Below the pieces are notes generated by a model that made no database searches, was not told the origin of the DNA, and was given only the letters and a program-made list of their open reading frames with translations. Below are positions 1 to 64,000 of a stretch of DNA of 64,000 nt, piece by piece; position 1 is the stretch's first letter; the number at the start of each line of letters is the position of its first letter. The position numbers and the translations under genes are program-made. Source of the stretch: a virus; the IMG/VR virus record IMGVR_UViG_3300024581_003939, positions 3,513 to 67,512 of that record; one strand, written 5' to 3'.

Positions 1-232
1 AATCATCATAATCAACCCATGAATTATTAAGTTCGTCTTCTAGTTCTTTGTCAATTTCTTCATAGAATTTTTTAAAAACTTCGTATGCAGACATTCTTTC
101 GAATTCAAAAACAATATTTCCAAAATCATTTTTAATTCGAAAATTTCCATTTTCGTCTTTTTCTAAAGCAACACCTTCGACGTCTCCGTCGGGTGTTGCA
201 ATATTAATTTTTCTTACTTTTTGCCAACCCAT
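1..232 (-). CDS. hypothetical protein, truncated by window edge
   Basis: ATG at 232 directly after the stop of the upstream ORF; frame stays open to base 1 (MGWQKVRKINIATPDG...). Confidence 0.6.
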   Translation of the reverse strand, partial: MGWQKVRKINIATPDGDVEGVALEKDENGNFRIKNDFGNIVFEFERMSAYEVFKKFYEEIDKELEDELNNSWVDYDD

Positions 233-415
233 TTAAGATTCTCCAAAAAGTTTTTTAAGCTTAATGAATTCCTTTGTATCGCAGATTAGAATTCTGTTTC
301 CGTTCTTTGCCAATGTATAAAACGTATAACCACTCATCTCTGTTTTTTCAATACTGATTTCGTGCTTTTTATTTCCGTAACCTTTAACGCTTACAGCTTT
401 TTTATTTTCATTCAT
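233..415 (-). CDS. hypothetical protein
   Basis: 60-aa ORF overlapping the upstream gene by ATGA. Confidence 0.55.
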   Translation of the reverse strand: MNENKKAVSVKGYGNKKHEISIEKTEMSGYTFYTLAKNGNRILICDTKEFIKLKKLFGES

Positions 416-642
416 CGAATTACGCCCTCAAGTTGTTCAACGATGTTGTCAAGTTGTACAGTACTGTCACCTAATTGAGTTCTAATTTTTGCAACCTGAA
501 TTGCTTTCTTGATTACTTTAGGCTCAATTCCGTGATTGTCTTTCAAGTCTTCAATCAAGATTTTTTTATCTTCTTGGAGACATTTAATTTCATCCTCTAT
601 TGCTTTGTATTTATCGATAAAGTTTTTAAGTTCGTCTGTCAT
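412..642 (-). CDS. DUF2312/GapR/T4 DsbA-like dsDNA-binding protein
   Basis: ELKNFIDKYKAIEDEIKCLQEDKKILIEDLKDNHGIEPKVIKKAIQVAK fits the coiled-coil pattern of this family. Confidence 0.6.
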   Translation of the reverse strand: MTDELKNFIDKYKAIEDEIKCLQEDKKILIEDLKDNHGIEPKVIKKAIQVAKIRTQLGDSTVQLDNIVEQLEGVIR

Positions 643-674
643 ATTTGACTCCTTTGTTATATTGTTTTTTTATA

Positions 675-908
675 TTATTGTGCTTTTAGTTTATTTACAA
701 GTTTTATATCTATCGCTGTTACGTCAACATTATAAATCCCTTTGGGCGTTAAAATTCTGTAGAAAGTCATGCTTCTTGTTCCAGACAGATATCCTCTTTT
801 TTGCGTCTCTATGTGCAGAACTATTCCACAAAGTTCTTCAATAAAGTCAAAACGTTTCATTACGTATCTGTCGAATACTATGAAATCGCCAATCTCAATC
901 TTGTTCAT
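675..908 (-). CDS. small SH3/KOW-like hypothetical protein
   Basis: IEIGDFI...GIVL beta-barrel-like pattern. Confidence 0.5.
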   Translation of the reverse strand: MNKIEIGDFIVFDRYVMKRFDFIEELCGIVLHIETQKRGYLSGTRSMTFYRILTPKGIYNVDVTAIDIKLVNKLKAQ

Positions 909-1092
909 CTGGAAACCTACTCAACAATTGAATTTGAGCACCTCTCAGTCTAATTAGCTTTCCTTTGTGAAGAATAGTTCCTAACTTTTGAGTTTTGTCA
1001 TATTTAACCAACAACCCTGTTTCCCAATTCCCGTATGTCTTTGAGAAGATATCAATCATAAATCTTATCCTTACCAAATCACCGGGTTTCAT
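895..1092 (-). CDS. small SH3/KOW-like hypothetical protein
   Basis: MKPGDLVRI...GLLVK. Confidence 0.55.
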   Translation of the reverse strand: MKPGDLVRIRFMIDIFSKTYGNWETGLLVKYDKTQKLGTILHKGKLIRLRGAQIQLLSRFPDEQD

Positions 1093-1274
1093 AACACGGG
1101 TTCGATCTCTGTTTCATCGCCATGAATGATACTTCCGTTTGATAAAAGTATATTCCAACTATTAAATGGGATGTCACAACGCTTTAAAAGAATTCCTATG
1201 TAGAAATTATTCTCAGCATTAATTGATGACGACGTCTTTGCAAACGTCCACTTGACTAAGTCACCTGGTTTCAT
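1089..1274 (-). CDS. small SH3/KOW-like hypothetical protein
   Basis: MKPGDLVKW...GILLK; resembles its neighbour. Confidence 0.55.
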   Translation of the reverse strand: MKPGDLVKWTFAKTSSSINAENNFYIGILLKRCDIPFNSWNILLSNGSIIHGDETEIEPVL

Positions 1275-1276
1275 AT

Positions 1277-2518
1277 TTACTCCTTGTCGTTTCTAAAACA
1301 CACAAATGTAGGAAATCGTAAAGATCCGTCAGGTGTTTCTTCTTGATACCTTACCTCGATTATTCTACCGATGTGGCTGTCACGATCTTTCCAAATAGCC
1401 TCTCTCAGTTCGTCATTTAACCCAGAACCAACATTAACTTCAACGCCTTTATAATCTACCAAGAAGCTTCCTAACTTACCCTGGTGTTTACCTGTGCCTT
1501 CTTTAAGACCTACGATAGGACAGTCTGCGTCAAAGAAAGCTTTGTACTTCATCACAGACCAGTCTCGACCAAAACTATAGAGTGCGTCTGTGTCTTTAAT
1601 CATGATCCCTTCATATCCTTGCGAGACCCACCTGTCATGAGTTTCTTTTAGCACTTCTTCTGAAGGCATTAACTCAGCTTCGTATGGAACAGTTTTCAAA
1701 TATTTATTAGCTGACTCTATCACGTTAGCTTTTAAAATGTTTTTTCGACTCTTGAGACTATATGACCCTTCTTTTTTTCTCCACTCTTCTGGAGTTAAGT
1801 AATCAAAGATTGCAAAATACACATCACTGATGTTTTTGTCTTCTTTCCTATAAACCTGTCGCATCAGATCAGTGAAGTCATTACTCATAATTTCCCCGTC
1901 ATAACATCCAGAGACTAATTGTGAAAGTTCTTTACCGATTGTGTCATCAAAATTAGTGATAAGCTTTCCAGCTCGTGTAAAGAGTTTTGTCTCACCGTTC
2001 TCTACAATAGCTAGGCATCTAATACCGTCGAGTTTTGGTTCAATATAAACCCATTCACTCATTCTCTTTCTTTCGAATTTCTGAGCCAGTGCTACATCAA
2101 ACGTTGGAATGAAGTTAGGCTGAACTTTATTAAGAGACTTTGTGGAAACACCAATTGCTAAATTCTTTTTAAGAACTTTTCTCATCCATTTTTCCTGGGC
2201 TTCAGAACACTGTTGGAAAGTTGAATGAATTAAATTGATTGCTGCATTTCCTGTTACTTCTCTTTTAGAGCATGCATCGGCATTTAAAATAAATAATTTC
2301 CATGCTTCTTGAGGTTCTATTGGTTTTCTATTTTCTTTTTTTACTTTTGGAACTTTTACAACGTGAAAGGAACGATACGGGTTGAACGTATAACTCATTA
2401 GTGTTGAGAAGTACAAGTTATTAAGATACTCTTTTAAAAGAGCTTTTTTTGCATTTGTTCCCTTTGCTGCTGCTAAATTTTCAAAACAGTCCAAAACTTT
2501 GTCTTTAACATAATCCAT
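1277..2518 (-). CDS. lig: ATP-dependent DNA ligase
   Basis: motif I EPKLDGIRC, YDGEI, EGIMIK, KYK; C-terminal OB domain ending LRFPTF. Confidence 0.95.
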   Translation of the reverse strand: MDYVKDKVLDCFENLAAAKGTNAKKALLKEYLNNLYFSTLMSYTFNPYRSFHVVKVPKVKKENRKPIEPQEAWKLFILNADACSKREVTGNAAINLIHSTFQQCSEAQEKWMRKVLKKNLAIGVSTKSLNKVQPNFIPTFDVALAQKFERKRMSEWVYIEPKLDGIRCLAIVENGETKLFTRAGKLITNFDDTIGKELSQLVSGCYDGEIMSNDFTDLMRQVYRKEDKNISDVYFAIFDYLTPEEWRKKEGSYSLKSRKNILKANVIESANKYLKTVPYEAELMPSEEVLKETHDRWVSQGYEGIMIKDTDALYSFGRDWSVMKYKAFFDADCPIVGLKEGTGKHQGKLGSFLVDYKGVEVNVGSGLNDELREAIWKDRDSHIGRIIEVRYQEETPDGSLRFPTFVCFRNDKE

Positions 2519-2525
2519 GTTAATT

Positions 2526-2573
2526 CCTCCTGCGGTTTATTCATAGTATAACACAAGAGGTAACTAATTACAT
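2526..2573 (-). promoter_or_regulatory. ligase promoter ATGTAA-N17-TATACT with flanking inverted repeat covering the RBS
   Basis: -35 at 2568-2573, -10 at 2545-2550; arms CCTCTTGTG (2552-2560) and CGCAGGAGG (2526-2534). Confidence 0.7.
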
Positions 2574-2574
2574 T

Positions 2575-3759
2575 TTATCCTGCTGGTACAACTGCATTAA
2601 ATGCATCAGCTATTTCTTGATTTGAAACATCATCTCGGAGCATACGCATTAAAAGAATCACGTCATCAGCATCCGGATTGTTATCTTTAAGATACTGAAT
2701 ATGTTCTGCTTTAAATTTTCCAACGCCTATATTTATCCCTTCAACACTCGTTTTAATCTGACGTATCCTTGTTAGTACTTCAGTCTGACCTGACTTATTA
2801 TAGATATTTAAATACTGACATCTTGAAACGTTATACTCCAGAGGCATCCCCTCTTCTTTGGGTGATAATGAACTTTCATCTGAGTCTGGTTCGCCTGTTA
2901 TACATCCGTGATACTTTTCTTTAATAACCGGTTTAAGATAATTTCTAATGTCTTGACTGCCTTCGTCTTGATTATCTGAATAATTTAAAAGCGGTATTTC
3001 GTTTTGGTTATCAGCTGTAATTGTTCCTGGGTAAACAATCTTATATCGCTCTAAAGCCCTGTTTGCTAAGTTTGTTATTAAGTCTTTTCCACCAGTTGAA
3101 AATTCATCGTCAAAAGCATGGCTTAATTCATGAAATATTGTCTCTCTTACAGCATTATCAAATGATCCCCAACCATCAACGTCATCGTTAGCGATAAGGC
3201 TCAATGCTGCTCTAAGTTTTTGTGCATATTCATTTTTCCCTAAGTGCTTAGAAAATGAGTCTGTATTAACGGAAACTTCCCCATTGAAAAAAGCACCTTT
3301 AACATCCAAACCCTGATTTTTGCTTTTTCTAAAAAACTCTCGCCACTCTTGATTGTTTGTATCCATGGAAAGTTTAATATCATCAAACTTTTCTTTCGTT
3401 GTTTTAATAATTTGAGGGATGTTGTTTAGATAGTAAGGATCATTTTGATCAGTTACATCTCTATATCTCTGCTCTCTTTCTTTCGGTACGATCAATTCAA
3501 GAATATCATTTAAGCCCTTTTCTGAATACGCCATGGAAGCTTTTTTAGAGAGTATACTCTTTACTTTTTCTCTTAATTTATTTGTCAGGTCGTTAGAATA
3601 TAATTTTCTTATAAAAGAATTCTTTGCATCTTCAAAGTTTTTATTTATTATTGATTCCATTTTAACAAAACTTTGGTCACTGCTATCTGTCTCAGAATTT
3701 TCTTCTTCATTGAGGTAAGATTCAATAATAATGTTCAATTGTCTTCTTGTCAGTCTCAT
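2575..3759 (-). CDS. putative zincin metallopeptidase with virion-type leader
   Basis: HELSH (HExxH) motif; N-terminus MRLTRRQLNIIIESYLNE. Confidence 0.55.
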   Translation of the reverse strand: MRLTRRQLNIIIESYLNEEENSETDSSDQSFVKMESIINKNFEDAKNSFIRKLYSNDLTNKLREKVKSILSKKASMAYSEKGLNDILELIVPKEREQRYRDVTDQNDPYYLNNIPQIIKTTKEKFDDIKLSMDTNNQEWREFFRKSKNQGLDVKGAFFNGEVSVNTDSFSKHLGKNEYAQKLRAALSLIANDDVDGWGSFDNAVRETIFHELSHAFDDEFSTGGKDLITNLANRALERYKIVYPGTITADNQNEIPLLNYSDNQDEGSQDIRNYLKPVIKEKYHGCITGEPDSDESSLSPKEEGMPLEYNVSRCQYLNIYNKSGQTEVLTRIRQIKTSVEGINIGVGKFKAEHIQYLKDNNPDADDVILLMRMLRDDVSNQEIADAFNAVVPAG

Positions 3760-3776
3760 GGTTATAACTATCTTTA

Positions 3777-4046
3777 CTATTTTCTTTTAACACTCTTTAG
3801 CTGCTTTTCATCATCACCACAATAGTCATGATGAATTGTCACAAATCTAAACTCTGACTGGTCAATAAGCTGATAATAATAAGAATTAGTGGGTTCGTGA
3901 ACGTGTGATGATCTTACTTCGGCAAATCTAATTTTATTGTTTCTATCTAGATAATAGCAAAAGTCGCCAGCTTGATACACGTCTGTTTCTTTTTCATCAC
4001 TTGCTTTTTCTTTTTTTAGTTTTTTTGTCTTTGTCTTTTTGGCCAA
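3777..4046 (-). CDS. hypothetical protein
   Basis: TTG start with AGGAG RBS; SH3-like YQAGDFCYY. Confidence 0.55.
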   Translation of the reverse strand: MAKKTKTKKLKKEKASDEKETDVYQAGDFCYYLDRNNKIRFAEVRSSHVHEPTNSYYYQLIDQSEFRFVTIHHDYCGDDEKQLKSVKRK

Positions 4047-4293
4047 CGGTCACTCCTTTTTTATTACTATACTGAAGTATTTCATAAATTACATAAAGTG
4101 ACACCCAGTTTATTCCGCCCTGAGAATTCTGTATTTTCATTGTCTTGTTGTCGACTTCTAAGACAATACCTATGATGTGGTCATTATCTAAACTAACTTT
4201 GATTAAATCACCAATGTTAACGCAAGCTTTTACCGAAGTATCTCTGCGTTTTATATTGATTAGATCTTCAATAGTCAACCTAGTATATGCCAA
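3997..4293 (-). CDS. hypothetical SH3-like protein
   Basis: VNIGDLIKV...IGIVLEV; basic tail. Confidence 0.55.
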   Translation of the reverse strand: MAYTRLTIEDLINIKRRDTSVKACVNIGDLIKVSLDNDHIIGIVLEVDNKTMKIQNSQGGINWVSLYVIYEILQYSNKKGVTVGQKDKDKKTKKRKSK

Positions 4294-4300
4294 AATTTCC

Positions 4301-4744
4301 TCATTTAATTTTCAATGCTCGTCTAATATCATCTACAGAAGCCGGTGATCTTTGTGTTTTCATTTTCTTTTTCATGTTGTCGATTGTCTGATCGATTGAT
4401 TTGCCTACTTGCGTCTTATCCAAGTCAATAATCTTTTTAAGCCCAGCAACGGAATCTTCTTTTGCACTAGTTATTCCAACAGCTGCAAGTGTAACGTAGT
4501 CCATTACAGTTTTGTTGCCAGGAGTTTCTCCGTCAATACTAAACTGAAGATCACCTACGTCGTCTTTGAAGAATTTAACTTCTTTTTGTTCACCGTCTAC
4601 TTCGATCACAAAGGGTTCAATATTGTCAAATTCATCTTTCCCGCTATCAGTAGCTTCATCTTCAGATTCGGTGTCAGCGTTTTCTTCTTCTTCAAAAATA
4701 ATCGATTCAATCAGGCTTTTGAGTTCTCGCTTAGTTATTTTCAT
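4301..4744 (-). CDS. hypothetical protein with virion-type leader
   Basis: MKITKRELKSLIESIIFE followed by an acidic stretch. Confidence 0.7.
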   Translation of the reverse strand: MKITKRELKSLIESIIFEEEENADTESEDEATDSGKDEFDNIEPFVIEVDGEQKEVKFFKDDVGDLQFSIDGETPGNKTVMDYVTLAAVGITSAKEDSVAGLKKIIDLDKTQVGKSIDQTIDNMKKKMKTQRSPASVDDIRRALKIK

Positions 4745-4774
4745 TGTTTTCCTCTATAAGTATAAATATCTTTT

Positions 4775-4810
4775 AAAAAATAAAAAAGCACCTCATTGGA
4801 GATGCTCTTT
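4775..4810 (-). terminator. intrinsic terminator after rpsU
   Basis: AGCATCTC-CAAT-GAGGTGCT stem followed by a T-run. Confidence 0.75.
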
Positions 4811-4827
4811 AGAATTCGAAGTAATTA

Positions 4828-5028
4828 TTAGCTATTGCGTGATCTCTTAGCATTTTTTCTTCTTCTTTTTTCAGCACGTGCTTTTTTCTTTTTCTTTTTA
4901 ACTGATGGTTTATCGTAATGCATACATTCTTTTGCACGACGTAATATTCCTTCTTTGTCTACTAGACGTTTAAATCTACGAATAATCTTTTCACCTGTTT
5001 CATTTTTTCTTGACTTTACTGTTGCCAT
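4828..5028 (-). CDS. rpsU: ribosomal protein bS21
   Basis: MATVKSRKNETGEKIIRRFKRLVDKEGILRRAKECMHYDKPS plus basic tail; ATG at 5028 with AGGAG (ORF-track start at 5070 is over-extended). Confidence 0.9.
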   Translation of the reverse strand: MATVKSRKNETGEKIIRRFKRLVDKEGILRRAKECMHYDKPSVKKKKKKARAEKRRRKNAKRSRNS

Positions 5029-5036
5029 TTTTTCTC

Positions 5037-5981
5037 CTATTGAATATATCCTGTACCAATTACTTCCCACCAGCTGTAGCTTTCAATTGTTCCACCAAAA
5101 TCAGCGTATTCTTTCTTTTCTATTCTGTGACGCATCATATGAATAGAGACTAGATTGCCACTCTGATACTGCTGAAAATAAGATCCAGGAATCATCATAT
5201 AACCTACATCTTCTGATTTACAAATAGTCGTACCGTAATAAGCACTTCCATCATAACTATAAACAGATATATGGATTGTGAAGAAGCTATTAGCATCACC
5301 ACTAGGGCCCCATGTAAAGACATTGTTTCCGTTTCTATTAATAGGCGCTTGAAAAGCGTAACTAGGGTCAACGTAAAGCATTTGATATGGTTCAATATAG
5401 TCAAAACCGCGCAATGTCTCTACAACGTTATCTGCTGTTTTATTTTGAACACTTAAGTTGTGTGACGTATTTCTTCTAAAACTACTTTCCTGTATATAAC
5501 TATTTTCATAAATTACGCCTGTTTGATCACTAGTTTTGTTTAGTTGAATGTTATCACCAAATGTATTTAAAAGGCTTACAGTCTGTCCCATATCCACGTT
5601 AGGTGCAGAAACTGATGACTCATAATAATCTCTGCAACCGTCAATTCTAGGTATCCAGCTTGTATGTTCGCCTGTTGATGCTTGATGGAATCTTACTTTT
5701 GCCGTTGTATTTATTTCTTGCTGCAAACCCATGCAGTAAGGACACGAAGCCTGCATCAGACCTATCTCAACGTAACCAATAGTTTTGCTAAGGTCTTGGG
5801 TTGAAGTATCGGACGTATTTGTATCTGTTTCTTCTGTTGTGTCATTTACACTATAACCCGTGTCAGTAAAAACTGTATCCGATGAAGAATCACCTCCTTC
5901 ACTTTCAATTGTTTTGGAAATATAGACGTCGCCACCGCATGCTATGATCGCTGCAGTTAGTACTGTTAAGATTGTTTTCAT
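5037..5981 (-). CDS. putative lipoprotein
   Basis: signal peptide MKTILTVLTAAIIA-C; Thr/Asp-rich linker; CxxC. Confidence 0.65.
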   Translation of the reverse strand: MKTILTVLTAAIIACGGDVYISKTIESEGGDSSSDTVFTDTGYSVNDTTEETDTNTSDTSTQDLSKTIGYVEIGLMQASCPYCMGLQQEINTTAKVRFHQASTGEHTSWIPRIDGCRDYYESSVSAPNVDMGQTVSLLNTFGDNIQLNKTSDQTGVIYENSYIQESSFRRNTSHNLSVQNKTADNVVETLRGFDYIEPYQMLYVDPSYAFQAPINRNGNNVFTWGPSGDANSFFTIHISVYSYDGSAYYGTTICKSEDVGYMMIPGSYFQQYQSGNLVSIHMMRHRIEKKEYADFGGTIESYSWWEVIGTGYIQ

Positions 5982-6110
5982 TTGCGTTCCTACCTTTTTG
6001 ATATTATATGCAAGTCTAGTCGATTGTTAATGTTACCTTCGCTGTATCGTTGTTTTATATTTATTAAGAAAACGGGTTATAATTTAAAAAATTACAAGGA
6101 GTATACAGTT

Positions 6111-6797
6111 ATGGAAAAAATTTATCTCTATGATGACAATATTGGATCTGTTGAATATGTACAACACATGGGAGACGATCTTACGATTGTTAATTCAGCA
6201 CGTGTAAGCTTTGGAAAGCAAAAGGAGGATCTAGATGAAAGAGATGAAAAGCTCATTAAATACCTCATCAAACATCAACACACCAGTACGCTGGAACATA
6301 ATGTTGTTACTTTTAGGTTTTGTGTTCCTCTTTTCGTTCGTAGTCAGCACCATCGCCATCGGACATGGTCCTACAATGAAATATCTCGTAGGTATACTGA
6401 TGTGAACTTACAGTTCTATTCGCCCAAAGAATTTAGGACTCAGCACAAGAGCAATCGTCAAGCAAGTAATACAGACAACCTCATCAATCCAACTGTTGCA
6501 CCGTTGTTTCTTGACACGTACTCTACTGCATCTCAAGCTATATCTGAGTGGCATACGCAGTCTCTAGATCTATTTGACAAACTTATTGAATCTGGCGTAT
6601 GCAGAGAACAAGCAAGAGGTGTTTTACCCCAGAATCTCTACACCGAGTATTACGGAACTACAAACCTCAACAACTTAATTAAGTTTATCAAGCTTAGAAC
6701 TCACGATGGTGCACAACAAGAAATTCGTGTAGTCGCTGAAGCGTGCAAAAAAATAGCAACCGACTTGTGGCCAGTTGCTATGAAACACCTAGAATAG
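6111..6797 (+). CDS. thyX: FAD-dependent thymidylate synthase
   Basis: RHRTWSYNEISRRY signature; ATG at 6111 with AAGGAG and upstream TATAAT. Confidence 0.95.
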   Translation: MEKIYLYDDNIGSVEYVQHMGDDLTIVNSARVSFGKQKEDLDERDEKLIKYLIKHQHTSTLEHNVVTFRFCVPLFVRSQHHRHRTWSYNEISRRYTDVNLQFYSPKEFRTQHKSNRQASNTDNLINPTVAPLFLDTYSTASQAISEWHTQSLDLFDKLIESGVCREQARGVLPQNLYTEYYGTTNLNNLIKFIKLRTHDGAQQEIRVVAEACKKIATDLWPVAMKHLE

Positions 6798-6802
6798 AAA
6801 GT

Positions 6803-8086
6803 TTATTTTCTAATCGATTCAAAAATGGTGCGTCGTATTGAACTTCGCACCATTTTTCTTATGGTGCTTTCTGTCATAGTGGTAGGTGCAGGCGTTGTTG
6901 CTGGATTTGCAAAATTACCAAACATACCTGTCACAATAAACTCACCTGTTATCTTAAACGGATATCTACTAAACTGTTGATTTCTAATAACAACACCTTC
7001 ATGATCAGTTTCGTCCGGATTAATACCGCTAGCAATCAAATCTCCAAAGTCACTTGTTAATCCTAAAAGAAAACGTTGTCCTAATTTTCTTGTTGCATGA
7101 AGAATGATTACACCGTTGATCAAAGACCTAACATGCTCAGGGGGTACAATATCATCTACGTTAACACCGTCTTGAATAATTGACAAATACGTTGCTTTGT
7201 GATACGGATTAATCTTTTTTCCGTCTAGCTTTGGTAATTCTACATCATAGTGAGGTGCATAATATTGTGCTGGTTTTTGCTCAATTGACATTAACCAGTT
7301 TTGCAAGCTAGCCCCTTGAAGACTTCTTAACTCCGGATCTTGTGCCAAATAACTTTCAGAAACAGGTATTGTGATTGTCTCGAGAAGCGCAGGCTCATAA
7401 TTGATTTCATTGTTTTCAAGAGTTCTTACTGGGACAGGTCCAACAACTGTGAAAGGAGGATCCATAGTTTGAGCGACAGCATTAGCTTTTTCTACCAATG
7501 ATGCCAATGCTGCCTTGTCATACGGAACTTCAACACTCTTGTCTTTTGTTGGTTCATCCTTACCTTTTCTCGGATTAAACATTAAAGGTTTTTCAAGACC
7601 GGGTCGAGTTACTTTTCTATAAGTTGACTCATAAAAAGCATTGACACCGTGCAAAAATATATAATTTCCGTCATAAGCTGTTGCATTACTAGTACCTGCC
7701 TCAGCAAACTCTGTATTAATAAAGTAGTGAGGGTTGTCATATAATCCCAGTGCTCTTAATTCGTCCTCAATTCCTGCTTGCCTCATAATTGTTAAAACAG
7801 TAGGTATAGCGTTTCTCATGCCGTGATCTTCTTTTGGAAAGCGATCAACGATATTGTTAAAACCAATTCCGGGAACATCAGCATATGCTCCTCTATCAAC
7901 AACGATCTGTTCATTTTCGTCAACTTTAAAAGAAACATTTGAACCGTCGAATTTTACATTAGGCACATCTCCTTCACCAGTCCCTACTAGTAATTTTAAA
8001 TCTTCAAATATATTGATTAAGTCTTCACCTGACTGCACTGATTGCAGATCGAAGGGATGTCTCATGTGTCCAGCTGCACCGCCCAT
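6803..8086 (-). CDS. RNA/DNA-ligase-fold nucleotidyltransferase-like protein
   Basis: MGGAAGHMRHPFD start; motif I-like VKFDGSN; motif IV-like HEGVVIR and KITG. Confidence 0.55.
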   Translation of the reverse strand: MGGAAGHMRHPFDLQSVQSGEDLINIFEDLKLLVGTGEGDVPNVKFDGSNVSFKVDENEQIVVDRGAYADVPGIGFNNIVDRFPKEDHGMRNAIPTVLTIMRQAGIEDELRALGLYDNPHYFINTEFAEAGTSNATAYDGNYIFLHGVNAFYESTYRKVTRPGLEKPLMFNPRKGKDEPTKDKSVEVPYDKAALASLVEKANAVAQTMDPPFTVVGPVPVRTLENNEINYEPALLETITIPVSESYLAQDPELRSLQGASLQNWLMSIEQKPAQYYAPHYDVELPKLDGKKINPYHKATYLSIIQDGVNVDDIVPPEHVRSLINGVIILHATRKLGQRFLLGLTSDFGDLIASGINPDETDHEGVVIRNQQFSRYPFKITGEFIVTGMFGNFANPATTPAPTTMTESTIRKMVRSSIRRTIFESIRK

Positions 8087-8102
8087 AATTATTTTCTCCT
8101 AT

Positions 8103-8714
8103 TTAAATCCAGTCGTCATCGTCATCGTCATCTGAAACATCTACGTCGCTAGATGATGAAGTATTAAGTTTGATATCATCTTTGGTAGGTGTCACAAATA
8201 CATTAGTACTAGCATATATATCATCTTCGTCAGGAATGTTCTTTTTGATAGGTTTCTTATCTTCTGAAGATTTTCTAATAATCGAATCAAGCCTAGAAGT
8301 AATATTAGGTTTTGGTATTTTTAAAGCAGGCTTGCTAACAGGATCTTTAGGGCCGGCAGGACTTTGTACTTCAGAACCAAACGGGATTCCTAACAAGAAA
8401 GATCTAGTCATTTCAAGAAGATGAGCTCTAAAATCTTCCACTTCATCAAATTCTTGATAGGCATCTACGTATTCATCGACGATAGTCCATCCTTCGTTTT
8501 TCCATTGTTCGATCAGACCTTGCACCGGACTGATTCCTTTCGCTTCACGTGTATAGATAAATGTCAATCGCACTCTTGTTGTTGTGGGTGCTGATGGTCC
8601 GTACGACCACATAACAGCATGCATATCTGAAGTTACGTTAACAGCTTCATCTGCAAGATAAGACTGTGTATACAGCATTCGTGTTTCGTAGTTAGTTTTA
8701 AAAGATGACATCAT
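8103..8714 (-). CDS. hypothetical protein
   Basis: 203-aa ORF with AGGAG RBS and acidic tail. Confidence 0.65.
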   Translation of the reverse strand: MMSSFKTNYETRMLYTQSYLADEAVNVTSDMHAVMWSYGPSAPTTTRVRLTFIYTREAKGISPVQGLIEQWKNEGWTIVDEYVDAYQEFDEVEDFRAHLLEMTRSFLLGIPFGSEVQSPAGPKDPVSKPALKIPKPNITSRLDSIIRKSSEDKKPIKKNIPDEDDIYASTNVFVTPTKDDIKLNTSSSSDVDVSDDDDDDDWI

Positions 8715-8914
8715 TTTTCTCCTAGTAAGTCAAAATAGCCTTCAACAATTAATATTGCGAATTCGCTGTATTTAATCTTGTTATTTCCAATTATAGCCCA
8801 TTTTTGGGCTGGGTTTATATTGCCGATAATATTATCTTTATCATATATGATATTATTTTTAATGTTAAAGTTGAAGTGTTTGCAGTAATCTTGTAGATAA
8901 ACGTCATCTGCCAT
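8711..8914 (-). CDS. hypothetical protein
   Basis: 67-aa ORF coupled to its neighbours. Confidence 0.5.
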   Translation of the reverse strand: MADDVYLQDYCKHFNFNIKNNIIYDKDNIIGNINPAQKWAIIGNNKIKYSEFAILIVEGYFDLLGEK

Positions 8915-8915
8915 T

Positions 8916-9143
8916 TTATTTCCTTTTTTTATTTTTAAACGCCTTGCTTATTTTAACAGGATTCTTTTCTTGTTGCATTTCTGGTTCTTCTTCTTGCAAA
9001 CCTAAATACTGGTTTAAGGTCGGATAAGATTTAAAATATATAGGGTGACCTACACCGTAACCTTTTCCTCCTCTAACTTTTAATATATTGTCGTTTTCAG
9101 CGAGAAGCTTAATAATTTTTTGTATAATTTCTTTGTCTGTCAT
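8916..9143 (-). CDS. hypothetical protein
   Basis: 75-aa ORF in an operon-like run. Confidence 0.55.
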   Translation of the reverse strand: MTDKEIIQKIIKLLAENDNILKVRGGKGYGVGHPIYFKSYPTLNQYLGLQEEEPEMQQEKNPVKISKAFKNKKRK

Positions 9144-9270
9144 TTCTAATACCCTTTGTTAGTCCGTTAAACAATAAATAAGTATATACAGCACTTGAAA
9201 CTAGCACAGCTTCTGCAATTTGCTTTTTATGTTTTTTAATTAAAAAAGCAGCTTTAAGAATATTCATCAT
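9109..9270 (-). CDS. small hypothetical membrane protein
   Basis: MMNILKAAF...; ATG overlaps the upstream stop (ATGA). Confidence 0.4.
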   Translation of the reverse strand: MMNILKAAFLIKKHKKQIAEAVLVSSAVYTYLLFNGLTKGIRNDRQRNYTKNY

Positions 9271-9395
9271 AGTATCTCTCTTGTAATGAAAAGAAATACA
9301 GATATTAGTCCTACGACAAATATAATACTCCATCCAACATTATGAATAACATCGATAGCTTTTTCTAATTTTTTATATTTTTCTTCTTTGGCCAA
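9267..9395 (-). CDS. 42-aa single-TM peptide (not in ORF track)
   Basis: TTG start after GGAG; LAKEEKYKKLEKAIDVIHNVGWSIIFVVGLISVFLFITREIL. Confidence 0.5.
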   Translation of the reverse strand: MAKEEKYKKLEKAIDVIHNVGWSIIFVVGLISVFLFITREIL

Positions 9396-9703
9396 AATAA
9401 AAACTCCAGATTGTTTCCGCAAAGATCTTTTAAATAGCAAGACTCACTGCCATCGCGGTGTGTATGAAAAGTATGTCCTGCGTCAATTAAAGAATTTCTA
9501 TGCATGTCATCTATTTCAAAAGCAACGTGTGGAGGATGCTGACTAGGCAGTACAAAAGCTATTTTTACTCCACCTACTGATAACAGCGACCATGTATTGT
9601 CTTGATAAAGAATTTCTGCATCATATTGATCACAATACCATTTGACATTATTCTTCATCATAGCTTCTGTGGGAACAGTCAAAGCAATGTGATCAAAATT
9701 CAT
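9365..9703 (-). CDS. VOC/glyoxalase-family protein
   Basis: FDHIALTV...HVAFEI...YLKDLCGNNLEF. Confidence 0.8.
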   Translation of the reverse strand: MNFDHIALTVPTEAMMKNNVKWYCDQYDAEILYQDNTWSLLSVGGVKIAFVLPSQHPPHVAFEIDDMHRNSLIDAGHTFHTHRDGSESCYLKDLCGNNLEFLFWPKKKNIKN

Positions 9704-9840
9704 TTTTTAATATCCTCGATTGTTATTAATTTTTCGCAAGATCTACTAGTCATGATTGAACCTCCCGGTCCTAACCAAGTCCACTCAGTTACTTTATAAG
9801 TGTGTACACCGTGCTGTACATACTTCACCTCTTTCTTCAT
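9700..9840 (-). CDS. 46-aa hypothetical protein (not in ORF track)
   Basis: GAGGAG RBS; MKKEVKYVQHGVHTYKVTEWTWLGPGG...; ATGA overlaps at both ends. Confidence 0.55.
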   Translation of the reverse strand: MKKEVKYVQHGVHTYKVTEWTWLGPGGSIMTSRSCEKLITIEDIKK

Positions 9841-10631
9841 GCAGCCTCCTCAGTCGCATTGTTTTCAAAGCTTTCAAAAACAACTGAATATTTAGGATTA
9901 TTCTCCCAATAAACAATTCGATCACGAAGCTTATTAATTGATTTTTCATATCTAATCTTTTCATTCGATAAGATTTGTTCTGTTTTTTCTTTGAGTTTGA
10001 CAGCTTTTTCTGAGCATTTACTTAAGCGTTCTTCCAGCTCCAAGATTCTTGCATCTCTTTCTGCAATTTTTCCGACTAGTTCCGCCTGAACCTTAGCGAT
10101 ATTGTCGACTGACACATTAATCATGTCACCTACAAGTGGAACTAGCTTTTTGAATGCACTGTCTTTTCTCATTCGGGACTTGCCTCGACTTCCGCTAGCA
10201 GGCGGAAAATAATCTTCAGTTGTCAAGCCTTCAAAAAACAAGACAGCGAATTGATCAAACGTATCATTTGCAACTACAAAGACATAGTCGAGTTTTTCTT
10301 TTAGCTTTAAAGTAGCCCAATCTGTCTGGAACGAATACGATACTGTGCCTTTACTTTTACTTCCCGATGTTAATTTACATTCAAGCTCTTTGTCGATATC
10401 ACAGATGACAACGTCGGGTTTGCCAGGGGTACCGTCGTCCAATACCTGATCAAACTTTTTTCTCAGGACTCTTGCTGTTTCTTTTTCTTGAACAGCACTG
10501 AGCAACATATTACGTCGACCAATATTTTCGTGTAGATCGTAGTCATAGTCTGAAAACAAATTTTTAAGCTGGTCTTCAAACTTTTGCATGCTTGTGATAA
10601 TTTCGATTGAGTCTTGTCTTGTCAAATACAT
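9837..10631 (-). CDS. PD-(D/E)xK restriction-endonuclease-like protein with coiled-coil tail
   Basis: KPDVVICDIDKELECKLT. Confidence 0.55.
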   Translation of the reverse strand: MYLTRQDSIEIITSMQKFEDQLKNLFSDYDYDLHENIGRRNMLLSAVQEKETARVLRKKFDQVLDDGTPGKPDVVICDIDKELECKLTSGSKSKGTVSYSFQTDWATLKLKEKLDYVFVVANDTFDQFAVLFFEGLTTEDYFPPASGSRGKSRMRKDSAFKKLVPLVGDMINVSVDNIAKVQAELVGKIAERDARILELEERLSKCSEKAVKLKEKTEQILSNEKIRYEKSINKLRDRIVYWENNPKYSVVFESFENNATEEAA

Positions 10632-10673
10632 AGAATAACCTTTTTTAAAGTGTTAATTGTTGTTACTCTATTA

Positions 10674-10702
10674 GTATATATTATTTATCTTGTTTTTACA
10701 CT
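10674..10702 (-). promoter_or_regulatory. promoter GTGTAA-N17-TATACT
   Basis: read directly upstream of 9837..10631. Confidence 0.55.
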
Positions 10703-12327
10703 TTTGACTTTTTATAAGCAGTCACAAACAAGTCTTTCAATATTGAGCTATACAAACTATTTGACTCGTTTAGATCGTCAGTTTCAGCTTCTAAACTATC
10801 GTCTATTTTTAAGTCTTCTTCAGAAAGACCCCAATTAACTTGCGTTCTTACCATTACCTTCGCGTTTCCAACTCTAAATGTTACTGTATCTTCAAAGTCC
10901 TCAGCGTTACCTTTGGCAAATTGCATAGAAGTTTTAGCCACAAAGGCTTCTATAATATCTTCAGAATTATTTCTTATTGTTGACTCTACCCATTTAAAAT
11001 CTGGAGTTTGCTCTGTATTTAAATTACCAAATTTTTGAACATACTGATGAAGAATTTTATTGTCATAGTCACTAGATACGTCAGGATCAGATGTGTCACT
11101 TAATTGTGGGCTTGCTGTAACATCGCTAATTAGCAAGACAAATCTTAACAGCATAGAGTTAACTACTGCTATTTGTGTCTTGCTAGTATCTCCTCTATTA
11201 GATATAAAAACATAGTACTTGTTAACATTGTCTTCAGGAAATGATGCGTGAAGCCCTCTTTCGATTGTGTTTGGGCTTTTCGAAGATTTACATTCTATTT
11301 TGATATTATCGTTCATAACAATATCAGTTCCAGTTGAATCGATATGACTAGTTGTCTTATTAGAGAGTATATGAAAAAAATGTGCTACGGCAATCTCTAC
11401 GTCATCTCCTGTCGGTAAGATACAATTTTCCATAATGTAATGATATACTTCACCTGGGTTGCTCATATTTAATGCTTTATAAGCTCTCGTCACAACAGAA
11501 TTTTCAACTAGTGTAATCCCTTTAGACTTATCTGCGTTATACGCATACAATGAATGACTCTCTTTAGCTTGGAGACTTTTGGTGTTTCCAAATACATTTG
11601 CTCCCCAAGGCCACTTCGTCTTAAGTTCTTGAGCGATACGTTCCTTATCTAGAGATTCGTTATCAGCTATGTAGTTTTGTAATGCATCCGGTATTATACT
11701 AGTAGGCTGCAATAGTTGATCTTCAACATATTCTTGATAGGCATCTTCCAACGGGTTTTTTTCAGGGCGCCCTAAGATATCCCTAATTTTTTGATCAAGT
11801 TTTTTCTGACCTTCACTAGTTGAAGCAGGGATAAATCCGGATTGAATTGCAAGATATATATCTTTCATGACATCATCAGCATAAAAGTCTTCTGACTTTA
11901 TATGCAAAAATCTTATTTTATTAAAAATGTTTTTAGCAATATCACCCTTTGTTTTGCTAGTCCTAGGCGATCTAGTAGGATCTAGACTCGGCTCCATACG
12001 AGGATGTGTACCGAGCCTAGGATAATCTACAGTTGCAGGTACTTTAATTTTTCTTCTTTTGTTTTTAGGGTCTTGAACTTTATCTGTTGCTTGAGCTGGG
12101 TATTGTCCCATTTCTATTTGAAACTCTCCAAGACCGGACAACTGACTCGGGTCTTGCATGAGCTTGTATACTTCCCAAGCATTTCTAAGATGTTCGTCAG
12201 AAAACCATGGCTCATTTGCAAACTCAGTACCGCTTTTATTAGTTGGATCCTCTCCACCGGGTACAGCTTCCTGGATCATATTTTCCATAATCTTCTTAAG
12301 TCTAGCTTCTGATATAATTGTTTTCAT
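10696..12327 (-). CDS. protein with PD-(D/E)xK nuclease-like domain and virion-type leader
   Basis: GTDIVMNDNIKIECKSS; N-terminus MKTIISEARLKKIMENMIQE. Confidence 0.5.
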   Translation of the reverse strand: MKTIISEARLKKIMENMIQEAVPGGEDPTNKSGTEFANEPWFSDEHLRNAWEVYKLMQDPSQLSGLGEFQIEMGQYPAQATDKVQDPKNKRRKIKVPATVDYPRLGTHPRMEPSLDPTRSPRTSKTKGDIAKNIFNKIRFLHIKSEDFYADDVMKDIYLAIQSGFIPASTSEGQKKLDQKIRDILGRPEKNPLEDAYQEYVEDQLLQPTSIIPDALQNYIADNESLDKERIAQELKTKWPWGANVFGNTKSLQAKESHSLYAYNADKSKGITLVENSVVTRAYKALNMSNPGEVYHYIMENCILPTGDDVEIAVAHFFHILSNKTTSHIDSTGTDIVMNDNIKIECKSSKSPNTIERGLHASFPEDNVNKYYVFISNRGDTSKTQIAVVNSMLLRFVLLISDVTASPQLSDTSDPDVSSDYDNKILHQYVQKFGNLNTEQTPDFKWVESTIRNNSEDIIEAFVAKTSMQFAKGNAEDFEDTVTFRVGNAKVMVRTQVNWGLSEEDLKIDDSLEAETDDLNESNSLYSSILKDLFVTAYKKSKV

Positions 12328-12651
12328 TTAAATAAACCTTTGAGCAAATACAACAGCTGCCATCATAAATTGTATTACAGCAAAAATAGTGACCGCTTTT
12401 GTCTTGAAGAGTTTTAATTCTTCTACTTCTTCTTTTAGCTTCTCTATTTGTGTGGGTGATGCAACTTCATCAATTCTTTCTTTCCATTTGACTAGTTCTT
12501 GAACTTTGTCTTCTCGGGCTCTGATATCAGTTATCTCCCTTTTCATTTCGTTCATACTGTCATTTAGTTCTTTGATTCCTTGCGCTAATGTCTCTAATTC
12601 TTTCAAAACTAAGCGTGAGTACTCACCCCATCCGTTACTATCATTTGTCAT
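12328..12651 (-). CDS. coiled-coil protein with C-terminal TM helix
   Basis: MTNDSNGWGEYSRLVLKEL... ending AVTIFAVIQFMMAAVVFAQ. Confidence 0.65.
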   Translation of the reverse strand: MTNDSNGWGEYSRLVLKELETLAQGIKELNDSMNEMKREITDIRAREDKVQELVKWKERIDEVASPTQIEKLKEEVEELKLFKTKAVTIFAVIQFMMAAVVFAQRFI

Positions 12652-12871
12652 CTTCTTCGTCCTCAGGTTCAACAACACATATCAAGTCTTCAAGTGCATT
12701 AACTATGTCTTCTTTTTTAATCTTTTCAGACTCAGCTTGTTTAACTAAGTCTTTTAAATTATTAACGAGCCAGTCTTGCAAATAAAAAATTTCTGAAAAT
12801 TTATCTCTTTTTTTGCAAAGCGTCTCTCTCATTTTATGAAGCTGTTCGAATCTATCCGATATTTCGCTCAT
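12641..12871 (-). CDS. hypothetical protein
   Basis: 76-aa helical ORF, coupled to upstream gene. Confidence 0.55.
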   Translation of the reverse strand: MSEISDRFEQLHKMRETLCKKRDKFSEIFYLQDWLVNNLKDLVKQAESEKIKKEDIVNALEDLICVVEPEDEEDDK

Positions 12872-13113
12872 AGTCTTCTCCTGATTGACTCTCTAATCAT
12901 GTGTCTTAATATTGCTTCGGATAATTTAGCTCTTGGGTTGTCGTCATCGATCAATCCCATGTCTTTAAGATAATCGCCTATTTGTTTATATACGGGCTTT
13001 TTACTATCAACGTATCCTCCACTATGACCATGTGGCCAACCACCGTGGGATGTAGGACGATCTAAATACAAGTCTTTAATAGTTGATTTTTTACTTTTAC
13101 TTTTTTTTGACAC
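12868..13113 (-). CDS. hypothetical protein (LDRPTSHGGWP motif)
   Basis: GTG start after GGAG; C-terminus LSEAILRHMIRESIRRRL. Confidence 0.6.
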   Translation of the reverse strand: MSKKSKSKKSTIKDLYLDRPTSHGGWPHGHSGGYVDSKKPVYKQIGDYLKDMGLIDDDNPRAKLSEAILRHMIRESIRRRL

Positions 13114-13175
13114 TAAAATACTCCAACTGCAACATAACATAACTATAAAGACGAGAGAATATATTCTTGACTAAT

Positions 13176-13385
13176 TTATGTATTGTCTTTTGTTAGATCT
13201 TGCCTTTTTGCTGTTACGATTTCTCCCGTATCAGATCTTCTAAATCTAACCCACATTTGTTTTGAAAGTGTTCCCGGGCCAATATTTGCTGTTATAGTTT
13301 TATAAAAAACTTCAGTTACTAATCCGGATACACCCATGTTGTAAGTCATAAAGACTTTATCGCCTTCTCTTAAAAAATTAGACAT
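13176..13385 (-). CDS. small SH3-like protein
   Basis: LREGDKV...GLVTEV; GAGG RBS. Confidence 0.55.
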   Translation of the reverse strand: MSNFLREGDKVFMTYNMGVSGLVTEVFYKTITANIGPGTLSKQMWVRFRRSDTGEIVTAKRQDLTKDNT

Positions 13386-13432
13386 ATTTTTATTTACCTC
13401 GTATAATAGTTAGTATAGGGAGATCAAGTGAT

Positions 13433-14290
13433 ATGTTAATAAAAAAGAGAAACCTAGAAAGATTAATCAAAGACTTTTTGAGAGAAAACGAAGATAAAAA
13501 CAAAGAAAGACATACCGGGAATACCGTCTTTTATTGGAATAACACAGATAACCAAATTGACTATGCTTTTGATTGGAAAATCTTGGCTGATAAAAAAGTC
13601 GTACCTAGTTCTGATGCTGACATGATTGTTGGTAAGTGTGAACAAAATCATTGTTCACAATGGGTTTCAGATTCTTTTGGAAGAGAAATAAGAATCGGAA
13701 ATGCATGGCATGCTGATCGATTAATATCTGACGTAGGAATGCCAATTATCAAATACGCTTCTCATCATGATCCGGAATACGTAAATGATAATTTCTTGAA
13801 GCATGCTAGTTGGTGCTTTACAAGAATAAATGAAAATCCTAATAAGCAAACTATGTTAGAAAAAACAAAAGAATTGTCGAAAAGCTTAATACCTGATCAA
13901 AGCAAATTTTCTAATCTTGCATTGGGAGATATCGTAGGATTGTATTTTGAATCATCTTCAAACTTTTCAAAAGCATTCTTTGAGTCTGCTACAGGTTATA
14001 CAAGAATGGGGTCGGGAGACATGGAAACTCCGGCTGAATATTTCGTAACTGAAAGTGGTGAACCGTGGAAACAAGAAATGCTAGGAGAGAATATTCAATT
14101 CAAACCTAGCAGCAAACTTACCAATTCTAAAATAGGCTTCCCTATTAATACACACATTGGTGTAGTTGGGGCAATACACAATGGTATTCCAATTATTTAC
14201 CACAATGTTCATAGAAACGTTCATGCGGTTGGACTTAATGCCATTGATCAATCAGAGATTAAAATATTCTGGTCAGCAAAAAAGTCTTAA
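13433..14290 (+). CDS. putative CHAP/NlpC-P60-like Cys-His hydrolase with virion-type leader
   Basis: HCSQWVSD, GNAWH, THIGVV, IIYHN; leader MLIKKRNLERLIKDFLRE. Confidence 0.55.
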   Translation: MLIKKRNLERLIKDFLRENEDKNKERHTGNTVFYWNNTDNQIDYAFDWKILADKKVVPSSDADMIVGKCEQNHCSQWVSDSFGREIRIGNAWHADRLISDVGMPIIKYASHHDPEYVNDNFLKHASWCFTRINENPNKQTMLEKTKELSKSLIPDQSKFSNLALGDIVGLYFESSSNFSKAFFESATGYTRMGSGDMETPAEYFVTESGEPWKQEMLGENIQFKPSSKLTNSKIGFPINTHIGVVGAIHNGIPIIYHNVHRNVHAVGLNAIDQSEIKIFWSAKKS

Positions 14291-14295
14291 TGGAT

Positions 14296-15930
14296 TTACA
14301 CAATTAATCTTTTAAAGTCCTCGCAAAACAGTCTTTTGTTTCTGTTGTAGAACCTATCCCAATCACTGTCTAGAATATATGTAATTGCTGTATCTTCAGA
14401 ATTTCTTACGCTTCGACCAACTGACTGAACGACAGTCATTGCTGTTTTAAGCGGGTACCAATCTGGGAATTTGTTCATTCGCTTTTTGACAATTGGATCG
14501 CCTAGCCAAGGATACGGAACTTTACATATTACTTGGAATCTACTTAGATCGCCTTTCAAGTCAACACCTTCAGTCATGGATGGTGACAACAAAACAGTAG
14601 GTTCTTTTGACTTAATATGTTTTTTCAAAACTTCATCTCTATTTTCGCTATTATGAATTAAGATTCTTTTACCTAATTTCCCTTTGATATTGTTTTTGAT
14701 ATAGTTAGCAATGCGGTATGTATGACAATGAATGATTCCTTTTTCGTTTCCGTGCTCTTCCATGATTGCTTTAATTGCTTCTTTTAGTTTTGGTAGTGAA
14801 GCTTCAATAGTTTTAGCACTCATACTTCCAACAGCAGCATTGATAATTGGTCTATTCTCTACTGGAAAAGGTGATGGAATACTAATGGCTTCATATTGAT
14901 CTTTTGGAATTCCTAGCGACTGGGCAAAAGCATCAGCATTAAGAATAGTTGCTGACATTAAAATTACTTTTTGGCCTAGTCTAAAGAGATATTCTTCTGC
15001 ATAATTTGATATATCAATTGCCCTATATATAACTTTAACATAGCCGCGTTTTTCTGTTTCTTGACGTTCCATAACCCAATTTTCTTTATCGTAGTTATCT
15101 AAAAACTTCTTAAGTTTATCAGCATGACCGGTCATCATATCGTACTTTAATGAAAGCGATGACATCTCTTTAATTTTAGATGAGATACCTAATTCTTCAA
15201 TCTGTTTTTCAAAGTGCATAATTTGAGAAGTAAGCTTTGGCTGATACACATTTTCAATCCACTTTACAAAGTTAATGGGTGTTACTTTGTCAGGCCATTT
15301 ACACTTAACAATTTTCTCTGCAAAATATTGACTTACACCTACTTCAACAAAGTTACTAAGTACTTGTTCTGTATTGTGAGCTTCATCGATTACAAGAACT
15401 TTTCTTGGTTTGATACCTCCACTAAAAGTTGATTCAGTTAAGAAGTAAGGGAAGTTTGTAACAGATTCCGGTGACTCAAGAAATGCTGTTTTAGCTTTTT
15501 TGTATCTGCACTGAAACTTACATGTTCTAAAAAAGTCTCCAGTTGTTTTTCCTTCTGCTTTAAGCATTTGCTGTGAAGTTCTACAATCATTAGCTTTATG
15601 ATGCTTACATTGATAGTTTGATGAGGAGTAAACAGACTTCATACTGTCTTCGCTTTTTCCACCAAAATCTTTTTCGTACTGCTCTTGCAATATTTTCTGT
15701 GTTGTCAAAAAGTAAGATCCGTCTGCAAAACCCTCTTTGGTTTCCAATCTGTTGTTAAAATATCTTGCCAGCGTCAAACCAATTGCAGATTTTCCAACAC
15801 CAGTTCCTGCTTCTACGATACAAAAACGCTTATCACTATTTTCAATTGCATTGATTGCGAATTCTATTGCATCACATTGTTCTTTTCTAGGTGACTTGTA
15901 TGGAAAGTACTTTAAATATTCTTTTGTCAT
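14296..15930 (-). CDS. DinG/Rad3/XPD-family Fe-S helicase
   Basis: EAGTGVGKS, four Cys (CKHHKANDC...CKFQC), IDEAH, MSAT, EGVDL, QSVGRSVR. Confidence 0.9.
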   Translation of the reverse strand: MTKEYLKYFPYKSPRKEQCDAIEFAINAIENSDKRFCIVEAGTGVGKSAIGLTLARYFNNRLETKEGFADGSYFLTTQKILQEQYEKDFGGKSEDSMKSVYSSSNYQCKHHKANDCRTSQQMLKAEGKTTGDFFRTCKFQCRYKKAKTAFLESPESVTNFPYFLTESTFSGGIKPRKVLVIDEAHNTEQVLSNFVEVGVSQYFAEKIVKCKWPDKVTPINFVKWIENVYQPKLTSQIMHFEKQIEELGISSKIKEMSSLSLKYDMMTGHADKLKKFLDNYDKENWVMERQETEKRGYVKVIYRAIDISNYAEEYLFRLGQKVILMSATILNADAFAQSLGIPKDQYEAISIPSPFPVENRPIINAAVGSMSAKTIEASLPKLKEAIKAIMEEHGNEKGIIHCHTYRIANYIKNNIKGKLGKRILIHNSENRDEVLKKHIKSKEPTVLLSPSMTEGVDLKGDLSRFQVICKVPYPWLGDPIVKKRMNKFPDWYPLKTAMTVVQSVGRSVRNSEDTAITYILDSDWDRFYNRNKRLFCEDFKRLIV

Positions 15931-15990
15931 TAATTATCCTGGGTTAAGATTGATACTTTATAGTATAACTTATTGCCCAATTAATTACAA
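15931..15990 (-). promoter_or_regulatory. helicase promoter TTGTAA-N17-TATACT with weaker RBS-covering inverted repeat
   Basis: -35 at 15985-15990, -10 at 15962-15967. Confidence 0.65.
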
Positions 15991-16383
15991 ATTAATATTT
16001 TCAAATATCTCTTTTGCGTCTTTTATCTTTTTTGCACCGATCTTGTGCAAAAACAAATAGTATTCATTTATAGATGCACCTGTTTTGTTTAGATCTTGCC
16101 CGCCAAACTTGAGGTATTCACCATAACTGCCTCTTCGCAAATAAAGATTTGAAACGACCTTGGTTCCTGCCGGTCCCTTTTTAAAAGTACAAAAATACTG
16201 GATCTGTTTTATTTTGTGAGGAGTAAGCAATCTCAATTCCGATCTTAAAAATTCAACAATTGATTTTTTAGCATAAGAATTCATATCAATATTGTTAATG
16301 ATATCTGTGTCTAACCATCCGCCTGTTATAGCACCTATAGACTTAAATAGTGATACAGATTTTCTTCTAATTCTTGCTGCCAT
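15985..16383 (-). CDS. hypothetical protein
   Basis: 132-aa ORF with GAGG RBS. Confidence 0.6.
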   Translation of the reverse strand: MAARIRRKSVSLFKSIGAITGGWLDTDIINNIDMNSYAKKSIVEFLRSELRLLTPHKIKQIQYFCTFKKGPAGTKVVSNLYLRRGSYGEYLKFGGQDLNKTGASINEYYLFLHKIGAKKIKDAKEIFENINL

Positions 16384-16384
16384 T

Positions 16385-16870
16385 TTATCCTCTCATTCTT
16401 TTTGTATGCGAATCTGCAATACTTGAAGCCCAGCTTTCAGGTTTAACTTTTAAATCATACCCAGTTCCTGTAACCCACCCCTGTATTATGCTAAGAAATT
16501 TTGACGTCTCATTTTTCTTTTTTGTCCCTACGTCAACATGTACTTGAACATCGGAGTCTGGACAAACTTCTGTTACAAACTGTGCTGTTTTAATTGCCAA
16601 TTCAACTTCTTCTAAAATTTTCTTTTGCAAGTCTCTATAAGACCTAGAGGGTTTTTTGATATTTCGATAGTAATATCTAGCAATGTCGTGTTCTCTATTG
16701 TGAAAAGCTATCACGGCAGTAAAGTTACATTTATGAGAATGTAGCATACTATCTGTACCTACGTAAACTGTACCACCTAGACTAGTATAATCTTTAATCT
16801 CTTCGATGACAAAACTATTTAAGACTATTTTACCGTCTGCGTCTTTCCAATTTTCTGTCACCGAATTCAC
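16385..16870 (-). CDS. RNase H-like DUF458/YkuK-family protein
   Basis: VYVGTDS...EVELAI...QVHVDV...SIADS. Confidence 0.75.
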   Translation of the reverse strand: MNSVTENWKDADGKIVLNSFVIEEIKDYTSLGGTVYVGTDSMLHSHKCNFTAVIAFHNREHDIARYYYRNIKKPSRSYRDLQKKILEEVELAIKTAQFVTEVCPDSDVQVHVDVGTKKKNETSKFLSIIQGWVTGTGYDLKVKPESWASSIADSHTKRMRG

Positions 16871-16913
16871 TCCTTTTGTGTATAATACACAAACACGTCA
16901 ACTATTTATAAGA

Positions 16914-17969
16914 TTATTTTTTATAAGTTTGTTTAAACCACTCTTTTAGTATATCTCTGTTTTCGATTCCTACATCTGCATTCGAGGATTCGTTCAATGT
17001 ATTTTCTTTTTCTACTTCATTAAGACGATCATTTTTACGCTTTTGTCTTTTAAGTTCAGATATTGTGTGCTGAATTAATGACGCTTCTTTTCTGTATTGT
17101 CTTCCTTCTTTTTTTCTGGAATTATAAGAGCCTTTGATATACTGAAGCTCATCAATCATTTCTTGTAAATATCTAGAATAGTCAGCTGTACCCTTATCAG
17201 CTCTCTTAATTTCATTCAGAATAGGAGTAGAAAGTATTTGGAAAATTGAATTCTTTACATTTTCATCCATCCAGCTAGGCAAACCTGACTTAAAAGATTC
17301 AACATCTCCCATCTCTAGATATTCTCTCATTTTAGTTCCGCTAATATCTAACGTTCCGCCTTCACCGCCTCTAGTGAATCTGTCTGGAAAATCAGCACCC
17401 ATAAATGATACTCCAACTGGATCCATAGATCTTAACGCATCTGAATATTTGGGTGGTGAAGACTTAAGCTCAACTGATGGGTCTTTTTTAGAAAACTTAG
17501 GAAGAAGATAATAACCCTGTGTATCTTCTGGATCAGCATAGATATAAAACATATTGTCAGGTCTTACACCAGTATGTGCCAATTCGTTTGCTTCTTTTAA
17601 AAGAGCAAGAACTTTTCCAACAGGGCCTCCACCATATTCAATGTGAATATTGGGAGAAACGCTTTCGTAGTAGTCTTCAATATATGTTGACCAAACTTGT
17701 TGCATTGATTCACCTTTAAGTGCACCTCTATCTCCTAATCCAATAAAAAGAAGGACCCTTCCGTTCGGATCTTGTGCAGCGTCATTGATTGCATGCATAA
17801 TCATTTGATCATGACCAGCATGAAAAGGTTTAGTGCCTCCTGCAAATATATAGTAGTTTTCTCCCGGAACAACTTGAAAGCCTTCGTCACGATATCCTAC
17901 GTATACACCTCTTGCCATCTCATTTAAATTACCATACAGTGCTTCATATATATTTGTTTTTTTGCTCAT
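16914..17969 (-). CDS. HIGH-superfamily cytidylyltransferase-like protein
   Basis: GGTKPFHAGH and ISGTKMRE motifs; N-terminal LNE and C-terminal coiled coil. Confidence 0.75.
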   Translation of the reverse strand: MSKKTNIYEALYGNLNEMARGVYVGYRDEGFQVVPGENYYIFAGGTKPFHAGHDQMIMHAINDAAQDPNGRVLLFIGLGDRGALKGESMQQVWSTYIEDYYESVSPNIHIEYGGGPVGKVLALLKEANELAHTGVRPDNMFYIYADPEDTQGYYLLPKFSKKDPSVELKSSPPKYSDALRSMDPVGVSFMGADFPDRFTRGGEGGTLDISGTKMREYLEMGDVESFKSGLPSWMDENVKNSIFQILSTPILNEIKRADKGTADYSRYLQEMIDELQYIKGSYNSRKKEGRQYRKEASLIQHTISELKRQKRKNDRLNEVEKENTLNESSNADVGIENRDILKEWFKQTYKK

Positions 17970-18814
17970 AAATAACGCTCCCCTCTATCACATAGCATGG
18001 TTATAACTATACCTTCTGGATCGTGTTTTTCAACATATTTTTCTGCTGCCAATATGTTTGCTCCACTACTAATGCCAACCAGAATTCCACTCTCTTTCCA
18101 GAAACGTTTCATTCTCGCAATTGCATCTTCAGTTTTGATCGATATAGTTTCGTCCATCAAAGATCTATTTAATAAGAAGTCAGCACCATCATTGATTCCT
18201 TGAATTCCATGAGTTGCATTGTCTTCAGCAGGCTGAGTTAGGACACACTTTACACCTAGTTTTTTGTCGTCAATGTACTGCTTAATACCCATCATTGTAC
18301 CTCCAGTACCTGCTCCGTGTACAAAAGCGTTCCACTTACCAACCTTATTGATAATTATATCTTTGTGGATCTCTAGAGCTGTTTCCTGTCTATGGCACTC
18401 AACATTTAATGGATTGCTAAACTGCATTGGTGAAAACACATCTGGATCATTTATGAGACTGTCTCTCATATTAATAGCTGCCTGGAATTCATTTGGTCCT
18501 GTTTCAATTATTTCAGCACCAAATGCTTTCATCATTTGTTTGCGTTGCTCTGACATATTGCACGGCATAATAATTGTACAGGGACAGCCTAATGAAGCTG
18601 CATAACTAGCAAGTGCTATTCCAGTATTTCCACTAGTAGCCTCAACAATTCTAGTCACACCTGGATTGATATCTTCTTCAGCTACAGCTCTATCACAAAT
18701 ATACTCAATCATTCTATCTTTGACTGATCCTGTTCTATTGTGAGTTTCAAGCTTTGCCCATATTCTTCCTTCATCATCAATTGATATTAGTGGAGTTCTT
18801 CCTGTAATATTCAT
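17966..18814 (-). CDS. cysK: PLP-dependent cysteine synthase
   Basis: TGSVKDR, TSGNTG, GAGTGGT, IQGI, GISSGAN. Confidence 0.9.
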   Translation of the reverse strand: MNITGRTPLISIDDEGRIWAKLETHNRTGSVKDRMIEYICDRAVAEEDINPGVTRIVEATSGNTGIALASYAASLGCPCTIIMPCNMSEQRKQMMKAFGAEIIETGPNEFQAAINMRDSLINDPDVFSPMQFSNPLNVECHRQETALEIHKDIIINKVGKWNAFVHGAGTGGTMMGIKQYIDDKKLGVKCVLTQPAEDNATHGIQGINDGADFLLNRSLMDETISIKTEDAIARMKRFWKESGILVGISSGANILAAEKYVEKHDPEGIVITMLCDRGERYL

Positions 18815-19239
18815 AACTTAAAATATTCCCATACTATTTTTTCACACTCGACTGAGTGTCTTTTTAAGTAGCTTAAGCATTCACTTTTCATTTTTGAAAG
18901 TGATATCCATTCGTATCCTTCATGTTCTAGATCACCTGTCACAGGATTCTTAGCTATCTGAATAGAGGAGTCACTATCTACTATTCCTATCCAAATAGCC
19001 AGAGGTCCATAAACAATAGGTTCTTGTCTTATCAATCTAGGGCGCAATCCTGATTCTTCATAACATTCCCTGAATGCTGCTGATAAAGGATCTTCTCCTT
19101 TTTCTATGGAACCCTTAGGAAAGTCATAAGTACCTTTAGCTCTTTTTCTTTCTTTCTTTAGTGCAATTAATCCTAAAGCTTCAGGTGAATTATTATTATT
19201 TCTAATTACATATATACCTGAAGCAGTTACGTTTTCCAT
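18811..19239 (-). CDS. NUDIX hydrolase (Ap4A hydrolase-like)
   Basis: Nudix box GSIEKGEDPLSAAFRECYEESGL. Confidence 0.9.
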   Translation of the reverse strand: MENVTASGIYVIRNNNNSPEALGLIALKKERKRAKGTYDFPKGSIEKGEDPLSAAFRECYEESGLRPRLIRQEPIVYGPLAIWIGIVDSDSSIQIAKNPVTGDLEHEGYEWISLSKMKSECLSYLKRHSVECEKIVWEYFKL

Positions 19240-19298
19240 ATTCCATTCCTTGATTCAATAATTTATATAGCTAAATTTAAATAATTTACAATATATAA

Positions 19299-19847
19299 CT
19301 ATAGGAAATTAGCAATTGCGGGAATAGGATTCCAAAAAACATCTTCAATATTTTGAATATTATTCTTGCATATGTACTCTGCAAGTATAGTTAATAATAA
19401 TTCAAAAAATTCATTAAAGTCTTCAGATATTAAATCTTGCGTAAAGACTGGGTGCATAGAAGTTATATAACTAATATATTTATCATATTCAGTTGCGATA
19501 TTAGAGAACTGATTTCTGTCGCCACTATTGATTATTTTTTGATTTTCTATTTCTTCTTCTTGGGACAGCGGGAAATTCATCTCTACCCAAGACGAAAAAG
19601 AAGAAGCAACTTGATTATAGATTCTGTCGTAATGAGGATTACCAAAAGAGCAGCGACCGGGATTGTTTTTGTTAGGGTTCCAGCCACCTCCGCCGTCTCC
19701 GCCACCACCTCTTCGAGGTGGATCATTAGGCGGGATATGACCTGTCCCTCCACCTCCAGAAAAAACAAAATCGTCTATATTTAAGTCAAAAGTGTCCTTG
19801 AACTCTTTCAGTAATATTTTTTTTAGTTTTCGTCTTGATAATTTCAT
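19299..19847 (-). CDS. hypothetical protein with virion-type leader and Gly/Pro linker
   Basis: MKLSRRKLKKILLKE; GGGGTGHIPPNDPPRRGGGG. Confidence 0.65.
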   Translation of the reverse strand: MKLSRRKLKKILLKEFKDTFDLNIDDFVFSGGGGTGHIPPNDPPRRGGGGDGGGGWNPNKNNPGRCSFGNPHYDRIYNQVASSFSSWVEMNFPLSQEEEIENQKIINSGDRNQFSNIATEYDKYISYITSMHPVFTQDLISEDFNEFFELLLTILAEYICKNNIQNIEDVFWNPIPAIANFL

Positions 19848-19901
19848 TTCTTCTCCGATATTTCCTTTTCAATAACTATTTGATAAGTTTACTAAATTTT
19901 T

Positions 19902-22193
19902 CTAATAGTCTTCTTTTTCTATGCCGAGTTCTTGTAAGATATCTTCGCCCAATGTCCATCTTGGTGGAACTGAAAAATATGCTCTATCTTCTATTTCACT
20001 ATAGACTCTTTTAGCCACCAAATTCTTTTCATCTTCTGGAATTGAGATCGTATATTGATTATCAGGAATTTTTGGGCTTTCTAAGTCTATATATTGTCTT
20101 AGCGGTCTGTAAAGATCAACTAAGTATTGATCATCTGAATACCTTCTATTTAGCAAAAACCCTACGTAACCCATGCACATATTATTTTTAAAGTGGTTTG
20201 CCATTTTTTCTGATATGAAAGGGCTTTGTGAAAGTTTACTAATCAAGGTTTGAAAAACTGAGTTTTTATTGTTTCTCAAATAATTGTTCTTCCATGTGCC
20301 AGCTAACCACTCTAGATCCATTTCTTTAATATAAACGCCTATCATGGCGTCGTTCTTTCCTTTAACTCCCTTAAGAAAACTATTGAATTGTTCCCAGTTC
20401 ATTTGATAAAACTCTGGAAATACTGAAGTAAAAGTCTCTTCTACGTCCTGAACTAGCTTTGGATGAAAGCCTACATGATTAGGATCTCTAGACCCATATC
20501 CGTTAGTTAATTCTTTCTGAACAATTGACAAAGCTATTCCGTCTTTTTGATCTAAGACCGGGATAAGATCTATATTTTCAAAATCAGTTAACGTAAATTG
20601 ATCTGCTCCTTCTTCCATTAAATATCTGAAAGTTTTTAAAACATGCTCAAACCTGGAAGAAACCTCTCTTTCATAAAACTTTTCTTTTAAGTCATCTGAA
20701 GCAGCGCTAAAGTGATCTTTTGGAGAATTTGGAAAGCCGTTATCTAATGATCTTTGTATACCCTCTGGTGATAGAAGTCGACTTTGCAATTCGTGAATTT
20801 TCTGAGTTACTATCGGGTTTAAAGGAATTCTTCTACCATGAGATAATGAAGTTTTTAGGATTCTATTCATTCTAACATCAGTATCGATAACTGTGCCCGG
20901 TCTCATTTGACCGGTCTGGACTAGTCTCTCATCAAGTAACTCATTATATAAATCGAAAAACTTGTAAAATAAATCTTCGCTCATAAGATAACCTTTAAAA
21001 ATTATCACATCAAAGATCAATAAGTCACTAGCAAACATTGAACCACCCATGTTACCGTCAAATATTGCTCTAGTATCTGTTTTTTTTGTTGAAAACTCAT
21101 TGTATATTTTTTCCAATACACTGCGAGTTATAAACTCTACTTTTGGATTGTCGGAATTTGCGCCTCTAATAGTGTCATAAAAAACTCCAGGGTCACTAAA
21201 TAAAATAAATTTCACGACGTCAGGAGACGCACCCTCTAAATTTTTACTTACTTGTTTTATATAGTCACTTTTCGCATCTTTTTCATAATCCTTTATGACG
21301 CTTTTTAGATATAACAAATCTGTTCTTGACCTCTTTAAAGATTCTTTGGCGGGATGATTTGATCCAATTACTTGAGCTTCAGCTGTTAAAGTATTTAGTA
21401 TCTGGTCATAATACTGACCAAACCCACTGTCAGTTCTTAATATTTCTTCTGTCAAACCCTTGTTTGCCGCGTCAACAGATAATCCTCCTTCTATTCCTTC
21501 TAATTGAGGAGAACCGTTAACAAAACCCACACAAATTCGAGAATCATTGTTGTTAAGACAAGCTTCTTGTACAGCTGCATATGCATCATCTGGAGCCCTA
21601 TTATAATCCATTACATAAAAAAGAATTATATCAGAGTCTTCTCTACCTACGTAACTTATGAACATGTTTTGACCAGACCTCTTTGTTGTACACCATGTAG
21701 TTTCAAGTCCGGTGCGATCACATGCGATAGATCCCTGTATAGTCTTAGGCATTAAAATTGTCCATGGGCCTACTGTACCTATAGTGTCTACATGCTCTGG
21801 ATCGTTTATGGGATCTACAGCAGTATTTGATTCTTTTTCTTTTCTACTTTTAATTAGATTGTTTGCTTGATCTACTACGCTCTTGAGGCTTCCTGATGTT
21901 GGGTATGTTTTGACGCTTAAGTTTGTTTCAAATCCGTTGCCTTTGATAATAGACTGAACTTGTGGATCGAAAAAATCTTTTACATAAGATGCCAGATCAG
22001 AAATAGGTTCTGTGCCTCTTGTTTTTTGTATCCATGATAATTGACTAGTGTCTCTGAGACCCTCATTATATGCTGCAAGCAATTCGGGTCGATCTGCTTC
22101 CGGTTGATTATTGATCCAATTTCTTGTTTGTCTATTTTCTAAAAGCAAGTTCTCAAGCAAGATTAATCGCAGTTGTTTTCTTGTAATTTTCAT
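19902..22193 (-). CDS. WCT-motif family protein, paralog A
   Basis: likely start MKITRKQLRLILLENLLLE at 22193; TTWCTTKRSGQNMFISY. Confidence 0.75.
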   Translation of the reverse strand: MKITRKQLRLILLENLLLENRQTRNWINNQPEADRPELLAAYNEGLRDTSQLSWIQKTRGTEPISDLASYVKDFFDPQVQSIIKGNGFETNLSVKTYPTSGSLKSVVDQANNLIKSRKEKESNTAVDPINDPEHVDTIGTVGPWTILMPKTIQGSIACDRTGLETTWCTTKRSGQNMFISYVGREDSDIILFYVMDYNRAPDDAYAAVQEACLNNNDSRICVGFVNGSPQLEGIEGGLSVDAANKGLTEEILRTDSGFGQYYDQILNTLTAEAQVIGSNHPAKESLKRSRTDLLYLKSVIKDYEKDAKSDYIKQVSKNLEGASPDVVKFILFSDPGVFYDTIRGANSDNPKVEFITRSVLEKIYNEFSTKKTDTRAIFDGNMGGSMFASDLLIFDVIIFKGYLMSEDLFYKFFDLYNELLDERLVQTGQMRPGTVIDTDVRMNRILKTSLSHGRRIPLNPIVTQKIHELQSRLLSPEGIQRSLDNGFPNSPKDHFSAASDDLKEKFYEREVSSRFEHVLKTFRYLMEEGADQFTLTDFENIDLIPVLDQKDGIALSIVQKELTNGYGSRDPNHVGFHPKLVQDVEETFTSVFPEFYQMNWEQFNSFLKGVKGKNDAMIGVYIKEMDLEWLAGTWKNNYLRNNKNSVFQTLISKLSQSPFISEKMANHFKNNMCMGYVGFLLNRRYSDDQYLVDLYRPLRQYIDLESPKIPDNQYTISIPEDEKNLVAKRVYSEIEDRAYFSVPPRWTLGEDILQELGIEKEDY

Positions 22194-22194
22194 T

Positions 22195-22812
22195 TTACCA
22201 CCAAGTATATTTTGACTTTCCACCAAACAAGTGCGGGTAGCGTCCAATACGACACGCCCAATATCCTGCCTTGGTTTTATCTTTTTTATCTTCACAGTTG
22301 TGACGTGCAGCAAAAGATTTTCTACGAGCCGGATCTTTAAGGCCGACTGACATTCCTTTCGCGCCAAAAGATACTTTCTTGACATTTCCTGTCTTAGGAT
22401 TTTTTACATATACGTAGAACTTCTTGCTACCGCCTCGCTTTGGTTTATTTAATTCGACTTTTTTACCTTGATAATAAGACCCAGACTTTTTTTTATTTTT
22501 TTTCTTTCTCTTTCTTTTTTCATCTAGATTATCTGAGGCCTCGATAGATTCATCCAGTTCAGCAGGGATAGGGTAATCAAGGGGAACAAACCCGCCATCA
22601 TATTCTCCGTATTCTCCTATGTCCGACGTTAACAAATCATGATCCCAGTCATCGACGTTTATCAAGCCTTTGACGTAGGCTTTTTTTGCTTCTAAAATAA
22701 AAGAAAAGAAAGACTGAGAACCCGGTCTATAGACACTTTCTCTAATAGGTAAATCATTATCAATATGATAATTCATCCCTTCAGATAATAAAAAAGACAT
22801 ATATTTCTCCAC
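22195..22812 (-). CDS. hypothetical phage protein with basic RRKSFAARHNC...YWAC domain
   Basis: leader MEKYMSFLLSE; His/Cys-containing basic C-terminal domain. Confidence 0.65.
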   Translation of the reverse strand: MEKYMSFLLSEGMNYHIDNDLPIRESVYRPGSQSFFSFILEAKKAYVKGLINVDDWDHDLLTSDIGEYGEYDGGFVPLDYPIPAELDESIEASDNLDEKRKRKKKNKKKSGSYYQGKKVELNKPKRGGSKKFYVYVKNPKTGNVKKVSFGAKGMSVGLKDPARRKSFAARHNCEDKKDKTKAGYWACRIGRYPHLFGGKSKYTWW

Positions 22813-22854
22813 ATGCCTTAATTATCATATGTCTAGACTATTTTTAAAATCTTT

Positions 22855-24570
22855 TTAAATGAGCCTATGGTCTAAAGCAAACGTAAATCCATTTTCATAA
22901 CACCACTCAACAAATCCTTTTTTTATGTATCTGTTGCTTTCTATGTAATCTATAATTGAACCTGCTGTAAATGTCTGACCATATACTGGGACTCTTTCAC
23001 TGTCTTCGGGAAACCACATGGCAGGTTCACCACTCATATAGTCGTAGACGTCCTCAACTCTATCGCCGCCTTTTGTGCCGCCGTCGTCAGGACTGTAGAG
23101 TAAAGCAAAACCTGATTCAAATAAAATATTTGCTATATAAACACTTAACATCACTTTAAAGTCTCTACTAAAATTCCCATTCCAATGGCGATATAAATCG
23201 CTTCGCTCTTCGAAAAAATAAACAAGATACTGCTGAAAATCACTATCTTCAAATACTTCTCCGTAGGTCCCAGTGTTACCATCCGAGACAATACTTTCCA
23301 TTTCTTTAGCGAGTTCAGATGCAATTTCTTCTGCTTGCAAATAAATTGTGACAGGAACAGCTTTTTCCAAAACGTTGGATCCTTTGCAGAATCTTAAATC
23401 TGACGAATCTGATGGTAGTCCTGCGAGATCTCTAAAATATATTTCTTTTTCCTCTATGTATTTAGAATTTTGATAAACCATTGCATATCTTTGAAGTACA
23501 ACTTTGTTATTACTGGCAATTGCATCATCTAACTTTTTAATATCTTTTTCAGAAACTAGTGTTTCTTCAGCTATGAATTGATTTAATTGATTAGCGGGGT
23601 TAGTGAATATATCAATAATTAATTTTTTATCTTCTTCTTGTGTATCATCTTTTAAATAAGTCGATTTAAAAACATCAAGCATAGTTGAAGTCAGATCATA
23701 AACAACATCTTTTGACTTTCCACGCATCTCAACATTATAAAGCAGAGGATTCTTCATCATTTCTAGTGCTTTTTTCTTTGCCGGATGATGTCCACCCAAG
23801 CTTTTAGCATTTTCCTCAACAATTCTAATGATGTTGTTGCCTAAATCATTCCCGACAATTGACAAAAATCTAGATTTAGTAAGACCAGCGTTTCTACCGT
23901 CAACAACTATACCACCTCCACCTGCTCCTTCTCTAACCGGAAAATTAACTTTACCTTGCATGGTTCCTAGAGAAAAATGAGTCAAAGATTTATTTTCATC
24001 TTGTGCGTTTTTCTTTTTTAGATAGTAAAGAATTGCATCTCCGCTGAGAACATAATTGTAAAAAAGATTATTTCCTGCGCCTGGAATTGCTGTGCACCAC
24101 GATGTACCTTGCCCAATTGTACAAGAAGCTTCTCTCGTATGAGGTAAATAAAGAGTCCATGTATCATCTTCGTATAAAATGTCAGCCTCACTAACTAGTT
24201 GACTTTCTTCCAAAAATCCTCTTGACAAACTGACAGCGATGTTAATGTCTCCAGGAGATGTGTAGCTTTGCAATGTTGACGGCGCGCCTCGCCTTTTTAG
24301 ACCGGCTTCATTTTGCTTCAAAGACTTAATTGAAGCAACTATATCTTCTATTGGTTCTTCAGAAGCTGCGCCTTCTGGGGTTATAAAATATTTTGCAATC
24401 CACAAAAGCTCGGGTTTCTGCAGCTTGTGAGGTTTTTCTGATGCAATTCTTATTTGTTCTATTTTTTCAGGGTCGGTAAGCCCAACTTCAGACGCAACAT
24501 TGTCATGCAATGCCTCGTTTAATAAGTAGCTTTCAATTATAACCTTGAGCTGTTTTTTAGTTATTTTCAT
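22855..24570 (-). CDS. WCT-motif family protein, paralog B
   Basis: MKITKKQLKVIIESYLLNE; TSWCTAIPGAGNNLFYNY. Confidence 0.75.
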   Translation of the reverse strand: MKITKKQLKVIIESYLLNEALHDNVASEVGLTDPEKIEQIRIASEKPHKLQKPELLWIAKYFITPEGAASEEPIEDIVASIKSLKQNEAGLKRRGAPSTLQSYTSPGDINIAVSLSRGFLEESQLVSEADILYEDDTWTLYLPHTREASCTIGQGTSWCTAIPGAGNNLFYNYVLSGDAILYYLKKKNAQDENKSLTHFSLGTMQGKVNFPVREGAGGGGIVVDGRNAGLTKSRFLSIVGNDLGNNIIRIVEENAKSLGGHHPAKKKALEMMKNPLLYNVEMRGKSKDVVYDLTSTMLDVFKSTYLKDDTQEEDKKLIIDIFTNPANQLNQFIAEETLVSEKDIKKLDDAIASNNKVVLQRYAMVYQNSKYIEEKEIYFRDLAGLPSDSSDLRFCKGSNVLEKAVPVTIYLQAEEIASELAKEMESIVSDGNTGTYGEVFEDSDFQQYLVYFFEERSDLYRHWNGNFSRDFKVMLSVYIANILFESGFALLYSPDDGGTKGGDRVEDVYDYMSGEPAMWFPEDSERVPVYGQTFTAGSIIDYIESNRYIKKGFVEWCYENGFTFALDHRLI

Positions 24571-24935
24571 TTGAGATATCTCCTGCTAAACTTTTTAATT
24601 GACTCGAGTGACTCTAAAATTACTATTTTTATCTCATTGACTTCCATCACGTTCTTCATTTTATGACGTGCAGAATCAGTCCAGTAACCTTTCACCTCAA
24701 TATATGTATCGTATTCGGGTAGATAAAAATCAGGAATGTAGTTTCTTTTTCTTCCGCTTTTTGAAAAATACTTAAGCTTCATATCTTCACTACGGTTCCA
24801 TGCTATTTTAAGATGATCTAGGCGCTCAGCCATCGCGACCTCCCAGGTACTGTCCATGAGAACTTTACTTCCATCTTTTCTTTCGTATAACGACTGCTTA
24901 CTCCACAGTTTTTTCTTTTTCTTTTTCCTAGTCAT
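24567..24935 (-). CDS. PD-(D/E)xK endonuclease (TnsA-N/T7 endonuclease I-like)
   Basis: STWE...YIPDFYLPEYDTYIEVKG. Confidence 0.75.
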   Translation of the reverse strand: MTRKKKKKKLWSKQSLYERKDGSKVLMDSTWEVAMAERLDHLKIAWNRSEDMKLKYFSKSGRKRNYIPDFYLPEYDTYIEVKGYWTDSARHKMKNVMEVNEIKIVILESLESIKKFSRRYLK

Positions 24936-25390
24936 TAAGTCGAATAATACCAGTCACTACCTTCAGTCGTGGGTAAAACTATATTATCTGCATTAACTGT
25001 TATGTAACCTGCATCCAACAAGTCTTGTAACATTAGTTGGACATGATCTTCTGTGACTGGGTCATCAACATTACCGTCAGGGCTATTCGACCAACTATAA
25101 ACTGATGAAACAAAATCTGTAGCCCTAGAGACGACAGTATCGATATGTTCTCCTGGATTAACATCCCATGCAGGGTCAGCATTAGTTTCGATAAAATCAA
25201 ATAAATCTTTCTTACTTTCTTCATAGTGAGTATGACTTCTTAAACCTTCTTCAATTTCTGCTCTTTGCAATTGTAATTGGTGTGTACCTAATGCAATTTG
25301 TATTGCGTCACGATCTAAAGGACTACTAGGCGCAAACTTGAACTTGGCTTCCGCTATTAATTGTCTTAATTGTCTTCTTGTTATTTTCAT
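24935..25390 (-). CDS. hypothetical protein with virion-type leader
   Basis: MKITRRQLRQLIAE. Confidence 0.7.
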   Translation of the reverse strand: MKITRRQLRQLIAEAKFKFAPSSPLDRDAIQIALGTHQLQLQRAEIEEGLRSHTHYEESKKDLFDFIETNADPAWDVNPGEHIDTVVSRATDFVSSVYSWSNSPDGNVDDPVTEDHVQLMLQDLLDAGYITVNADNIVLPTTEGSDWYYST

Positions 25391-25402
25391 TTTCTAATCC
25401 CT

Positions 25403-25777
25403 TCAACTATAATAGATTTGTACAAATAGTATTGATATTGCTAGCATTGCACTGATCATTGTTTTTGCTGTAAACATAGATTCACCCATGAAGTACCATG
25501 TCATAACAGGAAAAACTGTGTAAGAAAAAACTGCAGCAATAAATCTTACACTCCATAATTCTCCGCCTACTGCCTCAAAACAATATTTTGTTCCGTGCCA
25601 AAAAGCCAGTCCTGCAGGTGTTCCAAAAAGAATTGTTGCCATTATAGGTTTATTTTTCCACCACTCCCAAACAAATTGAGAGTTGCCTGCAAACCACCCT
25701 AGTGTGTGACCCAATATTAAAAAACCAATTCCAATCAACATCTCTCTAGAAAAAAACTCTACAAACTTAACTAACAT
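25403..25777 (-). CDS. small multi-TM membrane protein (DMT/SMR-like)
   Basis: about four hydrophobic segments. Confidence 0.6.
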   Translation of the reverse strand: MLVKFVEFFSREMLIGIGFLILGHTLGWFAGNSQFVWEWWKNKPIMATILFGTPAGLAFWHGTKYCFEAVGGELWSVRFIAAVFSYTVFPVMTWYFMGESMFTAKTMISAMLAISILFVQIYYS

Positions 25778-25826
25778 TTTTTTACCTATTTTCGAATATA
25801 ATTATACACTATAAAAGGAGAATGAT

Positions 25827-26450
25827 ATGGCAAAAATTAAAAATATGGGTCAATCAACAGTCAGATTTAATGAAGGTGTAATAATAAGAGGCAAAGCCGA
25901 TAATGAAGATCATTCATTAATTGTGTCTGGAAGTGCTGTGATAAATAGCATAACCGGTTCTTTGCATGGCTCTTCTTTAATGACCCAAGAAGATAGATAC
26001 GGTTTTCCAGTCGTTGGAGGAATATTTGAAATAGATCAAGGCGTTTTTCAAAATCCTAGTACTAGTTACAATCCAATATACTTCCCTTCAGACGACTCCT
26101 TTGTTGAAAAAGTGGCACCTAACTCATCTAATTACTTTATTGCACCTTTTGATGGAGAGCTTATCAAAATTCAAATCAGATCAACAACTGACTTTAGCAC
26201 AAAGTTTTTAACTGCATCTCTTCATTTGGCATCCAATTCTTCAAATGCTTATAATTCTTCTCCAGCATCGTCAGTCGTTATTAACGGCCTTAAATCAAAT
26301 GAAACACATACATTTGATTTTATGAGTGTGTCAGGAAATTCATTTAGCGAAGGCCAGATATTTGGTTTTAGTCTAGGACTATCAGGAGGTTACGCGGGTA
26401 ATGAAACAATACACTTTACGACAACCATAAGATATAATCCGTATAGTTAA
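25827..26450 (+). CDS. putative beta-rich structural (fibre/collar-like) protein
   Basis: LIVSGSAVINSITGSLHGS; Ser/Gly/Thr-rich; preceded by ATAATTA and AAGGAG. Confidence 0.45.
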   Translation: MAKIKNMGQSTVRFNEGVIIRGKADNEDHSLIVSGSAVINSITGSLHGSSLMTQEDRYGFPVVGGIFEIDQGVFQNPSTSYNPIYFPSDDSFVEKVAPNSSNYFIAPFDGELIKIQIRSTTDFSTKFLTASLHLASNSSNAYNSSPASSVVINGLKSNETHTFDFMSVSGNSFSEGQIFGFSLGLSGGYAGNETIHFTTTIRYNPYS

Positions 26451-26971
26451 ATATTGCTACCCATGAAATCATAAAAGGGATGCATTATGTTCCCTCTTTT
26501 CTTTTTGTGTTTGTATCCTAGCGAGTGTCCAAGTTCATGCGCTAGCAAAAGATAATAATTGTGCGTACCTTCTTTAAAGGTAATTGATGCTGACTGAATA
26601 GAAACCAAATCGGTTTTTGTAGCAGTCGTTGCCAGAACATTATTTTCTATCGGTCTAGCATGCAAAGAATATTCATTCCTCAGAATAATAAAACCTTCCA
26701 CAAATTCATTTTTATTTTCGCATACTTCTTCGATATAATCGTACTCATAAAATAAAAACTTCTCTCCGTTCTCTTCCCAAAATTTTGTTGCATGTCTCAA
26801 AACTGATCGATCTAGTTCACCTCTAGTACAATTAACAACTATTGGTGGTGTATTCCAATAAAAAGGCTTTTTAGAAAGAGTAATGTAAGCTTTTTTTACA
26901 AAAAGACCAAGTGCAAATCCTGCAATTAAAGAAAAAAGAATTTGTTTTTTGTTTTTTAGAAGGTGATTCAT
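26447..26971 (-). CDS. matrixin/M10-like zinc metallopeptidase with N-terminal TM
   Basis: HELGHSLGYKH and Met-turn NIMHP. Confidence 0.8.
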   Translation of the reverse strand: MNHLLKNKKQILFSLIAGFALGLFVKKAYITLSKKPFYWNTPPIVVNCTRGELDRSVLRHATKFWEENGEKFLFYEYDYIEEVCENKNEFVEGFIILRNEYSLHARPIENNVLATTATKTDLVSIQSASITFKEGTHNYYLLLAHELGHSLGYKHKKKRGNIMHPFYDFMGSNI

Positions 26972-28563
26972 TGCCCACAACCTAAAACAGAATAGTCTAT
27001 CTGGATTGTTTTACCTGTCTCTGGAACATGACTAACATCAAAAAGAACAGTGTTTCTATAAGAATCGTAAGACCAGTCTGTTTCTGGTACAGAGTGACCA
27101 TTAACGTAAACTGTTATTGAGTCGACGTTAACATTTTCTTTGTCTAGTTCAAATTCTGACTTAAGCGAAACGTCTCTAGCAAGATCTTGCATTTGAAGTC
27201 CCCAGTCTGAAGCACATATTGAGTACCAACTCCCATTATAGCGTTGCGTTAATTCATAATATCCTGCACCAAATTCTATATTTCTGTTATAAAGAGAAAA
27301 TATTGTGCATCCAGCAGGATGATCTCCAATAACTGCAAACTGTCTGTGCTTAGTCACGTCACTCTTGATATTGTCAAAAAAATTTAAATAGCTTGACCAC
27401 CCATTATTACTGTAATCTTTTTCATCAGAAATGTATACAATTACAAGAGTTGCCGCCTCTCTAATAAATGTTGATAAAGGATCATTGGACATATTAAACA
27501 AAAGATGACGAACCATTTCAACTCCTTTTTCTTGACCTGACCCAGTTACTCCAATCCCAGATATTAGTGATTCAGACCAATAAACAGGGTCGTGATAACT
27601 AGAGTCAATCCATGAATATCCGTTTTCTGTTATTAGATAATGTGAGTCTGTTGTAATAAAACCTAAGTGATAATCGATACCTGTCAATAAAAAAATGTTT
27701 AAAAATGTGGACATTTGATTTTGAAGTTCGTTTTGAAATGGATGCATTGACCCAGAATTGTCGACAACGAAAATAATATCTAAAGGATCAGAGCTGTCTT
27801 GTACCCAAGATTCTGAAAACCATTGTTCGTCTTTACCTACGCCTGTCTGGCTTAGTACTTTTTCAGGAGTCAGTGGGTCATTACTGTAAATTGTTAACTC
27901 GCTATTGTCGTCTAATATATCATTAGGTACATAATCAATTAAAAGATCAGTTGATTCACCCGGAATCAATTCCGCAGGAATGATAAAATTAGCACCATAA
28001 GTAACAGTAATTTCTTGAGGTTGGGTGACCATTTGAGCAATATTACTAATTGTTAATGCCATGTTCCCCACGTTTGTGATCGTTATAACTTCTAGCATTT
28101 CACAACCAATACTTACCTCTCCAAAGTCAATTGTATCTACGGATGTCTGGATAACTGGTGCGTCACCTACACCAGCTACTGATATCTGCACTAAATCTTC
28201 ATCACTGTCATTTGTAGTTAATGTTATTTCTGACTCATTAACTTCATGTGTAATAGGTGAATAATAAACGTTGAAGTCGACAACATCACCCGGTTGTACT
28301 GTATATGTTTCTAAGAGATCATCGTCTAAAGAAAATCGACCTTCAGGTAGAACCGGCCTGTCAAATGACAATTCTCTATCTCCTGCGTTAATAACTGCAA
28401 AAGTCTTGAAGCCGGTTTCTGAAGATACATCAACATGACCAAAGTCAATCGCTGATGGGTATACAACAAGTTCCGGCTCTGTCTGAATTGTTTGTTTAAG
28501 TGCGTAGTCTGTACAAGAACACAACAATAGAATTAAGTTTATAAACATAAAAAATCTCCGCAT
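26968..28563 (-). CDS. lipoprotein with tandem Ig-like (ASH/choice-of-anchor D-like) domains and a vWA domain
   Basis: lipobox LLLCS-C; repeated IDFGxV...NxGxxxL; MIDAS DNSGS, ITTD, ISDE. Confidence 0.75.
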   Translation of the reverse strand: MRRFFMFINLILLLCSCTDYALKQTIQTEPELVVYPSAIDFGHVDVSSETGFKTFAVINAGDRELSFDRPVLPEGRFSLDDDLLETYTVQPGDVVDFNVYYSPITHEVNESEITLTTNDSDEDLVQISVAGVGDAPVIQTSVDTIDFGEVSIGCEMLEVITITNVGNMALTISNIAQMVTQPQEITVTYGANFIIPAELIPGESTDLLIDYVPNDILDDNSELTIYSNDPLTPEKVLSQTGVGKDEQWFSESWVQDSSDPLDIIFVVDNSGSMHPFQNELQNQMSTFLNIFLLTGIDYHLGFITTDSHYLITENGYSWIDSSYHDPVYWSESLISGIGVTGSGQEKGVEMVRHLLFNMSNDPLSTFIREAATLVIVYISDEKDYSNNGWSSYLNFFDNIKSDVTKHRQFAVIGDHPAGCTIFSLYNRNIEFGAGYYELTQRYNGSWYSICASDWGLQMQDLARDVSLKSEFELDKENVNVDSITVYVNGHSVPETDWSYDSYRNTVLFDVSHVPETGKTIQIDYSVLGCGQ

Positions 28564-28615
28564 ATAAATTAATTATATTGCAGAGATTCTCCTTATTAGC
28601 AAACTTAAGATAATG

Positions 28616-28807
28616 CTAACTAAACTGTACAAACTTTGAAAGAAAGTCATCTATTTTTTTAATAGTAGCGCCTAGCACCTTGATGTGATCCCATTCTTTC
28701 ATTATCGCATTTTTATCGCTTCTAAACGAAGTATACTTTTCGTATTCCAAGACTAGATCTTTTCTAAGTGACAATAGTTTTGCTAAATCTTCATTAGACA
28801 TGTTCAT
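28616..28807 (-). CDS. hypothetical protein
   Basis: ATG at 28807 after AAGGAG. Confidence 0.55.
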   Translation of the reverse strand: MNMSNEDLAKLLSLRKDLVLEYEKYTSFRSDKNAIMKEWDHIKVLGATIKKIDDFLSKFVQFS

Positions 28808-28907
28808 TGAATTCTCCTTTAAAATAAAAAACCAGAAGCTAATAATTGTATTTAGCAAGACTGATCTGAGTTTATTATAGTACTGTCAATGAATCTGTAT
28901 ATAAAAA

Positions 28908-29243
28908 TTAACTATATAGATCAGCAAAGTCTTCTGGCTTGTACATACTAGAAAGAATATTTGTAAGTTCAACTATTGCGTAACCATTGTTATCAATTGA
29001 TAATTTTTTAAACTTACCCCTAAGATAAACACTAGATCCGGCAGGTACGACAAACACAGAAGTATTTCCAGATCCATCATAAAAAGTTACTGTTGAATCG
29101 GAACTTGGGGCTGATAGTGTGATTCCACTAGCAACTTTAGCTAAATTAATTACGCTACCATCACCTGTTAATGGTAAAATCTGACCAGATACTTGATATT
29201 CACCTACGTGTCCTATTCCTGGTTTGGGCCAACTTTGTGACAT
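28908..29243 (-). CDS. hypothetical, possibly structural, protein
   Basis: PGIGHVGEYQVSG; beta-rich; AAGGAG RBS. Confidence 0.6.
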   Translation of the reverse strand: MSQSWPKPGIGHVGEYQVSGQILPLTGDGSVINLAKVASGITLSAPSSDSTVTFYDGSGNTSVFVVPAGSSVYLRGKFKKLSIDNNGYAIVELTNILSSMYKPEDFADLYS

Positions 29244-29254
29244 GATATTCTCCT

Positions 29255-29425
29255 TTAATTAATAATGACTGAAGAGATGTGCCACTCTTCAATCTTCCCT
29301 CTTGTCAGTACTCTTAGATACCCTGGATGATGAGGATTTTGATTTACGACTAGTCCTATTACTCTTTGTCTTCTGTGACTTACTAGTTTTCCTAGTAGGC
29401 TTTTTGGCTTTGTCTTCTTTAACAT
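29255..29425 (-). CDS. possible SH3-like small protein overlapping the next ORF
   Basis: LLGKLVSHRRQRVIGLVV...LRVLTRGKIEEWHIS. Confidence 0.35.
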   Translation of the reverse strand: MLKKTKPKSLLGKLVSHRRQRVIGLVVNQNPHHPGYLRVLTRGKIEEWHISSVIIN

Positions 29426-29591
29426 TCGATGATTTATTAACCAGATTAAATTGTTCTTCGCTGACAGGAACAAACTTTCTTTTTTCACAGTATTCTATGA
29501 ATTCATTGAATGAAGTTAACTTATTTTTATTAATAAATTCACGCAAAGTAGTCTTATTCTTTTCAAGCATTAACTCTAATTTTATTTTCAT
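29289..29591 (-). CDS. hypothetical protein with Lys/Ser-rich tail
   Basis: 100-aa ORF, GGAG RBS. Confidence 0.55.
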   Translation of the reverse strand: MKIKLELMLEKNKTTLREFINKNKLTSFNEFIEYCEKRKFVPVSEEQFNLVNKSSNVKEDKAKKPTRKTSKSQKTKSNRTSRKSKSSSSRVSKSTDKRED

Positions 29592-29851
29592 TAATGTTCT
29601 CCTTCGTCACTATCTAAGTATCTATCCGCTTCCAAAGATTCTTCTTTAAATAAATCAGCAATAATATCATGTGTTTGCTGTCCATAGTTTAAGAGAATAT
29701 CTGTTAGCAACTCTTCCGGCCCAATATTTGAATTAATTGCGTCATTAAAGTATACTAAAAAAGCCTGAAGGAGATCTTCATCCCACTCCAGACTTTCTAA
29801 AAGCGCTGTGTTAAATCTAATATTGTTTATGACAGCAAACTTATCTATCAT
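29591..29851 (-). CDS. hypothetical acidic protein
   Basis: 86-aa ORF with ATGA coupling. Confidence 0.6.
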   Translation of the reverse strand: MIDKFAVINNIRFNTALLESLEWDEDLLQAFLVYFNDAINSNIGPEELLTDILLNYGQQTHDIIADLFKEESLEADRYLDSDEGEH

Positions 29852-30141
29852 TTTTTAATACCAGAACTTAATTCATCCATGAAGTCTCTGATTGTTTCTT
29901 GAAATTCTGGATTGATTGCAATTTTCTTAAGCTTCTTTTGGTCCATTTCTACATCGTAAAGATCAGTAACCTCAGATGCAATCTTCATTAAAGCACGAAC
30001 ATATAGGTTGCGAGCTGTAGAATGATTCATCTTAAAACCTTGATCGTTAAGTTCATCTGCAATTTGATGATAAGTCATGCCGTCAAATTGTTTTGATGTT
30101 CCGTATCCGTTTTCTGATTTAAATCCTTTAGGCATTGCCAT
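29848..30141 (-). CDS. sigma region-4.2-like HTH protein
   Basis: MTYHQIADEL...MNHSTARNLYVRALMKI; AGGAG RBS. Confidence 0.6.
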   Translation of the reverse strand: MAMPKGFKSENGYGTSKQFDGMTYHQIADELNDQGFKMNHSTARNLYVRALMKIASEVTDLYDVEMDQKKLKKIAINPEFQETIRDFMDELSSGIKK

Positions 30142-30904
30142 TGTTGTCTCCTGCGTTGGTGTTGTTTTCTTCTACGTTATAAATATGTTTGTCATCTTCT
30201 AAGATTTCGTCTAATCCAAAACGAAGTCTTAAAACTAGCTCTTCTCTTTTCGACAAAGAAGATAATGCCTTAACAATTTTTTGTCGAATTAGCTGATTAT
30301 CAAGAATTGTTTCAATGTTTGTAGATGAGTTATCAGGAATAATATCACCTAATGTACGTGCTCCGTCTTCACCTACTTGTTGGTCAATCGATGAAATATT
30401 TCTACTTCTAATAGATGACATTGCCATTCTTACGTGTTTCTCTGTAATATCCAAGACGTCACAAATTTCTTCGATTGTTGGTTCTGTTCCGAACTCTTCC
30501 ATGTAGTCTTGCTTAAGTTGCCAAATCTTTCGTGCATTTGCAAGAGTATGAGAAGGTACTTTAAGGATAGTGCTATTAGAAGTAAGACTACGTGTTACAG
30601 CTTGTTTGATCCACCATGATGCGTAAGTAGAAAATTTAAATCCACGTCGCCAATCAAATTTTTCAACAGCTTTCATAAGGCCAATGTTTGACTCTTGAAT
30701 CAAATCTTCAAGTGTGGATCCGTATTTTGCGTACTGCTTCGCAATAGAAATTGCTAAACGAAGATTAGACTCAATCATCTTATCACGTGCACGCTTGTCA
30801 CCTAGCTCAATTCTTTTTGCTAATTCTACTTCCTGCTCGCGCGTAAGAAGTGTTGTTCTGTTTCGTATATCTCGAAAATAAGTTTCAAGAACTGAACTTT
30901 CCAT
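30128..30904 (-). CDS. RpoD/RpoS-like sigma-70 factor lacking region 4.2
   Basis: NLRLAISIAKQY, DLIQESNIGLMKAVEKFD, FKFSTYASWWIKQAV; ends soon after LSKREELVLRLRFGL. Confidence 0.9.
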   Translation of the reverse strand: MESSVLETYFRDIRNRTTLLTREQEVELAKRIELGDKRARDKMIESNLRLAISIAKQYAKYGSTLEDLIQESNIGLMKAVEKFDWRRGFKFSTYASWWIKQAVTRSLTSNSTILKVPSHTLANARKIWQLKQDYMEEFGTEPTIEEICDVLDITEKHVRMAMSSIRSRNISSIDQQVGEDGARTLGDIIPDNSSTNIETILDNQLIRQKIVKALSSLSKREELVLRLRFGLDEILEDDKHIYNVEENNTNAGDNNGNA

Positions 30905-30957
30905 AAAGCCTCCAATTTTTAATCTTTAATTTTTAGTAGTTGTTTTGCTATGTTTAT

Positions 30958-30986
30958 ATTATAAACAAAAAATGCGTGCGTTACAC
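30958..30986 (-). promoter_or_regulatory. sigma-gene promoter GTGTAA-N17-TATAAT
   Basis: -35 at 30981-30986, -10 at 30958-30963; overlaps the hsp20 terminator. Confidence 0.65.
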
Positions 30987-31004
30987 TTTTGCATACGCAC
31001 GCAT
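30967..31004 (-). terminator. intrinsic terminator after hsp20
   Basis: perfect 10-bp inverted repeat ATGCGTGCGT/ACGCACGCAT followed by a T-run. Confidence 0.8.
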
Positions 31005-31022
31005 ATTACTAATAGTAACTAA

Positions 31023-31418
31023 TTAGTTAATAGTAATTTTTTTAGTTTGTGGTTTTCGCTCTTCAAGAAGAGGAATTGAGATCGATAGCACACCTGAATT
31101 ATAAGATGCATCGATTGCGTCAATATTTACATTCTTTGGAAGCGACCATGAACGTTCAAACTTAGTTGTTCGAATATATTCTTGATGAATATAATTTCGC
31201 TTTTTCGGGTTTGTTGAAACACCTTTGATGTACAGCACATTGTTGTCGATATCAATACTAAAATCGTCTCGAGAAAAACCGGGTAAATATAAATCGAAAA
31301 CATAGGATCCGTTTTCTTGATAAATGTTACAAGGTGTGTTTGTGCGTGTGTTTACTTTGGGTGTATAACCCATAAATGAATTAAAATATTTATCGTCAAA
31401 AAAGTCATTTAAAGACAT
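31023..31418 (-). CDS. Hsp20/alpha-crystallin small heat-shock protein
   Basis: LYLPGFSRDD...FERSWSLP...IDASYNSGVLSISIP; ATG at 31418 after AAGGAG. Confidence 0.9.
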   Translation of the reverse strand: MSLNDFFDDKYFNSFMGYTPKVNTRTNTPCNIYQENGSYVFDLYLPGFSRDDFSIDIDNNVLYIKGVSTNPKKRNYIHQEYIRTTKFERSWSLPKNVNIDAIDASYNSGVLSISIPLLEERKPQTKKITIN

Positions 31419-31501
31419 AATGATATTTCTCCTTACATAAATAGTATATTTTGCTACGAAAGTAGCATACAAAATTTATAATGTGTTAAAGAAATTTACA
31501 A

Positions 31502-31831
31502 TTAAAAAATCAATTTTTTTCCATTCATTAAAATATTTCTTTTATTAAAAGAGACAACTGCTACTGTTTTGACACCCGGTAGCTTCTTTACTAATCTAGA
31601 CATGTCTTCTAGACTCTTATATATCTCATCTGATTCAGGTAGGAACTTAATACTGAGTAGTAAAGATCCGTCACCGTCAGAGAAGCGTGCAACTTTATCT
31701 TTTTGCCCGACAACAGCAATGCCGGGAAGAATACGGATTCGAGTCATTAAGTCTGGAACATGGGTCTCGTTTTCAATTTTAAGATTAACGACAGCTGCTG
31801 CCAATTTTCTTTGTAATTTATAATCCTGCAT
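31502..31831 (-). CDS. hypothetical protein (ferredoxin-like fold suspected)
   Basis: two IRILPGI / VKKLPGV repeats. Confidence 0.55.
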   Translation of the reverse strand: MQDYKLQRKLAAAVVNLKIENETHVPDLMTRIRILPGIAVVGQKDKVARFSDGDGSLLLSIKFLPESDEIYKSLEDMSRLVKKLPGVKTVAVVSFNKRNILMNGKKLIF

Positions 31832-31861
31832 TTATATTCTCTCCCGACATTATATCTTTAA

Positions 31862-33475
31862 TTATTCTTTAATTTCTGTTTTGACTTCAATTAAAGAACA
31901 ATCTGCAGATAAAAGCATAGTTGCAGCACTGACCGCATTCTCTAAGGCACAACGCGATACTTTTGCAGGGTCGATTACTCCAAGTTCAAACATGTCACCA
32001 AACTGTTTGTTACGGACGTCATATCCAACATTCGTATCATTTTCTGATTCTTTCTGTATGTTTGTTAAGATATTATGATGAGATAATCCAGCGTTTCTTA
32101 GAATTTGTCGGAACGGCTCTTTACATGCTGATATTAAAAGATCATGACCGGCAATTAAATCTTTGTCCATGTTTTCATAGTCAACTTGATTTTCATGCAT
32201 TGACGCAAACTGATAAAGCGCAATACCACCGCCGGGCAATACGCCTTCTTCCAACGCAGCACGTGTCGCATGTAAAGCATCATCCACGCGATCATATCGC
32301 TCAATTAGCTCTGATTCAGTTGCTGCACCAACCCTTAAAATAGCAATACCACCAGAGAGTTGCTGCAACCTGTATTTAAGTAGAAGCTTTTCATTGTCAG
32401 ATAGTCCAGGATAAGAAAGTGTCTCTTTGATTACTTTCATTCTCTCTTCTGATTCGGAGTTATCTTGATCAGCATTGCGAACAATGAGTGTTTTGCTTTT
32501 ATGAATAATGATTTTTTTACAAGTTCCAAACATTTCCATCTCGAAAGAAGACATGTCAAATCCTGCGTCTAAAACACTTCCTCCGATAATAGTTTGCAAG
32601 TCTAGCAAAAGATCATGTCTTGCTCCGCCAAACCCGGGTGATTTAATAGCAGCAATTTGCAAAGTCCCTTTAACGCGATTAAGGACTAGGCCTTGCATTG
32701 CGTCGCCTTCGATTTCGTTAGCAATAACAACAATAGGCCGCCCTGTGTCTAAGGCAACTTCCAGAGGTTTCATCAACTCTCTAATTGAGTTAAAGTTTCT
32801 ATCCGCCATTAAAATAAGTGGGTTTTTAAACTCAGCAACCATTTTGTTCTTATCTGTAACAAAATAGGGAGACAAAAACCCACGTTCCATTTGAAAACCA
32901 TCAACAACTGTCAAAGAACTGTCAAAACCTTTTGCTTCTTCAACCAAGACGTGACCATCTGGTCCAGCAGCTTCAATTGCTGAAACAATCAGTTTCGCAA
33001 TTTCTTCTTCGCCATTTGCAGAAATTGTGGCGACTTTAAGTAAATCTCCAGTCCCATCAACTTCCATAGAGAATTTTCTGATCATGCTAACGATATCACG
33101 CTTAGCTAATTCAATTCCTTCTTTTAATTGTTCAATATCAAACCCAGCAGTCTTATAACGTAATCCCTCATTATAGATGAATTGAGATAAAACAGTTGCT
33201 GTCGTTGTACCGTCACCTGCTTCTTCAGCAGTTCGACTAGCTGACTCTTTAAGGACTTGAACACCTAGATTTTCTACTTCATCTACTAAATTAATTGATT
33301 GTGCAACTGTAACACCATCTTTGGTCACAATAGGATGGCGTCCTTCTCTGTTAATTAAGACCAACTTGCCTTTCGGGCCCATTGTTACTTTTACAGCGTT
33401 TGCTAATTTATCAATTCCTTTCTTAAGTTTCAAATCTAATTCTTGACCAGAATAAATCTCTCTTTTGATTTCCAT
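31862..33475 (-). CDS. groEL: group I chaperonin
   Basis: TMGPKG, TKDGVTVA, GDGTTTAT, GGG motif, VIDPAKV; no GGM tail. Confidence 0.95.
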   Translation of the reverse strand: MEIKREIYSGQELDLKLKKGIDKLANAVKVTMGPKGKLVLINREGRHPIVTKDGVTVAQSINLVDEVENLGVQVLKESASRTAEEAGDGTTTATVLSQFIYNEGLRYKTAGFDIEQLKEGIELAKRDIVSMIRKFSMEVDGTGDLLKVATISANGEEEIAKLIVSAIEAAGPDGHVLVEEAKGFDSSLTVVDGFQMERGFLSPYFVTDKNKMVAEFKNPLILMADRNFNSIRELMKPLEVALDTGRPIVVIANEIEGDAMQGLVLNRVKGTLQIAAIKSPGFGGARHDLLLDLQTIIGGSVLDAGFDMSSFEMEMFGTCKKIIIHKSKTLIVRNADQDNSESEERMKVIKETLSYPGLSDNEKLLLKYRLQQLSGGIAILRVGAATESELIERYDRVDDALHATRAALEEGVLPGGGIALYQFASMHENQVDYENMDKDLIAGHDLLISACKEPFRQILRNAGLSHHNILTNIQKESENDTNVGYDVRNKQFGDMFELGVIDPAKVSRCALENAVSAATMLLSADCSLIEVKTEIKE

Positions 33476-33476
33476 G

Positions 33477-33698
33477 TTACCCCTTTAATAAACCCCCAGT
33501 GTTTCTTCTCGGGGGTGTTGTGTTATTCTGTTGATTCATTAGCGATTCAACTAGATGATGATCGATGTTAATAATTCTACGTTGCTGATCAACAACGTTA
33601 ACAGCAACATAAAGATCACCCTCTTTTTTTGCAACTTCATTAACTGTTATTGTATTAATGCTTCTTAGATGATTTTGAACGTTGTCCGGTAAATACAT
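33477..33698 (-). CDS. hypothetical protein
   Basis: ATG after GGAGG; MYLPDNVQNHLRS. Confidence 0.6.
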   Translation of the reverse strand: MYLPDNVQNHLRSINTITVNEVAKKEGDLYVAVNVVDQQRRIINIDHHLVESLMNQQNNTTPPRRNTGGLLKG

Positions 33699-34495
33699 TA
33701 TAATCCTCCAAATGTTTGAACGTATTTGTTCCAAGTTTTTTCTTTGAGCATGGACTTAAAGTCCATTTCATCGAATATGTCATAAAGCTCTTCAAAGTCT
33801 GCAACACCTTCATGCTTTTCCATTTCTTCCATGTTATCAGAGAAGTCGACAAGGCGGATTAGATGAACATTACGCTCAAATATCTGTTGTCTAATAGGGT
33901 CTTTTGCAAAGTACTCAGAAAGTAACTCTGGAGAACGCACCAGTTTGTCTGCTGTTTTATCACCACAACCTGGGATGCCGGCAATATTATCAGTTGCATC
34001 TCCTCGTAACGCTTTCCAAGTTACGTAATCATAGTCAGGTGTCTCAATCATTTTCTTTTTTACTGGATTGTAAATGTCACAGTTATCAAACACATTTAAC
34101 AATTGATAAAAATCAGAATCAGAAGAAATAATCGTGCAATCATCCCCAGCATCACAATGTTGCTTCACCAAAGTCGCAATCGTATCATCACATTCTAACT
34201 TAGGATGACGAACAGTTGTAATAGGAAAACATGCCTTAACAATAGAAATAATTTGTGCTTTTTGCTCATGAAAGTGTCTATCGTTATTTGAACGATTTGC
34301 CTTGTAAGCGTCATTTAGCTGCATTCTAAACTCTGGATTCCCCTCCAAGACAAAATAAACTTTGTCAGGTGAGAACTTTTCTACAAGAGGACGTAAGCCT
34401 CGAAAAAAGTTGTACACAACGGGATAGTCTCCTTTGAGATATCCGCTTCGTGCACGATAAATTAAGTTATATGCGTCTAATAAAAGTACTTTCAC
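33698..34495 (-). CDS. 5'-3' exonuclease / flap endonuclease (Pol I N-terminal, T4 RNase H-like)
   Basis: LLDAYNL, ECDD, SSDSDF, GDATDNIAGIPGCGDKTA. Confidence 0.9.
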   Translation of the reverse strand: MKVLLLDAYNLIYRARSGYLKGDYPVVYNFFRGLRPLVEKFSPDKVYFVLEGNPEFRMQLNDAYKANRSNNDRHFHEQKAQIISIVKACFPITTVRHPKLECDDTIATLVKQHCDAGDDCTIISSDSDFYQLLNVFDNCDIYNPVKKKMIETPDYDYVTWKALRGDATDNIAGIPGCGDKTADKLVRSPELLSEYFAKDPIRQQIFERNVHLIRLVDFSDNMEEMEKHEGVADFEELYDIFDEMDFKSMLKEKTWNKYVQTFGGL

Positions 34496-34950
34496 TGAGG
34501 AACTCCTGCGTTTTTTAGAGAATCAACTGACATTTTGCCGAATTTTCCATTCCCTAGGTCTACTTTTATTATATCTCTTTCTTTTTCTGGTTGCACTTTT
34601 ACATCATTAACATCATTCTTTTGATCTTCTTTGTCTTGTTTTACTGGAGTTTCTACATGACTGTGACTAAAGGCGTCGCTTGCGATTAACCCTGCTTGTT
34701 TAATCATTTCATTAATTGCATTTTTTGCATTGGCAACCATGTGGTTTCTGACTTCGTCCGTGCTTTTAAAAATCTGACCTTTGATTTTTTTGATATCTAC
34801 AGAAGAAGACTTACCATCCGGGAGTTTAATAATGTAAGTTTTTTCTTTTCCGTGAATCGTTGTTCTTATTACTTCTTCGTAGACTTGAATGGGCAATACT
34901 TTGTTACCCGACATTAAATACAAAATTTGCCCAACCTGATATGAATCCAT
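34492..34950 (-). CDS. hypothetical protein
   Basis: 152-aa ORF, GAGG RBS. Confidence 0.6.
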   Translation of the reverse strand: MDSYQVGQILYLMSGNKVLPIQVYEEVIRTTIHGKEKTYIIKLPDGKSSSVDIKKIKGQIFKSTDEVRNHMVANAKNAINEMIKQAGLIASDAFSHSHVETPVKQDKEDQKNDVNDVKVQPEKERDIIKVDLGNGKFGKMSVDSLKNAGVPQ

Positions 34951-35028
34951 TTTTCACCTCTGTGTTTTTAATGTATTCTATACTAGGATTGGGCAAATTT
35001 ATAATAATAAATTGTGTATATTTATTTG

Positions 35029-35538
35029 TTACCGCTTAAAGCCGAAACCAGGAAGAAAACTTCCTTGATGTGTGTAGCCTTTTTTACTTCTAGTAGGCTT
35101 TTTGCTACCGTAAACCCATTGACCAGAGATCTGCATTTCGTCAAAAACGTTTTGAACTTCTTCGTCAATAACTTGTCTAAGTTGTGCTTCAAACATCTTT
35201 TGCTTTCTTTCACGACGCTTAGACTCAGCTAATTGTTTTCTTCGCTTGTTTTCTTGCATAATTCTCTTAGCACGACGCAATTCTTGAACGAGCATGACTT
35301 CGTCAATTTCAATCATCTCATCCATGTCATCTTCGTCGTCTTCTTCATTCATGAAGGCAATATCAGCCATTTCGCTCATGTCGTCTTCTTCATCCATTCC
35401 GCATGAAGCACCTTCTTCCATTTCTTCCATTTCAGCAACTTCTTCTTCTTGATGTTTCCCTTCATTTAAAGAGCGACGAGAAGAATGATCTTCTGGAAGT
35501 CCGGCTAATTTACTTAATCTATTGAAATTAATACGCAT
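35029..35538 (-). CDS. acidic/coiled-coil protein (scaffold or core-like)
   Basis: acidic centre; SLNE, LAE and MFE sites; QLRQVIDEE. Confidence 0.6.
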   Translation of the reverse strand: MRINFNRLSKLAGLPEDHSSRRSLNEGKHQEEEVAEMEEMEEGASCGMDEEDDMSEMADIAFMNEEDDEDDMDEMIEIDEVMLVQELRRAKRIMQENKRRKQLAESKRRERKQKMFEAQLRQVIDEEVQNVFDEMQISGQWVYGSKKPTRSKKGYTHQGSFLPGFGFKR

Positions 35539-35588
35539 GTGTATTCCTCCACAAATTTATTATCACATTATAAGTATCTCTAAAAACT

Positions 35589-35948
35589 TTAATTATTATC
35601 TTTAGTGATATTTTTTCTAATGTTTTCAGTTATTTTTGCGCCTGCAGCAGCTGCTTCTCGCAAAGGCTGTAGTCCTAAACATTTTCTGACTTTGTTGTAT
35701 GTGTCTTCGTCTAGTCCGCTTTTTAAAACAGCCATATCAGCATATTGGTGCAAATCCATCTCCATGATAGGGACGGGATCACCCACTTCGTTAGGCTCCA
35801 TTTCTCCTGTCTCTCTACTCTCAAATATAAAAAGCATATTAGGCATTAGTTCACCGTTAGGAACCATAATAAATGGAATATTTCCGCTGACTCCATCGTC
35901 ACTTTCTTCATACATGATTTCAGGAATCCAATTGTTTTTATTGCTCAT
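35589..35948 (-). CDS. hypothetical protein
   Basis: 119-aa ORF, GAGGT RBS. Confidence 0.6.
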   Translation of the reverse strand: MSNKNNWIPEIMYEESDDGVSGNIPFIMVPNGELMPNMLFIFESRETGEMEPNEVGDPVPIMEMDLHQYADMAVLKSGLDEDTYNKVRKCLGLQPLREAAAAGAKITENIRKNITKDNN

Positions 35949-36001
35949 ACATCACCTCGTTTAAAACATATAATTTTATTTTAAACAATCGATTTGTTAA
36001 C

Positions 36002-37045
36002 TTAAAATCCAAATCGATTAGTAATTCCTGTCTTAGACATTAAATCATCAATTGTATCATCAAGAAAGTCTTTAGCACTACTAGGTGAGCCGAAACTATT
36101 CTTAAGATGAGGTGTTAGGGCTTCTAAGACTTGATCTAGTTTTGTAGCACGACGCGGATCTTCTTCAGGTTTTATTGAAACGTTTCGTCGCATAATATTC
36201 ATTATCGAAGAAAAACTATCTGAGTTTTCTTTAATTCCTGCTTTTAAAGATGAAAGCTTGTCTTTAGCTGTCGATATATCAGCATCGACATCATTTGCAA
36301 ATTTTACATATTCTCTATTAGCAAATATCTCAAACATATCTAGTTCAAAGCTGTCTAGATTCATTTCTTTTACATCATCATTATCTTGCAAGCTGCGTCT
36401 AGTTGAAGAATCAACAATGTCATTTGAAACTAAATTATCAGAAAATAGTTTTGCAAAGGAATTTTCAGGAACAGAAATTGAATTATCTTCGTCTTCTTTG
36501 TTATTATCTATATTGTTATTGTTATCGTTTTTGTCTATTCCCTTACGTGCTGCTTCAACGTCAAATTTGGCTCCAAAAAATGCAGCAATTGCAGCCAGAA
36601 AGTCTATTACAAATGTCTTAATCGCATCACAATCATTTTTTGTAAGTCCAAGTGCTGACGATGCTAAAAATCCAGCACCCATACCTAGTAGTTCAAGAGC
36701 AGGATGTGCTGCCAAATCTTTAAAAATTCTATTTGAGAGCGATCTTTCTTCGAGATCTTTGAGTTTTTCCTCTGGGCTTTTAAAAAAACTAAAAAAGGAA
36801 TTTCCACTCTTGGCAGCATCTTTTTCTTTGGCTATAGCTTTCTTTAATTTTTCTTTACTATTTTCTCTAATAGCTTCTGAAAAATTCCAAAATGCTGCAG
36901 GAATTCCACTTAAGTCACAGAATTCTGTTGTTGAGCCTCCTGATATCTTCCCCATTCTAAACTCATTGAGTTGGGATGATTCCAGTTCTCGTTTAAGAAG
37001 TTTTCTTCTAATCTCTCTTCTTAACTGTTCTTCTTTTATTATCAT
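36002..37045 (-). CDS. hypothetical protein with leader ending QLNE
   Basis: MIIKEEQLRREIRRKLL...QLNE. Confidence 0.65.
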   Translation of the reverse strand: MIIKEEQLRREIRRKLLKRELESSQLNEFRMGKISGGSTTEFCDLSGIPAAFWNFSEAIRENSKEKLKKAIAKEKDAAKSGNSFFSFFKSPEEKLKDLEERSLSNRIFKDLAAHPALELLGMGAGFLASSALGLTKNDCDAIKTFVIDFLAAIAAFFGAKFDVEAARKGIDKNDNNNNIDNNKEDEDNSISVPENSFAKLFSDNLVSNDIVDSSTRRSLQDNDDVKEMNLDSFELDMFEIFANREYVKFANDVDADISTAKDKLSSLKAGIKENSDSFSSIMNIMRRNVSIKPEEDPRRATKLDQVLEALTPHLKNSFGSPSSAKDFLDDTIDDLMSKTGITNRFGF

Positions 37046-37740
37046 TAGATTCTCTTAAGTAAGTTTTTAAATTTTCTTCTAACTTCGCTTAAGTTTTGTC
37101 TTTCATTGACCTTGATTGGCGTTGGAGGAGCTGTATCTTCATCTTCCTCGCCGCCTGAAAAGTTAGTTTGAGGTTTAGATTTTTCTCTCTTTGGCTCGTC
37201 TTCGTCTTCGTGGTGAATTGATATATCAGCATTGACGGGGGCATCGCTAGGATCAATTGCTTCTGATCCGTCAATAGCTCCTCGAAGAATTCTAGAAAGC
37301 TCTCTTAAAAAGATATGCAGCACAGTTCTTTCATCTTCTTCTAGTCTGTCGTAATACTGAAGGAGTTCACCCTTAATTTCTTTGTCTTTAGTTGACCTAC
37401 CTGCTCGAAGTGTATTGATATTTTTGATTACACTGTCAAAAGATACACCAAATTCGTCAGTGTCACCTAGGGTTTCATCCTTAACAGAATCATCTTTTTC
37501 TTCAGCTTCTGGCTCTTCAGATGACATGACGCTCGATTCCTGATCTTCGTTTCCTGCTTCCTCGTCTTCTTCTGTGAGAGGTACACCATACATGCTTTCA
37601 CTCTTTTTTAAGTTTGACATATAACGATCTTGTGCTGTATCGCCTGACTCTTGAAGAACGCCTTTGGTTTTCTTAACAGATTCTTCTGATATAATTTTTA
37701 ATATGTCAAGCAATTGTCTTTCGTTGTTTACTTTAAGCAT
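37045..37740 (-). CDS. acidic hypothetical protein (core-like)
   Basis: ERQLLDILKIISEE...LQE; Glu/Asp-rich. Confidence 0.65.
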   Translation of the reverse strand: MLKVNNERQLLDILKIISEESVKKTKGVLQESGDTAQDRYMSNLKKSESMYGVPLTEEDEEAGNEDQESSVMSSEEPEAEEKDDSVKDETLGDTDEFGVSFDSVIKNINTLRAGRSTKDKEIKGELLQYYDRLEEDERTVLHIFLRELSRILRGAIDGSEAIDPSDAPVNADISIHHEDEDEPKREKSKPQTNFSGGEEDEDTAPPTPIKVNERQNLSEVRRKFKNLLKRI

Positions 37741-38101
37741 GATCGATCTCCGTTTCTTTTTTAATAATTATTCTTACAGCAAGAAAATTACTATTGATCT
37801 TGCTAAAGTTTGCTATTCTTATATCCCTGCAGTTAATTCCTAAGTACTTTAGATCCCAGACAAATATATCTAAGGTATCACAGGTCAGTAGATTGTGCAA
37901 GGTCTTGTAACTGTTTGTGTCAATCTTTAAGTCAACATTAATATCGTTAGAATCCATTTCAATATTGTCAATTTCTACAATATTGCCTTCTGAAACAATT
38001 GAAAGAGGTGGGTAATCGCTTACGTCATTGTAGATGCTAGCATCTTCAAGTTCCTTCTCAGTTATTTTACCTTTTAGACTTTTGCTAACAAAAAACGACA
38101 T
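37733..38101 (-). CDS. hypothetical protein
   Basis: MSFFVSKSLKGKI start just after the upstream stop. Confidence 0.6.
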   Translation of the reverse strand: MSFFVSKSLKGKITEKELEDASIYNDVSDYPPLSIVSEGNIVEIDNIEMDSNDINVDLKIDTNSYKTLHNLLTCDTLDIFVWDLKYLGINCRDIRIANFSKINSNFLAVRIIIKKETEIDHA

Positions 38102-38102
38102 T

Positions 38103-38483
38103 TTAGCCCTTACTTCTTTCAATTGATTCATTTATATCGTTAGCTAGATCATCGATGTCTTTAGCTAGTTTTGTATCAGCATAAGTTACATCATTTAAAT
38201 CTTTTGTATATAAAACGATTGTGATTCTTTTACCGTCAATAGTAATTACTGGATCATGACTGTATTTTTCGCCCAGATTCATAACTTCACTTATAAAGTA
38301 CTTTCTTACTTTAATATTTTCAAAGCTAAAGTCTTTTTTTATAAAAAACTTGTTAACATCTTCTAGGTGTTCCCAAGTTGCCTCAGCAACAGTTACAGGT
38401 GAATCAACCATTGTACTCTCATTTAAATTAAATATATTACCCTTAAACCGGTTATTGAATGCATTCTCTAACAGTCTGTTCAT
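38103..38483 (-). CDS. pterin-4a-carbinolamine dehydratase-like protein
   Basis: FISEVMNLGEKYSHDPVI...TKDLNDVTYADTKLAKDID; degenerate His motifs. Confidence 0.6.
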   Translation of the reverse strand: MNRLLENAFNNRFKGNIFNLNESTMVDSPVTVAEATWEHLEDVNKFFIKKDFSFENIKVRKYFISEVMNLGEKYSHDPVITIDGKRITIVLYTKDLNDVTYADTKLAKDIDDLANDINESIERSKG

Positions 38484-41092
38484 TAAAGCCCCACTTGTCT
38501 AGCTCTCTTTCTATCTTCCATTTCCTGCACAGACTCTTTATAAGCTTTGTGCACAGCTTTTGCCATATTGTCAACATCTTCAGTAAAATTGTCAACTTCA
38601 TCAATCATAAGAGCAGCTAATTCAGCGCCATCTTGCATTTCATCCATTTTTGACTCTAAGTCTATCCAAATGTTATTTGCATTAGCCATGATCTCCAAGT
38701 ATGCTATTGGATTAATTCCTGCCTTGATAAGGTTTTTAGCAGCTTTGTTTTTATCTTCAAAGTCAGGATCTCCCTTGAGACCGGTAAAGTACTCAACAAC
38801 ACTATCTAACTGTTCCTTACTAAGATCTGGACCGGCGTCTGGATTATGTTTAGCTCTAATTTGATTAATAATTGATTTGATTTCGTTCGCCCATTCAGAT
38901 GAAAACTTGGTGACCAGTGCATCTAGCGGGTAAGACCCAACAGTTCTTGCTAGCCATCCGCCAAGAGTTGATGTTAATTGTTCACTAGCAAGATCGGTAA
39001 AGTCCATACCTGTCTCCATCAACTCAATAAGTTGTTGCAAGTCTGGCAAGGCTTCATTCTTAAGCCGGTCAAGCATTAAAGTTTCATCAACTTGTTTGAC
39101 TTTGTGCTTCTTTTGATCATAATTTCGCTGTTTAAGTTTTCCTTTTTTTAGATCTTCTTCCATTGCTGGGATAACTTTTTCTCTAATGGCTTCCTCTAAT
39201 TTTTTAATTATAAGCTCCATATTCTGATCGAATAGATCGTTGATTGACGCGCGACGGACCTCTCCAGTTTCTTCATCCACATATTTGTATTTAAACAGCC
39301 TAATCTTAGGGTCGACTTTCTTCAAGAACCATTGTCTTATACCTGATACATTACTAAATCCAAAATACGGGAATAAGTCTTGCCAGTCGATAGGTTGGCC
39401 TCTTGCAATTAATTCAGCATATTTTTCAATTTTCTTTATATATTTCTCTTCTTCAGTCAGTTCTACGTCTTCAGCGTCTTCAGTATCTTGGCTGTCATCA
39501 TCACTAGGTCGTTTATCTTCTTGAACGTTTTTAGCTCCTGCAAAAACACCTGCGACGTAACCATTTGTATAACTTCTAGCTTCTTCAGGTGTAATCAAGA
39601 CGCGCATATCTTTGTCTTTAAATTCAAATTCTTCATCTGTCACTTTATGTTGAGATTCGACAAATTCAAAAAACATCTCCTTGAAGTCTTCTTCAGCATC
39701 TAAATCAACATTTAAAGTAAAGTGTGTCATATTTTTAAACTTTTTATCACTGTCAGGTGACATCTTAACGGTTCTTATGAGCATTGAAAATTCTTTTGAC
39801 AAGATATTTTCAATCAATGCATCGGCAGTGTCAAATCTGCTTGATAATCCGTAATTAGCATAGTCAGCAGATATAGTTTCGACTAGCTTATTGATAAACT
39901 TATTTACGTCTTCACCAGCTTCTTCAGCTAATTTAGTTATCATTCTGTTGATGTACCTTTCAGATGCCATCATTTCTGTAACAATACCATGAAGACGTTT
40001 GTATATAAGCATCAAAAATTCATTTATCTTCTGCTCTCTCATTGCAGGATTTTTAATGTTTGATACCCTAGAAAATATTTGCTTGACTTTAATCGGGTTT
40101 AAAACAGTATTTTGATCAATTTTATATTGGTGTGTTAGGGGTTTAAGAAGGTTTCCAAACTCTTTTACGAAGTCTGCATCCATTAATTCTTTTGTATACT
40201 CAGCATCAACCTTTTTAAACAACAACTGAATTTCATCGTGCAAATTATAAACAGCTCTTTCGAAAGGAGTCAAACTTTCAAAATCCTTACCTGTAATATC
40301 TTTAATTGACTGACGCGTCAAATACTGCTGATAGTTTCTATATCTTGCACGTCCTACACCTTCCGTTCCGGGTTGTTCACCCAGGCCTGGCTCTTTCATA
40401 AACCATGGTCTTTCATCTTGTTTATTGAAGGGCTGATCACCAAGAGAAACCTCAATACCTGAGTTGTAGCCCGCTTTAAAAGCATCAGACTGAGATTCCA
40501 AGTAAGACTCATGTTGTTCTAGTTCGTCTTCTGATTTTCCTTCTGGGTTAAAGTCTGCTGCAAAGTCGAAGCCTCGTGTAAATTCACCCTTGTCTGAAGT
40601 TTCTTGATAACCGGGTGCTTCTTGAGCTACTACTGCCTCTGATAAGACATTAAATTCTCTGATTGTGGTTTTTTTAGAAATATTAAAAACAGCTTCGTGG
40701 ATATATCCGCCATTTAAATCTTCATCTTCCCTATCTAAAGCTTCATCTAAACTCATGTGAAGCTTTCTATAAAAGAATTCAATCTGATTAATTGGAACTT
40801 CTTTTGAAATAACAGAAGCGGCCGCACGTAGTTCATCAATCGTTGCCGGAACATATTCTTCGTCATCAACAGGTGGCTCTTCAATAGACAGCTGAGAAGC
40901 CATGTGATTGTTTGACTTAACAGGTAAAGAGTCATCCTCATAGTAACCGAAAGGATCTAGATCAGGAGACTGATTGAATGGGTGGATTACTCTGCCCGCC
41001 ATATCTCCTTGACTTCTATTTTCGTTTAAACGTTTTTTGAGTAGATTAAATAATACACTTTTTTTAACAGCAACTTTCATAAACTTCACCAC
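38483..41092 (-). CDS. large helical protein with RLNE leader
   Basis: 869-aa ORF; HTH-like WQDLFPYFGFSNVSGIRQW. Confidence 0.7.
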   Translation of the reverse strand: MVKFMKVAVKKSVLFNLLKKRLNENRSQGDMAGRVIHPFNQSPDLDPFGYYEDDSLPVKSNNHMASQLSIEEPPVDDEEYVPATIDELRAAASVISKEVPINQIEFFYRKLHMSLDEALDREDEDLNGGYIHEAVFNISKKTTIREFNVLSEAVVAQEAPGYQETSDKGEFTRGFDFAADFNPEGKSEDELEQHESYLESQSDAFKAGYNSGIEVSLGDQPFNKQDERPWFMKEPGLGEQPGTEGVGRARYRNYQQYLTRQSIKDITGKDFESLTPFERAVYNLHDEIQLLFKKVDAEYTKELMDADFVKEFGNLLKPLTHQYKIDQNTVLNPIKVKQIFSRVSNIKNPAMREQKINEFLMLIYKRLHGIVTEMMASERYINRMITKLAEEAGEDVNKFINKLVETISADYANYGLSSRFDTADALIENILSKEFSMLIRTVKMSPDSDKKFKNMTHFTLNVDLDAEEDFKEMFFEFVESQHKVTDEEFEFKDKDMRVLITPEEARSYTNGYVAGVFAGAKNVQEDKRPSDDDSQDTEDAEDVELTEEEKYIKKIEKYAELIARGQPIDWQDLFPYFGFSNVSGIRQWFLKKVDPKIRLFKYKYVDEETGEVRRASINDLFDQNMELIIKKLEEAIREKVIPAMEEDLKKGKLKQRNYDQKKHKVKQVDETLMLDRLKNEALPDLQQLIELMETGMDFTDLASEQLTSTLGGWLARTVGSYPLDALVTKFSSEWANEIKSIINQIRAKHNPDAGPDLSKEQLDSVVEYFTGLKGDPDFEDKNKAAKNLIKAGINPIAYLEIMANANNIWIDLESKMDEMQDGAELAALMIDEVDNFTEDVDNMAKAVHKAYKESVQEMEDRKRARQVGL

Positions 41093-41132
41093 CTATACAA
41101 GATTAATAACTTAATTAATTATCACAGACAAA

Positions 41133-41543
41133 TCAATTTTGATTGACTGAATGAGTAATTGCTATTGTTATAGCTGTTCCTAAAGAGAATCCTGCAACAA
41201 ATGCCGTTCTCTGAATTAAGTCTTTTCTTGCTTGAATTTTTAATTCTTCGTCTCTTTTTTCAATCATCAGTTCTTGAATTTCTTTTGTTGCCTCGCACTC
41301 AATCTTGTAGATGTTATGCTCCAATGACATGTCAATAACTTTTTGATTTAATTCGTTTTCTTTTTCTAGGCGCAAGGCCTCTAATTCTAATTCGTGTGTA
41401 GAGATAATTTGTGCTAGTGCTTCATTTGTTAATAATTTTCCATCAAAAGGTACTTCTTCCCCTTTTTTAACAGTCGTAAAGTCTACACTTTCGCCACTGG
41501 CAATTGCTAAGTTTGTTAGCAAAAATAGTATATTTAAAAACAC
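41133..41543 (-). CDS. signal-peptide coiled-coil protein with C-terminal TM
   Basis: MFLNILFLLTNLAIA; AFVAGFSLGTAITIAI. Confidence 0.6.
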   Translation of the reverse strand: MFLNILFLLTNLAIASGESVDFTTVKKGEEVPFDGKLLTNEALAQIISTHELELEALRLEKENELNQKVIDMSLEHNIYKIECEATKEIQELMIEKRDEELKIQARKDLIQRTAFVAGFSLGTAITIAITHSVNQN

Positions 41544-41891
41544 TTATCCCTCCCTGAGATCGTATTTCTCCTTTAATATACTATCAAGTTCATCGGGATT
41601 GTTTTCTAATTCTTTTGCTCTTTTTTCTTTGTCTTTAGCGAGGCTAGCTAAGTCTTTTTTGTATTTCTCGTTATTTCTTTTTGTATCTTCAGCGTATTCT
41701 TTTAAAGCTTCTTTATTTTTCTCTAAAGTTACATTGTTGATATTAATCATATTTTCATTGTCGCTTTCTAATACTTTCTTTTCACTGTCTCTTTTTTTAG
41801 ATGAAGCTATAGCGATAATTGCGATTAATCCGCTAACAATCCAACCCCATTTATCTTTTATTTTTTTCCAAATTTTCTGTGACCATTTCAT
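41544..41891 (-). CDS. N-terminal TM plus coiled coil (i-spanin-like topology)
   Basis: WGWIVSGLIAIIAIA followed by a charged coiled coil. Confidence 0.55.
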   Translation of the reverse strand: MKWSQKIWKKIKDKWGWIVSGLIAIIAIASSKKRDSEKKVLESDNENMININNVTLEKNKEALKEYAEDTKRNNEKYKKDLASLAKDKEKRAKELENNPDELDSILKEKYDLREG

Positions 41892-41894
41892 GTG

Positions 41895-42164
41895 TTAGCC
41901 TTTCCATATTCTTGCGAAGTCAATTGCTGACTGACCGCCGATGTACATCATTGCAATCATGCCCCATGTGTCTGCATCTAGACCGGCATAAACTAATAAC
42001 GCAGTCGCTGTCCCAAAAACAAGTAACTTTCTAGAAATAATTTTTTCTTGAAGGCCGTCAATTATTCCTTTTGTCTTGTCTTGAACATAAAAATCTTTTT
42101 TAAGTTCTTCTACTTTTTCTGGAGGTAATTGTTTTACTGCCTTTTTAATATCTTCAAATTTCAT
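41895..42164 (-). CDS. holin-like two-TM protein
   Basis: SRKLLVFGTATALL...WGMIAMMYIGGQSAID. Confidence 0.5.
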   Translation of the reverse strand: MKFEDIKKAVKQLPPEKVEELKKDFYVQDKTKGIIDGLQEKIISRKLLVFGTATALLVYAGLDADTWGMIAMMYIGGQSAIDFARIWKG

Positions 42165-42172
42165 AGTATATC

Positions 42173-42442
42173 CTATTGATCATCTTCTTCAATCATGTTG
42201 AATATGCTTTCAACGTCTGATTTTGTAAATGCTTTGTTGGCTTTTTGTTTCTTTTCTTCAACTACTTCATCTAGAAACTTTAGCATTTTATTATCTTCGA
42301 TTTGCATTCTATTGGCAAACGCTTCAACAACTTCTTGCATTGACAAACCTCTTGCTGCGCAAGCCATTTTTAACGCAGCATGCGCGTCTTTTGTCAAATT
42401 AAAGTGAACAGACTTCTTTACTAATACGTCGTATTTAGACAT
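42173..42442 (-). CDS. ribbon-helix-helix DNA-binding protein
   Basis: KSVHFNLTKDAHAALKMACAARGLSMQEVVEAF. Confidence 0.7.
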   Translation of the reverse strand: MSKYDVLVKKSVHFNLTKDAHAALKMACAARGLSMQEVVEAFANRMQIEDNKMLKFLDEVVEEKKQKANKAFTKSDVESIFNMIEEDDQ

Positions 42443-42443
42443 A

Positions 42444-43070
42444 TCAAGAACCACCCACAGATCCTGCACCCGCAGGATTTGCTCCAATTGCATGAGGTGC
42501 ATCAATATCATCATAGTTTCCGCCAAATTCTTTAGCTGAAACGCCAAACTGCTCTTCAAGCGTTCTTAGAAATGCTTGGACATAATCGTCACCGTAGTTT
42601 TTATCTAAGAAGTTTTTTGTTCTGTTGATGACAGCGCGCTCGATATCTAATAATTCTTTGTAGTTCATTGTTAAACGTGCAACATCTTTTGTGAATTTGT
42701 CGATATCTAAGTCTGGAAGCTTTTGTGTAGTTGCCGGTTCTGCAGTCATTTCTTCTGATCCAACAGGCTCTTGAGAATCATCAGCAGGAGCATCAGCAGG
42801 AGCATCTCCACCCATATCTCCCTCGTCACCCATAGGCATTGCAGCATCTTCGTCTTGCTCTCTTAGCAATGCTGACAACGAAAGTTTTCTTAGTGATTCA
42901 CTAATTGACTGTGATTCTGATCTGATTGCGTCTTTTTCGTACATTAAGATTAAAGAGTCAACTTGATCGTCGATGCTGTCTCCAGACTTTCTTGCTAAAG
43001 AGCTGTTTTTAATCTTAATAGTACCTTCCGATCCCTCAAATATTTTTGCTCTGTTTCTTTTATATCTCAT
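42444..43070 (-). CDS. acidic hypothetical protein (core-like)
   Basis: KIFE and LLRE sites; Asp/Glu/Pro linker. Confidence 0.65.
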   Translation of the reverse strand: MRYKRNRAKIFEGSEGTIKIKNSSLARKSGDSIDDQVDSLILMYEKDAIRSESQSISESLRKLSLSALLREQDEDAAMPMGDEGDMGGDAPADAPADDSQEPVGSEEMTAEPATTQKLPDLDIDKFTKDVARLTMNYKELLDIERAVINRTKNFLDKNYGDDYVQAFLRTLEEQFGVSAKEFGGNYDDIDAPHAIGANPAGAGSVGGS

Positions 43071-43750
43071 TAGACGCCTCTCAGTACTTGAATAATTTTG
43101 TCAGCTTTTGCAATACGTTTTTCAATCGTTGACCACTTAAGTGTTTTCATCATTGCACGTGTATAAGTATCTACATCTTTTAGATAATCTCTGTAGTACG
43201 AATGTTGCCATGCATCAAGAACAATAATTGGATAAGATCCAGCTGGCATATTGTTTGAGTGTAGATCCACAACAGCATTCATTAAGGTTTGTGTATACAT
43301 ATTGAGATAAGTAATTGCCCACCCACATTGTGAAGCAGCTGCACATGCCATAAAATCTTTTTGCCATTCATCAAAAGAACCAAAGTCTCTTGCAATTCTC
43401 ATATAAGCAAGTGAATCCATTTTGATTTCAGAGTGTGGATCACCAATATTTGCAAAAAATAACTCATGAAGGTAAACACCGTTCATGTTAAATGTCTCAT
43501 CAACTTTAAGTGATCTAAATTCTGAATGATTGCAATTAACATCTGTTTTGTCAACAGTGTCTAATTTTGCGCTGATCTTGTTAAAGTTTTTAATATAGCC
43601 TTGATATAACTCAACATGATTCTGAAAATTTTCATCACTTAATAAATCAACGTTAAATCTAAACTTTTTTTCTTGTGCTGAAAGCGCTTCGTTTAGTCTT
43701 AGAGTTTCTCTGATTGCTTTCTTTGCTTTTTCATTGAATAGTTCGTTCAT
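43070..43750 (-). CDS. sod: Fe/Mn superoxide dismutase with N-terminal extension
   Basis: metal ligands NH, LHELFF, DAWQHSYY; FGSFDEW; start MNELF at 43750. Confidence 0.88.
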   Translation of the reverse strand: MNELFNEKAKKAIRETLRLNEALSAQEKKFRFNVDLLSDENFQNHVELYQGYIKNFNKISAKLDTVDKTDVNCNHSEFRSLKVDETFNMNGVYLHELFFANIGDPHSEIKMDSLAYMRIARDFGSFDEWQKDFMACAAASQCGWAITYLNMYTQTLMNAVVDLHSNNMPAGSYPIIVLDAWQHSYYRDYLKDVDTYTRAMMKTLKWSTIEKRIAKADKIIQVLRGV

Positions 43751-43754
43751 ATGC

Positions 43755-43991
43755 TTACACCTGTTCGTAGTTATCAAAGTCTTCCATTTCTATTCTTAGA
43801 TAGACTTTTTTATTGCCGGGACCGTTATAATATCTATATGCAAATATAACAGGTTTGTTGTTTTTGAAAAGAATTTTTTCAATAGTATACTCAATTTTTG
43901 TCTTTTTGTGGCGAATTAATAAAGAGTCGCCTAACATTGATATGAGTTTTCCCTTCTTTTTTCTTAAACCCTTTTTTAAATTTTCTTTCAT
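43755..43991 (-). CDS. hypothetical protein
   Basis: 78-aa ORF preceded by ATATTTA. Confidence 0.55.
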   Translation of the reverse strand: MKENLKKGLRKKKGKLISMLGDSLLIRHKKTKIEYTIEKILFKNNKPVIFAYRYYNGPGNKKVYLRIEMEDFDNYEQV

Positions 43992-44024
43992 ATAGATCTC
44001 TTCTTCATAATAAATATTAAATTC

Positions 44025-44966
44025 TTATTGAATTTGTTCTATGGACAAGTAAGGTATGCCATATTTTTGGCTAACAGTTTCGATTGCGTTATTGAGCGCA
44101 ATTGAATGTTCATCTTGCCTTGTTTTTAAGTCTTCAACATCGATAAAGGCATCAATTTGCCAGTTATCAATAATGAACTCGTTCCAATCACCTTGTCTCC
44201 ACATGAAGTTGTGGAAAAGCTTTTTACGCCCGGGATCATTAATTCTCATATAACTTTCTTCATCAAGAATGATATTGTTAGTTATTTTTTCAAGCCATGT
44301 TCTTAGCCCACCTAAAATAAAAGATAAAGAAAAGCCTCCTTTTCTTTTTATATTTTCGATAGGATCAACATATTCCGGAAACTTAGGAACGCCTGAGGCG
44401 GCATATTTTTCTTCGTCTTCAGCATTCGGCTTTCTCCCAGAGAAAAGATTGTCATTTGCTGCCAGCGTCGTGTATCCTGACATCTTAACAGCAACTTTAT
44501 ATCTTGCTTGTTGATTTTTTCCATACCATGCTTGCTTCGCCAATTCAACATCTTTTATGTTATTTCTAAATTCTTCAGGAAGATAACCTACAGTTGAAAT
44601 TTCATTTTTTTTATTTGAATTAACTAAAGCTTCTAGCTCTGCCAATGGATCTTTTCTAGTATCTAGTGGCGTAAAATGAACTTTAATTACGCTATCTATA
44701 AAAGCTCTGTCAACATGCGCAGACCACGCTTGTTTAACTATGCTTGCAACTCCTCGTGTCATACTTCCAAAAAGCTGAACCAAGAAAGATTCACCGCCTT
44801 CTTTGTAGTACTGCTTAAGCCTATCTCTTAAGTCGTCTTTAAAATCATCAACGCGTTGGTTGCCTGTTCTTAGAAATCTTTGTGTTCCAAAAACTTCGTT
44901 TAACTCGCCATCTTGCTTAAGATAGTTTTCTATAATTGTTTTTAAATTTCTCTTAGATATCTTCAT
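44025..44966 (-). CDS. hypothetical protein with virion-type leader
   Basis: MKISKRNLKTIIENYLKQDGELNE. Confidence 0.7.
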   Translation of the reverse strand: MKISKRNLKTIIENYLKQDGELNEVFGTQRFLRTGNQRVDDFKDDLRDRLKQYYKEGGESFLVQLFGSMTRGVASIVKQAWSAHVDRAFIDSVIKVHFTPLDTRKDPLAELEALVNSNKKNEISTVGYLPEEFRNNIKDVELAKQAWYGKNQQARYKVAVKMSGYTTLAANDNLFSGRKPNAEDEEKYAASGVPKFPEYVDPIENIKRKGGFSLSFILGGLRTWLEKITNNIILDEESYMRINDPGRKKLFHNFMWRQGDWNEFIIDNWQIDAFIDVEDLKTRQDEHSIALNNAIETVSQKYGIPYLSIEQIQ

Positions 44967-44996
44967 GATTACCTCTTGTAGATATATATGTCAAAT

Positions 44997-45413
44997 TTAA
45001 TCTAATTTCACAACTTTGACGCCACTATCTCTAAGAACGTTAATGCCTGACATGTCTGGTGCATATTCGTTAATAAAGAGTACTTCGTCAATCCCAGCAT
45101 TGACTATGCATTTCGCGCATACCAAACAAGGTGAATGAGTCAAATACATTTTTTTCTTTTTAGGATTGTTAAAGTCACATTTAATCAATGCATTGACTTC
45201 AGCATGTATAAAGCCGCTTTTTCCTGTTTCTAGACTGTCTCTTTGATTTGGGCCGCCTTTGTGATCTCCATTGTATCCTAAAGCTAAGACCTGTGTATTG
45301 TCTTCAGTTACAATCACAGCACCTACTTGAAATTTTTGATCAGGAGATCTTTTTGATATATCTAAAACAAAGTTCTTCCAAATACTATTCCATCCAGGGC
45401 GAATATTGTTCAT
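44997..45413 (-). CDS. dCMP deaminase
   Basis: VGAVIV, GYNG, HAEVNAL, SPCLVC. Confidence 0.9.
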   Translation of the reverse strand: MNNIRPGWNSIWKNFVLDISKRSPDQKFQVGAVIVTEDNTQVLALGYNGDHKGGPNQRDSLETGKSGFIHAEVNALIKCDFNNPKKKKMYLTHSPCLVCAKCIVNAGIDEVLFINEYAPDMSGINVLRDSGVKVVKLD

Positions 45414-46009
45414 ACAGGTTTTCTTCCGCTTTTAAGTACAATTTCACAAATATGGTCTAATCTTTCAATATGCTCGTATGCATCCCACGGATTGGATCCT
45501 ACGGCGCAAACTCCATGTCCAGCTTGAGCAACAATATCATATACTATTTTGTTGTCTTTAGTCATGTTATCGAAAGTACATATTGCCAGTTCCGGAGAGA
45601 TCACTGGAAGGACTGGAACAGTAGGGCCTACCTTACTATATCTTGAAACCTCTGGGAATTCATCAGACAGCTTCTGCATATCCCAGCCGCCATAGACAGC
45701 TGATATAATATTAGTAGGGTGCAAATGAACAACAGCTAAAGTTTTGTTGGTCGACTTTTGTAGCATCCAATGCATTTCCAATTCTCCTGAAGGGTTAACA
45801 TTTTCAGGAAATTCAATGTCTCCAAAATACTCACCTTGAATATCAGTCTTAATAATAGACTCTGGGTGAATAATTGTTTTTCTTACTCCAGAAGGTGTAA
45901 TGTACATTTTTGTTGAATTATAGCGTTTTAAAGAAATATTTCCGTCACGAGTTGTTATCCAGCCCTTTTCATAAGCTCTTCGCATTACATCGCCGATTGC
46001 TGTCAACAT
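45410..46009 (-). CDS. class II aldolase/adducin-family protein
   Basis: DGNIS, ITPSG, PSGELEMH, VVHLHP, GHGV. Confidence 0.88.
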   Translation of the reverse strand: MLTAIGDVMRRAYEKGWITTRDGNISLKRYNSTKMYITPSGVRKTIIHPESIIKTDIQGEYFGDIEFPENVNPSGELEMHWMLQKSTNKTLAVVHLHPTNIISAVYGGWDMQKLSDEFPEVSRYSKVGPTVPVLPVISPELAICTFDNMTKDNKIVYDIVAQAGHGVCAVGSNPWDAYEHIERLDHICEIVLKSGRKPV

Positions 46010-46851
46010 GGTTGATCCTTGTCAAAAAGATCTTCTATTTTAAAATCGCCAGGAAGTGTAAAGCCGGCCGCTTTTTTGTGACCGCCGCCGCCATATCTTT
46101 TTGCAATTTCAGAAACATCAATATGCTCATGAAATGCTCTTAAGCTAACTTTGATATTTTTATCATTATGATCATAATACCAGATCAAAGCAAAGTCACA
46201 GTCTGGAGATAGTTTAGCACCAATCTCACTCATCCAATGCGATGAATTAACAACCATAACATGCTTGCCGTTAATTTTTCTATTAGCGGCTTTATCGCAT
46301 ACTTTTTTGACAACTGTTTTTGAATATGCTAAAATATAAGATCCGCGTTTAACTGCATCATCAAAAACGCTATCATCTTCAAATTTTTCAAACTCTTCAA
46401 AATCAAAAGGAACCATGTCAAAAGCAGCACTAAATTCTTTTGAATAGGGTAGCTCCCATTTCCACAAATCTCTATCTGTAATATATTGAACAAACTTAGG
46501 TGATTCTTTCCCTGGATGGAAAAACTCCCATGCCATTGTTGCTCCGCTTTTGCTCATGTCAAAAATTGTATTTGATATGTCGTGAAGTTCTACGACAGCT
46601 GACTTGTGATGATCGATAATTACCAAGTCTTTTGCTTCTGATATCATTTTCTTTGTTACTTCATTACTGAATGAAAAGTCTAGTATCACCACAGTCTTGT
46701 CTTTTACATCTGGTGGTTCTTGTCCATGCTTACAAGGATAATACTCAGCTCTGTTACCAAGCAGCTTCCAAGCAGCATATGCGGATCCGAATCCATCTGT
46801 GCAATTTGCATGATAAATAACACAGTTAACACTTGAAGGGTCTAACATCAT
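46003..46851 (-). CDS. DHH/DHHA1 phosphoesterase
   Basis: YHANCTDG, LDFS, IDHH, GGGHKKAAG. Confidence 0.88.
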   Translation of the reverse strand: MMLDPSSVNCVIYHANCTDGFGSAYAAWKLLGNRAEYYPCKHGQEPPDVKDKTVVILDFSFSNEVTKKMISEAKDLVIIDHHKSAVVELHDISNTIFDMSKSGATMAWEFFHPGKESPKFVQYITDRDLWKWELPYSKEFSAAFDMVPFDFEEFEKFEDDSVFDDAVKRGSYILAYSKTVVKKVCDKAANRKINGKHVMVVNSSHWMSEIGAKLSPDCDFALIWYYDHNDKNIKVSLRAFHEHIDVSEIAKRYGGGGHKKAAGFTLPGDFKIEDLFDKDQPC

Positions 46852-46862
46852 TTTCTCCTGAA

Positions 46863-47453
46863 TTAGTCTCTCATATAATTATGGTGTAATTGACATCTTG
46901 GCTCGTAAAGTTCAGCCCCTCCTACTTGGATTTGATCTAATCGATTATCAGATTTAAAACTTTCTACGTGTTTTACAGAACTTTTTTTACAGGTGTAGCC
47001 GGCATCTTTTTGACAGACACTGCAAACCGCTGTACACTTTTCAATTTTTGTACAATAAGGCATTAGATTTTTTACTTCTTCAAACGCTTCCCCTGTAAAA
47101 GACAAATCAATTGAAGCGACAACGACATTATAGCCTTTTTTAAAAAGCTTGATGCATGCCGCGGCACCACCCTCAATTAGAAATAACTCATCGATTATTA
47201 CAGTATCGATATTGATGTCTGTTTCTAGATCAACTATCTTATTGATAATCTCATCACCTGTTGAGACTAGGTGTGCAGGAAGCTTGTTAAAGTTATGTGT
47301 TACAATCTCTCCGACATTTGTGTATCTGTCATCCATTCTTGACTTAAAAGAAATGATATTTTGTTTTTGATATTGTCTTTTGTCTGCTTCCATCAATAGG
47401 CGGGTTGTTTTAGAACTAAACATAGGCCCGGTATATAAAATAAGTTCAGTCAT
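46863..47453 (-). CDS. tdk: thymidine kinase
   Basis: GPMFSSKT, IIDE, CSVC...YEPRC. Confidence 0.92.
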   Translation of the reverse strand: MTELILYTGPMFSSKTTRLLMEADKRQYQKQNIISFKSRMDDRYTNVGEIVTHNFNKLPAHLVSTGDEIINKIVDLETDINIDTVIIDELFLIEGGAAACIKLFKKGYNVVVASIDLSFTGEAFEEVKNLMPYCTKIEKCTAVCSVCQKDAGYTCKKSSVKHVESFKSDNRLDQIQVGGAELYEPRCQLHHNYMRD

Positions 47454-48451
47454 TTAAGCCCCCACCATTTATATGTTTTTTCCATTCCTTCCCAAAATGT
47501 TACTACTGGCTTATAACCAAAATCATTAAAGGCTTTGCTGCAGTCTGCCAATGTATGCTTAACATCACCCGGCCGCTCTGGCGCATTTTTGATCTTAACT
47601 TTATCGCCAAATTCTTCTTTTAGGTGGTCTAGAATCTGATTATTTGTTACGCTACTACCGCATGCAATATTATAGCATTCTCCTAAGAACTTTTTATTAG
47701 AATTTGCAGCTAAAATATTTGCTGAAACTACATTGTCTATATGACACATATCTCTTGACTGTTCCCCATCGCCATCAGATCTACACTCTAGACCGTTTGT
47801 AATTGCATGACACCATGCTGACACTGCTGTTGAATAAGGACTGTCTCCATATTGTCCTTGCCCAAAAACATTAAAGTATCTTAAACAGACAATATCTAAA
47901 TCATAGAGGCCTGCACACACCTTTGCAAAATCCTCAATAGCTGATTTTTGCCAAGCATAGGGAGAGAGAGGTGACTTATTTTGACGTTCAGTTGTTGGAA
48001 GGGATCCAGCGTCTCCATAGACTGAAGAAGAAGATGCCCAGACAATTCTGTCAACAGAACCACGTGCTGCCTCAAAAAGTCTAACAGTTTTTGAAATATT
48101 GATATCAGTTGTATGCCATGGCTCCTCAACAGAATAGCTTACGCGAGGTAAGGCAGCCTGATGAAAGACGACGTCATAATTTCCTTGATATACAGCGTTC
48201 AAGACATTGTCATCAGCAAAATCATCTTGAATTACTAACACTTCATCTTGATGCCTTTCGTGATCTTGCATTTTATAAGCTGTATAAAATGTCCCGTTGG
48301 CTAAAACTCTAAATTTTAAATCATTTAAAAGCTCTAAATGACCGTTAGACATGTCATCAACAATATCTACTTGCCACCCTTGTTTTACCAGTTCTTTTGC
48401 GAGATTGCTTCCAATAAATCCACAACCGCCTGTTACTAATGCTTTTTTCAT
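47450..48451 (-). CDS. NAD-dependent nucleotide-sugar epimerase/dehydratase (extended SDR)
   Basis: TGGCGFIG, HQAA, SSSSVYG, YAWQK, RYFNVFG. Confidence 0.92.
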   Translation of the reverse strand: MKKALVTGGCGFIGSNLAKELVKQGWQVDIVDDMSNGHLELLNDLKFRVLANGTFYTAYKMQDHERHQDEVLVIQDDFADDNVLNAVYQGNYDVVFHQAALPRVSYSVEEPWHTTDINISKTVRLFEAARGSVDRIVWASSSSVYGDAGSLPTTERQNKSPLSPYAWQKSAIEDFAKVCAGLYDLDIVCLRYFNVFGQGQYGDSPYSTAVSAWCHAITNGLECRSDGDGEQSRDMCHIDNVVSANILAANSNKKFLGECYNIACGSSVTNNQILDHLKEEFGDKVKIKNAPERPGDVKHTLADCSKAFNDFGYKPVVTFWEGMEKTYKWWGLK

Positions 48452-48531
48452 ATAGGCTCCTATAATTAGTGTTATTATAACTAGCTAAATTAAAATTTAT
48501 ATTATTTGAGTTCTTTGATTGAAGTTAAACT

Positions 48532-49086
48532 TTACAGCACAACTTCAATGTCGCATTCATCAATGTCTAAACTTTCAGCTAGTCGACTTTTTCCTCCAAG
48601 CCCTTCAATTTCCATTAAAAACCAAAAAGAAACAGAATTAGCATTCAACGACTGGACAATGTTTCCAACTGCCTCAGCTGTCCCACCTGTTGCAAGAACA
48701 TCATCAACAATCAATACATTGTCTCCTCGAGTAATATCATCTTTGTGAATTTCAATTTTATCATTTCCGTATTCTAGACCATAAGATTGGTACACAGTTT
48801 CTCTAGGCAGCTTTCCTTCTTTCCTGGCAAGAACTAGGGGTAAACCAGTTTCGTATGCAAGAAGTGTTCCTAAAATAAAACCTCGCGACTCTATTGCAAC
48901 AATTTTATTAAAATTGCGTCCGTCATTTTTAATCCATCTAGCGTGAGAAGAAATAATATTTTTTAGTTCAGACTGATCTCTTAAAACAGGGGTAATGTCC
49001 TTAAACAGGATTCCCTGTTTTGGAAAGTCAGGTACATCAATAATTAACTTCTTTATTCTTTCTAGCATAAATTTATATTCGCTCAT
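48532..49086 (-). CDS. apt: adenine phosphoribosyltransferase
   Basis: ESRGF, RKEGKLP, PRPP loop VDDVLATGGT. Confidence 0.9.
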   Translation of the reverse strand: MSEYKFMLERIKKLIIDVPDFPKQGILFKDITPVLRDQSELKNIISSHARWIKNDGRNFNKIVAIESRGFILGTLLAYETGLPLVLARKEGKLPRETVYQSYGLEYGNDKIEIHKDDITRGDNVLIVDDVLATGGTAEAVGNIVQSLNANSVSFWFLMEIEGLGGKSRLAESLDIDECDIEVVL

Positions 49087-49379
49087 TTGTTCTCCTCTGG
49101 TAACTTATAATGTGAATCGCCTAGCTCATCACAGCTCTTTCGATAATCAGGGTCTAGCTTGTCTATTAAGTCCCGCATTGGCTGCAAGTATTGTATCCAA
49201 TCGTTAGTGTCTGCTGGTTTAAACTCTTTCTCTCCAAAGCAGCCAATAGATAAGTTGTGTGCACCCGCTGTAACTGTATCAATCATTAGCTTGTCTTTTT
49301 TTAGCAATTCACATAGCACAATTCTTGAAGACAGTTCTACTACAAACATTTCTTCATCTGTTAATTCTAATGTTGTCAT
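49083..49379 (-). CDS. hypothetical protein
   Basis: 98-aa ORF, AGGAG RBS. Confidence 0.6.
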   Translation of the reverse strand: MTTLELTDEEMFVVELSSRIVLCELLKKDKLMIDTVTAGAHNLSIGCFGEKEFKPADTNDWIQYLQPMRDLIDKLDPDYRKSCDELGDSHYKLPEENK

Positions 49380-49765
49380 TTTTTCTCCTTTGGAAATAGT
49401 GGATGAAGAGGATTTTTCACTTCTTGACGCTCAATCATAATTTCCAAACGCTCCAGCTGTTCTAGAAGTTCCTTTTTTTCGTGTTTGAGTTTGTGGAGTT
49501 TCCACCGATGTTCCATAACACACCACTCAAGTCCTTCTGCTTCTACAATTTCTGTTTCATTTAGTAAACATTTCCAGATTGGATCGCCTTTATAATCTTC
49601 ACCTATCTTCTCAATAAGTTCGATAACATTCTTTTCTCCAAATGTCTTTCCACCTGTGAAAGTTATCTTGTTTGAATCAACATGGCTTCTATGGATTTTA
49701 ATTCCAAATGGGTGGTTTGCTAATTTCATTCCGGGTTTTAAGTCTTTTCTAATATCAAATTTCAT
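49376..49765 (-). CDS. hypothetical protein
   Basis: 129-aa ORF, ATGA coupling. Confidence 0.6.
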   Translation of the reverse strand: MKFDIRKDLKPGMKLANHPFGIKIHRSHVDSNKITFTGGKTFGEKNVIELIEKIGEDYKGDPIWKCLLNETEIVEAEGLEWCVMEHRWKLHKLKHEKKELLEQLERLEIMIERQEVKNPLHPLFPKEKK

Positions 49766-50172
49766 TTGTCCTCCTTACTTGGAAATAAATTGTCCCTCAT
49801 TTCAGAAATGGCTTTTAGCATCTCCTCTTCACTAATTGGAAACTCTTCACCTTCTTCATCTTTGAATTTAGACCTTGCTTCCATAACCTTTGCTCTATCG
49901 AGTTCTTCACGTTTCGAATCATTAGTGCCTTCCATTATCTTGATCCATTGAACAAGCTTATCTTCAAACTCGGCAAGTTTATTGTTATAGGCTTCCGTTC
50001 CTATCTCTTCACCGGGTTCAAATCTCAACTCTGCTCCTTTGAACATCGTTAGGTCCATTGTTATTGTGCGATAAAACACACTTCTTTCCTCGTCCCACAT
50101 TGTTGGTGTGGTGGAAAGACGACTAGCGTCTATTCCTGCTCTTGTTGCTACTCTTTCTAAAAAATCGTTCAT
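49762..50172 (-). CDS. hypothetical protein
   Basis: 136-aa ORF, ATGA coupling. Confidence 0.6.
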   Translation of the reverse strand: MNDFLERVATRAGIDASRLSTTPTMWDEERSVFYRTITMDLTMFKGAELRFEPGEEIGTEAYNNKLAEFEDKLVQWIKIMEGTNDSKREELDRAKVMEARSKFKDEEGEEFPISEEEMLKAISEMRDNLFPSKEDK

Positions 50173-50393
50173 TTTTTCTTTTTTCTTCCTCGTTTTTTAG
50201 GTGGGGGTTTAACCTCTTTTTTCTCAGGTATCTTTATATGATTCTGATGTATCGTTAGTTGGAGCACGAAGTCTTTTCCTCCCTTTTCAGTTGATTTAAA
50301 AGTTACCCAACCTTCTGAGTCGCAAGAAACGACTTCGTGCTTTTTAAATCTCTTGCCAATTTTAACAGAGATCTTGTCACCCTTAGTAATCAT
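50169..50393 (-). CDS. small basic hypothetical protein
   Basis: MITKGDKIS...; AT-hook-like PKKRGRK tail. Confidence 0.55.
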   Translation of the reverse strand: MITKGDKISVKIGKRFKKHEVVSCDSEGWVTFKSTEKGGKDFVLQLTIHQNHIKIPEKKEVKPPPKKRGRKKKK

Positions 50394-51360
50394 TTTTATT
50401 TTCAAGTGTTTTTAAGAATGAAACAATACTATCTACTTCTTTCTGGCTTAAATCTTTTCCAAGCTGAATTGATGCCATAATTCGAACTGCATCTTCAATT
50501 GTTTCTACACTTCCGTCGTGAAAATATGGACCGGTATTTGTGATGTTTCGTAAAGAAGGAACCTTAAATACTTCTTTGTCTGCTGGATTACCTGTTACGT
50601 TAAATCTACCTAAGTCAATATGACCACCATCAGTTCGATAAGGTTTTAAAACACCTAGTTTTTGAAAGCTATTACCTCCAAATAGCGCGCCGTTGTGACA
50701 CGAACCACATCCAGTGGAGACAAATTTCTCATATCCTTCAACTTCTTCTTTTGTCAGATACGTTTTCCCATTTAGCCATGCATCAAATCGATCAGAGGTT
50801 ACCAAAGTTCTTTCAAATGCAGCAATTGCGTTCGCAATATTATCAAATGTAATAGGGTTTTCTTGATCAGGAAACGCTTTTTCAAATAAAGGTGGGTAAG
50901 ATTCGATACTTGAAATGGATGATTCTGCATCTTCTTTTGTTTTTGTACCCATTTCTCCTGCAGCAAGAATTGGCCCTTTTGCTTGTTCTTCTAGAGTAGG
51001 TGCACGGCCGTCCCAAAACTGTGCTACATGATATCCTGAATTAAAGGTTGAAGGTGCATTCCGTTCTACAGGTTTACCATATGCCCCTATCGAAACTTTA
51101 AGTGGTTCAGCACCGTGATGACTTAATAAGTGACATGATTCACACGACTGAGTTTTATTTCCACTCAAAGCTTTTTCTGAGTAAAGCAAACGTCCTAGGT
51201 CTACCATCTCCTTAGTATCTTTTTTAATTTTTAAATCGTCAATCGTTCCAAACATCGACTGAGCTTGAGCTTTAATCTCAATTTCTTTGTTCTCGTCTTC
51301 TGACGTAGTTTTTAGTTCTGGCTGCTGATTACATGCCATCATTAATAACGCGATATACAT
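50383..51360 (-). CDS. di-haem cytochrome c peroxidase (CcpA/MauG family), lipoprotein
   Basis: two CxxCH motifs (CESCH, CGSCH), RNAPST, QFWDGRA, VPSLRN, PYFHDG; lipobox LLMMA-C. Confidence 0.92.
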   Translation of the reverse strand: MYIALLMMACNQQPELKTTSEDENKEIEIKAQAQSMFGTIDDLKIKKDTKEMVDLGRLLYSEKALSGNKTQSCESCHLLSHHGAEPLKVSIGAYGKPVERNAPSTFNSGYHVAQFWDGRAPTLEEQAKGPILAAGEMGTKTKEDAESSISSIESYPPLFEKAFPDQENPITFDNIANAIAAFERTLVTSDRFDAWLNGKTYLTKEEVEGYEKFVSTGCGSCHNGALFGGNSFQKLGVLKPYRTDGGHIDLGRFNVTGNPADKEVFKVPSLRNITNTGPYFHDGSVETIEDAVRIMASIQLGKDLSQKEVDSIVSFLKTLENKNDY

Positions 51361-51369
51361 AGTTGCTCC

Positions 51370-51789
51370 TTAGTTACCTGTACTTCCATAACCGCCCGAT
51401 CCTCTTTCTGTCGGTGTCAGTTCATCTACTTCATTAAATTCAATCTTAGGATATGGCATAATAATTAATTGCCCAATCCTATCTCCAATTTGATATTCAT
51501 TTCTGTTAGCTGATAGAGAAAATTTCATCATGATCTCACCTCTATAGCCAGAATCGATAACTCCAACACAATTAGTTAGCATTTGCCCTGTCTTATAAAC
51601 TGAAGATCGAGGAAATAATAACCCGACATGCCAACGAGGAATCTCAACGGCCAATCCAGTGTGATATGTAAAACAACCATACTGGTCAGTTGTTACGTCC
51701 ACCGCGGTCAAATCCAATCCGGCATCCCCCTTTTTAGCGTATTTAGGGATAACTGCATCGGGGTGCATTTTCTTAATTTTAACTTTCAT
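51370..51789 (-). CDS. dut: trimeric dUTPase
   Basis: AGLDL, PRSS, GVIDSGYRGE, RIGQL, RGSGGYGSTG. Confidence 0.95.
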   Translation of the reverse strand: MKVKIKKMHPDAVIPKYAKKGDAGLDLTAVDVTTDQYGCFTYHTGLAVEIPRWHVGLLFPRSSVYKTGQMLTNCVGVIDSGYRGEIMMKFSLSANRNEYQIGDRIGQLIIMPYPKIEFNEVDELTPTERGSGGYGSTGN

Positions 51790-52105
51790 TATCTTCCTCT
51801 GTATCTTTGATTGTTTTAAAAGCTTCGTCATATAGTTTTTTCGTTTTAATAAAATTTGACAATGCTTTTCTTTCTTTCTTTTTGACTGTATTAAAATATT
51901 TTACAGCTTCGTTTTGTATGTCTTCCAGTTCTCCTGAGGGAACTTTTATAGTTTTTATATAGCTTTGTAATCCATCATATGAGATAATAGTGATCTTAAA
52001 TAGTTCGTCTTTATAAATTGACATTCTCAGTTTGATTCTTTCTACATCAGCATCTTTGTAAACGTAGTACTTTGCTGAACCTATCGATCGATACATTTCC
52101 CACAT
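51779..52105 (-). CDS. hypothetical protein
   Basis: MWEMYRSIG after GGGG RBS. Confidence 0.55.
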   Translation of the reverse strand: MWEMYRSIGSAKYYVYKDADVERIKLRMSIYKDELFKITIISYDGLQSYIKTIKVPSGELEDIQNEAVKYFNTVKKKERKALSNFIKTKKLYDEAFKTIKDTEEDNES

Positions 52106-52106
52106 T

Positions 52107-52355
52107 TCAACCCCATCCTTCCAAGTCTGCTTCAACAAAAGAATTTACCATAAGCCATCCGTCGCTTTTTAAGAAGTCACGTCTATAAAGGTTGCCTTCT
52201 TTGTCAAAAGCATAAGAAAGAAAATTGGCAAAATATCTTTTTTTATACTCTATCCATCTTGCAACATATACAGCGTTTAATTGGTTTTCTTCTCTTGCAT
52301 TTCTATAGTCACGCAAAGAATTTTCTGTTACGGGAATTAAATCTTGATCTTTCAT
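52107..52355 (-). CDS. hypothetical protein
   Basis: 82-aa ORF, GGAG RBS. Confidence 0.6.
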   Translation of the reverse strand: MKDQDLIPVTENSLRDYRNAREENQLNAVYVARWIEYKKRYFANFLSYAFDKEGNLYRRDFLKSDGWLMVNSFVEADLEGWG

Positions 52356-52365
52356 TTTTTCTCCA

Positions 52366-53277
52366 TTAGATTATATGTCCTGAATTAATTTTAATTTCAA
52401 TTTTGCAATAGTGCCCTAGTCGATCACACTTAAAGTAACGAAAAACCTCAGAAGACAAATGCTTTATGAAGTTTAGGTCATATTTTAAAGTTTCTTTTAC
52501 ATTTGATGATCTTAAAAAGAATTTTGCGTCAAGGTGATTGTCTCTAATTAAAAAATGAGCAAGACTAATACAAGAATCATCAGTGTAAATAAATCTTCTA
52601 GACTCCAAGCTTTCTTTTCTTCCATACTCATTTTTACCTTTCATTTCTAGACTGATTTTTTCAAAGACTCTGTCTTGAATATATTCATAATATTCTTTTT
52701 CTTTTTCGTATAGTAAAAGGTCTTTGTCAACATCAGAAAAGTCACCTGTATCATAATGAACAAAATTAATACCTAATACTTCATTATTTTCTTTCGTACT
52801 GGCCAAAATTGTAGATAGAGAGCTGATATCAATCATTCTGTTATTAGTAACACTATTATAATGTTTCACCAAAGACTTGACCAGCTGTTCATCCACGATC
52901 TTTCTGACAACTGTTACGTTTGGATAATTTTGGAATTCATTTGCAGCCTCTTCAAATAAATCATATAAAGATTTAAGACTAGTGATATTTTGAATTGGAT
53001 CACCGCGTTTTTGAAAACGATCAACAATGATCTTCCAATCAGGCAAACAAATAATTAGCTGATTGTTTAAATTGTGCAATTCACGCTTAAGTTGTTCAAC
53101 ATGATTAAAAGTATCTCTACCGTAGTATCTTGCGTGAATGAGCATTGACAGTGCTGACCGGTCCTGGATGTTCCATTTATAACCTGATTCTTTATGAATC
53201 ATCTCGTATAATGTTGTTTTACCAGAGCAGTCAGGACCTTCAATAAAAATATAATCAATGGGTGTGCTGTGCGACAT
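52366..53277 (-). CDS. dNMP (thymidylate-like) kinase fused to a minimal thymidylate-synthase/dCMP-hydroxymethylase-fold domain
   Basis: P-loop EGPDCSGKTT and DRS; C-terminal SRR..SC...HFLIRDNHL...RSSNV..LKYD...NSGH. Confidence 0.75.
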   Translation of the reverse strand: MSHSTPIDYIFIEGPDCSGKTTLYEMIHKESGYKWNIQDRSALSMLIHARYYGRDTFNHVEQLKRELHNLNNQLIICLPDWKIIVDRFQKRGDPIQNITSLKSLYDLFEEAANEFQNYPNVTVVRKIVDEQLVKSLVKHYNSVTNNRMIDISSLSTILASTKENNEVLGINFVHYDTGDFSDVDKDLLLYEKEKEYYEYIQDRVFEKISLEMKGKNEYGRKESLESRRFIYTDDSCISLAHFLIRDNHLDAKFFLRSSNVKETLKYDLNFIKHLSSEVFRYFKCDRLGHYCKIEIKINSGHII

Positions 53278-53281
53278 TAGT

Positions 53282-53326
53282 TACCTCGTTTAAGAATATT
53301 ATACTTAGACAAGGTATTCTTTACAT
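53282..53326 (-). promoter_or_regulatory. promoter ATGTAA-N17-TATAAT with RBS-covering hairpin
   Basis: -35 at 53321-53326, -10 at 53298-53303 in the loop; arms 53304-53316 and 53282-53294. Confidence 0.72.
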
Positions 53327-53335
53327 TGTTATGTA

Positions 53336-55756
53336 TTAATATTCTAAGAATTTATTAAACTTGTTTGGCCAAGGAACACCGTTCTGTTGAGAATAACTTT
53401 GCCATGTCGCCTTTCCTTTGAGGACATAGCTCGCCATGTTATAGAGTGTAAGTATCCATTCATTATAGCTATCTTCTCCGTCTTCTGGTTCGTCTTCATA
53501 AGTCTGCATATATGCAATAATTTCTGATAAATAGTTGTCAATATTTACAGGTTTACCGTAAGACTTGTCAAAGAGTTTTGCAAAATTAGATTCTGTTCCA
53601 CCATGAATATCTTCTTCTAACAGCTGCCCGATCTCCATATACTCGTCAGAGAAATACTCGCTCATGTCACTGACAATTGTCGGGTGGACAAACAAAGATA
53701 CGTATAAAGCTAGCCTTTCTGTTTTGGACTGCTGCTCAGTCAGGTTTTCTGTGTTCGTCTCTCCGTGCAGCCTATCTTTCTGGAGTTTTAAAATAGTTGG
53801 AGCAAATAAACTAGGTTCAGTTCTAAAAGAAAGTGTCTTTATGCCTTGCTTGTTTTCATAGTTATTAGAATTAAAAAGTACTTCTCTGTGAATTCCTCTT
53901 TCATAAGTCTTGATCATATAAACAGGGTCTAGTTTAAGATTAGACATGAAGAAATGTCCTTTTGCTACATACGCTAAAGTGTCAATCAAAGTATCAAACG
54001 ATTCTTTAGAAAGAGACTGAAAAAAGCTATTATCAGATAATCTAATTAGACTGTTTGCTGCATATGAAACCTCTGATATGCTTTCACCCGCACCATTGGT
54101 TGAAGTTTCAAGATCTCCGGAAGAATTTGTCGGAGTCATTATAAAATTGTCACTAATTGCTTCATCAACAATTTCTTTTGGGCATTCTGGGTGTGCAATT
54201 AAATTAGGTATATTTCTTCCAGTGCGGTCTGTGTATCTATCATTGCTAAATTTTTCATAAAGTTTAGTTATGCTTTCTGGGTTTAGCATGTCTTTCTTTT
54301 TAACAATAGAGTGAAGTAAAATAGCTCTTTGCGGATCTCTAGAGTGATAATCTGTTGCATACGTATAATTATCATTGACTACATCATCAACCATTTCACT
54401 AAAGAGTTCAGGAGAGATTGGTCTTACAGCACTGTTGGATCTTAACATGTTCCACATGTAAAACCCAGATGCTTTACCTCCAGAAGACTGCTTTTCATAA
54501 TGATAAAGATCAGTTATTAGACCGGAAGGAAGTGGAAGATTGTATGACTTAATTAATTCGTCTATATCTCCTGTTTGGATAGCAGCTTGAGTTGCTCTTG
54601 CTGTCTTCCCAAATCTTATACCTACCCCTCTAATTCTTTTATGAGGATCTTTGATCATTTCAATAATAATGTCTTCGTTTTGTGTATGAACTGCAATTTC
54701 TCTGGCTTCTTGAACAAAAAGTGCAATATCATTTTCAGACTGGTGTGCTTCTCTCATTGCCTGATATTGCTCAAGACTGATCGATTTATAATATTCCTTT
54801 GGGTTAATTTCCTTTCTTTCTGGATTGTTTTTAACATCATTTTCAATCAAACTAAAGAGTCGCTGACCAATAATGTTTATTACACTCTCTTTAGAAATAG
54901 GTTGATTATTTCCGTCAACAGTTGCGTGACTACCGTCTTTTAAGGCAACATAGTCTCCTTTCTTTATAAAACTTAAACAAAATTTTCTTTCTGGGGCATT
55001 TGGGTCGTAGTCATTAACACGTGTCAAGTAATACATGTGCAAGTTCATTTTTTGATGGTAGTTAAGAAACATGTTTCCAGCACCATCAATTGTGGTGCAC
55101 CAACTCATCTCACCTAATTGTGCTTTTTCTTCAGGCGAGTTTGGATTAAGATACTCATAATTAGGACCCATTCTTCCTAAAGCTATTGATCCCTTGTAAG
55201 TTTTAGGATAAGCAACAAAGTAAGGATTGCCAGATGATGGCATTGCAACCACTTCGAATTCTGAAGTTCGCCCATTGATTCCATCTGTAATTACACGATT
55301 AAGAATATCTGATCTTTTTCCTACCCCTGATCCACTTTCTATGTATTGCATTGCTTCGTCATATGTTAGTGTTGTGTTGTCAGGCTGACTGACGTCAATT
55401 TTTGGAAGGATGTCGATCATTTGACCACCGGTACCTCTCATAGCCCTAGGCGGTAAATCACCTCTGCGCGCGTTGCTAACAATTTTGTTGAGTATTTCTT
55501 CGCCACCTTGTGATATGTCACCTAGACTATGTCCTTGATTTGCACTAAGCGTGTTAAAGAGTATTTTTCCCATAATAGGGTCGTTAAAAGGGTATACCCA
55601 GTCTTTGTCAAAGACGTATCTATTGAAATCGCTCTGTGTGATCTGACCTTTTTGTATAAAATGATTAAAGGCTTTTTTCTTTATTTCAAAGATAAGCTCA
55701 GGTCCTCTTAAATAATTTTCAATTACTAACTTTAATTGTCTTTTTGTAATTTTCAT
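53336..55756 (-). CDS. WCT-motif family protein, paralog C
   Basis: MKITKRQLKLVIENYL; MSWCTTIDGAGNMFLNY. Confidence 0.75.
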   Translation of the reverse strand: MKITKRQLKLVIENYLRGPELIFEIKKKAFNHFIQKGQITQSDFNRYVFDKDWVYPFNDPIMGKILFNTLSANQGHSLGDISQGGEEILNKIVSNARRGDLPPRAMRGTGGQMIDILPKIDVSQPDNTTLTYDEAMQYIESGSGVGKRSDILNRVITDGINGRTSEFEVVAMPSSGNPYFVAYPKTYKGSIALGRMGPNYEYLNPNSPEEKAQLGEMSWCTTIDGAGNMFLNYHQKMNLHMYYLTRVNDYDPNAPERKFCLSFIKKGDYVALKDGSHATVDGNNQPISKESVINIIGQRLFSLIENDVKNNPERKEINPKEYYKSISLEQYQAMREAHQSENDIALFVQEAREIAVHTQNEDIIIEMIKDPHKRIRGVGIRFGKTARATQAAIQTGDIDELIKSYNLPLPSGLITDLYHYEKQSSGGKASGFYMWNMLRSNSAVRPISPELFSEMVDDVVNDNYTYATDYHSRDPQRAILLHSIVKKKDMLNPESITKLYEKFSNDRYTDRTGRNIPNLIAHPECPKEIVDEAISDNFIMTPTNSSGDLETSTNGAGESISEVSYAANSLIRLSDNSFFQSLSKESFDTLIDTLAYVAKGHFFMSNLKLDPVYMIKTYERGIHREVLFNSNNYENKQGIKTLSFRTEPSLFAPTILKLQKDRLHGETNTENLTEQQSKTERLALYVSLFVHPTIVSDMSEYFSDEYMEIGQLLEEDIHGGTESNFAKLFDKSYGKPVNIDNYLSEIIAYMQTYEDEPEDGEDSYNEWILTLYNMASYVLKGKATWQSYSQQNGVPWPNKFNKFLEY

Positions 55757-55873
55757 AATTTCCTTCATCTTTAAGCTGTTTTAAACACGGGTAGATCATA
55801 ACCACGAGTGTAGTCTTCACCTTGCACGGCCACTTTGTAAGCTATTTGTTACTAACAAATATAACATATATAT

Positions 55874-58800
55874 TTAATCTGTAACTAAAGGTCTAATTTT
55901 TCTTGAACTAGTGCTAGCACCCCAGTTAGGATCATTAGACGCTTCTGTCAACCAGATTGAATATGGCACCATCGATTCAGGTTTTTCACCCCACATTCTT
56001 AACCAACCTGTGTTATTTTCGTAATCAGTAATCTTAAGTCGATAAAAAGTCTTTTTGTTTTTTGTTGTCTTTTTAATCATGTCAACAATACAACACCAGG
56101 CGATACATTTTTCACCAGGAAGCATATTAAGAACGGATTTTACTCCTGCTGATCGAATCTTTTCCATCATTTCGTCAGGAAAGGCCAGATCATCACGAGT
56201 TGCTGAGCAAAGATCTTGATACATTGTGAGTTTATCAATTCGACCCCAGTCTTCTGTACCTCTTGTTTCATCTATTAAAACTGGTAATATTTCAGGGGCG
56301 TTTTCTTTCTTTGCTTTACGGGCTGTCATACCCCATTTACTTTTCTTGAGATTGGAATAGTTGTCAATAATGATATTATAGAGCTGCTTATGATTATCAA
56401 TTGTACCATCCCACATTTCTTGTAATCCATTAAATGCTTCTACTTGACACAGAGACGCAAACCCTGTTTTATTAAGTTTGGAATGTCGCCATTTGCCATC
56501 ATCATCAAACAACATGCTTGCAACTGATTCATATGGTCGATTTTGCATAATTTCAACAACTGCTGTTTTTCCTACCCCTTTAATTGAAGTTAAAGGAGGG
56601 ATAAATGCCTGTTTCTTTTCAGACCACTGCCAGTAAGTACCTGATTCATTAACATCAGGAAGAGCCACACGATAACCCATTTCTTTAATTTCGGCAATTG
56701 CTTTTGATAGTGCATTTGGATTATTGTTTTCAGACTCAAGAATTGTGCCTAGCCAGTCAGTTTCATAGTATGTGTGTAACCAAGCAGCGTAATAAGAGCC
56801 GATAGCATAAGCAATCGCATGCGATTTATTAAAGCCGTAAACTGAGAAGAATTCGATCCGTTCCCACAACTCTTGTGAAACATGTTCAGGTACACCATTG
56901 ATTTCTTTTGCGCCGGTCACAAATTTAATGCGAGCTTCTTCACGTTCATCGCCTTTTTTGCCCATAGTATCAAGAGACTTCTTAACCAGCGTCTTGCGAA
57001 GTTTATCGGATTCAGCAGGCGTGAAACCTCCTAGCTTCTGCGCAAGAAGCATGAACTGCTCTTGGAATGTTACGTGGCCAAAGGTTGGTCCAAGAATATC
57101 CTTGATGATTGGATGTTCATAGTGAATTTCATCAGCACGAAGTTTGTCTTTTACATATTTCTTATGCACATTTGCACGAAGAGGACCAGGACGATAGATT
57201 GCAGTTAGCGCTGCCAATTCTTCAATATTAGTTGGTTTGGCATCTTCACAGAAACGACGAGCACCTTCAGCTGTAAACTGAAATACGCCTACTTTTCGAC
57301 GCTGATGATAAACATGCTTCCAAACTTCTTCATCATCTTGATCGACATATCGACAGTTAAGATGCTTATCAAACCAGTCGCGTATCTCTAAGAATGTAGG
57401 CTCTTTACCTGTTTCACGTGTTAAGATCCGCTTAATACAGTTTTCAACATCTTTTAATAGTGTTAGGCCAAGAAAGTCAAACTTAATAAAGCCGTTATCT
57501 TCGAGATTACGGAAGTTCATACCTTCAGTCCAGGGTGTTTGTAATTCACCACGCACGCCAATAATAGGCATTGATTGTTCTAGGTCACGAGGAGGACCAA
57601 TAATAACCCCACCAGCGTGTCGACCAATCGAGCGGTTCTGCATGAATAGAGCTTCGATATGATCCTTTACTTTTGGATATTTTTCCATGAATTCACGATA
57701 TCCTTTAGAGAATTGCATGCAATCTTCATGCTTAAGAACGAATACAGACTTCTCAGTATTTTCATCACGTGCTTGTGACATAACCTCATCTTGTAGTGGG
57801 CCGGTCATTTTATTTACTTCACCAAAGTCGACACCATAAAACTTGGCGATATCCTTAACCAAGGACTTGAGTTTAAGCGTGTTAAAGTTGGATACAGGAA
57901 TTACTGCTTCGTCACCATACAGCTCTCTAGCTGCATTGATTAGTGCATCACGGTCACCAGCATCAGAGTCGATATCGGGCCACGAAGTACGATGGCGACC
58001 TAGGAAGCGCTCCCATAGCAAGTCGTATTTAAGAGGATCGACCTGCGTAATACCTAACAAGAAGTTTACAAGTGAACCACCACCAGAACCACGTGCTGCG
58101 CCAAATAGAGTATGATCAGCAGCTTTATGGAATACCTCATTCATTACTAAGAAGTAGTTTTCGAATCCGAGGAATTTGATGTCTTCGAGTTCTGCTTTTG
58201 TTCTTTCAACATACTCAGGTTTCGTATGAAGTCCTTCCTTAACGAGTGCCTCTTTAACTTTTTGCGCAAGCTGTTGAAAAGCAGATTGGTTAGGGTTGTT
58301 GAAATCGGGAAGCTTAACAGAAGTATCAATCCAACAGTCTTCGCACTTCTCCCATGCAATATCGTGTGTAATTTCAATAGATTTTTTAATCGTTTCTTCG
58401 AAACCTTCATATGTGTCTTTGTATTCTTCATAATGTCGTGTAAATTCATCCCACATCTGACCTGCATTTTTTGGATACAGTTCACATTTAAGATCTTCAA
58501 ACTCCGGTAACGGACTTGGGTCGTTACCCATCCACCCTAATTTTTTATAAAGTTCTCTGGCCTCCCATTTATCAGGTGAGTAATAGTGTGAGTCTGGTGT
58601 GGAAATAAGTTGTAAACCAGTTTGTTGCGCATGACGTAACATATGATGATTTACAAGATGTTGTTGTTTAAGTCGATTAAATTGCAATTCCAAATAGAAA
58701 TTGTCTTCACCAACTGCATCAACAAAACGTTCAGATAAGTATGACAGTTCTTGCTGAATTTGCTCGTCAGAAAGCTTTAAAGCATTTCCTCGCATAATGC

Positions 58801-59392
58801 GATTCGAAAAAATACCGCCTAGACAAGCTGTGGAAACATTAAGCCCTTTACCGTATTGTTTAAGAAGATCGAAGTCAATGCGAGGATATCTATAAAAGCC
58901 GTCAGTATAGGCACGTTTAATTAGAGTAAACAAGTTACCCAAACCTTCACGGTTTTGTGCAGTAACCACCAGATGATAACGTCGTTTCCATTCGTCTTTT
59001 CCTAGCTCGAATGTTTTAGTTTCATCTTCGTTTTCAATAATATGACCGCCTTCCTCTTCTTCTTTAATCGCTTTTTGCTTTGCTGCAGCTCGGTCGATCT
59101 TGGCTTGTTCGTAGTCTGATTTCCAATCTTTAAGTGAGGGGACAAAATAGAATTCACATCCGTAAATTTGACGGAATTTCTTGCCTTGCTTTTTTACTTT
59201 TTGTGCGTGCTTATAGGCGTGAGCAAGACCGCTACCGTTACCATGATCAGTTAATGCCCAGGCATCCATGCCGTTTTCTAGTACGAAGTCGATGTGATCA
59301 GACGGATAACCTAATCCATCAAAAACGGAAAAGCCTGTGTGTCCGTGAAAGCCAACAAATCGATCGGGTGGTGTAAGTAATTTGATATCCAT
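55874..59392 (-). CDS. dnaE: DNA polymerase III alpha subunit
   Basis: PHP domain (HGHT..S..DG, TDHG), GRGSGGGS-like ARGSGGGS, catalytic PDIDSD, KFDFLGL, FNKSH, HhH and OB domains. Confidence 0.96.
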   Translation of the reverse strand: MDIKLLTPPDRFVGFHGHTGFSVFDGLGYPSDHIDFVLENGMDAWALTDHGNGSGLAHAYKHAQKVKKQGKKFRQIYGCEFYFVPSLKDWKSDYEQAKIDRAAAKQKAIKEEEEGGHIIENEDETKTFELGKDEWKRRYHLVVTAQNREGLGNLFTLIKRAYTDGFYRYPRIDFDLLKQYGKGLNVSTACLGGIFSNRIMRGNALKLSDEQIQQELSYLSERFVDAVGEDNFYLELQFNRLKQQHLVNHHMLRHAQQTGLQLISTPDSHYYSPDKWEARELYKKLGWMGNDPSPLPEFEDLKCELYPKNAGQMWDEFTRHYEEYKDTYEGFEETIKKSIEITHDIAWEKCEDCWIDTSVKLPDFNNPNQSAFQQLAQKVKEALVKEGLHTKPEYVERTKAELEDIKFLGFENYFLVMNEVFHKAADHTLFGAARGSGGGSLVNFLLGITQVDPLKYDLLWERFLGRHRTSWPDIDSDAGDRDALINAARELYGDEAVIPVSNFNTLKLKSLVKDIAKFYGVDFGEVNKMTGPLQDEVMSQARDENTEKSVFVLKHEDCMQFSKGYREFMEKYPKVKDHIEALFMQNRSIGRHAGGVIIGPPRDLEQSMPIIGVRGELQTPWTEGMNFRNLEDNGFIKFDFLGLTLLKDVENCIKRILTRETGKEPTFLEIRDWFDKHLNCRYVDQDDEEVWKHVYHQRRKVGVFQFTAEGARRFCEDAKPTNIEELAALTAIYRPGPLRANVHKKYVKDKLRADEIHYEHPIIKDILGPTFGHVTFQEQFMLLAQKLGGFTPAESDKLRKTLVKKSLDTMGKKGDEREEARIKFVTGAKEINGVPEHVSQELWERIEFFSVYGFNKSHAIAYAIGSYYAAWLHTYYETDWLGTILESENNNPNALSKAIAEIKEMGYRVALPDVNESGTYWQWSEKKQAFIPPLTSIKGVGKTAVVEIMQNRPYESVASMLFDDDGKWRHSKLNKTGFASLCQVEAFNGLQEMWDGTIDNHKQLYNIIIDNYSNLKKSKWGMTARKAKKENAPEILPVLIDETRGTEDWGRIDKLTMYQDLCSATRDDLAFPDEMMEKIRSAGVKSVLNMLPGEKCIAWCCIVDMIKKTTKNKKTFYRLKITDYENNTGWLRMWGEKPESMVPYSIWLTEASNDPNWGASTSSRKIRPLVTD

Positions 59393-59397
59393 ATAAG

Positions 59398-59452
59398 AAA
59401 ACTCCTGGTATTATTTTTGTTATAGTATACCACAAGGAGTTTAAGATTACAT
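59398..59452 (-). promoter_or_regulatory. dnaE promoter ATGTAA-N17-TATACT with RBS-covering hairpin
   Basis: -35 at 59447-59452, -10 at 59424-59429; arms AAACTCCT-TGT-GGTAT and ATACC-AGGAGTTT. Confidence 0.72.
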
Positions 59453-59527
59453 TTTTAACTACTTATTAAACCTTGTTATCAGAAGCACTACCGTAAATAA
59501 ATTTGCCCTTATATAGTTTTCGCTTCC

Positions 59528-61336
59528 TTAAAACAGAAATTTCAAAGTGTATTTTTTTCTTTCACTTAAGTTTCTTTTTTCTAAATTATCTCTGGCACTA
59601 TCTCTTACTTGTTCGTCTCTATCGTTTAGTAATTCTTTTAAAGTTTGAACATTTGTATTTTGATTTTCTGCAACATTTTGCCTTACCCATTTATCACTGT
59701 CTCCTGACATTATTTGCAAAGTTTCAGATCGGGTTGACGGGTTTGAAGCGACAAATGATCTAACTCTTTTGCTGGTATCGTATGATAGCTTGTCTATGAC
59801 ATCTGGAGTTGCTGATTCATTCATTGCTATAAATACCCTTACCCATTCAACAGTATCGTCAGTCATTTTAAGCAAAGTCGTCGGGCCTGTTGATTCATTT
59901 TGAGCAATTGCTGACCTTACACTCCTATCAGCATCATCTGATAAGATATCTAACAATCTGGAGTCTACTGGATCTTTTTGTGCTATAGACTGTCTTACGC
60001 CACTTGATCGATCGCTTGTTAAGTTTTTTAATATCTCAAAAGGCGTCAATTCATTATACACGACTGATCTTCTTACATGTTCTGAAGTGTCTTTTGATAA
60101 CTTTTCTAGAAGTTGTAAATTTTCTAAATTTCTTGCAACTACTGATCTTACAGTTTCATCTTTATCATTTGATAGTCTTTCTAGTATTTCTGACTTAGAT
60201 GGCATGGATCTGTGTCCAATATTTTTTACTGCATTTAATCTTACAACAGGTGACGGATCATTTGAAAACTTGTTTAGTAAAACCTCATCATCAGTTCTTA
60301 ATGCAACATTTTGTCTTACGCTTTCGCTCTTGTCGTTTGACAAATAAGCTAATACTTCCGGTGAAACATTTCCTTGATCGAGAACCGAACTTATAAAATC
60401 ACTTTTTTCACTTTCACCGTAATCTTTGATGACAGATATTAAAACTTCTAAGTTTTCTGCGGACTTTTCTAATATTTCAATTGCTGGACTTATGCCGTTG
60501 TACTTTTGAACAGTTGAATTAATTGCGCTCATAATATCGTTATAGTACTGTCCTAGCGCTTTTGAAAAAGATGCTTGTGTCAGCCCTTTGTTTGATGCAT
60601 CGACAGATATACCTCCGTCTTGACCATGAAGCTCAATTTGACCCTCCACGAAACCTAAAGACATTCTAGAACAATTATTAGCCATGCAAGGATTTTCTTG
60701 ATATATCTGTGGGTCGTCAGGCTTTCTATTATAGTCCATTATGTAAAATAGCATCATGGACTCTCCGTGTGCACCGGCATAAGAATAAAATAAGTTTTGC
60801 CCATTTCTTTTTGTTGTGCACCAAGTTGTGGACTGAGGGTTGTCAAAGTCACAAGAAACTGACCCTCTGACTGTCTTAGGCAGAATAACGGTCCACGGGC
60901 CAAATTTGCCAACAATTTCTAGATCAGTACCGTTCTCTAACGAAACCATGGTTTTTCTGTCGTGCGAGCTTAAATCAACATTGACACCCTGTATAAAGTT
61001 GTCTAGCTCTTGAATTGAACTAAAGGACGAGAGGTTTAAGTAAGATAATATGCTAGGGTCATTAAGCCTCTTTGACTTAACCCTAACTTTTTGTTTAAAT
61101 GCTTCAGTTTTAAATTCTAAAACTGACTGAATTATGTGAAATAGGTCAAAGTTGTCTCTAATTTTTTGAATCCAGGAGAAGTCTTGAGTTTTAAGACCGC
61201 TGGCTTCGGCATTCAAGTATATTCTCTTATCTTCTTCAGAAATGTTTAAATTGTTAATATAATCTCTATCTCTTCTTCCTTCAGAAATAAGATAATTTTC
61301 TATTAATGTGTTCAATTGTTTTTTTGATATTTTCAC
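59528..61336 (-). CDS. WCT-motif family protein, paralog D, with LRV/HEAT-like repeats
   Basis: MKISKKQLNTLIENYLISE; TTWCTTKRNGQNLFYSY; C-terminal repeats. Confidence 0.78.
   Translation of the reverse strand: MKISKKQLNTLIENYLISEGRRDRDYINNLNISEEDKRIYLNAEASGLKTQDFSWIQKIRDNFDLFHIIQSVLEFKTEAFKQKVRVKSKRLNDPSILSYLNLSSFSSIQELDNFIQGVNVDLSSHDRKTMVSLENGTDLEIVGKFGPWTVILPKTVRGSVSCDFDNPQSTTWCTTKRNGQNLFYSYAGAHGESMMLFYIMDYNRKPDDPQIYQENPCMANNCSRMSLGFVEGQIELHGQDGGISVDASNKGLTQASFSKALGQYYNDIMSAINSTVQKYNGISPAIEILEKSAENLEVLISVIKDYGESEKSDFISSVLDQGNVSPEVLAYLSNDKSESVRQNVALRTDDEVLLNKFSNDPSPVVRLNAVKNIGHRSMPSKSEILERLSNDKDETVRSVVARNLENLQLLEKLSKDTSEHVRRSVVYNELTPFEILKNLTSDRSSGVRQSIAQKDPVDSRLLDILSDDADRSVRSAIAQNESTGPTTLLKMTDDTVEWVRVFIAMNESATPDVIDKLSYDTSKRVRSFVASNPSTRSETLQIMSGDSDKWVRQNVAENQNTNVQTLKELLNDRDEQVRDSARDNLEKRNLSERKKYTLKFLF
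59583..60363 (-). repeat. about ten 24-26 aa LRV/HEAT-like repeats (protein level)
   Basis: repeat unit LxxLSxDxxxxVRxxVAxN. Confidence 0.8.
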
Positions 61337-61361
61337 GCGAAGACCTTTTTAGATATAAGTA

Positions 61362-61766
61362 TTAACGCTCTCTACAATTTTCACACAATGTATAGATCCA
61401 GCCGCGATTATTATCTTGCTTTTCTGATGGTTTGCCACACTCTGTACAGATATGATATGACATAGACTCAGCCATGCTTACCAACCCATCAATATAATCA
61501 TCACTACCGTACGTGTAAAAGCAGAGGCCACCAAACTTTTCCTTGACTTGAACTGCTTCGCAAATAAGATGTTCTTCTTCTGGCTTGTTTCTATTAACAT
61601 TGATAATTCGATTTTGAATATTTTCACATAGGGTGTCGATTAGGTCGTACCATCCGTCTCCGCAAGAGATTCCCCAGCACATTGCTGTCACAGTTTTGTC
61701 TAGGTCTTTCTGGCGAAAGATGTTTGGGTATTTTTCATAAAGTTGTTGTTGAAGTTCTGCTTTCAT
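61362..61766 (-). CDS. conserved phage-type hypothetical protein with C-terminal Zn ribbon
   Basis: GWYDLI, QVKEKFGGL, CTECG...CENC. Confidence 0.7.
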   Translation of the reverse strand: MKAELQQQLYEKYPNIFRQKDLDKTVTAMCWGISCGDGWYDLIDTLCENIQNRIINVNRNKPEEEHLICEAVQVKEKFGGLCFYTYGSDDYIDGLVSMAESMSYHICTECGKPSEKQDNNRGWIYTLCENCRER

Positions 61767-61957
61767 TTTTCTACCTCTTGTTCTAGTGTTATAACTGACG
61801 TTGCGCCGTCATAAACAATTGCTTTTATTTTTCCTTTAGTCAGTGCTTGTATCTCTTTAAAGCCGTATCTATTATAACAGCTAAGGACTATAGAGTATAC
61901 TTTTTCACCTCTATAGTCCAAAGTTGATATCAAGTCACCCGCCTTTATTTCGGTCAT
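61763..61957 (-). CDS. small SH3-like protein
   Basis: IKAGDLIS. Confidence 0.5.
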   Translation of the reverse strand: MTEIKAGDLISTLDYRGEKVYSIVLSCYNRYGFKEIQALTKGKIKAIVYDGATSVITLEQEVEK

Positions 61958-62949
61958 TAAAAGAATTCCGTCAAATCGATATTCTTTTCTTGTGCTTCTT
62001 CAAGATAACGAAGTGGATTATACCCTTCTGACTTTAAAATACTTTCGTATGACATGCGTATACCTTCTACGAGACCTATCTTAGGATACCAGCCAGTATA
62101 CTCTCTGACTTTTCTACCACTTAAGATATGATTACCCATATATTCTGTTTGGGGTAGCCATTCAATTGTATCTGCGAAACTCTGGCCGCATACTTTATCC
62201 ATTAATTCTACTATTTCTCCTGTCACAAGTGGTGTTTCTGCCGCGATATTAAAGTCGTTGTTCCAACATTTGTCTTCTTTGATGCAGGAAAATACACCAT
62301 CACAATAGTCATTGACATGTAGATAATCTTTAATTTTTGTTGGATCCAAGAACATTTGAATCTTTTTTACGCCGTTTAATTTTGCATAAATAGTTTTTGC
62401 GATCAGAGAATTCATATCACCTTCACCGCCGTATGCAAAAAGAGGTCGAATAATCATCCACTTACTACTATGAGACTTAACTACTTCTTCAGCTGCTAGC
62501 TTTTGACAACCGTAAAAAGTATGAGGACCACGATCAGAGTCTTCTTCGATAGCAGTCTCTTGATACTTGGGTGTATCATAAATAACAGTCGTGCCCATAT
62601 AACATACAGGAATTCCGCATTTTTTTGCAGCACGACAGATATTGAAAGTGCCTTGAACATTTGTCAATGTTGATTCTTTTGAATTAAGCGCTACGACATC
62701 AGTTCCTACAACGGCTGCATTATGAATAACGACATCGATATTGTTGACTCTGAAAAAAGATGCCCAAGCCTCTTCTGAGTTTCGATGAATGCAGGGCTCG
62801 CCTTTTTCTGTTGTAAATTGTGAAACAAAAGCGGCATCTTCATTTATCTCGTGCACCCCAGAAATAAAGTTAAGACCATTTAGTTTGGCACGCTTCGCAA
62901 GATTAGTTCCAATAAATCCTCGCTCGCCAGTGATAAAAACATTTTTCAT
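61957..62949 (-). CDS. second NAD-dependent epimerase/dehydratase (SDR)
   Basis: TGERGFIG, HNAA, YGCQK, IRP..AYG. Confidence 0.88.
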   Translation of the reverse strand: MKNVFITGERGFIGTNLAKRAKLNGLNFISGVHEINEDAAFVSQFTTEKGEPCIHRNSEEAWASFFRVNNIDVVIHNAAVVGTDVVALNSKESTLTNVQGTFNICRAAKKCGIPVCYMGTTVIYDTPKYQETAIEEDSDRGPHTFYGCQKLAAEEVVKSHSSKWMIIRPLFAYGGEGDMNSLIAKTIYAKLNGVKKIQMFLDPTKIKDYLHVNDYCDGVFSCIKEDKCWNNDFNIAAETPLVTGEIVELMDKVCGQSFADTIEWLPQTEYMGNHILSGRKVREYTGWYPKIGLVEGIRMSYESILKSEGYNPLRYLEEAQEKNIDLTEFF

Positions 62950-62954
62950 AAAAA

Positions 62955-63013
62955 AACTCCTAGTTGTTAAGTTATTAGTCTATAACATACTAGGAGTCTG
63001 ATTAATTTTACAA
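62955..63013 (-). promoter_or_regulatory. RBS-covering hairpin with candidate TTGTAA-N18-TATGTT promoter
   Basis: arms GACTCCTAGT-A-TGTTA and TAACA-ACTAGGAGTT. Confidence 0.6.
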
Positions 63014-63023
63014 ATTGAATATA

Positions 63024-64000
63024 TTAGTATCTTCCGTAATATCTTCTTCTGTAAAGAGAAGCTCTACTTAACCCTTCTTGTAAAGATTCTTGTTCTACTT
63101 GTGCTTCATAAGCATCTAGTGCGTTCTTGTTTTTCTTGAACATGTTTTTAATTTTGCTATCTAAGTTTTTGATTCTTCTTTCTTCACCTTTTTCTTTAAG
63201 TTTGCTTCTTAAGCTAGCTGCTTTTTCCACTGCATTTTGTAAAAACTTATTCTTATCTTTCTTACTGTTAACTTCGTCAGCAAACATTGATGCATCGATG
63301 TCTTCAATGAATTTTTCATCAATTTCTTCGGGCATCTCAGGCATTTTAATAGCTGGGTTTGATGTTTTTCCAGAAGATTTGTTTCCGTCTTTTACCACAC
63401 TCGGCATGTTAATGTCTTTTAAAAATTGCAATACATGCTTTGCGCCAACCCCGTAACCTAGCTCAGTCAAGACTTTGGTATTTTTCTTTAGCGTAGACTT
63501 GATTCTTTCCATGTCTTCTTGTGATACGTTAGGAAAAGTCTGTTTAAACTTGCTATCAAAGTTTGGGTTAAACATTCTATTTTTTGGATTACCGTCTTCG
63601 TCTTTTTCTTTAGACTTACCAATTACAGTTTCTTTTCCGTCAATGTACATTTCCCATGCTTTTTGTGTACCTTTTCCCCATGCACCATCATGCTTAGTAT
63701 GCTTTTCATACGGATCAACAATTTTTTGAATTCCTTCTGTGTTTGAATTGTAACTGATTGCAGCAACTCTTTGAGTTCCTCTTTCAGGGTTTTCAACACT
63801 AGATTCTCCAGGTGCAAATTCAAAATCATCTTCAATATCGAATTTGATATTTTCAAGTTCTTCTTTAATATCATTTAAATATGCTTTTATATCTTGCTTA
63901 ATCTTAATAGCGTCTTCATTGGTCCCAGGTAAAATCACTGTATCGTTGTTGTCGATTATATCTATAGAGTTTTCAATTTTAGTTAAAAATACTTCTAGAC
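63024..64000 (-). CDS. 5'-truncated protein with peptidoglycan-binding-like motif
   Basis: frame open to the window edge; HDGAWGKGTQKAW; C-terminus LQEGLSRASLYRRRYYGRY. Confidence 0.55.
   Translation of the reverse strand, partial: LEVFLTKIENSIDIIDNNDTVILPGTNEDAIKIKQDIKAYLNDIKEELENIKFDIEDDFEFAPGESSVENPERGTQRVAAISYNSNTEGIQKIVDPYEKHTKHDGAWGKGTQKAWEMYIDGKETVIGKSKEKDEDGNPKNRMFNPNFDSKFKQTFPNVSQEDMERIKSTLKKNTKVLTELGYGVGAKHVLQFLKDINMPSVVKDGNKSSGKTSNPAIKMPEMPEEIDEKFIEDIDASMFADEVNSKKDKNKFLQNAVEKAASLRSKLKEKGEERRIKNLDSKIKNMFKKNKNALDAYEAQVEQESLQEGLSRASLYRRRYYGRY

What the first reader, a model, noticed from the sequence alone, without database searches (positions are those of the whole stretch)
44997..62949. 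Nucleotide and sugar enzymes that could supply a glycosylated-base pathway
Seen: dCMP deaminase, class II aldolase (a family that includes pentulose-phosphate epimerases such as AraD), DHH phosphoesterase, Tdk, SDR epimerase, APRT, dUTPase, the kinase-TS fusion, DnaE and a second SDR epimerase. Known: T4-like phages that glycosylate modified cytosine pair a TS homologue and a dNMP kinase with sugar-nucleotide enzymes. Inferred: the epimerases and aldolase may provide a sugar donor for hypermodification. No DNA glycosyltransferase is recognisable in this window, so virion or host surface glycosylation is an equally open explanation.
Basis: inference. Interest (0 to 1): 0.6.

Follow-up and report, generated by a model that had tools for sequence, protein, structure and literature searches.

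The report
Phage cytosine-modification block with sugar enzymes
This stretch of an uncultured marine giant phage is a conserved nucleotide-metabolism block whose key enzyme looks built to make 5-hydroxycytosine for the phage DNA, flanked by two conserved sugar-nucleotide-type enzymes; whether a sugar is then attached to the DNA stays open, because no transferase lies in this fragment.

Summary
This includes the doubtful "kinase-TS fusion" (52366-53277). Its model (pLDDT 94) is a YorR-like kinase joined to a miniature thymidylate-synthase fold. The best match of that fold is the dCMP 5-hydroxylase AfhB of phage HY126. The protein carries the published 5-hydroxy-dCMP synthase signature: Cys146, L143D, D169N, N177D.

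The record is about 22% of a jumbo phage of roughly 330 kb. Across 28 related viral contigs the core order is Ndt-like, SDR2, DnaE, kinase-TS, SDR1, Tdk, DHH, dCMP deaminase. Both SDRs are therefore fixed partners of the cytosine-modifying enzyme. SDR2 is also kept in a sister group that lacks SDR1.

The class II aldolase is absent from every relative compared. APRT is found in only 4 of 31 related loci. Both are accessory, and the AraD idea is not supported.

No glycosyltransferase lies in this record. One sublineage has a GT8 inside the block. Four relatives carry a distant GT4/GT2 cluster, but the same cassette occurs in Flavobacterium phage immuto, whose dC was measured as canonical.

Verdict: cytosine modification is likely. 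Sugar attachment to DNA is plausible but unproven (about 0.35).

The scan has already found the kinase-mini-TS fusion on other genomes. New here are the SDR co-conservation and the transferase census.

The parts
44997..45413 (-). dCMP deaminase. A core gene of the block. Makes dUMP for dTMP synthesis.
   Evidence: PF00383, E 1.4e-19. Homologue present in 26 of 31 related loci.
45410..46009 (-). Class II aldolase-family protein, MtnB-like. A strain-specific accessory insertion, not part of the conserved block.
   Evidence: PF00596, E 6e-25. Best NCBIfam match is MtnB at 62.9 bits, below the 137-bit cut-off. Best PDB match is 2irp (aq_1979), with the HxH, GHG and Glu metal-site residues aligned. 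Absent from L003-L039 and from G001. Almost no homologues among cultured phages.
46003..46851 (-). DHH/DHHA1 phosphoesterase, NrnA/RecJ-like. A core gene, 67-92% identical across the relatives compared.
   Evidence: PF01368 and PF02272. Present in 26 of 31 related loci. Absent from the sister group.
46863..47453 (-). Thymidine kinase. A core gene.
   Evidence: PF00265, E 1.9e-36. Present in 25 of 31 loci and in 7 of the 15 more distant loci, which include the sister group.
47450..48451 (-). SDR1: an extended SDR of the WbpP/WbgU/TviC type, probably a UDP-hexose or UDP-HexNAc 4-epimerase. Lies immediately downstream of the kinase-TS gene in most distant relatives.
   Evidence: PF01370 and PF16363, E about 1e-44. 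PDB matches 6dnt and WbgU, E 1e-51 to 1e-53. GxxGxxG motif and Ser-YxxxK triad intact. Below all NCBIfam equivalog cut-offs. Adjacency to kinase-TS shown.
48532..49086 (-). Adenine phosphoribosyltransferase. An accessory purine-salvage gene.
   Evidence: NF002636 at 201 bits against a 125-bit cut-off; TIGR01090 at 191.6 against 185.85. Present in only 4 of 31 related loci.
50383..51360 (-). Di-haem cytochrome c peroxidase / MauG / MbnH-like protein. An accessory insertion that is not part of the pathway.
   Evidence: PF03150, E 8.7e-51. TIGR04039 at 177 bits, below cut-off. Absent from relatives.
51370..51831 (-). Trimeric dUTPase.
   Evidence: PF00692, E 5.9e-23. Present in 6 of 31 related loci.
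52366..53277 (-). Fusion of a YorR-like nucleotide kinase (residues 8-148) with a miniature thymidylate-synthase-fold domain (residues 146-303). Candidate dCMP 5-hydroxylase plus kinase for its product.
   Evidence: AlphaFold2 pLDDT 94.4. Foldseek best match 9iqu AfhB, E 4.8e-6. VIA-align: YorR Z 13.8, AfhB Z 11.4. hhalign places residues 235-268 on RB69 gp48 residues 162-195. C236, R256-S257 and D267 are invariant in all 31 complete sequences of 32 lineage members aligned (one is cut short before R256); N259 is present here. 720 homologues found; 434 clusters at 50% identity.
53336..55768 (-). 810-aa protein of unknown function. This is not the kinase-TS fusion. Found only in the closest relatives.
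   Evidence: No match in Pfam, PHROGs, NCBIfam or PDB. Present in 4 of 31 loci.
55874..59392 (-). DnaE-type DNA polymerase III alpha subunit. The anchor of the block.
   Evidence: PF07733, PF17657, PF02811, PF14579. 83-94% identical in close relatives.
59528..61336 (-). HEAT/LRV-repeat protein. A variable insertion between DnaE and SDR2. In G015 and G017 a GT8 gene lies in the same interval, between SDR2 and DnaE.
   Evidence: PF02985 and PF01816. GT8 at L025:5609-6388, PF01501, E 1.4e-14.
61957..62949 (-). SDR2: a divergent extended SDR of epimerase/reductase type. The deepest conserved SDR partner of DnaE and kinase-TS.
   Evidence: PF01370, E 3.5e-29, and PF04321. GxxGxxG and Thr-YxxxK present; no TDE dehydratase motif. 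Present in 25 of 31 loci and in 6 of 8 sister-group records. Its own cluster is 98% viral.
6111..6797 (+). Canonical ThyX, the flavin-dependent thymidylate synthase. Lies outside the finding's span. Shows that dTMP is made in the ordinary way.
   Evidence: PF02511, E 4.8e-47. The RHRxxSxNxxSxR motif is readable in the translation.

Best explanation
The region is the conserved nucleotide-metabolism and replication block of an abundant, uncultured marine jumbo-phage lineage. It holds three layers.

1. Ordinary dTTP supply and salvage. dCMP deaminase, dUTPase, Tdk, the DHH phosphoesterase and ThyX (elsewhere in the window) feed an AT-rich genome. APRT, the class II aldolase and the di-haem peroxidase are accessory insertions: the aldolase and the peroxidase are seen only in this phage, APRT only in its closest relatives.

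2. A cytosine-modification step. The 303-aa fusion most likely converts dCMP to a C5-modified dCMP. By its residue signature the product is probably 5-hydroxy-dCMP, made with flavin and O2 as in AfhB and RB69 gp48. Its fused YorR-like kinase would then phosphorylate the product so that the adjacent DnaE can incorporate it.

3. Two core SDR enzymes. They most likely tailor a host-made NDP-sugar. SDR1 would act as a UDP-hexose or UDP-HexNAc 4-epimerase. SDR2 would act as an epimerase or reductase of unknown substrate. The product would be put on the modified cytosine by a transferase encoded outside this 72-kb fragment.

Shown: the gene identities, the two-domain fold, the signature residues and the synteny.
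Inferred: the hydroxylation chemistry, the incorporation into DNA and the whole sugar step.

Confidence about 0.65 that cytosine is modified. Confidence about 0.35 that the SDRs feed a DNA glycosylation.
For: Fold and signature of the fusion:
- Model at pLDDT 94.4. The N-terminal domain matches YorR (Z 13.8). The C-terminal domain matches AfhB 9iqu (Z 11.4), TS and MilA.
- The spacings Cys to Arg = 20 and Arg to Asp = 11 equal those recalled for E. coli ThyA (Cys146, Arg166, Asn177). This gives D233 = L143D, C236 = Cys146, N259 = D169N and D267 = N177D.
- hhalign puts the same residues on RB69 gp48, an experimentally verified 5hodCMP synthase.
- PMC13326640 names D169N as diagnostic, and N177D and L143D/E as determinants of dCMP use and of a non-methyl product.
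- The same paper reports a YorR/Tmk-like kinase in each known cluster: two genes from the synthase in RL38JI (gp214, gp216) and DLP3 (gp78, gp80), three in RB69 (gp45, gp48). Here the two are fused.

Conservation:
- PF01370 SDRs occur in 28 of 28 related records, usually exactly two.
- The order Ndt-like, SDR2, DnaE, kinase-TS, SDR1, Tdk, DHH, deaminase is kept down to 36% kinase-TS identity, often with overlapping stop and start codons.
- An SDR2-type gene persists in 6 of 8 sister-group records.
- SDR1 and SDR2 lie about 130 kb from the large glycan cluster of G001. They are present whether or not such a cluster is found, and the clusters of G021, G024 and G028 have extra SDRs of their own.

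Transferases and other points:
- A GT8 lies between SDR2 and DnaE in G015 and G017.
- The catalytic motifs of both SDRs are intact.
- There is no avoidance of GC-containing palindromes. This is weak evidence, but consistent with protected DNA.
Against: - No glycosyltransferase, no sugar-1-phosphate nucleotidyltransferase and no all-alpha dCTPase is found in this record.
- No transferase family is conserved across the lineage. GT2 and GT4 occur in only 4 of 28 records and GT8 in 2.
[quoted passage not shown] That phage's DNA shows canonical dA, dC and dT plus fdPreQ1 by LC-MS.
- Position 259 is Glu or Asp in 12 of 32 family members, so the 5-hydroxy assignment may not hold for the whole family.
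- The TS domain has about 150 residues, against 217 in AfhB. It gets no PF00303 hit, and the hhalign probability is only 5%.
- SDR1 is missing in the sister group, so it is not required by the kinase-TS enzyme.
- Conserved synteny in a vertically inherited phage core does not prove functional coupling.
- No chemistry has been measured.
Confidence: 0.4

Rival explanations
1. Cytosine is modified, but the SDRs have nothing to do with DNA. They tailor nucleotide sugars for a virion or host-surface glycan built by the GT4/GT2 cluster or by host enzymes. They simply sit in a vertically inherited early-gene block.
For: - The only transferase cluster in the closest long relative, G001, also holds a UDP-sugar dehydrogenase, a sulfotransferase and a methyltransferase, which is typical of polysaccharide synthesis.
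- The same cassette occurs in phage immuto, whose dC is canonical.
- SDR1's nearest solved relatives, WbgU and WbpP, are O-antigen enzymes.
- Cyanophages and other large phages commonly carry such epimerases.
Against: - SDR1 and SDR2 are core genes, present in 28 of 28 records, whereas the glycan cluster was found in only 4 of 28.
- They lie about 130 kb from that cluster, and the clusters bring their own SDRs.
- G015, at 87% completeness, has both SDRs but no GT2 or GT4.
Confidence: 0.3
2. SDR2, and perhaps SDR1, act at the nucleotide or cofactor level rather than as sugar-donor enzymes. One possibility is an NAD(P)H-dependent reductase that supplies reduced flavin to the mini-TS monooxygenase. 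Another is redox or epimerisation chemistry on a nucleotide intermediate.
For: - SDR2 is the deepest conserved partner of kinase-TS and DnaE, with no conserved transferase alongside.
- In an unrelated lineage (L073, L075) a YorR-like kinase fused to a different domain is again followed directly by an SDR2-like gene.
- AfhB-type enzymes need reduced flavin (PMC13326640).
- From my own recall, not tested here: the SDR superfamily includes an NADPH:flavin reductase, BLVRB.
Against: - Both SDRs are full-length 'extended' SDRs with the C-terminal substrate domain.
- Their best matches are all NDP-sugar enzymes.
- No SDR is part of the published RB69, DLP3 or HY126 systems.
Confidence: 0.12
3. Everything here is ordinary nucleotide supply. 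The mini-TS domain is a degenerate or regulatory module, for example a dCMP-binding domain on a kinase, and the DNA is unmodified.
For: - Canonical ThyX, dCMP deaminase, Tdk and dUTPase are sufficient for dTTP supply.
- The TS domain lacks about 40% of a normal TS and gets no Pfam hit.
- No dCTPase was found.
Against: - The catalytic Cys and the phosphate-binding Arg pairs are invariant in 32 diverged members, and Asp267 in all 31 that reach that position. Such conservation is not expected of a dead domain.
- The best structural match is an active dCMP hydroxylase.
Confidence: 0.15

Closest known systems
Glycosyl-5-hydroxycytosine hypermodification clusters of Escherichia phage RB69 (gp45-gp55), Acinetobacter phage DLP3 (gp76-gp83), E. 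coli phage HY126 (Afh system) and Rhizobium phage RL38JI (Lee et al., NAR 2026, PMC13326640; AfhB structures 9iqu and 9iqc)
   Same: - A TS-superfamily enzyme with Cys146, L143D/E, D169N and N177D.
- A YorR/Tmk-like nucleotide kinase beside it.
- A position next to the phage DNA polymerase.
- Nucleotide-sugar tailoring genes in the neighbourhood. RL38JI, for example, encodes a UDP-galactopyranose mutase.
   Different: - Kinase and synthase are fused into one 303-aa protein, and the TS domain is cut down to about 150 residues.
- The polymerase is DnaE, not a family B polymerase.
- The arabinose-5-phosphate isomerase, kinase/NTP-transferase and HAD phosphatase set is missing.
- No GT-B DNA glycosyltransferase and no all-alpha dCTPase was found in the fragment.
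- The accompanying sugar enzymes are two extended SDRs, which the known systems lack.
T4 dC-replacement set (gp42 dCMP hydroxymethylase, gp1 dNMP kinase, gp56 dCTPase, cd, td, tk, alpha- and beta-glucosyltransferases)
   Same: The logic is the same: a TS homologue acts on dCMP, a kinase follows, and dCMP deaminase, thymidylate synthase and thymidine kinase are present alongside.
   Different: - Position 169 is Asn, not Asp, which predicts hydroxylation rather than hydroxymethylation.
- Thymidylate synthase is ThyX rather than ThyA.
- No PF09198 or PF11440 transferases were found. That test is weak, because the control genomes did not ring either.
UDP-HexNAc 4-epimerases WbpP and WbgU, 6dnt, and TviC
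   Same: SDR1 is a strong, near-full-length match to these enzymes (E 1e-46 to 1e-53). Its Rossmann motif and Ser/Tyr/Lys triad are intact.
   Different: - SDR1 scores below every NCBIfam equivalog cut-off.
- It carries an insertion of about 20 residues after the first beta-alpha unit.
- It is encoded in a phage nucleotide block rather than in an O-antigen or capsule locus.
[quoted passage not shown]
   Same: G001, the collinear 237-kb relative of this record, carries the same genes: GT4, GT4 and GT2 follow in the same order, with the nuclease on the other side of the GT4 pair. The GT4 proteins are 28-31% identical.
   Different: The cassette is not in this record. In immuto the DNA has canonical dC, so the cassette is probably not a cytosine-glycosylation module.

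Membership tests
[quoted passage not shown] | Thymidylate-synthase fold | tested here: met
   Residues 146-303 match AfhB 9iqu (Z 11.4, 149 aligned residues, rmsd 3.2), TS 3v8h (Z 11.2) and MilA (Z 10.9). Foldseek probability 1.00.
[quoted passage not shown] | Catalytic Cys (E. coli Cys146) and Asp at the Asn177 position, which gives dCMP specificity | tested here: met
   C236 and D267 align with the PC and LDF motifs of RB69 gp48. C236 is invariant in 32 lineage members and D267 in all 31 that reach that position.
[quoted passage not shown] | Asn at the Asp169 position, the diagnostic D169N of PMC13326640 | tested here: met
   The motif R256-S257-S258-N259 aligns with RSQN of RB69 gp48. Across the family the position is Asn in 19, Glu in 7 and Asp in 5 members, so the feature is met for this protein but not for the whole family.
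[quoted passage not shown] | Acidic residue at the Leu143 position | tested here: met
   D233 lies three residues before C236. The position is Asp in 19 of 32 members.
[quoted passage not shown] | Flavin cofactor, O2-dependent hydroxylation, and 5hodCMP as product | not testable with these tools
   Needs protein expression, spectroscopy and LC-MS.
[quoted passage not shown] | Sequence-level membership in the TS family (PF00303) | tested here: not met
   No PF00303 hit for the protein or anywhere in G000, G001, G006, G015 or G021. hhalign probability to RB69 gp48 is only 5%.
Glycosyl-5-hydroxycytosine hypermodification gene cluster (RB69, DLP3, RL38JI type) | Nucleotide kinase of YorR/Tmk type beside the synthase | tested here: met
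   The N-terminal domain matches YorR 3kb2 at Z 13.8 and by profile at E 6e-5. This is the same PDB hit as reported for DLP3 gp78. Here the kinase is fused rather than adjacent.
Glycosyl-5-hydroxycytosine hypermodification gene cluster (RB69, DLP3, RL38JI type) | DNA glycosyltransferase(s), GT-B in the known systems | tested here: inconclusive
   None in the 72-kb record, but the record is only about 22% of the genome. Relatives hold GT4/GT2 clusters (4 of 28 records) or a GT8 in the block (2 records).
Glycosyl-5-hydroxycytosine hypermodification gene cluster (RB69, DLP3, RL38JI type) | Own NDP-sugar synthesis genes (isomerase, kinase/nucleotidyltransferase, phosphatase) | tested here: not met
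   No PF00483 hit in G000, G001, G006, G015 or the complete G021. Only SDR-type tailoring enzymes are present.
Glycosyl-5-hydroxycytosine hypermodification gene cluster (RB69, DLP3, RL38JI type) | dCTPase to exclude canonical dCTP | tested here: inconclusive
   The window holds only a trimeric dUTPase and a NUDIX protein. The relative G021 has a dUTPase_2/NT5C fusion upstream of the block.
UDP-hexose 4-epimerase (GalE/WbpP/WbgU) for SDR1 | GxxGxxG Rossmann motif and Ser-Tyr-Lys triad | tested here: met
   The motifs GGCGFIG, SSS and YAWQK align with those of WbgU and 6dnt.
UDP-hexose 4-epimerase (GalE/WbpP/WbgU) for SDR1 | Curated equivalog score | tested here: not met
   GalE TIGR01179 at 150 bits against a 262-bit cut-off; TviC at 155 against 760.
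   AraD models score 29-34 bits against cut-offs of 251-369. MtnB and FucA models score higher, though also below their cut-offs. The best PDB hits are aq_1979 and APIP/MtnB.
Adenine phosphoribosyltransferase | Curated equivalog score | tested here: met
   NF002636 at 201.4 bits against 125; TIGR01090 at 191.6 against 185.85.

The most novel reading that the evidence does not exclude
An abundant marine jumbo-phage lineage replaces cytosine with a 5-hydroxycytosine derivative made by a fused kinase and mini-synthase. It then decorates that base with a sugar not yet seen on DNA, for example a HexNAc, 6-deoxy or uronic sugar made by the two core SDRs. The transferases used differ from the known GT-B DNA glycosyltransferases: a GT8 in some sublineages, unrecognised proteins in others.
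Probability: 0.25. Interest if true: 0.8.

Novelty: new variant of a known kind. Interest (0 to 1): 0.55.

Why it matters
Glycosylated 5-hydroxycytosine was described only in 2025-2026, in a few cultured phages. This block would extend that chemistry to a very abundant uncultured marine jumbo-phage lineage: 720 homologues of the fusion were found, falling into 434 clusters at 50% identity. The enzyme layout is different (fused and miniaturised), and the accessory enzymes, two core SDRs, differ from those of the known systems.

Modified cytosine would affect three things:
- how these phages escape restriction and CRISPR;
- how well their DNA is recovered and sequenced in metagenomes;
- which new DNA-modifying enzymes could be harvested.

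The census made here gives a concrete short list for expression experiments. It shows which genes are core (SDR2, kinase-TS, Ndt-like, DnaE, and in the main lineage SDR1 and DHH) and which are accessory (aldolase, APRT, peroxidase).

Tried and rejected
- **810-aa ORF as the kinase-TS fusion.** Rejected. The ORF at 53336-55768 has no match in Pfam, PHROGs, NCBIfam or PDB. The fusion is the 303-aa ORF.
- **Class II aldolase as an AraD-type supplier of a pentose donor.** Rejected. It is absent in all relatives and is MtnB-like.
- **Hidden transferase in the record.** Nothing found in any of these:
  - PHROGs on ten unknown ORFs. The only hit was a weak cytidylyltransferase-like match for the ORF at 16914-17969.
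  - phmmer with nine G001/G015 proteins (the seven transferases, the UDP-sugar dehydrogenase and the PD-(D/E)XK nuclease) against all ORFs of the record.
  - An ESM Atlas search for the 429-aa neighbour of SDR2, which gave only weak peptidoglycan-binding hints.
  - PF09198 and PF11440 searches. These are weak tests, because the control genomes did not ring either.
- **Cultured relative.** None found. There is no nucleotide match to cultured phages, DnaE is at most 30% identical, and the fusion matches only the kinase part of two Pelagibacter podophages.
- **Co-variation of position 259 (N/E/D) with SDR1 or GT8.** No pattern seen.
- **ESM Atlas for SDR2.** Only generic epimerase/dehydratase clusters.
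- **The search for related loci with the 16-sequence distant alignment.** Failed for lack of a conserved stretch. A 4-sequence alignment worked.

Full report
**What the sequence is.** The window is bases 3513-67512 of a 72,198-base IMG/VR virus record. CheckV rates the record 22% complete, so it is a fragment of a jumbo phage of roughly 330 kb. G+C is about 35% and nearly all genes lie on the minus strand. No cultured phage is close: there is no nucleotide match, and DnaE is at most 30% identical to any cultured-phage protein.

**Check of the observation.** Profile searches confirm each gene call.
- dCMP deaminase, 44997-45413
- class II aldolase, 45410-46009
- DHH/DHHA1, 46003-46851
- Tdk, 46863-47453
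- SDR1, 47450-48451
- APRT, 48532-49086, which passes two NCBIfam equivalog cut-offs
- dUTPase, 51370-51831
- DnaE, 55874-59392
- SDR2, 61957-62949

Many of the genes overlap by 4-7 bases, so they form a tightly packed, co-directional array.

The remaining ORFs of at least 110 aa that were chosen as non-overlapping, in the window and in the two record ends, were nearly all scanned against Pfam. They add:
- a canonical ThyX, with a probable true start at 6111 and the RHRxxSxNxxSxR motif
- an ATP-dependent DNA ligase, a helicase, an RNase H-like protein, FEN, a sigma factor and GroEL
- cysteine synthase, NUDIX, SOD and pterin-4a-carbinolamine dehydratase
- a nucleoside 2-deoxyribosyltransferase-like gene (Ndt-like), just outside the window at L002:3173-3622

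None of them is a glycosyltransferase.

**The kinase-TS fusion.** Sequence profiles see only a P-loop and a weak thymidylate-kinase match in it. I collected 720 homologues, aligned 55 of them (A1) and predicted the structure, which came out at pLDDT 94.4 and pTM 0.89.

Foldseek against the PDB puts two entries first:
- 9iqu, 'phage HY126 dCMP hydroxylase AfhB with dCMP'
- 9iqc, 'monooxygenase dependent on riboflavin with dCMP and FAD'

Thymidylate synthases and T4 dCMP hydroxymethylase follow.

VIA-align separates the two domains:
- residues 8-148 match YorR (Z 13.8) and dNMP/dTMP kinases
- residues 146-303 match AfhB (Z 11.4), TS (Z 11.2) and MilA (Z 10.9)

**Which TS-family chemistry.** Lee et al. 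(NAR 2026, PMC13326640) show that RB69 gp48, DLP3 gp80, RL38JI gp216 and nine further homologues make 5-hydroxy-dCMP. The reaction uses a flavin and O2. Relative to E. coli ThyA these enzymes keep Cys146 and carry N177D, L143D/E and the diagnostic D169N.

In the window's protein, Cys236 to Arg256 is 20 residues and Arg256 to Asp267 is 11. By my recall of ThyA numbering these equal the Cys146-Arg166 and Arg166-Asn177 spacings. This gives D233 (= L143D), N259 (= D169N) and D267 (= N177D).

hhalign of A1 against RB69 gp48, taken from NC_004928, aligns residues 235-268 with gp48 residues 162-195 in exactly this register. The statistics are weak: probability 5%, pairwise E 0.0075.

In 32 lineage members, RR227-228 and C236 are invariant, and R256-S257 and D267 are invariant in all 31 that reach them. 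Position 259 is Asn in 19, Glu in 7 and Asp in 5. The 5-hydroxy prediction therefore holds for this phage but perhaps not for all relatives.

The known clusters also encode a YorR/Tmk-like 'nucleotide kinase' close to the synthase. Here the two are one polypeptide.

This fusion has been reported repeatedly by this scan on other genomes, with the same reading. My result is independent and agrees with those reports.

*Close relatives.* They were found with DnaE. Relatives down to 36% kinase-TS identity were found with A1 (31 loci). One of them, G001, is 236,652 bases long, 77% complete and collinear with this record over G001 positions 2.3-95 kb.

*Core order.* tblastn of all window proteins against the loci gives a core order: Ndt-like, SDR2, DnaE, kinase-TS, SDR1, Tdk, DHH, dCMP deaminase, SOD.
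- In most distant relatives SDR1 starts within a few bases of the kinase-TS stop codon.
- A PF01370 search finds SDRs in 28 of 28 records, usually exactly one SDR1-type and one SDR2-type.

*Accessory genes.*
- The class II aldolase and the di-haem peroxidase occur in none of the related loci.
- APRT occurs in 4 of 31 loci.
- The dUTPase occurs in 6 of 31 loci.
- The interval after SDR1 is a hot spot for nucleotide-metabolism insertions. G015 carries an IMPDH/GMP reductase there.

*Sister group.* A profile search of 1.8 billion representatives and a second locus search reached a sister group with 46-66% DnaE identity.
- Its order is DnaE, kinase-TS, Tdk, deaminase, without SDR1 or DHH.
- An SDR2-type gene is present in 6 of 8 records. 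The other two contigs are cut just upstream.
- SDR2 is therefore the deepest partner. SDR1 and DHH were added in the main lineage.

**Transferases.** GT2 (PF00535) and GT4 (PF00534) occur in only 4 of 28 records: G001, the complete 284-kb G021, G024 and G028.

In G001 they form one cluster at about 203-214 kb, some 110 kb beyond the point where this record ends. It holds GT4 x3, a PD-(D/E)XK nuclease, a UDP-glucose/GDP-mannose dehydrogenase, a sulfotransferase, a methyltransferase and GT2 x3. In G021, G024 and G028 the clusters bring three or four extra SDRs of their own.

The GT4 pair, with the nuclease, the GT2 and the methyltransferase, is a cassette shared with Flavobacterium phage vB_FspM_immuto and Microcystis phage Mel-JY01. 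Immuto DNA has been analysed by LC-UV-MS and shows canonical dA, dC and dT, with G replaced by fdPreQ1 (PMC10516641). That cassette is therefore probably not a cytosine glycosylation module.

G015 is 87% complete and has no GT2 or GT4. It does have a GT8 (PF01501, 54.8 bits) exactly between SDR2 and DnaE, and G017 has one too.

No sugar-1-phosphate nucleotidyltransferase, T4-type glucosyltransferase or canonical ThyA is present in G000, G001, G006, G015 or G021.

In sum, each well-sampled sublineage except G006 (70% complete) has some transferase. None is conserved with the block.

**The sugar enzymes themselves.**
- SDR1 gives strong, near-full-length matches to UDP-HexNAc 4-epimerases (6dnt, WbgU, WbpP; E 1e-46 to 1e-53). 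Its GxxGxxG motif and Ser/YxxxK triad are intact. It scores below all curated equivalog cut-offs.
- SDR2 is more divergent. Its best matches are Pal 6bwl, then GalE-type, RmlB-type and RmlD-type enzymes. It keeps GxxGxxG and Thr/YxxxK but lacks the Asp-Glu pair of 4,6-dehydratases as I read the alignment. Its own cluster is almost purely viral.
- With no nucleotidyltransferase encoded, both would have to work on host-made NDP-sugars.

**Reading.** The nucleotide genes are mostly the ordinary dTTP-supply kit of an AT-rich phage. One enzyme among them is most likely to make a modified cytosine nucleotide. The two SDRs are core partners of that enzyme and are independent of the polysaccharide-type cluster. 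That argues for a role tied to the nucleotide block.

The published precedent is sugar-tailoring genes in 5-hydroxycytosine clusters, with galactose on RL38JI DNA. On that precedent, a donor-sugar role is the best single guess. It remains a minority probability of about 0.35, for three reasons:
- no transferase co-varies with the block
- SDR1 is dispensable in the sister group
- synteny in a vertically inherited core is weak evidence of coupling

The rival explanations are:
- a virion or host-surface glycan role (0.30)
- a nucleotide- or cofactor-level role such as flavin reduction (0.12)
- no modification at all (0.15)

The absence of any avoidance of GC-containing palindromes in G000 and G001 fits protected DNA but is weak evidence.

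**Novelty and score.** The kind of system is known since 2025-2026. The fused, miniaturised synthase is a variant already noted by this scan. New here are:
- the demonstration that SDR2, and in the main lineage SDR1, is a fixed partner
- the finding that the aldolase and APRT are not fixed partners
- the census of transferases, including the negative control from phage immuto

I rate this a new variant of a known kind, with interest 0.55.

Noticed in passing
window 50383-51360 (-): A di-haem cytochrome c peroxidase / MauG / MbnH-like gene (PF03150, E 8.7e-51) sits inside the phage nucleotide block. It is absent from all relatives compared. Together with the phage SOD at 43070-43777 it suggests an oxidative-stress or protein-modification accessory function.
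   Followed up: partly
window 16914-19239 (-): A tight three-gene unit: a NUDIX protein, a cysteine-synthase-like PLP enzyme (TIGR01136 at 242 bits, below cut-off) and a 351-aa protein with weak PHROG 'cytidyltransferase' matches. It is 63-88% identical in G001. Its function in a phage is unclear.
   Followed up: partly
L060:3437-14037 (G001 203-214 kb); L063; L064: A cassette of PD-(D/E)XK nuclease, GT4, GT4, GT2 and methyltransferase is shared by this jumbo-phage lineage, Flavobacterium phage vB_FspM_immuto and Microcystis phage Mel-JY01. Its target is unknown. Immuto DNA has canonical dC.
   Followed up: partly
L073:9974-11879 and L075:9980-11814: In a different phage lineage (DnaE 27-30% identical) a YorR-like kinase is fused to a domain with a GINPS motif instead of a TS fold. 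By eye this domain looks MUG/UDG-like. An SDR2-like gene follows it with overlapping stop and start codons.
   Followed up: partly
L025:5609-6388 (G015) and G017:34478-35128: A GT8-family glycosyltransferase lies between SDR2 and DnaE in one sublineage only. It has no homologue in cultured phages and only a faint glycogenin match in the PDB.
   Followed up: partly
whole record G000 and relative G001: CCGG occurs at 1.7-1.9 times and CTAG at about 1.3 times the Markov expectation. No 4-mer or 6-mer palindrome is avoided.
   Followed up: no
L002:3173-3622 (-), window-equivalent 66060-66509: A nucleoside 2-deoxyribosyltransferase-like (PF05014) gene is a deep-core partner, in the order Ndt-like, SDR2, DnaE, kinase-TS. 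From my own recall, not tested here, this family includes dNMP and CMP N-glycosidases such as MilB, which works with the TS homologue MilA.
   Followed up: no
L031:1613-4709 (G021) and L025:269-1252 (G015): Upstream of the Ndt-like gene some relatives carry a dUTPase_2/NT5C fusion, a weak-scoring second ThyX-like gene and a methyltransferase. None of these is present at that position in this record.
   Followed up: no
phage record MH598806.1 8063-8515 (hit H81): Pelagibacter phage HTVC119P has a homologue of the kinase domain (29% identity) under features annotated 'hypothetical protein | thymidylate synthase'. This may be an unfused version of the pair in a cultured phage.
   Followed up: no

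What the first reader, a model, noticed from the sequence alone, without database searches (positions are those of the whole stretch)
52366..53277. Kinase fused to a minimal thymidylate-synthase fold with the dCMP-type Asp: candidate cytosine-modification enzyme
Seen: a P-loop dNMP kinase (EGPDCSGKTT, DRS) joined to SRRFIYTDDSCISLAHFLIRDNHLDAKFFLRSSNVKETLKYDLNF...INSGHII. This aligns by eye to the ThyA core (SRR, catalytic Cys, QF.VRDGKL, RSxD, His). The position of E. coli Asn177 is Asp (RSSNVKETLKYD) and Asp169 is Asn. Known: Asp at this position confers dCMP preference, as in T4 dCMP hydroxymethylase. Much of the folate-binding region appears absent, and dTMP is already supplied by ThyX and Tdk. 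Inferred: the enzyme makes and phosphorylates a modified dCMP (hydroxy-, hydroxymethyl- or another C5 group) for incorporation into DNA, possibly with a non-folate donor.
Basis: partly seen in the sequence, partly recalled or inferred. Interest (0 to 1): 0.85.

Follow-up and report, generated by a model that had tools for sequence, protein, structure and literature searches.

The report
Kinase fused to minimal dCMP-modifying domain
An uncultured marine giant phage encodes one protein joining a small nucleotide kinase to a stripped-down thymidylate-synthase-like domain built to bind dCMP, so it probably supplies a modified cytosine nucleotide (perhaps 5-hydroxy-dCMP) for the phage DNA, though sequence alone cannot settle the product.

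Summary
ORF 52366-53277 (-) encodes 303 aa. Residues 1-145 are a YorR/thymidylate-kinase-like P-loop kinase with all catalytic motifs. Residues 146-303 are a 158-aa thymidylate-synthase (TS) fold. Alone, this domain models at pLDDT 96. Only TS-family structures match it well, led by the flavin-dependent dCMP hydroxylase AfhB of phage HY126.

Profile alignment fixes the register: SRR = R126/R127, C236 = C146, R256-S257 = R166-S167, N259 = D169, D267 = N177, H301 = H207. N177D plus D169N is the published signature of 5-hydroxy-dCMP synthases.

About 80-100 residues of a normal TS are missing, including the cofactor-side helices and the C-terminal tail, and Pfam does not detect the domain. Across 80 viral relatives Asp267 is invariant and Cys236 is kept in 78. 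Position 259 flips N/D/E at least 11 times, often swapping with an acid at 262, so the hydroxylase signature is insecure here.

The gene is a core member of a DnaE-fusion-SDR-Tdk-DHH-dCMP deaminase module. An unfused kinase plus Asp-type TS pair exists in pelagiphage HTVC119P.

Best reading: a bifunctional maker and phosphorylator of a C5-modified dCMP. This scan noted the same fusion family in two other genomes. It is a new variant of a known kind.

The parts
52366..53277 (-). Whole ORF, 303 aa plus stop: kinase fused to a minimal TS-fold domain
   Evidence: 720 homologues at 90% clustering and 238 clusters at 50%, nearly all about 300 aa full-length fusions. AF2 model of the full protein has pLDDT 89.7 and pTM 0.84.
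52843..53277 (-). N-terminal P-loop nucleotide kinase domain (residues 1-145), YorR/thymidylate-kinase-like
   Evidence: phrog_761 thymidylate kinase, E 4.6e-11. Family profile against PDB: YorR 2axp/3kb2 E 3e-12, Aquifex TMK E 1.8e-5. VIA: 2axp_A Z 13.2, rmsd 2.8, 140 aligned. D16, G19, K20, D39, R40, R87, R91 and D93 are invariant or 79/80 in 80 relatives.
53212..53238 (-). Walker A / P-loop, residues 14-22 (GPDCSGKTT)
   Evidence: Seen directly in the sequence. G19 and K20 are 80/80.
52369..52842 (-). C-terminal minimal thymidylate-synthase-fold domain (residues 146-303)
   Evidence: Domain-only AF2 model has pLDDT 96.1. Foldseek PDB top hits are 9iqu (E 3.5e-7) and 9iqc, then ThyA, T4 dCH and MilA. 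In VIA-wide only TS-family chains exceed Z 8 (9iqc_A Z 11.6, 142/158 aligned, rmsd 2.8) and the next fold scores Z 5.4. hhalign to the 5hodCMP-synthase family gives probability 94%.
52594..52602 (-). S226-R227-R228, equivalent of ThyA R126/R127 (phosphate-binding arginines donated across the dimer)
   Evidence: hhalign register. R227 is 79/80 and R228 is 78/80. In the predicted homodimer, residues 82/83 of one copy (= R227/R228) touch 111/112 (= R256/S257) of the other.
52570..52572 (-). Cys236, equivalent of the catalytic nucleophile (Ec C146, T4 C148, RB69 C163)
   Evidence: Conserved in 78/80 relatives.
52501..52512 (-). R256-S257-S258-N259. R/S correspond to R166/S167. N259 sits at the D169 position, where D169N is the published 5hodCMP-synthase signature
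   Evidence: The family shows N 41, D 29, E 10, at least 11 changes on the tree, and co-variation with an acid at 262, which is E262 in this protein.
52477..52479 (-). Asp267 at the Ec N177 position (base-specificity residue; Asp indicates cytosine)
   Evidence: Invariant, 80/80. Role of N177D as described in PMC13326640 section 24.
52375..52377 (-). His301, equivalent of Ec H207 on the last core strand
   Evidence: hhalign to RB69 gp48 and T4 gp42. Conserved in 78/80.
55874..59392 (-). DnaE-type DNA polymerase III alpha, the invariable upstream neighbour of the fusion
   Evidence: Pfam PHP, DNA_pol3_alpha, finger and HHH_6 domains. Present in 81/81 loci and immediately upstream of the fusion in 41/80.
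44997..48451 (-). Conserved downstream module: SDR NDP-sugar epimerase/dehydratase (47450-48451), Tdk (46863-47453), DHH phosphoesterase (46003-46851), class II aldolase (45410-46009), dCMP deaminase (44997-45413)
   Evidence: Pfam and NCBIfam. Among 81 loci: SDR in 61, Tdk in 67, DHH in 47, dCMP deaminase in 65. The typical order is DnaE-fusion-SDR-(unknown)-Tdk-DHH-deaminase.
51370..51831 (-). Trimeric dUTPase/DCD-family protein, three genes downstream of the fusion
   Evidence: Pfam dUTPase E 5.9e-23, DCD E 2.3e-8.
5982..6797 (+). ThyX (flavin-dependent thymidylate synthase): dTMP supply does not depend on the fusion
   Evidence: Pfam Thy1 E 4.8e-47. ThyX also neighbours the fusion in 37 loci.

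Best explanation
The gene encodes a bifunctional, probably dimeric enzyme of deoxycytidylate metabolism.

The C-terminal 158-aa domain is a pared-down thymidylate-synthase fold. It keeps the dNMP phosphate clamp: SRR from the partner subunit plus R256/S257. It also keeps the Cys236 nucleophile, which attacks C6 of the pyrimidine, and an invariant Asp267 that selects cytosine. By the mechanism shared across this superfamily, Cys addition makes C5 nucleophilic so that a group can be installed there.

The most likely product is 5-hydroxy-dCMP, made with a reduced flavin and O2 as in AfhB and RB69 gp48. I put that at about 35-40%. The wider statement, some C5-modified dCMP, I put at about 55-60%.

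The N-terminal YorR/TMK-like kinase then phosphorylates the modified dNMP to the diphosphate. Host Ndk would complete the triphosphate, and the adjacent DnaE-type polymerase would incorporate it.

Shown here: fold, register, residue conservation, fusion conservation, synteny, and a predicted TS-type dimer.
Inferred: catalysis, cofactor, product, the order kinase-after-synthase, and incorporation into DNA.
For: - Fold: only TS-family structures match the isolated domain. AfhB, the dCMP hydroxylase, is first in both Foldseek and VIA-align, and RB69-type 'gp42' of phage Acj9 ranks second among viral models.
- Homology and register.
- Purifying selection on the chemistry residues in 80 relatives: D267 80/80, C236 78/80, R227 79/80, R228 78/80, R256/S257 78/80, H301 78/80. 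All kinase motif residues are 79-80/80.
- N177D and D169N are both present in this protein. Lee et al. (PMC13326640, sections 24, 28) showed that every D169N TS homologue they tested made 5hodC.
- Known 5hodC clusters carry a YorR/TMK-like 'nucleotide kinase' beside the synthase: DLP3 gp78, RB69 gp45, RL38J1 gp214 (PMC13326640, Table 1). The fusion joins these two parts.
- The same pair occurs unfused, with overlapping genes, in pelagiphage HTVC119P. gp15 is a kinase (29% identity, E 4e-14). gp16 is an Asp-type TS homologue (hhalign E 6.9e-6, 28% identity).
- Predicted homodimer: ipSAE 0.81 against a best control of 0.00. That mark was reached by 20 of 30 solved one-chain pairs and 1 of 23 single chains. 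Runs agree in at least 97% of contacts and partner pLDDT is at least 90. SRR of one copy touches R256/S257 of the other.
- dTMP is supplied separately by ThyX and Tdk, and no canonical ThyA exists in 12 long relatives.
- The closest long relative (79% identity) carries a cluster of GT4 ('GT4-conflict' PF20706) and GT2 glycosyltransferases with UDP-glucose dehydrogenase.
Against: - Position 259 is N/D/E and changes at least 11 times on the family tree. In this protein's clade, N259 goes with D/E262 and D259 with N262. A carboxylate is therefore usually retained nearby, unlike RB69-type enzymes, which have Val at the +3 position.
- The segment that is invariant in bona fide 5hodCMP synthases (RB69 gp48 residues about 64-131) and the ThyA helices carrying E58, W80 and W83 have no counterpart. 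Neither does the C-terminal tail. Where any cofactor would bind is unknown.
- No Arg was found at the R21 position.
- No glycosyltransferase lies on this contig (which is only 22% of a genome). GT1 genes occur in just 5 of 12 long relatives, and one complete relative has none.
- No MazG-type dCTPase was found in 13 records.
- The dimer pass may reflect memory of solved TS dimers.
- No biochemical or DNA-composition data exist for any family member.
Confidence: 0.55

Rival explanations
1. A folate-dependent minimal dCMP hydroxymethylase (T4 gp42-like, making 5hm-dCMP) or dCMP methylase fused to its kinase. In this reading the family members with Asp or Glu at 259 show the ancestral chemistry, and N259/E262 is an equivalent arrangement.
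For: T4 gp42 is the best single-sequence hhalign match (E 4.5e-6). Half the family keeps D/E at the D169 position, and the 259/262 swap keeps a carboxylate nearby. The unfused pelagiphage homologue gp16 has D169 retained together with N177D.
Against: The parts of ThyA and dCH that hold the folate are absent: the W80/W83 region and the C-terminal tail. The top structural neighbours are the flavin-dependent hydroxylases. This protein itself has Asn at 259.
Confidence: 0.15
2. The TS-like domain is a non-catalytic dCMP-binding, dimerisation or regulatory module of a phage dNMP kinase. In this reading the protein simply phosphorylates canonical dNMPs.
For: The domain has lost most of the cofactor side of the fold. 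Two divergent relatives (L082, L083) have lost Cys, the Arg-Ser pair and His yet keep the fusion and the kinase motifs. SPbeta YorR-type kinases exist without any TS partner.
Against: Cys236, His301, the SRR motif and the R256-S257 pair are each kept in 78-79 of 80 relatives despite identities down to about 30%. That is not expected for a mere binding module. The unfused pair in HTVC119P has a full-size TS homologue.
Confidence: 0.12
3. The reaction order is reversed. The kinase is a deoxynucleoside kinase (dC to dCMP) that feeds salvaged deoxycytidine into the TS-like domain. The modified dNMP is then phosphorylated by a host or other phage kinase.
For: Structural hits include the deoxyadenosine and deoxycytidine kinases 8puu, 2jas and 2jat at Z 10-11, with 21-23% identity. 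JGI annotates some members as deoxyadenosine/deoxycytidine kinase. The module is rich in salvage enzymes: Tdk, APRT, and nucleoside deoxyribosyltransferase and NT5C in relatives.
Against: The best sequence matches are thymidylate kinases (phrog_761, Aquifex TMK, weak PF02223 hits on the fusion in relatives). The motif is D-R-S rather than the E-R-S of dNKs (this point is from my own knowledge). No other TMK-like NMP kinase was found in two complete relatives.
Confidence: 0.1
4. The minimal domain performs cofactor-independent chemistry through the Cys-C6 adduct. Possibilities include C5-H exchange or hydrolytic C4 deamination, or a reaction with an unrecognised small electrophile.
For: Loss of the cofactor-side elements. 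Tolerance of N/D/E at 259.
Against: A zinc dCMP deaminase is encoded in 65 of 81 loci, which makes a second deaminase redundant. E193, Y196, Y197 and N216 are nearly invariant outside the dNMP site, which suggests a further ligand is bound.
Confidence: 0.06

Closest known systems
Flavin-dependent 5-hydroxy-dCMP synthases: HY126 AfhB (PDB 9iqu, 9iqc), RB69 gp48, DLP3 gp80, RL38J1 gp216 (Lee et al., NAR 2026, PMC13326640; He et al., Nat Chem Biol 2026, cited there, not readable here)
   Same: - TS fold, and the top structural neighbour.
- Catalytic Cys, SRR and RS phosphate clamp.
- N177D (Asp267) and D169N (Asn259).
- Leu at the Q165 position, where the dCMP-type homologues have Met and ThyA has Gln.
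- A YorR/TMK-like kinase as genomic partner.
   Different: - 158 aa instead of 234-238 aa.
- Lacks the block that is invariant in those enzymes (RB69 residues about 64-131) and has a 16-residue deletion before the Cys.
- Not detected by Pfam PF00303, whereas all RB69-type proteins are.
- Covalently fused to the kinase.
- The D169 position is variable in the family and paired with an acid at +3.
- No arabinose or GT cluster next to it.
T4 gp42 deoxycytidylate hydroxymethylase (PDB 1b5d, 6a9a)
   Same: TS fold, Cys nucleophile, and Asp at the N177 position. Best single-sequence profile match (E 4.5e-6). The phage also has a separate dCMP deaminase, as T4 does.
   Different: T4 gp42 keeps D169 (D171) and the folate-binding elements and is 246 aa. 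It is not fused to a kinase; T4 uses gp1 dNMP kinase instead.
Pelagibacter phage HTVC119P gp15 (kinase) plus gp16 (annotated thymidylate synthase), MH598806
   Same: The same two modules, adjacent with overlapping reading frames. gp16 has N177D and an almost identical FLIRDN(Q/H)L strand. gp15 is 29% identical to the kinase domain.
   Different: The two are unfused. gp16 is full-size (282 aa) and keeps Asp at the 169 position. It comes from a 38-kb podovirus, and its function is untested.
Bacillus SPbeta YorR (PDB 2axp/3kb2) and bacterial thymidylate kinases
   Same: Best sequence and structure match for residues 1-145, with the P-loop, the D-R-x motif and an RxxxRG LID-like segment.
   Different: YorR is a stand-alone protein of unknown substrate with no TS-like domain.
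Stand-alone mini TS-like proteins in metagenomes (AFDB A0A0F9MSN6, 187 aa; ESM Atlas viral clusters of 144-183 aa)
   Same: Similar reduced TS fold (TM 0.74 by query). Mostly viral.
   Different: Not fused to a kinase, uncharacterised, and their relationship to the fusion was not analysed further.

Membership tests
Thymidylate synthase / dCMP hydroxymethylase superfamily (ThyA fold) | Three-dimensional fold | tested here: met
   Only TS-family chains score above Z 8 (8.4-11.6) for the isolated domain, and the next fold scores Z 5.4. Foldseek probability is 1.00.
Thymidylate synthase / dCMP hydroxymethylase superfamily (ThyA fold) | Catalytic cysteine at the C146 position | tested here: met
   C236 aligns to C146 (E. 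coli), C148 (T4) and C163 (RB69). Conserved in 78/80.
Thymidylate synthase / dCMP hydroxymethylase superfamily (ThyA fold) | Phosphate clamp: R126'/R127' from the partner subunit plus R166/S167, in an obligate dimer | tested here: met
   SRR 226-228 and R256/S257 are conserved. The predicted dimer scores 0.81 against a best control of 0.00, with SRR touching the partner's R256/S257. This is a prediction only and may be recalled from solved TS dimers.
Thymidylate synthase / dCMP hydroxymethylase superfamily (ThyA fold) | Recognition by the Pfam family model PF00303 | tested here: not met
   No PF00303 hit for the protein, even at E up to 10. None in the contig and none in 12 related records.
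Thymidylate synthase / dCMP hydroxymethylase superfamily (ThyA fold) | Cofactor-side elements: R21 loop, helix B with E58, W80/W83, and the C-terminal tail closing on folate | tested here: not met
   The domain ends two residues after H301 (= H207). Only one long helix (191-213) lies between strand 166-176 and SRR. There is no Arg in the 161-166 loop. Y196/Y197 or Y218 may stand in for Y94, but this is unresolved (low-confidence alignment).
5-hydroxy-dCMP synthase (AfhB / RB69 gp48 type) | Asp at the N177 position (dCMP specificity) | tested here: met
   D267, 80/80.
5-hydroxy-dCMP synthase (AfhB / RB69 gp48 type) | Asn at the D169 position, proposed as diagnostic by Lee et al. | tested here: inconclusive
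   This protein has N259. The family shows N 41, D 29, E 10, with at least 11 changes on the tree and an N259/D-E262 to D259/N262 swap. In RB69-type enzymes Asn is invariant and the +3 residue is Val.
5-hydroxy-dCMP synthase (AfhB / RB69 gp48 type) | Acidic residue at the L143 position | tested here: inconclusive
   The segment is shortened by 16 residues. D233/D234 precede C236 (D233 in 40/80, D234 in 57/80), but equivalence to L143 cannot be fixed.
5-hydroxy-dCMP synthase (AfhB / RB69 gp48 type) | Family-invariant central block (RB69 gp48 residues about 64-131) | tested here: not met
   The confident hhalign alignment covers only RB69 residues 133-227. The forced global alignment of the rest has no confidence. 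The length deficit is about 80 residues.
5-hydroxy-dCMP synthase (AfhB / RB69 gp48 type) | Flavin binding and O2-dependent formation of 5hodCMP | not testable with these tools
   Needs protein purification, spectroscopy and LC-MS.
T4-type dCMP hydroxymethylase | Asp at the D169 position and a folate-binding site | tested here: not met
   N259 in this protein, and the folate-side elements are absent.
YorR / thymidylate-kinase-like P-loop NMP kinases | Walker A motif, D-R-x motif, LID arginines and fold | tested here: met
   D16, G19, K20, D39, R40, R87, R91 and D93 are conserved. Substrate was not tested.

The most novel reading that the evidence does not exclude
[quoted passage not shown] It has dispensed with the classical folate/flavin-binding half and uses a different donor or a differently bound cofactor, possibly with help from the fused kinase domain. 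On this reading a large, globally distributed lineage of marine jumbo phages with DnaE-type polymerases carries a cytosine modification, or several that switch with the 259/262 residues, that has not yet been described in ocean viromes.
Probability: 0.25. Interest if true: 0.85.

Novelty: new variant of a known kind. Interest (0 to 1): 0.62.

Why it matters
TS-superfamily enzymes are the entry point of almost all known phage pyrimidine hypermodifications. The 5-hydroxycytosine branch was described only in 2025-2026, and the published survey searched with Pfam models, which miss this domain. That survey would therefore have overlooked this family.

The family is large: 238 clusters at 50% identity. 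It is a core gene beside the replicative polymerase in uncultured marine phages of about 200-300 kb. If it is active, modified cytosine would be common in an abundant marine virus group. That would affect restriction and CRISPR evasion, and also how such DNA is sequenced and quantified.

The 158-aa domain would also define the minimal catalytic core of the TS fold. Its natural fusion to the YorR-type kinase would assign a role to the so far unassigned 'nucleotide kinase' of the RB69, DLP3 and RL38J1 clusters.

Tried and rejected
- Pfam, NCBIfam and PHROGs give no TS annotation for the protein.
- tblastn of the whole protein against 50,697 cultured-phage records found nothing at E 1e-5. The TS domain alone gives only E 0.6 hits, to Enterococcus phage thymidylate synthases.
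- GT1, GT1_4 and GT2 searches of the window's own 72-kb contig were negative. This is uninformative because the contig is about 22% of a genome.
- A MazG-type dCTPase was not found in 13 records. T4 gp56-like or dUTPase-like dCTPases were not excluded.
- Forced global hhalign of the N-terminal half of the domain to RB69 gp48 gave a low-confidence alignment that disagrees with the structural ranges, so I do not use it for residue equivalences.
- P0376 looked like a full-size relative, but it is a chimera or mis-call with an LpxB-like N-terminus.
- He et al. 2026 (the AfhB structure paper) and the supplements of Lee et al. are not held. The flavin-contact residues of AfhB could therefore not be mapped.
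- No link was seen between the residue at 259 and presence of GT genes in 12 long relatives.
- The tools return no model coordinates, so pocket geometry and kinase-TS domain contacts could not be examined.
Full report
**What is there**

The minus-strand ORF 52366-53277 encodes 303 residues. It has a GAGGT ribosome-binding site 5 nt before the ATG and a TATAAT-like element about 20 nt further upstream. The window is part of a 72-kb IMG/VR viral contig that CheckV rates about 22% complete, which implies a phage genome of roughly 300 kb.

**N-terminal domain**

- Residues 1-145 hit the PHROG thymidylate-kinase family (E 4.6e-11) and generic P-loop Pfam families.
- A profile of diverse family members matches the SPbeta prophage protein YorR (2axp/3kb2) at E 3e-12 and Aquifex thymidylate kinase at E 1.8e-5.
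- In the AF2 model of the whole protein (pLDDT 89.7, pTM 0.84), residues 8-155 align to YorR with Z 13.2, rmsd 2.8 and 140 residues. Thymidylate kinases and deoxynucleoside kinases follow at Z about 10-11.
- Walker A (G19, K20), D39-R40 and the LID-like R87/R91/D93 are invariant or 79/80 in 80 viral relatives.

I conclude the kinase is active.

**C-terminal domain**

Pfam and NCBIfam see nothing here. Modelled alone with a 29-sequence alignment, residues 146-303 give pLDDT 96.1.

- Foldseek against the PDB returns the HY126 dCMP hydroxylase AfhB first (9iqu E 3.5e-7; 9iqc E 1.3e-6). ThyA, T4 dCMP hydroxymethylase and MilA follow.
- The Foldseek-independent VIA-align search of 48,161 chains finds seven chains above Z 8, all from the TS family. 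9iqc_A scores Z 11.6 with 142 of 158 residues at rmsd 2.8. ThyA scores 10.0-10.7, MilA 9.4 and T4 dCH 8.4. The next fold drops to Z 5.4.
- Among viral models, RB69-type 'gp42' of phage Acj9 ranks second, after an unnamed 235-aa viral protein.
- Sequence profiles agree. The domain family against the RB69-gp48 family gives hhalign probability 94%, E 1.2e-7 over 79 columns. Single sequences give E 4.5e-6 (T4 gp42), 1.1e-4 (RB69 gp48) and 1.4e-4 (E. coli ThyA), all in one register.

The register is S226-R227-R228 = R126/R127 region, C236 = C146, R256-S257 = R166-S167, N259 = D169, D267 = N177 and H301 = H207.

**What is missing**

The domain has 158 residues, against 264 (E. coli ThyA), 246 (T4 gp42) and 234-238 (AfhB, RB69 gp48).

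- Its secondary structure is helix, strand, one long helix, then the four core strands with helix J.
- There is an 11-residue (versus E. coli) or 16-residue (versus RB69) deletion between SRR and the Cys.
- It has no counterpart for the helix B-F region, which in ThyA carries E58, W80 and W83 and in RB69-type enzymes is an invariant block.
- Nothing follows the His strand.

Small stand-alone TS-like proteins of 144-187 aa do exist in metagenomes and viruses, so the mini-fold is not unique to this fusion.

**Comparison with the literature**

Lee et al. (NAR 2026, PMC13326640) showed that TS homologues of RB69, DLP3, RL38J1 and nine further viruses convert dCMP to 5-hydroxy-dCMP. The oxygen comes from O2 and a flavin is loosely bound. 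They proposed N177D plus D169N as the signature, with D169N as the diagnostic residue. The AfhB structures that top my fold searches come from the companion study of He et al., which I could not read.

The window's protein has both substitutions. In addition, Table 1 of Lee et al. lists a YorR/TMK-like 'nucleotide kinase' next to the synthase in all three model phages. The fusion joins exactly these two parts. Their survey relied on Pfam HMMs, which do not detect this domain, so this family would have escaped it.

**Family and conservation**

- The protein has 720 relatives at 90% clustering, almost all about 303 aa, from marine metagenomes.
- There are 238 clusters at 50% identity, reaching down to about 27% identity, mostly full-length.
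- In 80 IMG/VR loci, D267 is 80/80, R245 is 80/80, C236 is 78/80, R256/S257 are 78/80, H301 is 78/80, R227 is 79/80 and R228 is 78/80. E193, Y196, Y197 and N216 are 76-78/80.
- Two divergent members (L082, L083) have lost Cys, the Arg-Ser pair and His.

Position 259 is not fixed: N 41, D 29, E 10. On a maximum-likelihood tree the label changes at least 11 times, sometimes between sister sequences. Within the mixed clade it co-varies with position 262, one helical turn on. N259 goes with D/E262 and D259 with N262. In the close clade the counts are 21 N/D, 3 N/E, 2 D/N and 1 N/N, and the window's protein is N259/E262. A basal clade of 18 has Asn with no nearby acid and a Trp at 265.

I read this as a warning. 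In this family the D169N rule cannot be applied mechanically. Either a carboxylate can be supplied from either position, or the chemistry switches repeatedly.

**Quaternary structure**

Two copies of the domain are predicted to pair with ipSAE 0.81, against a best control of 0.00. That mark was reached by 20 of 30 proteins solved as one-chain pairs and 1 of 23 solved as single chains. The runs agree in at least 97% of contacts and partner pLDDT is at least 90. R227/R228 of one copy touch R256/S257 of the other, which is the composite phosphate site of TS enzymes. Because TS dimers are solved, this shows likeness rather than proof.

**Genomic context**

- The fusion belongs to a conserved module. 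A DnaE-type polymerase occurs in 81 of 81 loci and is immediately upstream of the fusion in 41 of 80.
- An SDR NDP-sugar epimerase/dehydratase (61 loci, often two copies), Tdk (67), a DHH phosphoesterase (47) and dCMP deaminase (65) follow downstream. Nucleoside deoxyribosyltransferase (41), ThyX (37), NT5C and GMP reductase occur in subsets.
- In the window an 810-aa protein separates DnaE from the fusion. Two small ORFs (82 and 119 aa), dUTPase, a cytochrome c peroxidase, two further unassigned ORFs and APRT are inserted before the SDR.
- No canonical ThyA exists in 12 long relatives, and ThyX and Tdk supply dTMP.
- No other TMK-like kinase appears in two complete relatives.
- Glycosyltransferases are absent from this contig fragment.
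- The closest long relative (79% identical fusion, 236 kb) has a distant cluster with three GT4 enzymes (two matching the 'GT4-conflict' family), two GT2s and UDP-glucose dehydrogenase.
- Only 5 of 12 long relatives have GT1 genes, and one complete genome has none, so glycosylation is not a universal companion.
- No MazG-type dCTPase was found.

**An unfused counterpart**

tblastn with the kinase domain finds Pelagibacter podophage HTVC119P gp15 (29% identity, pairwise E 4e-14). Its reading frame overlaps gp16, annotated as thymidylate synthase. gp16 is a full-size TS homologue with Asp at the N177 position, Asp at 169, and a strand almost identical to the fusion's. hhalign to the mini-domain family gives E 6.9e-6 and 28% identity. 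This supports a functional coupling of the two modules across unrelated marine phages.

**Interpretation**

The evidence supports a catalytically competent, dimeric, cytosine-specific TS-type active site coupled to an active NMP-type kinase, in a nucleotide-supply module next to the replicative polymerase. The most economical reading is that the protein makes a C5-modified dCMP and phosphorylates it.

I regard 5-hydroxy-dCMP as the leading candidate, at roughly 35-40%. The nearest structures and both signature residues point there. The missing cofactor half, the labile 259/262 pair and the lack of obligatory glycosylation or dCTPase genes keep other products open, including folate-dependent hydroxymethylation. 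A non-catalytic role also remains possible.

**Relation to other notes of this scan**

The scan has already recorded the same fusion family in two other genomes, with similar verdicts. My tests were run independently. They add the 259/262 co-variation, the tree count, the dimer prediction, the synteny statistics and the pelagiphage split pair.

**Verdict**

This is a new variant of a known kind: a TS-superfamily dCMP-modifying enzyme, here minimal and fused to a kinase. Interest is moderate to high.

Noticed in passing
L085:2995-4279 (Pelagibacter phage HTVC119P gp15-gp16): A cultured SAR11 podophage has a YorR-like kinase whose reading frame overlaps a full-size TS homologue with Asp at the N177 position (dCMP-type) and Asp at 169. 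This suggests a so far unreported cytosine modification in pelagiphages.
   Followed up: partly
window 52492-52503 (residues 259-262) and loci L004-L083: Positions 259 and 262 of the mini TS domain co-vary like a charge swap: N259 with D/E262, against D259 with N262. A basal clade has N259 with no nearby acid and Trp at 265.
   Followed up: partly
L082 and L083 (IMG/VR contigs of 240 and 211 kb): These two relatives keep the fusion and the kinase motifs. They have lost the Cys, the Arg-Ser pair and the His of the TS-like domain while keeping the Asp, so the domain is apparently inactivated.
   Followed up: no
L084:6438-14811 (G001, closest long relative): A cluster of three GT4 glycosyltransferases (two matching PF20706 'GT4-conflict'), two GT2s, UDP-glucose dehydrogenase and a PD-(D/E)XK nuclease. 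It lies about 130 kb from the fusion gene.
   Followed up: partly
window 50383-51360 (-): The phage encodes a di-haem cytochrome c peroxidase (CCP_MauG, E 8.7e-51). A superoxide-dismutase-like protein lies at 43070-43777. This is an unusual oxidative-stress gene set for a phage.
   Followed up: no
window 30128-33475 (-): A sigma-70-like factor (regions 1.2-3, and only the start of region 4), Hsp20 and a GroEL-type chaperonin are encoded in a row. DnaJ occurs in relatives (cluster 20).
   Followed up: no
window 17966-19239 (-) and 48532-49086 (-): Auxiliary metabolic genes: a cysteine synthase-like PLP enzyme, a NUDIX hydrolase and an adenine phosphoribosyltransferase that scores above the NCBIfam equivalog cut-off.
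   Followed up: no
window 47450-48451 and 61957-62949 (-): Two SDR NDP-sugar epimerase/dehydratase paralogues. One lies immediately downstream of the fusion in most related loci. Its substrate is unknown, and it could link the module to an NDP-sugar or to a redox step.
   Followed up: partly
window 53283-53303 (-): A TATAAT-like element (53298-53303) and a GAGGT ribosome-binding site (53283-53287) lie directly upstream of the fusion's ATG. Promoter function was not tested.
   Followed up: no
protein P0376: A database protein joins an LpxB-like N-terminus to the last 120 residues of the mini TS domain. It is probably an assembly or gene-calling chimera.
   Followed up: no
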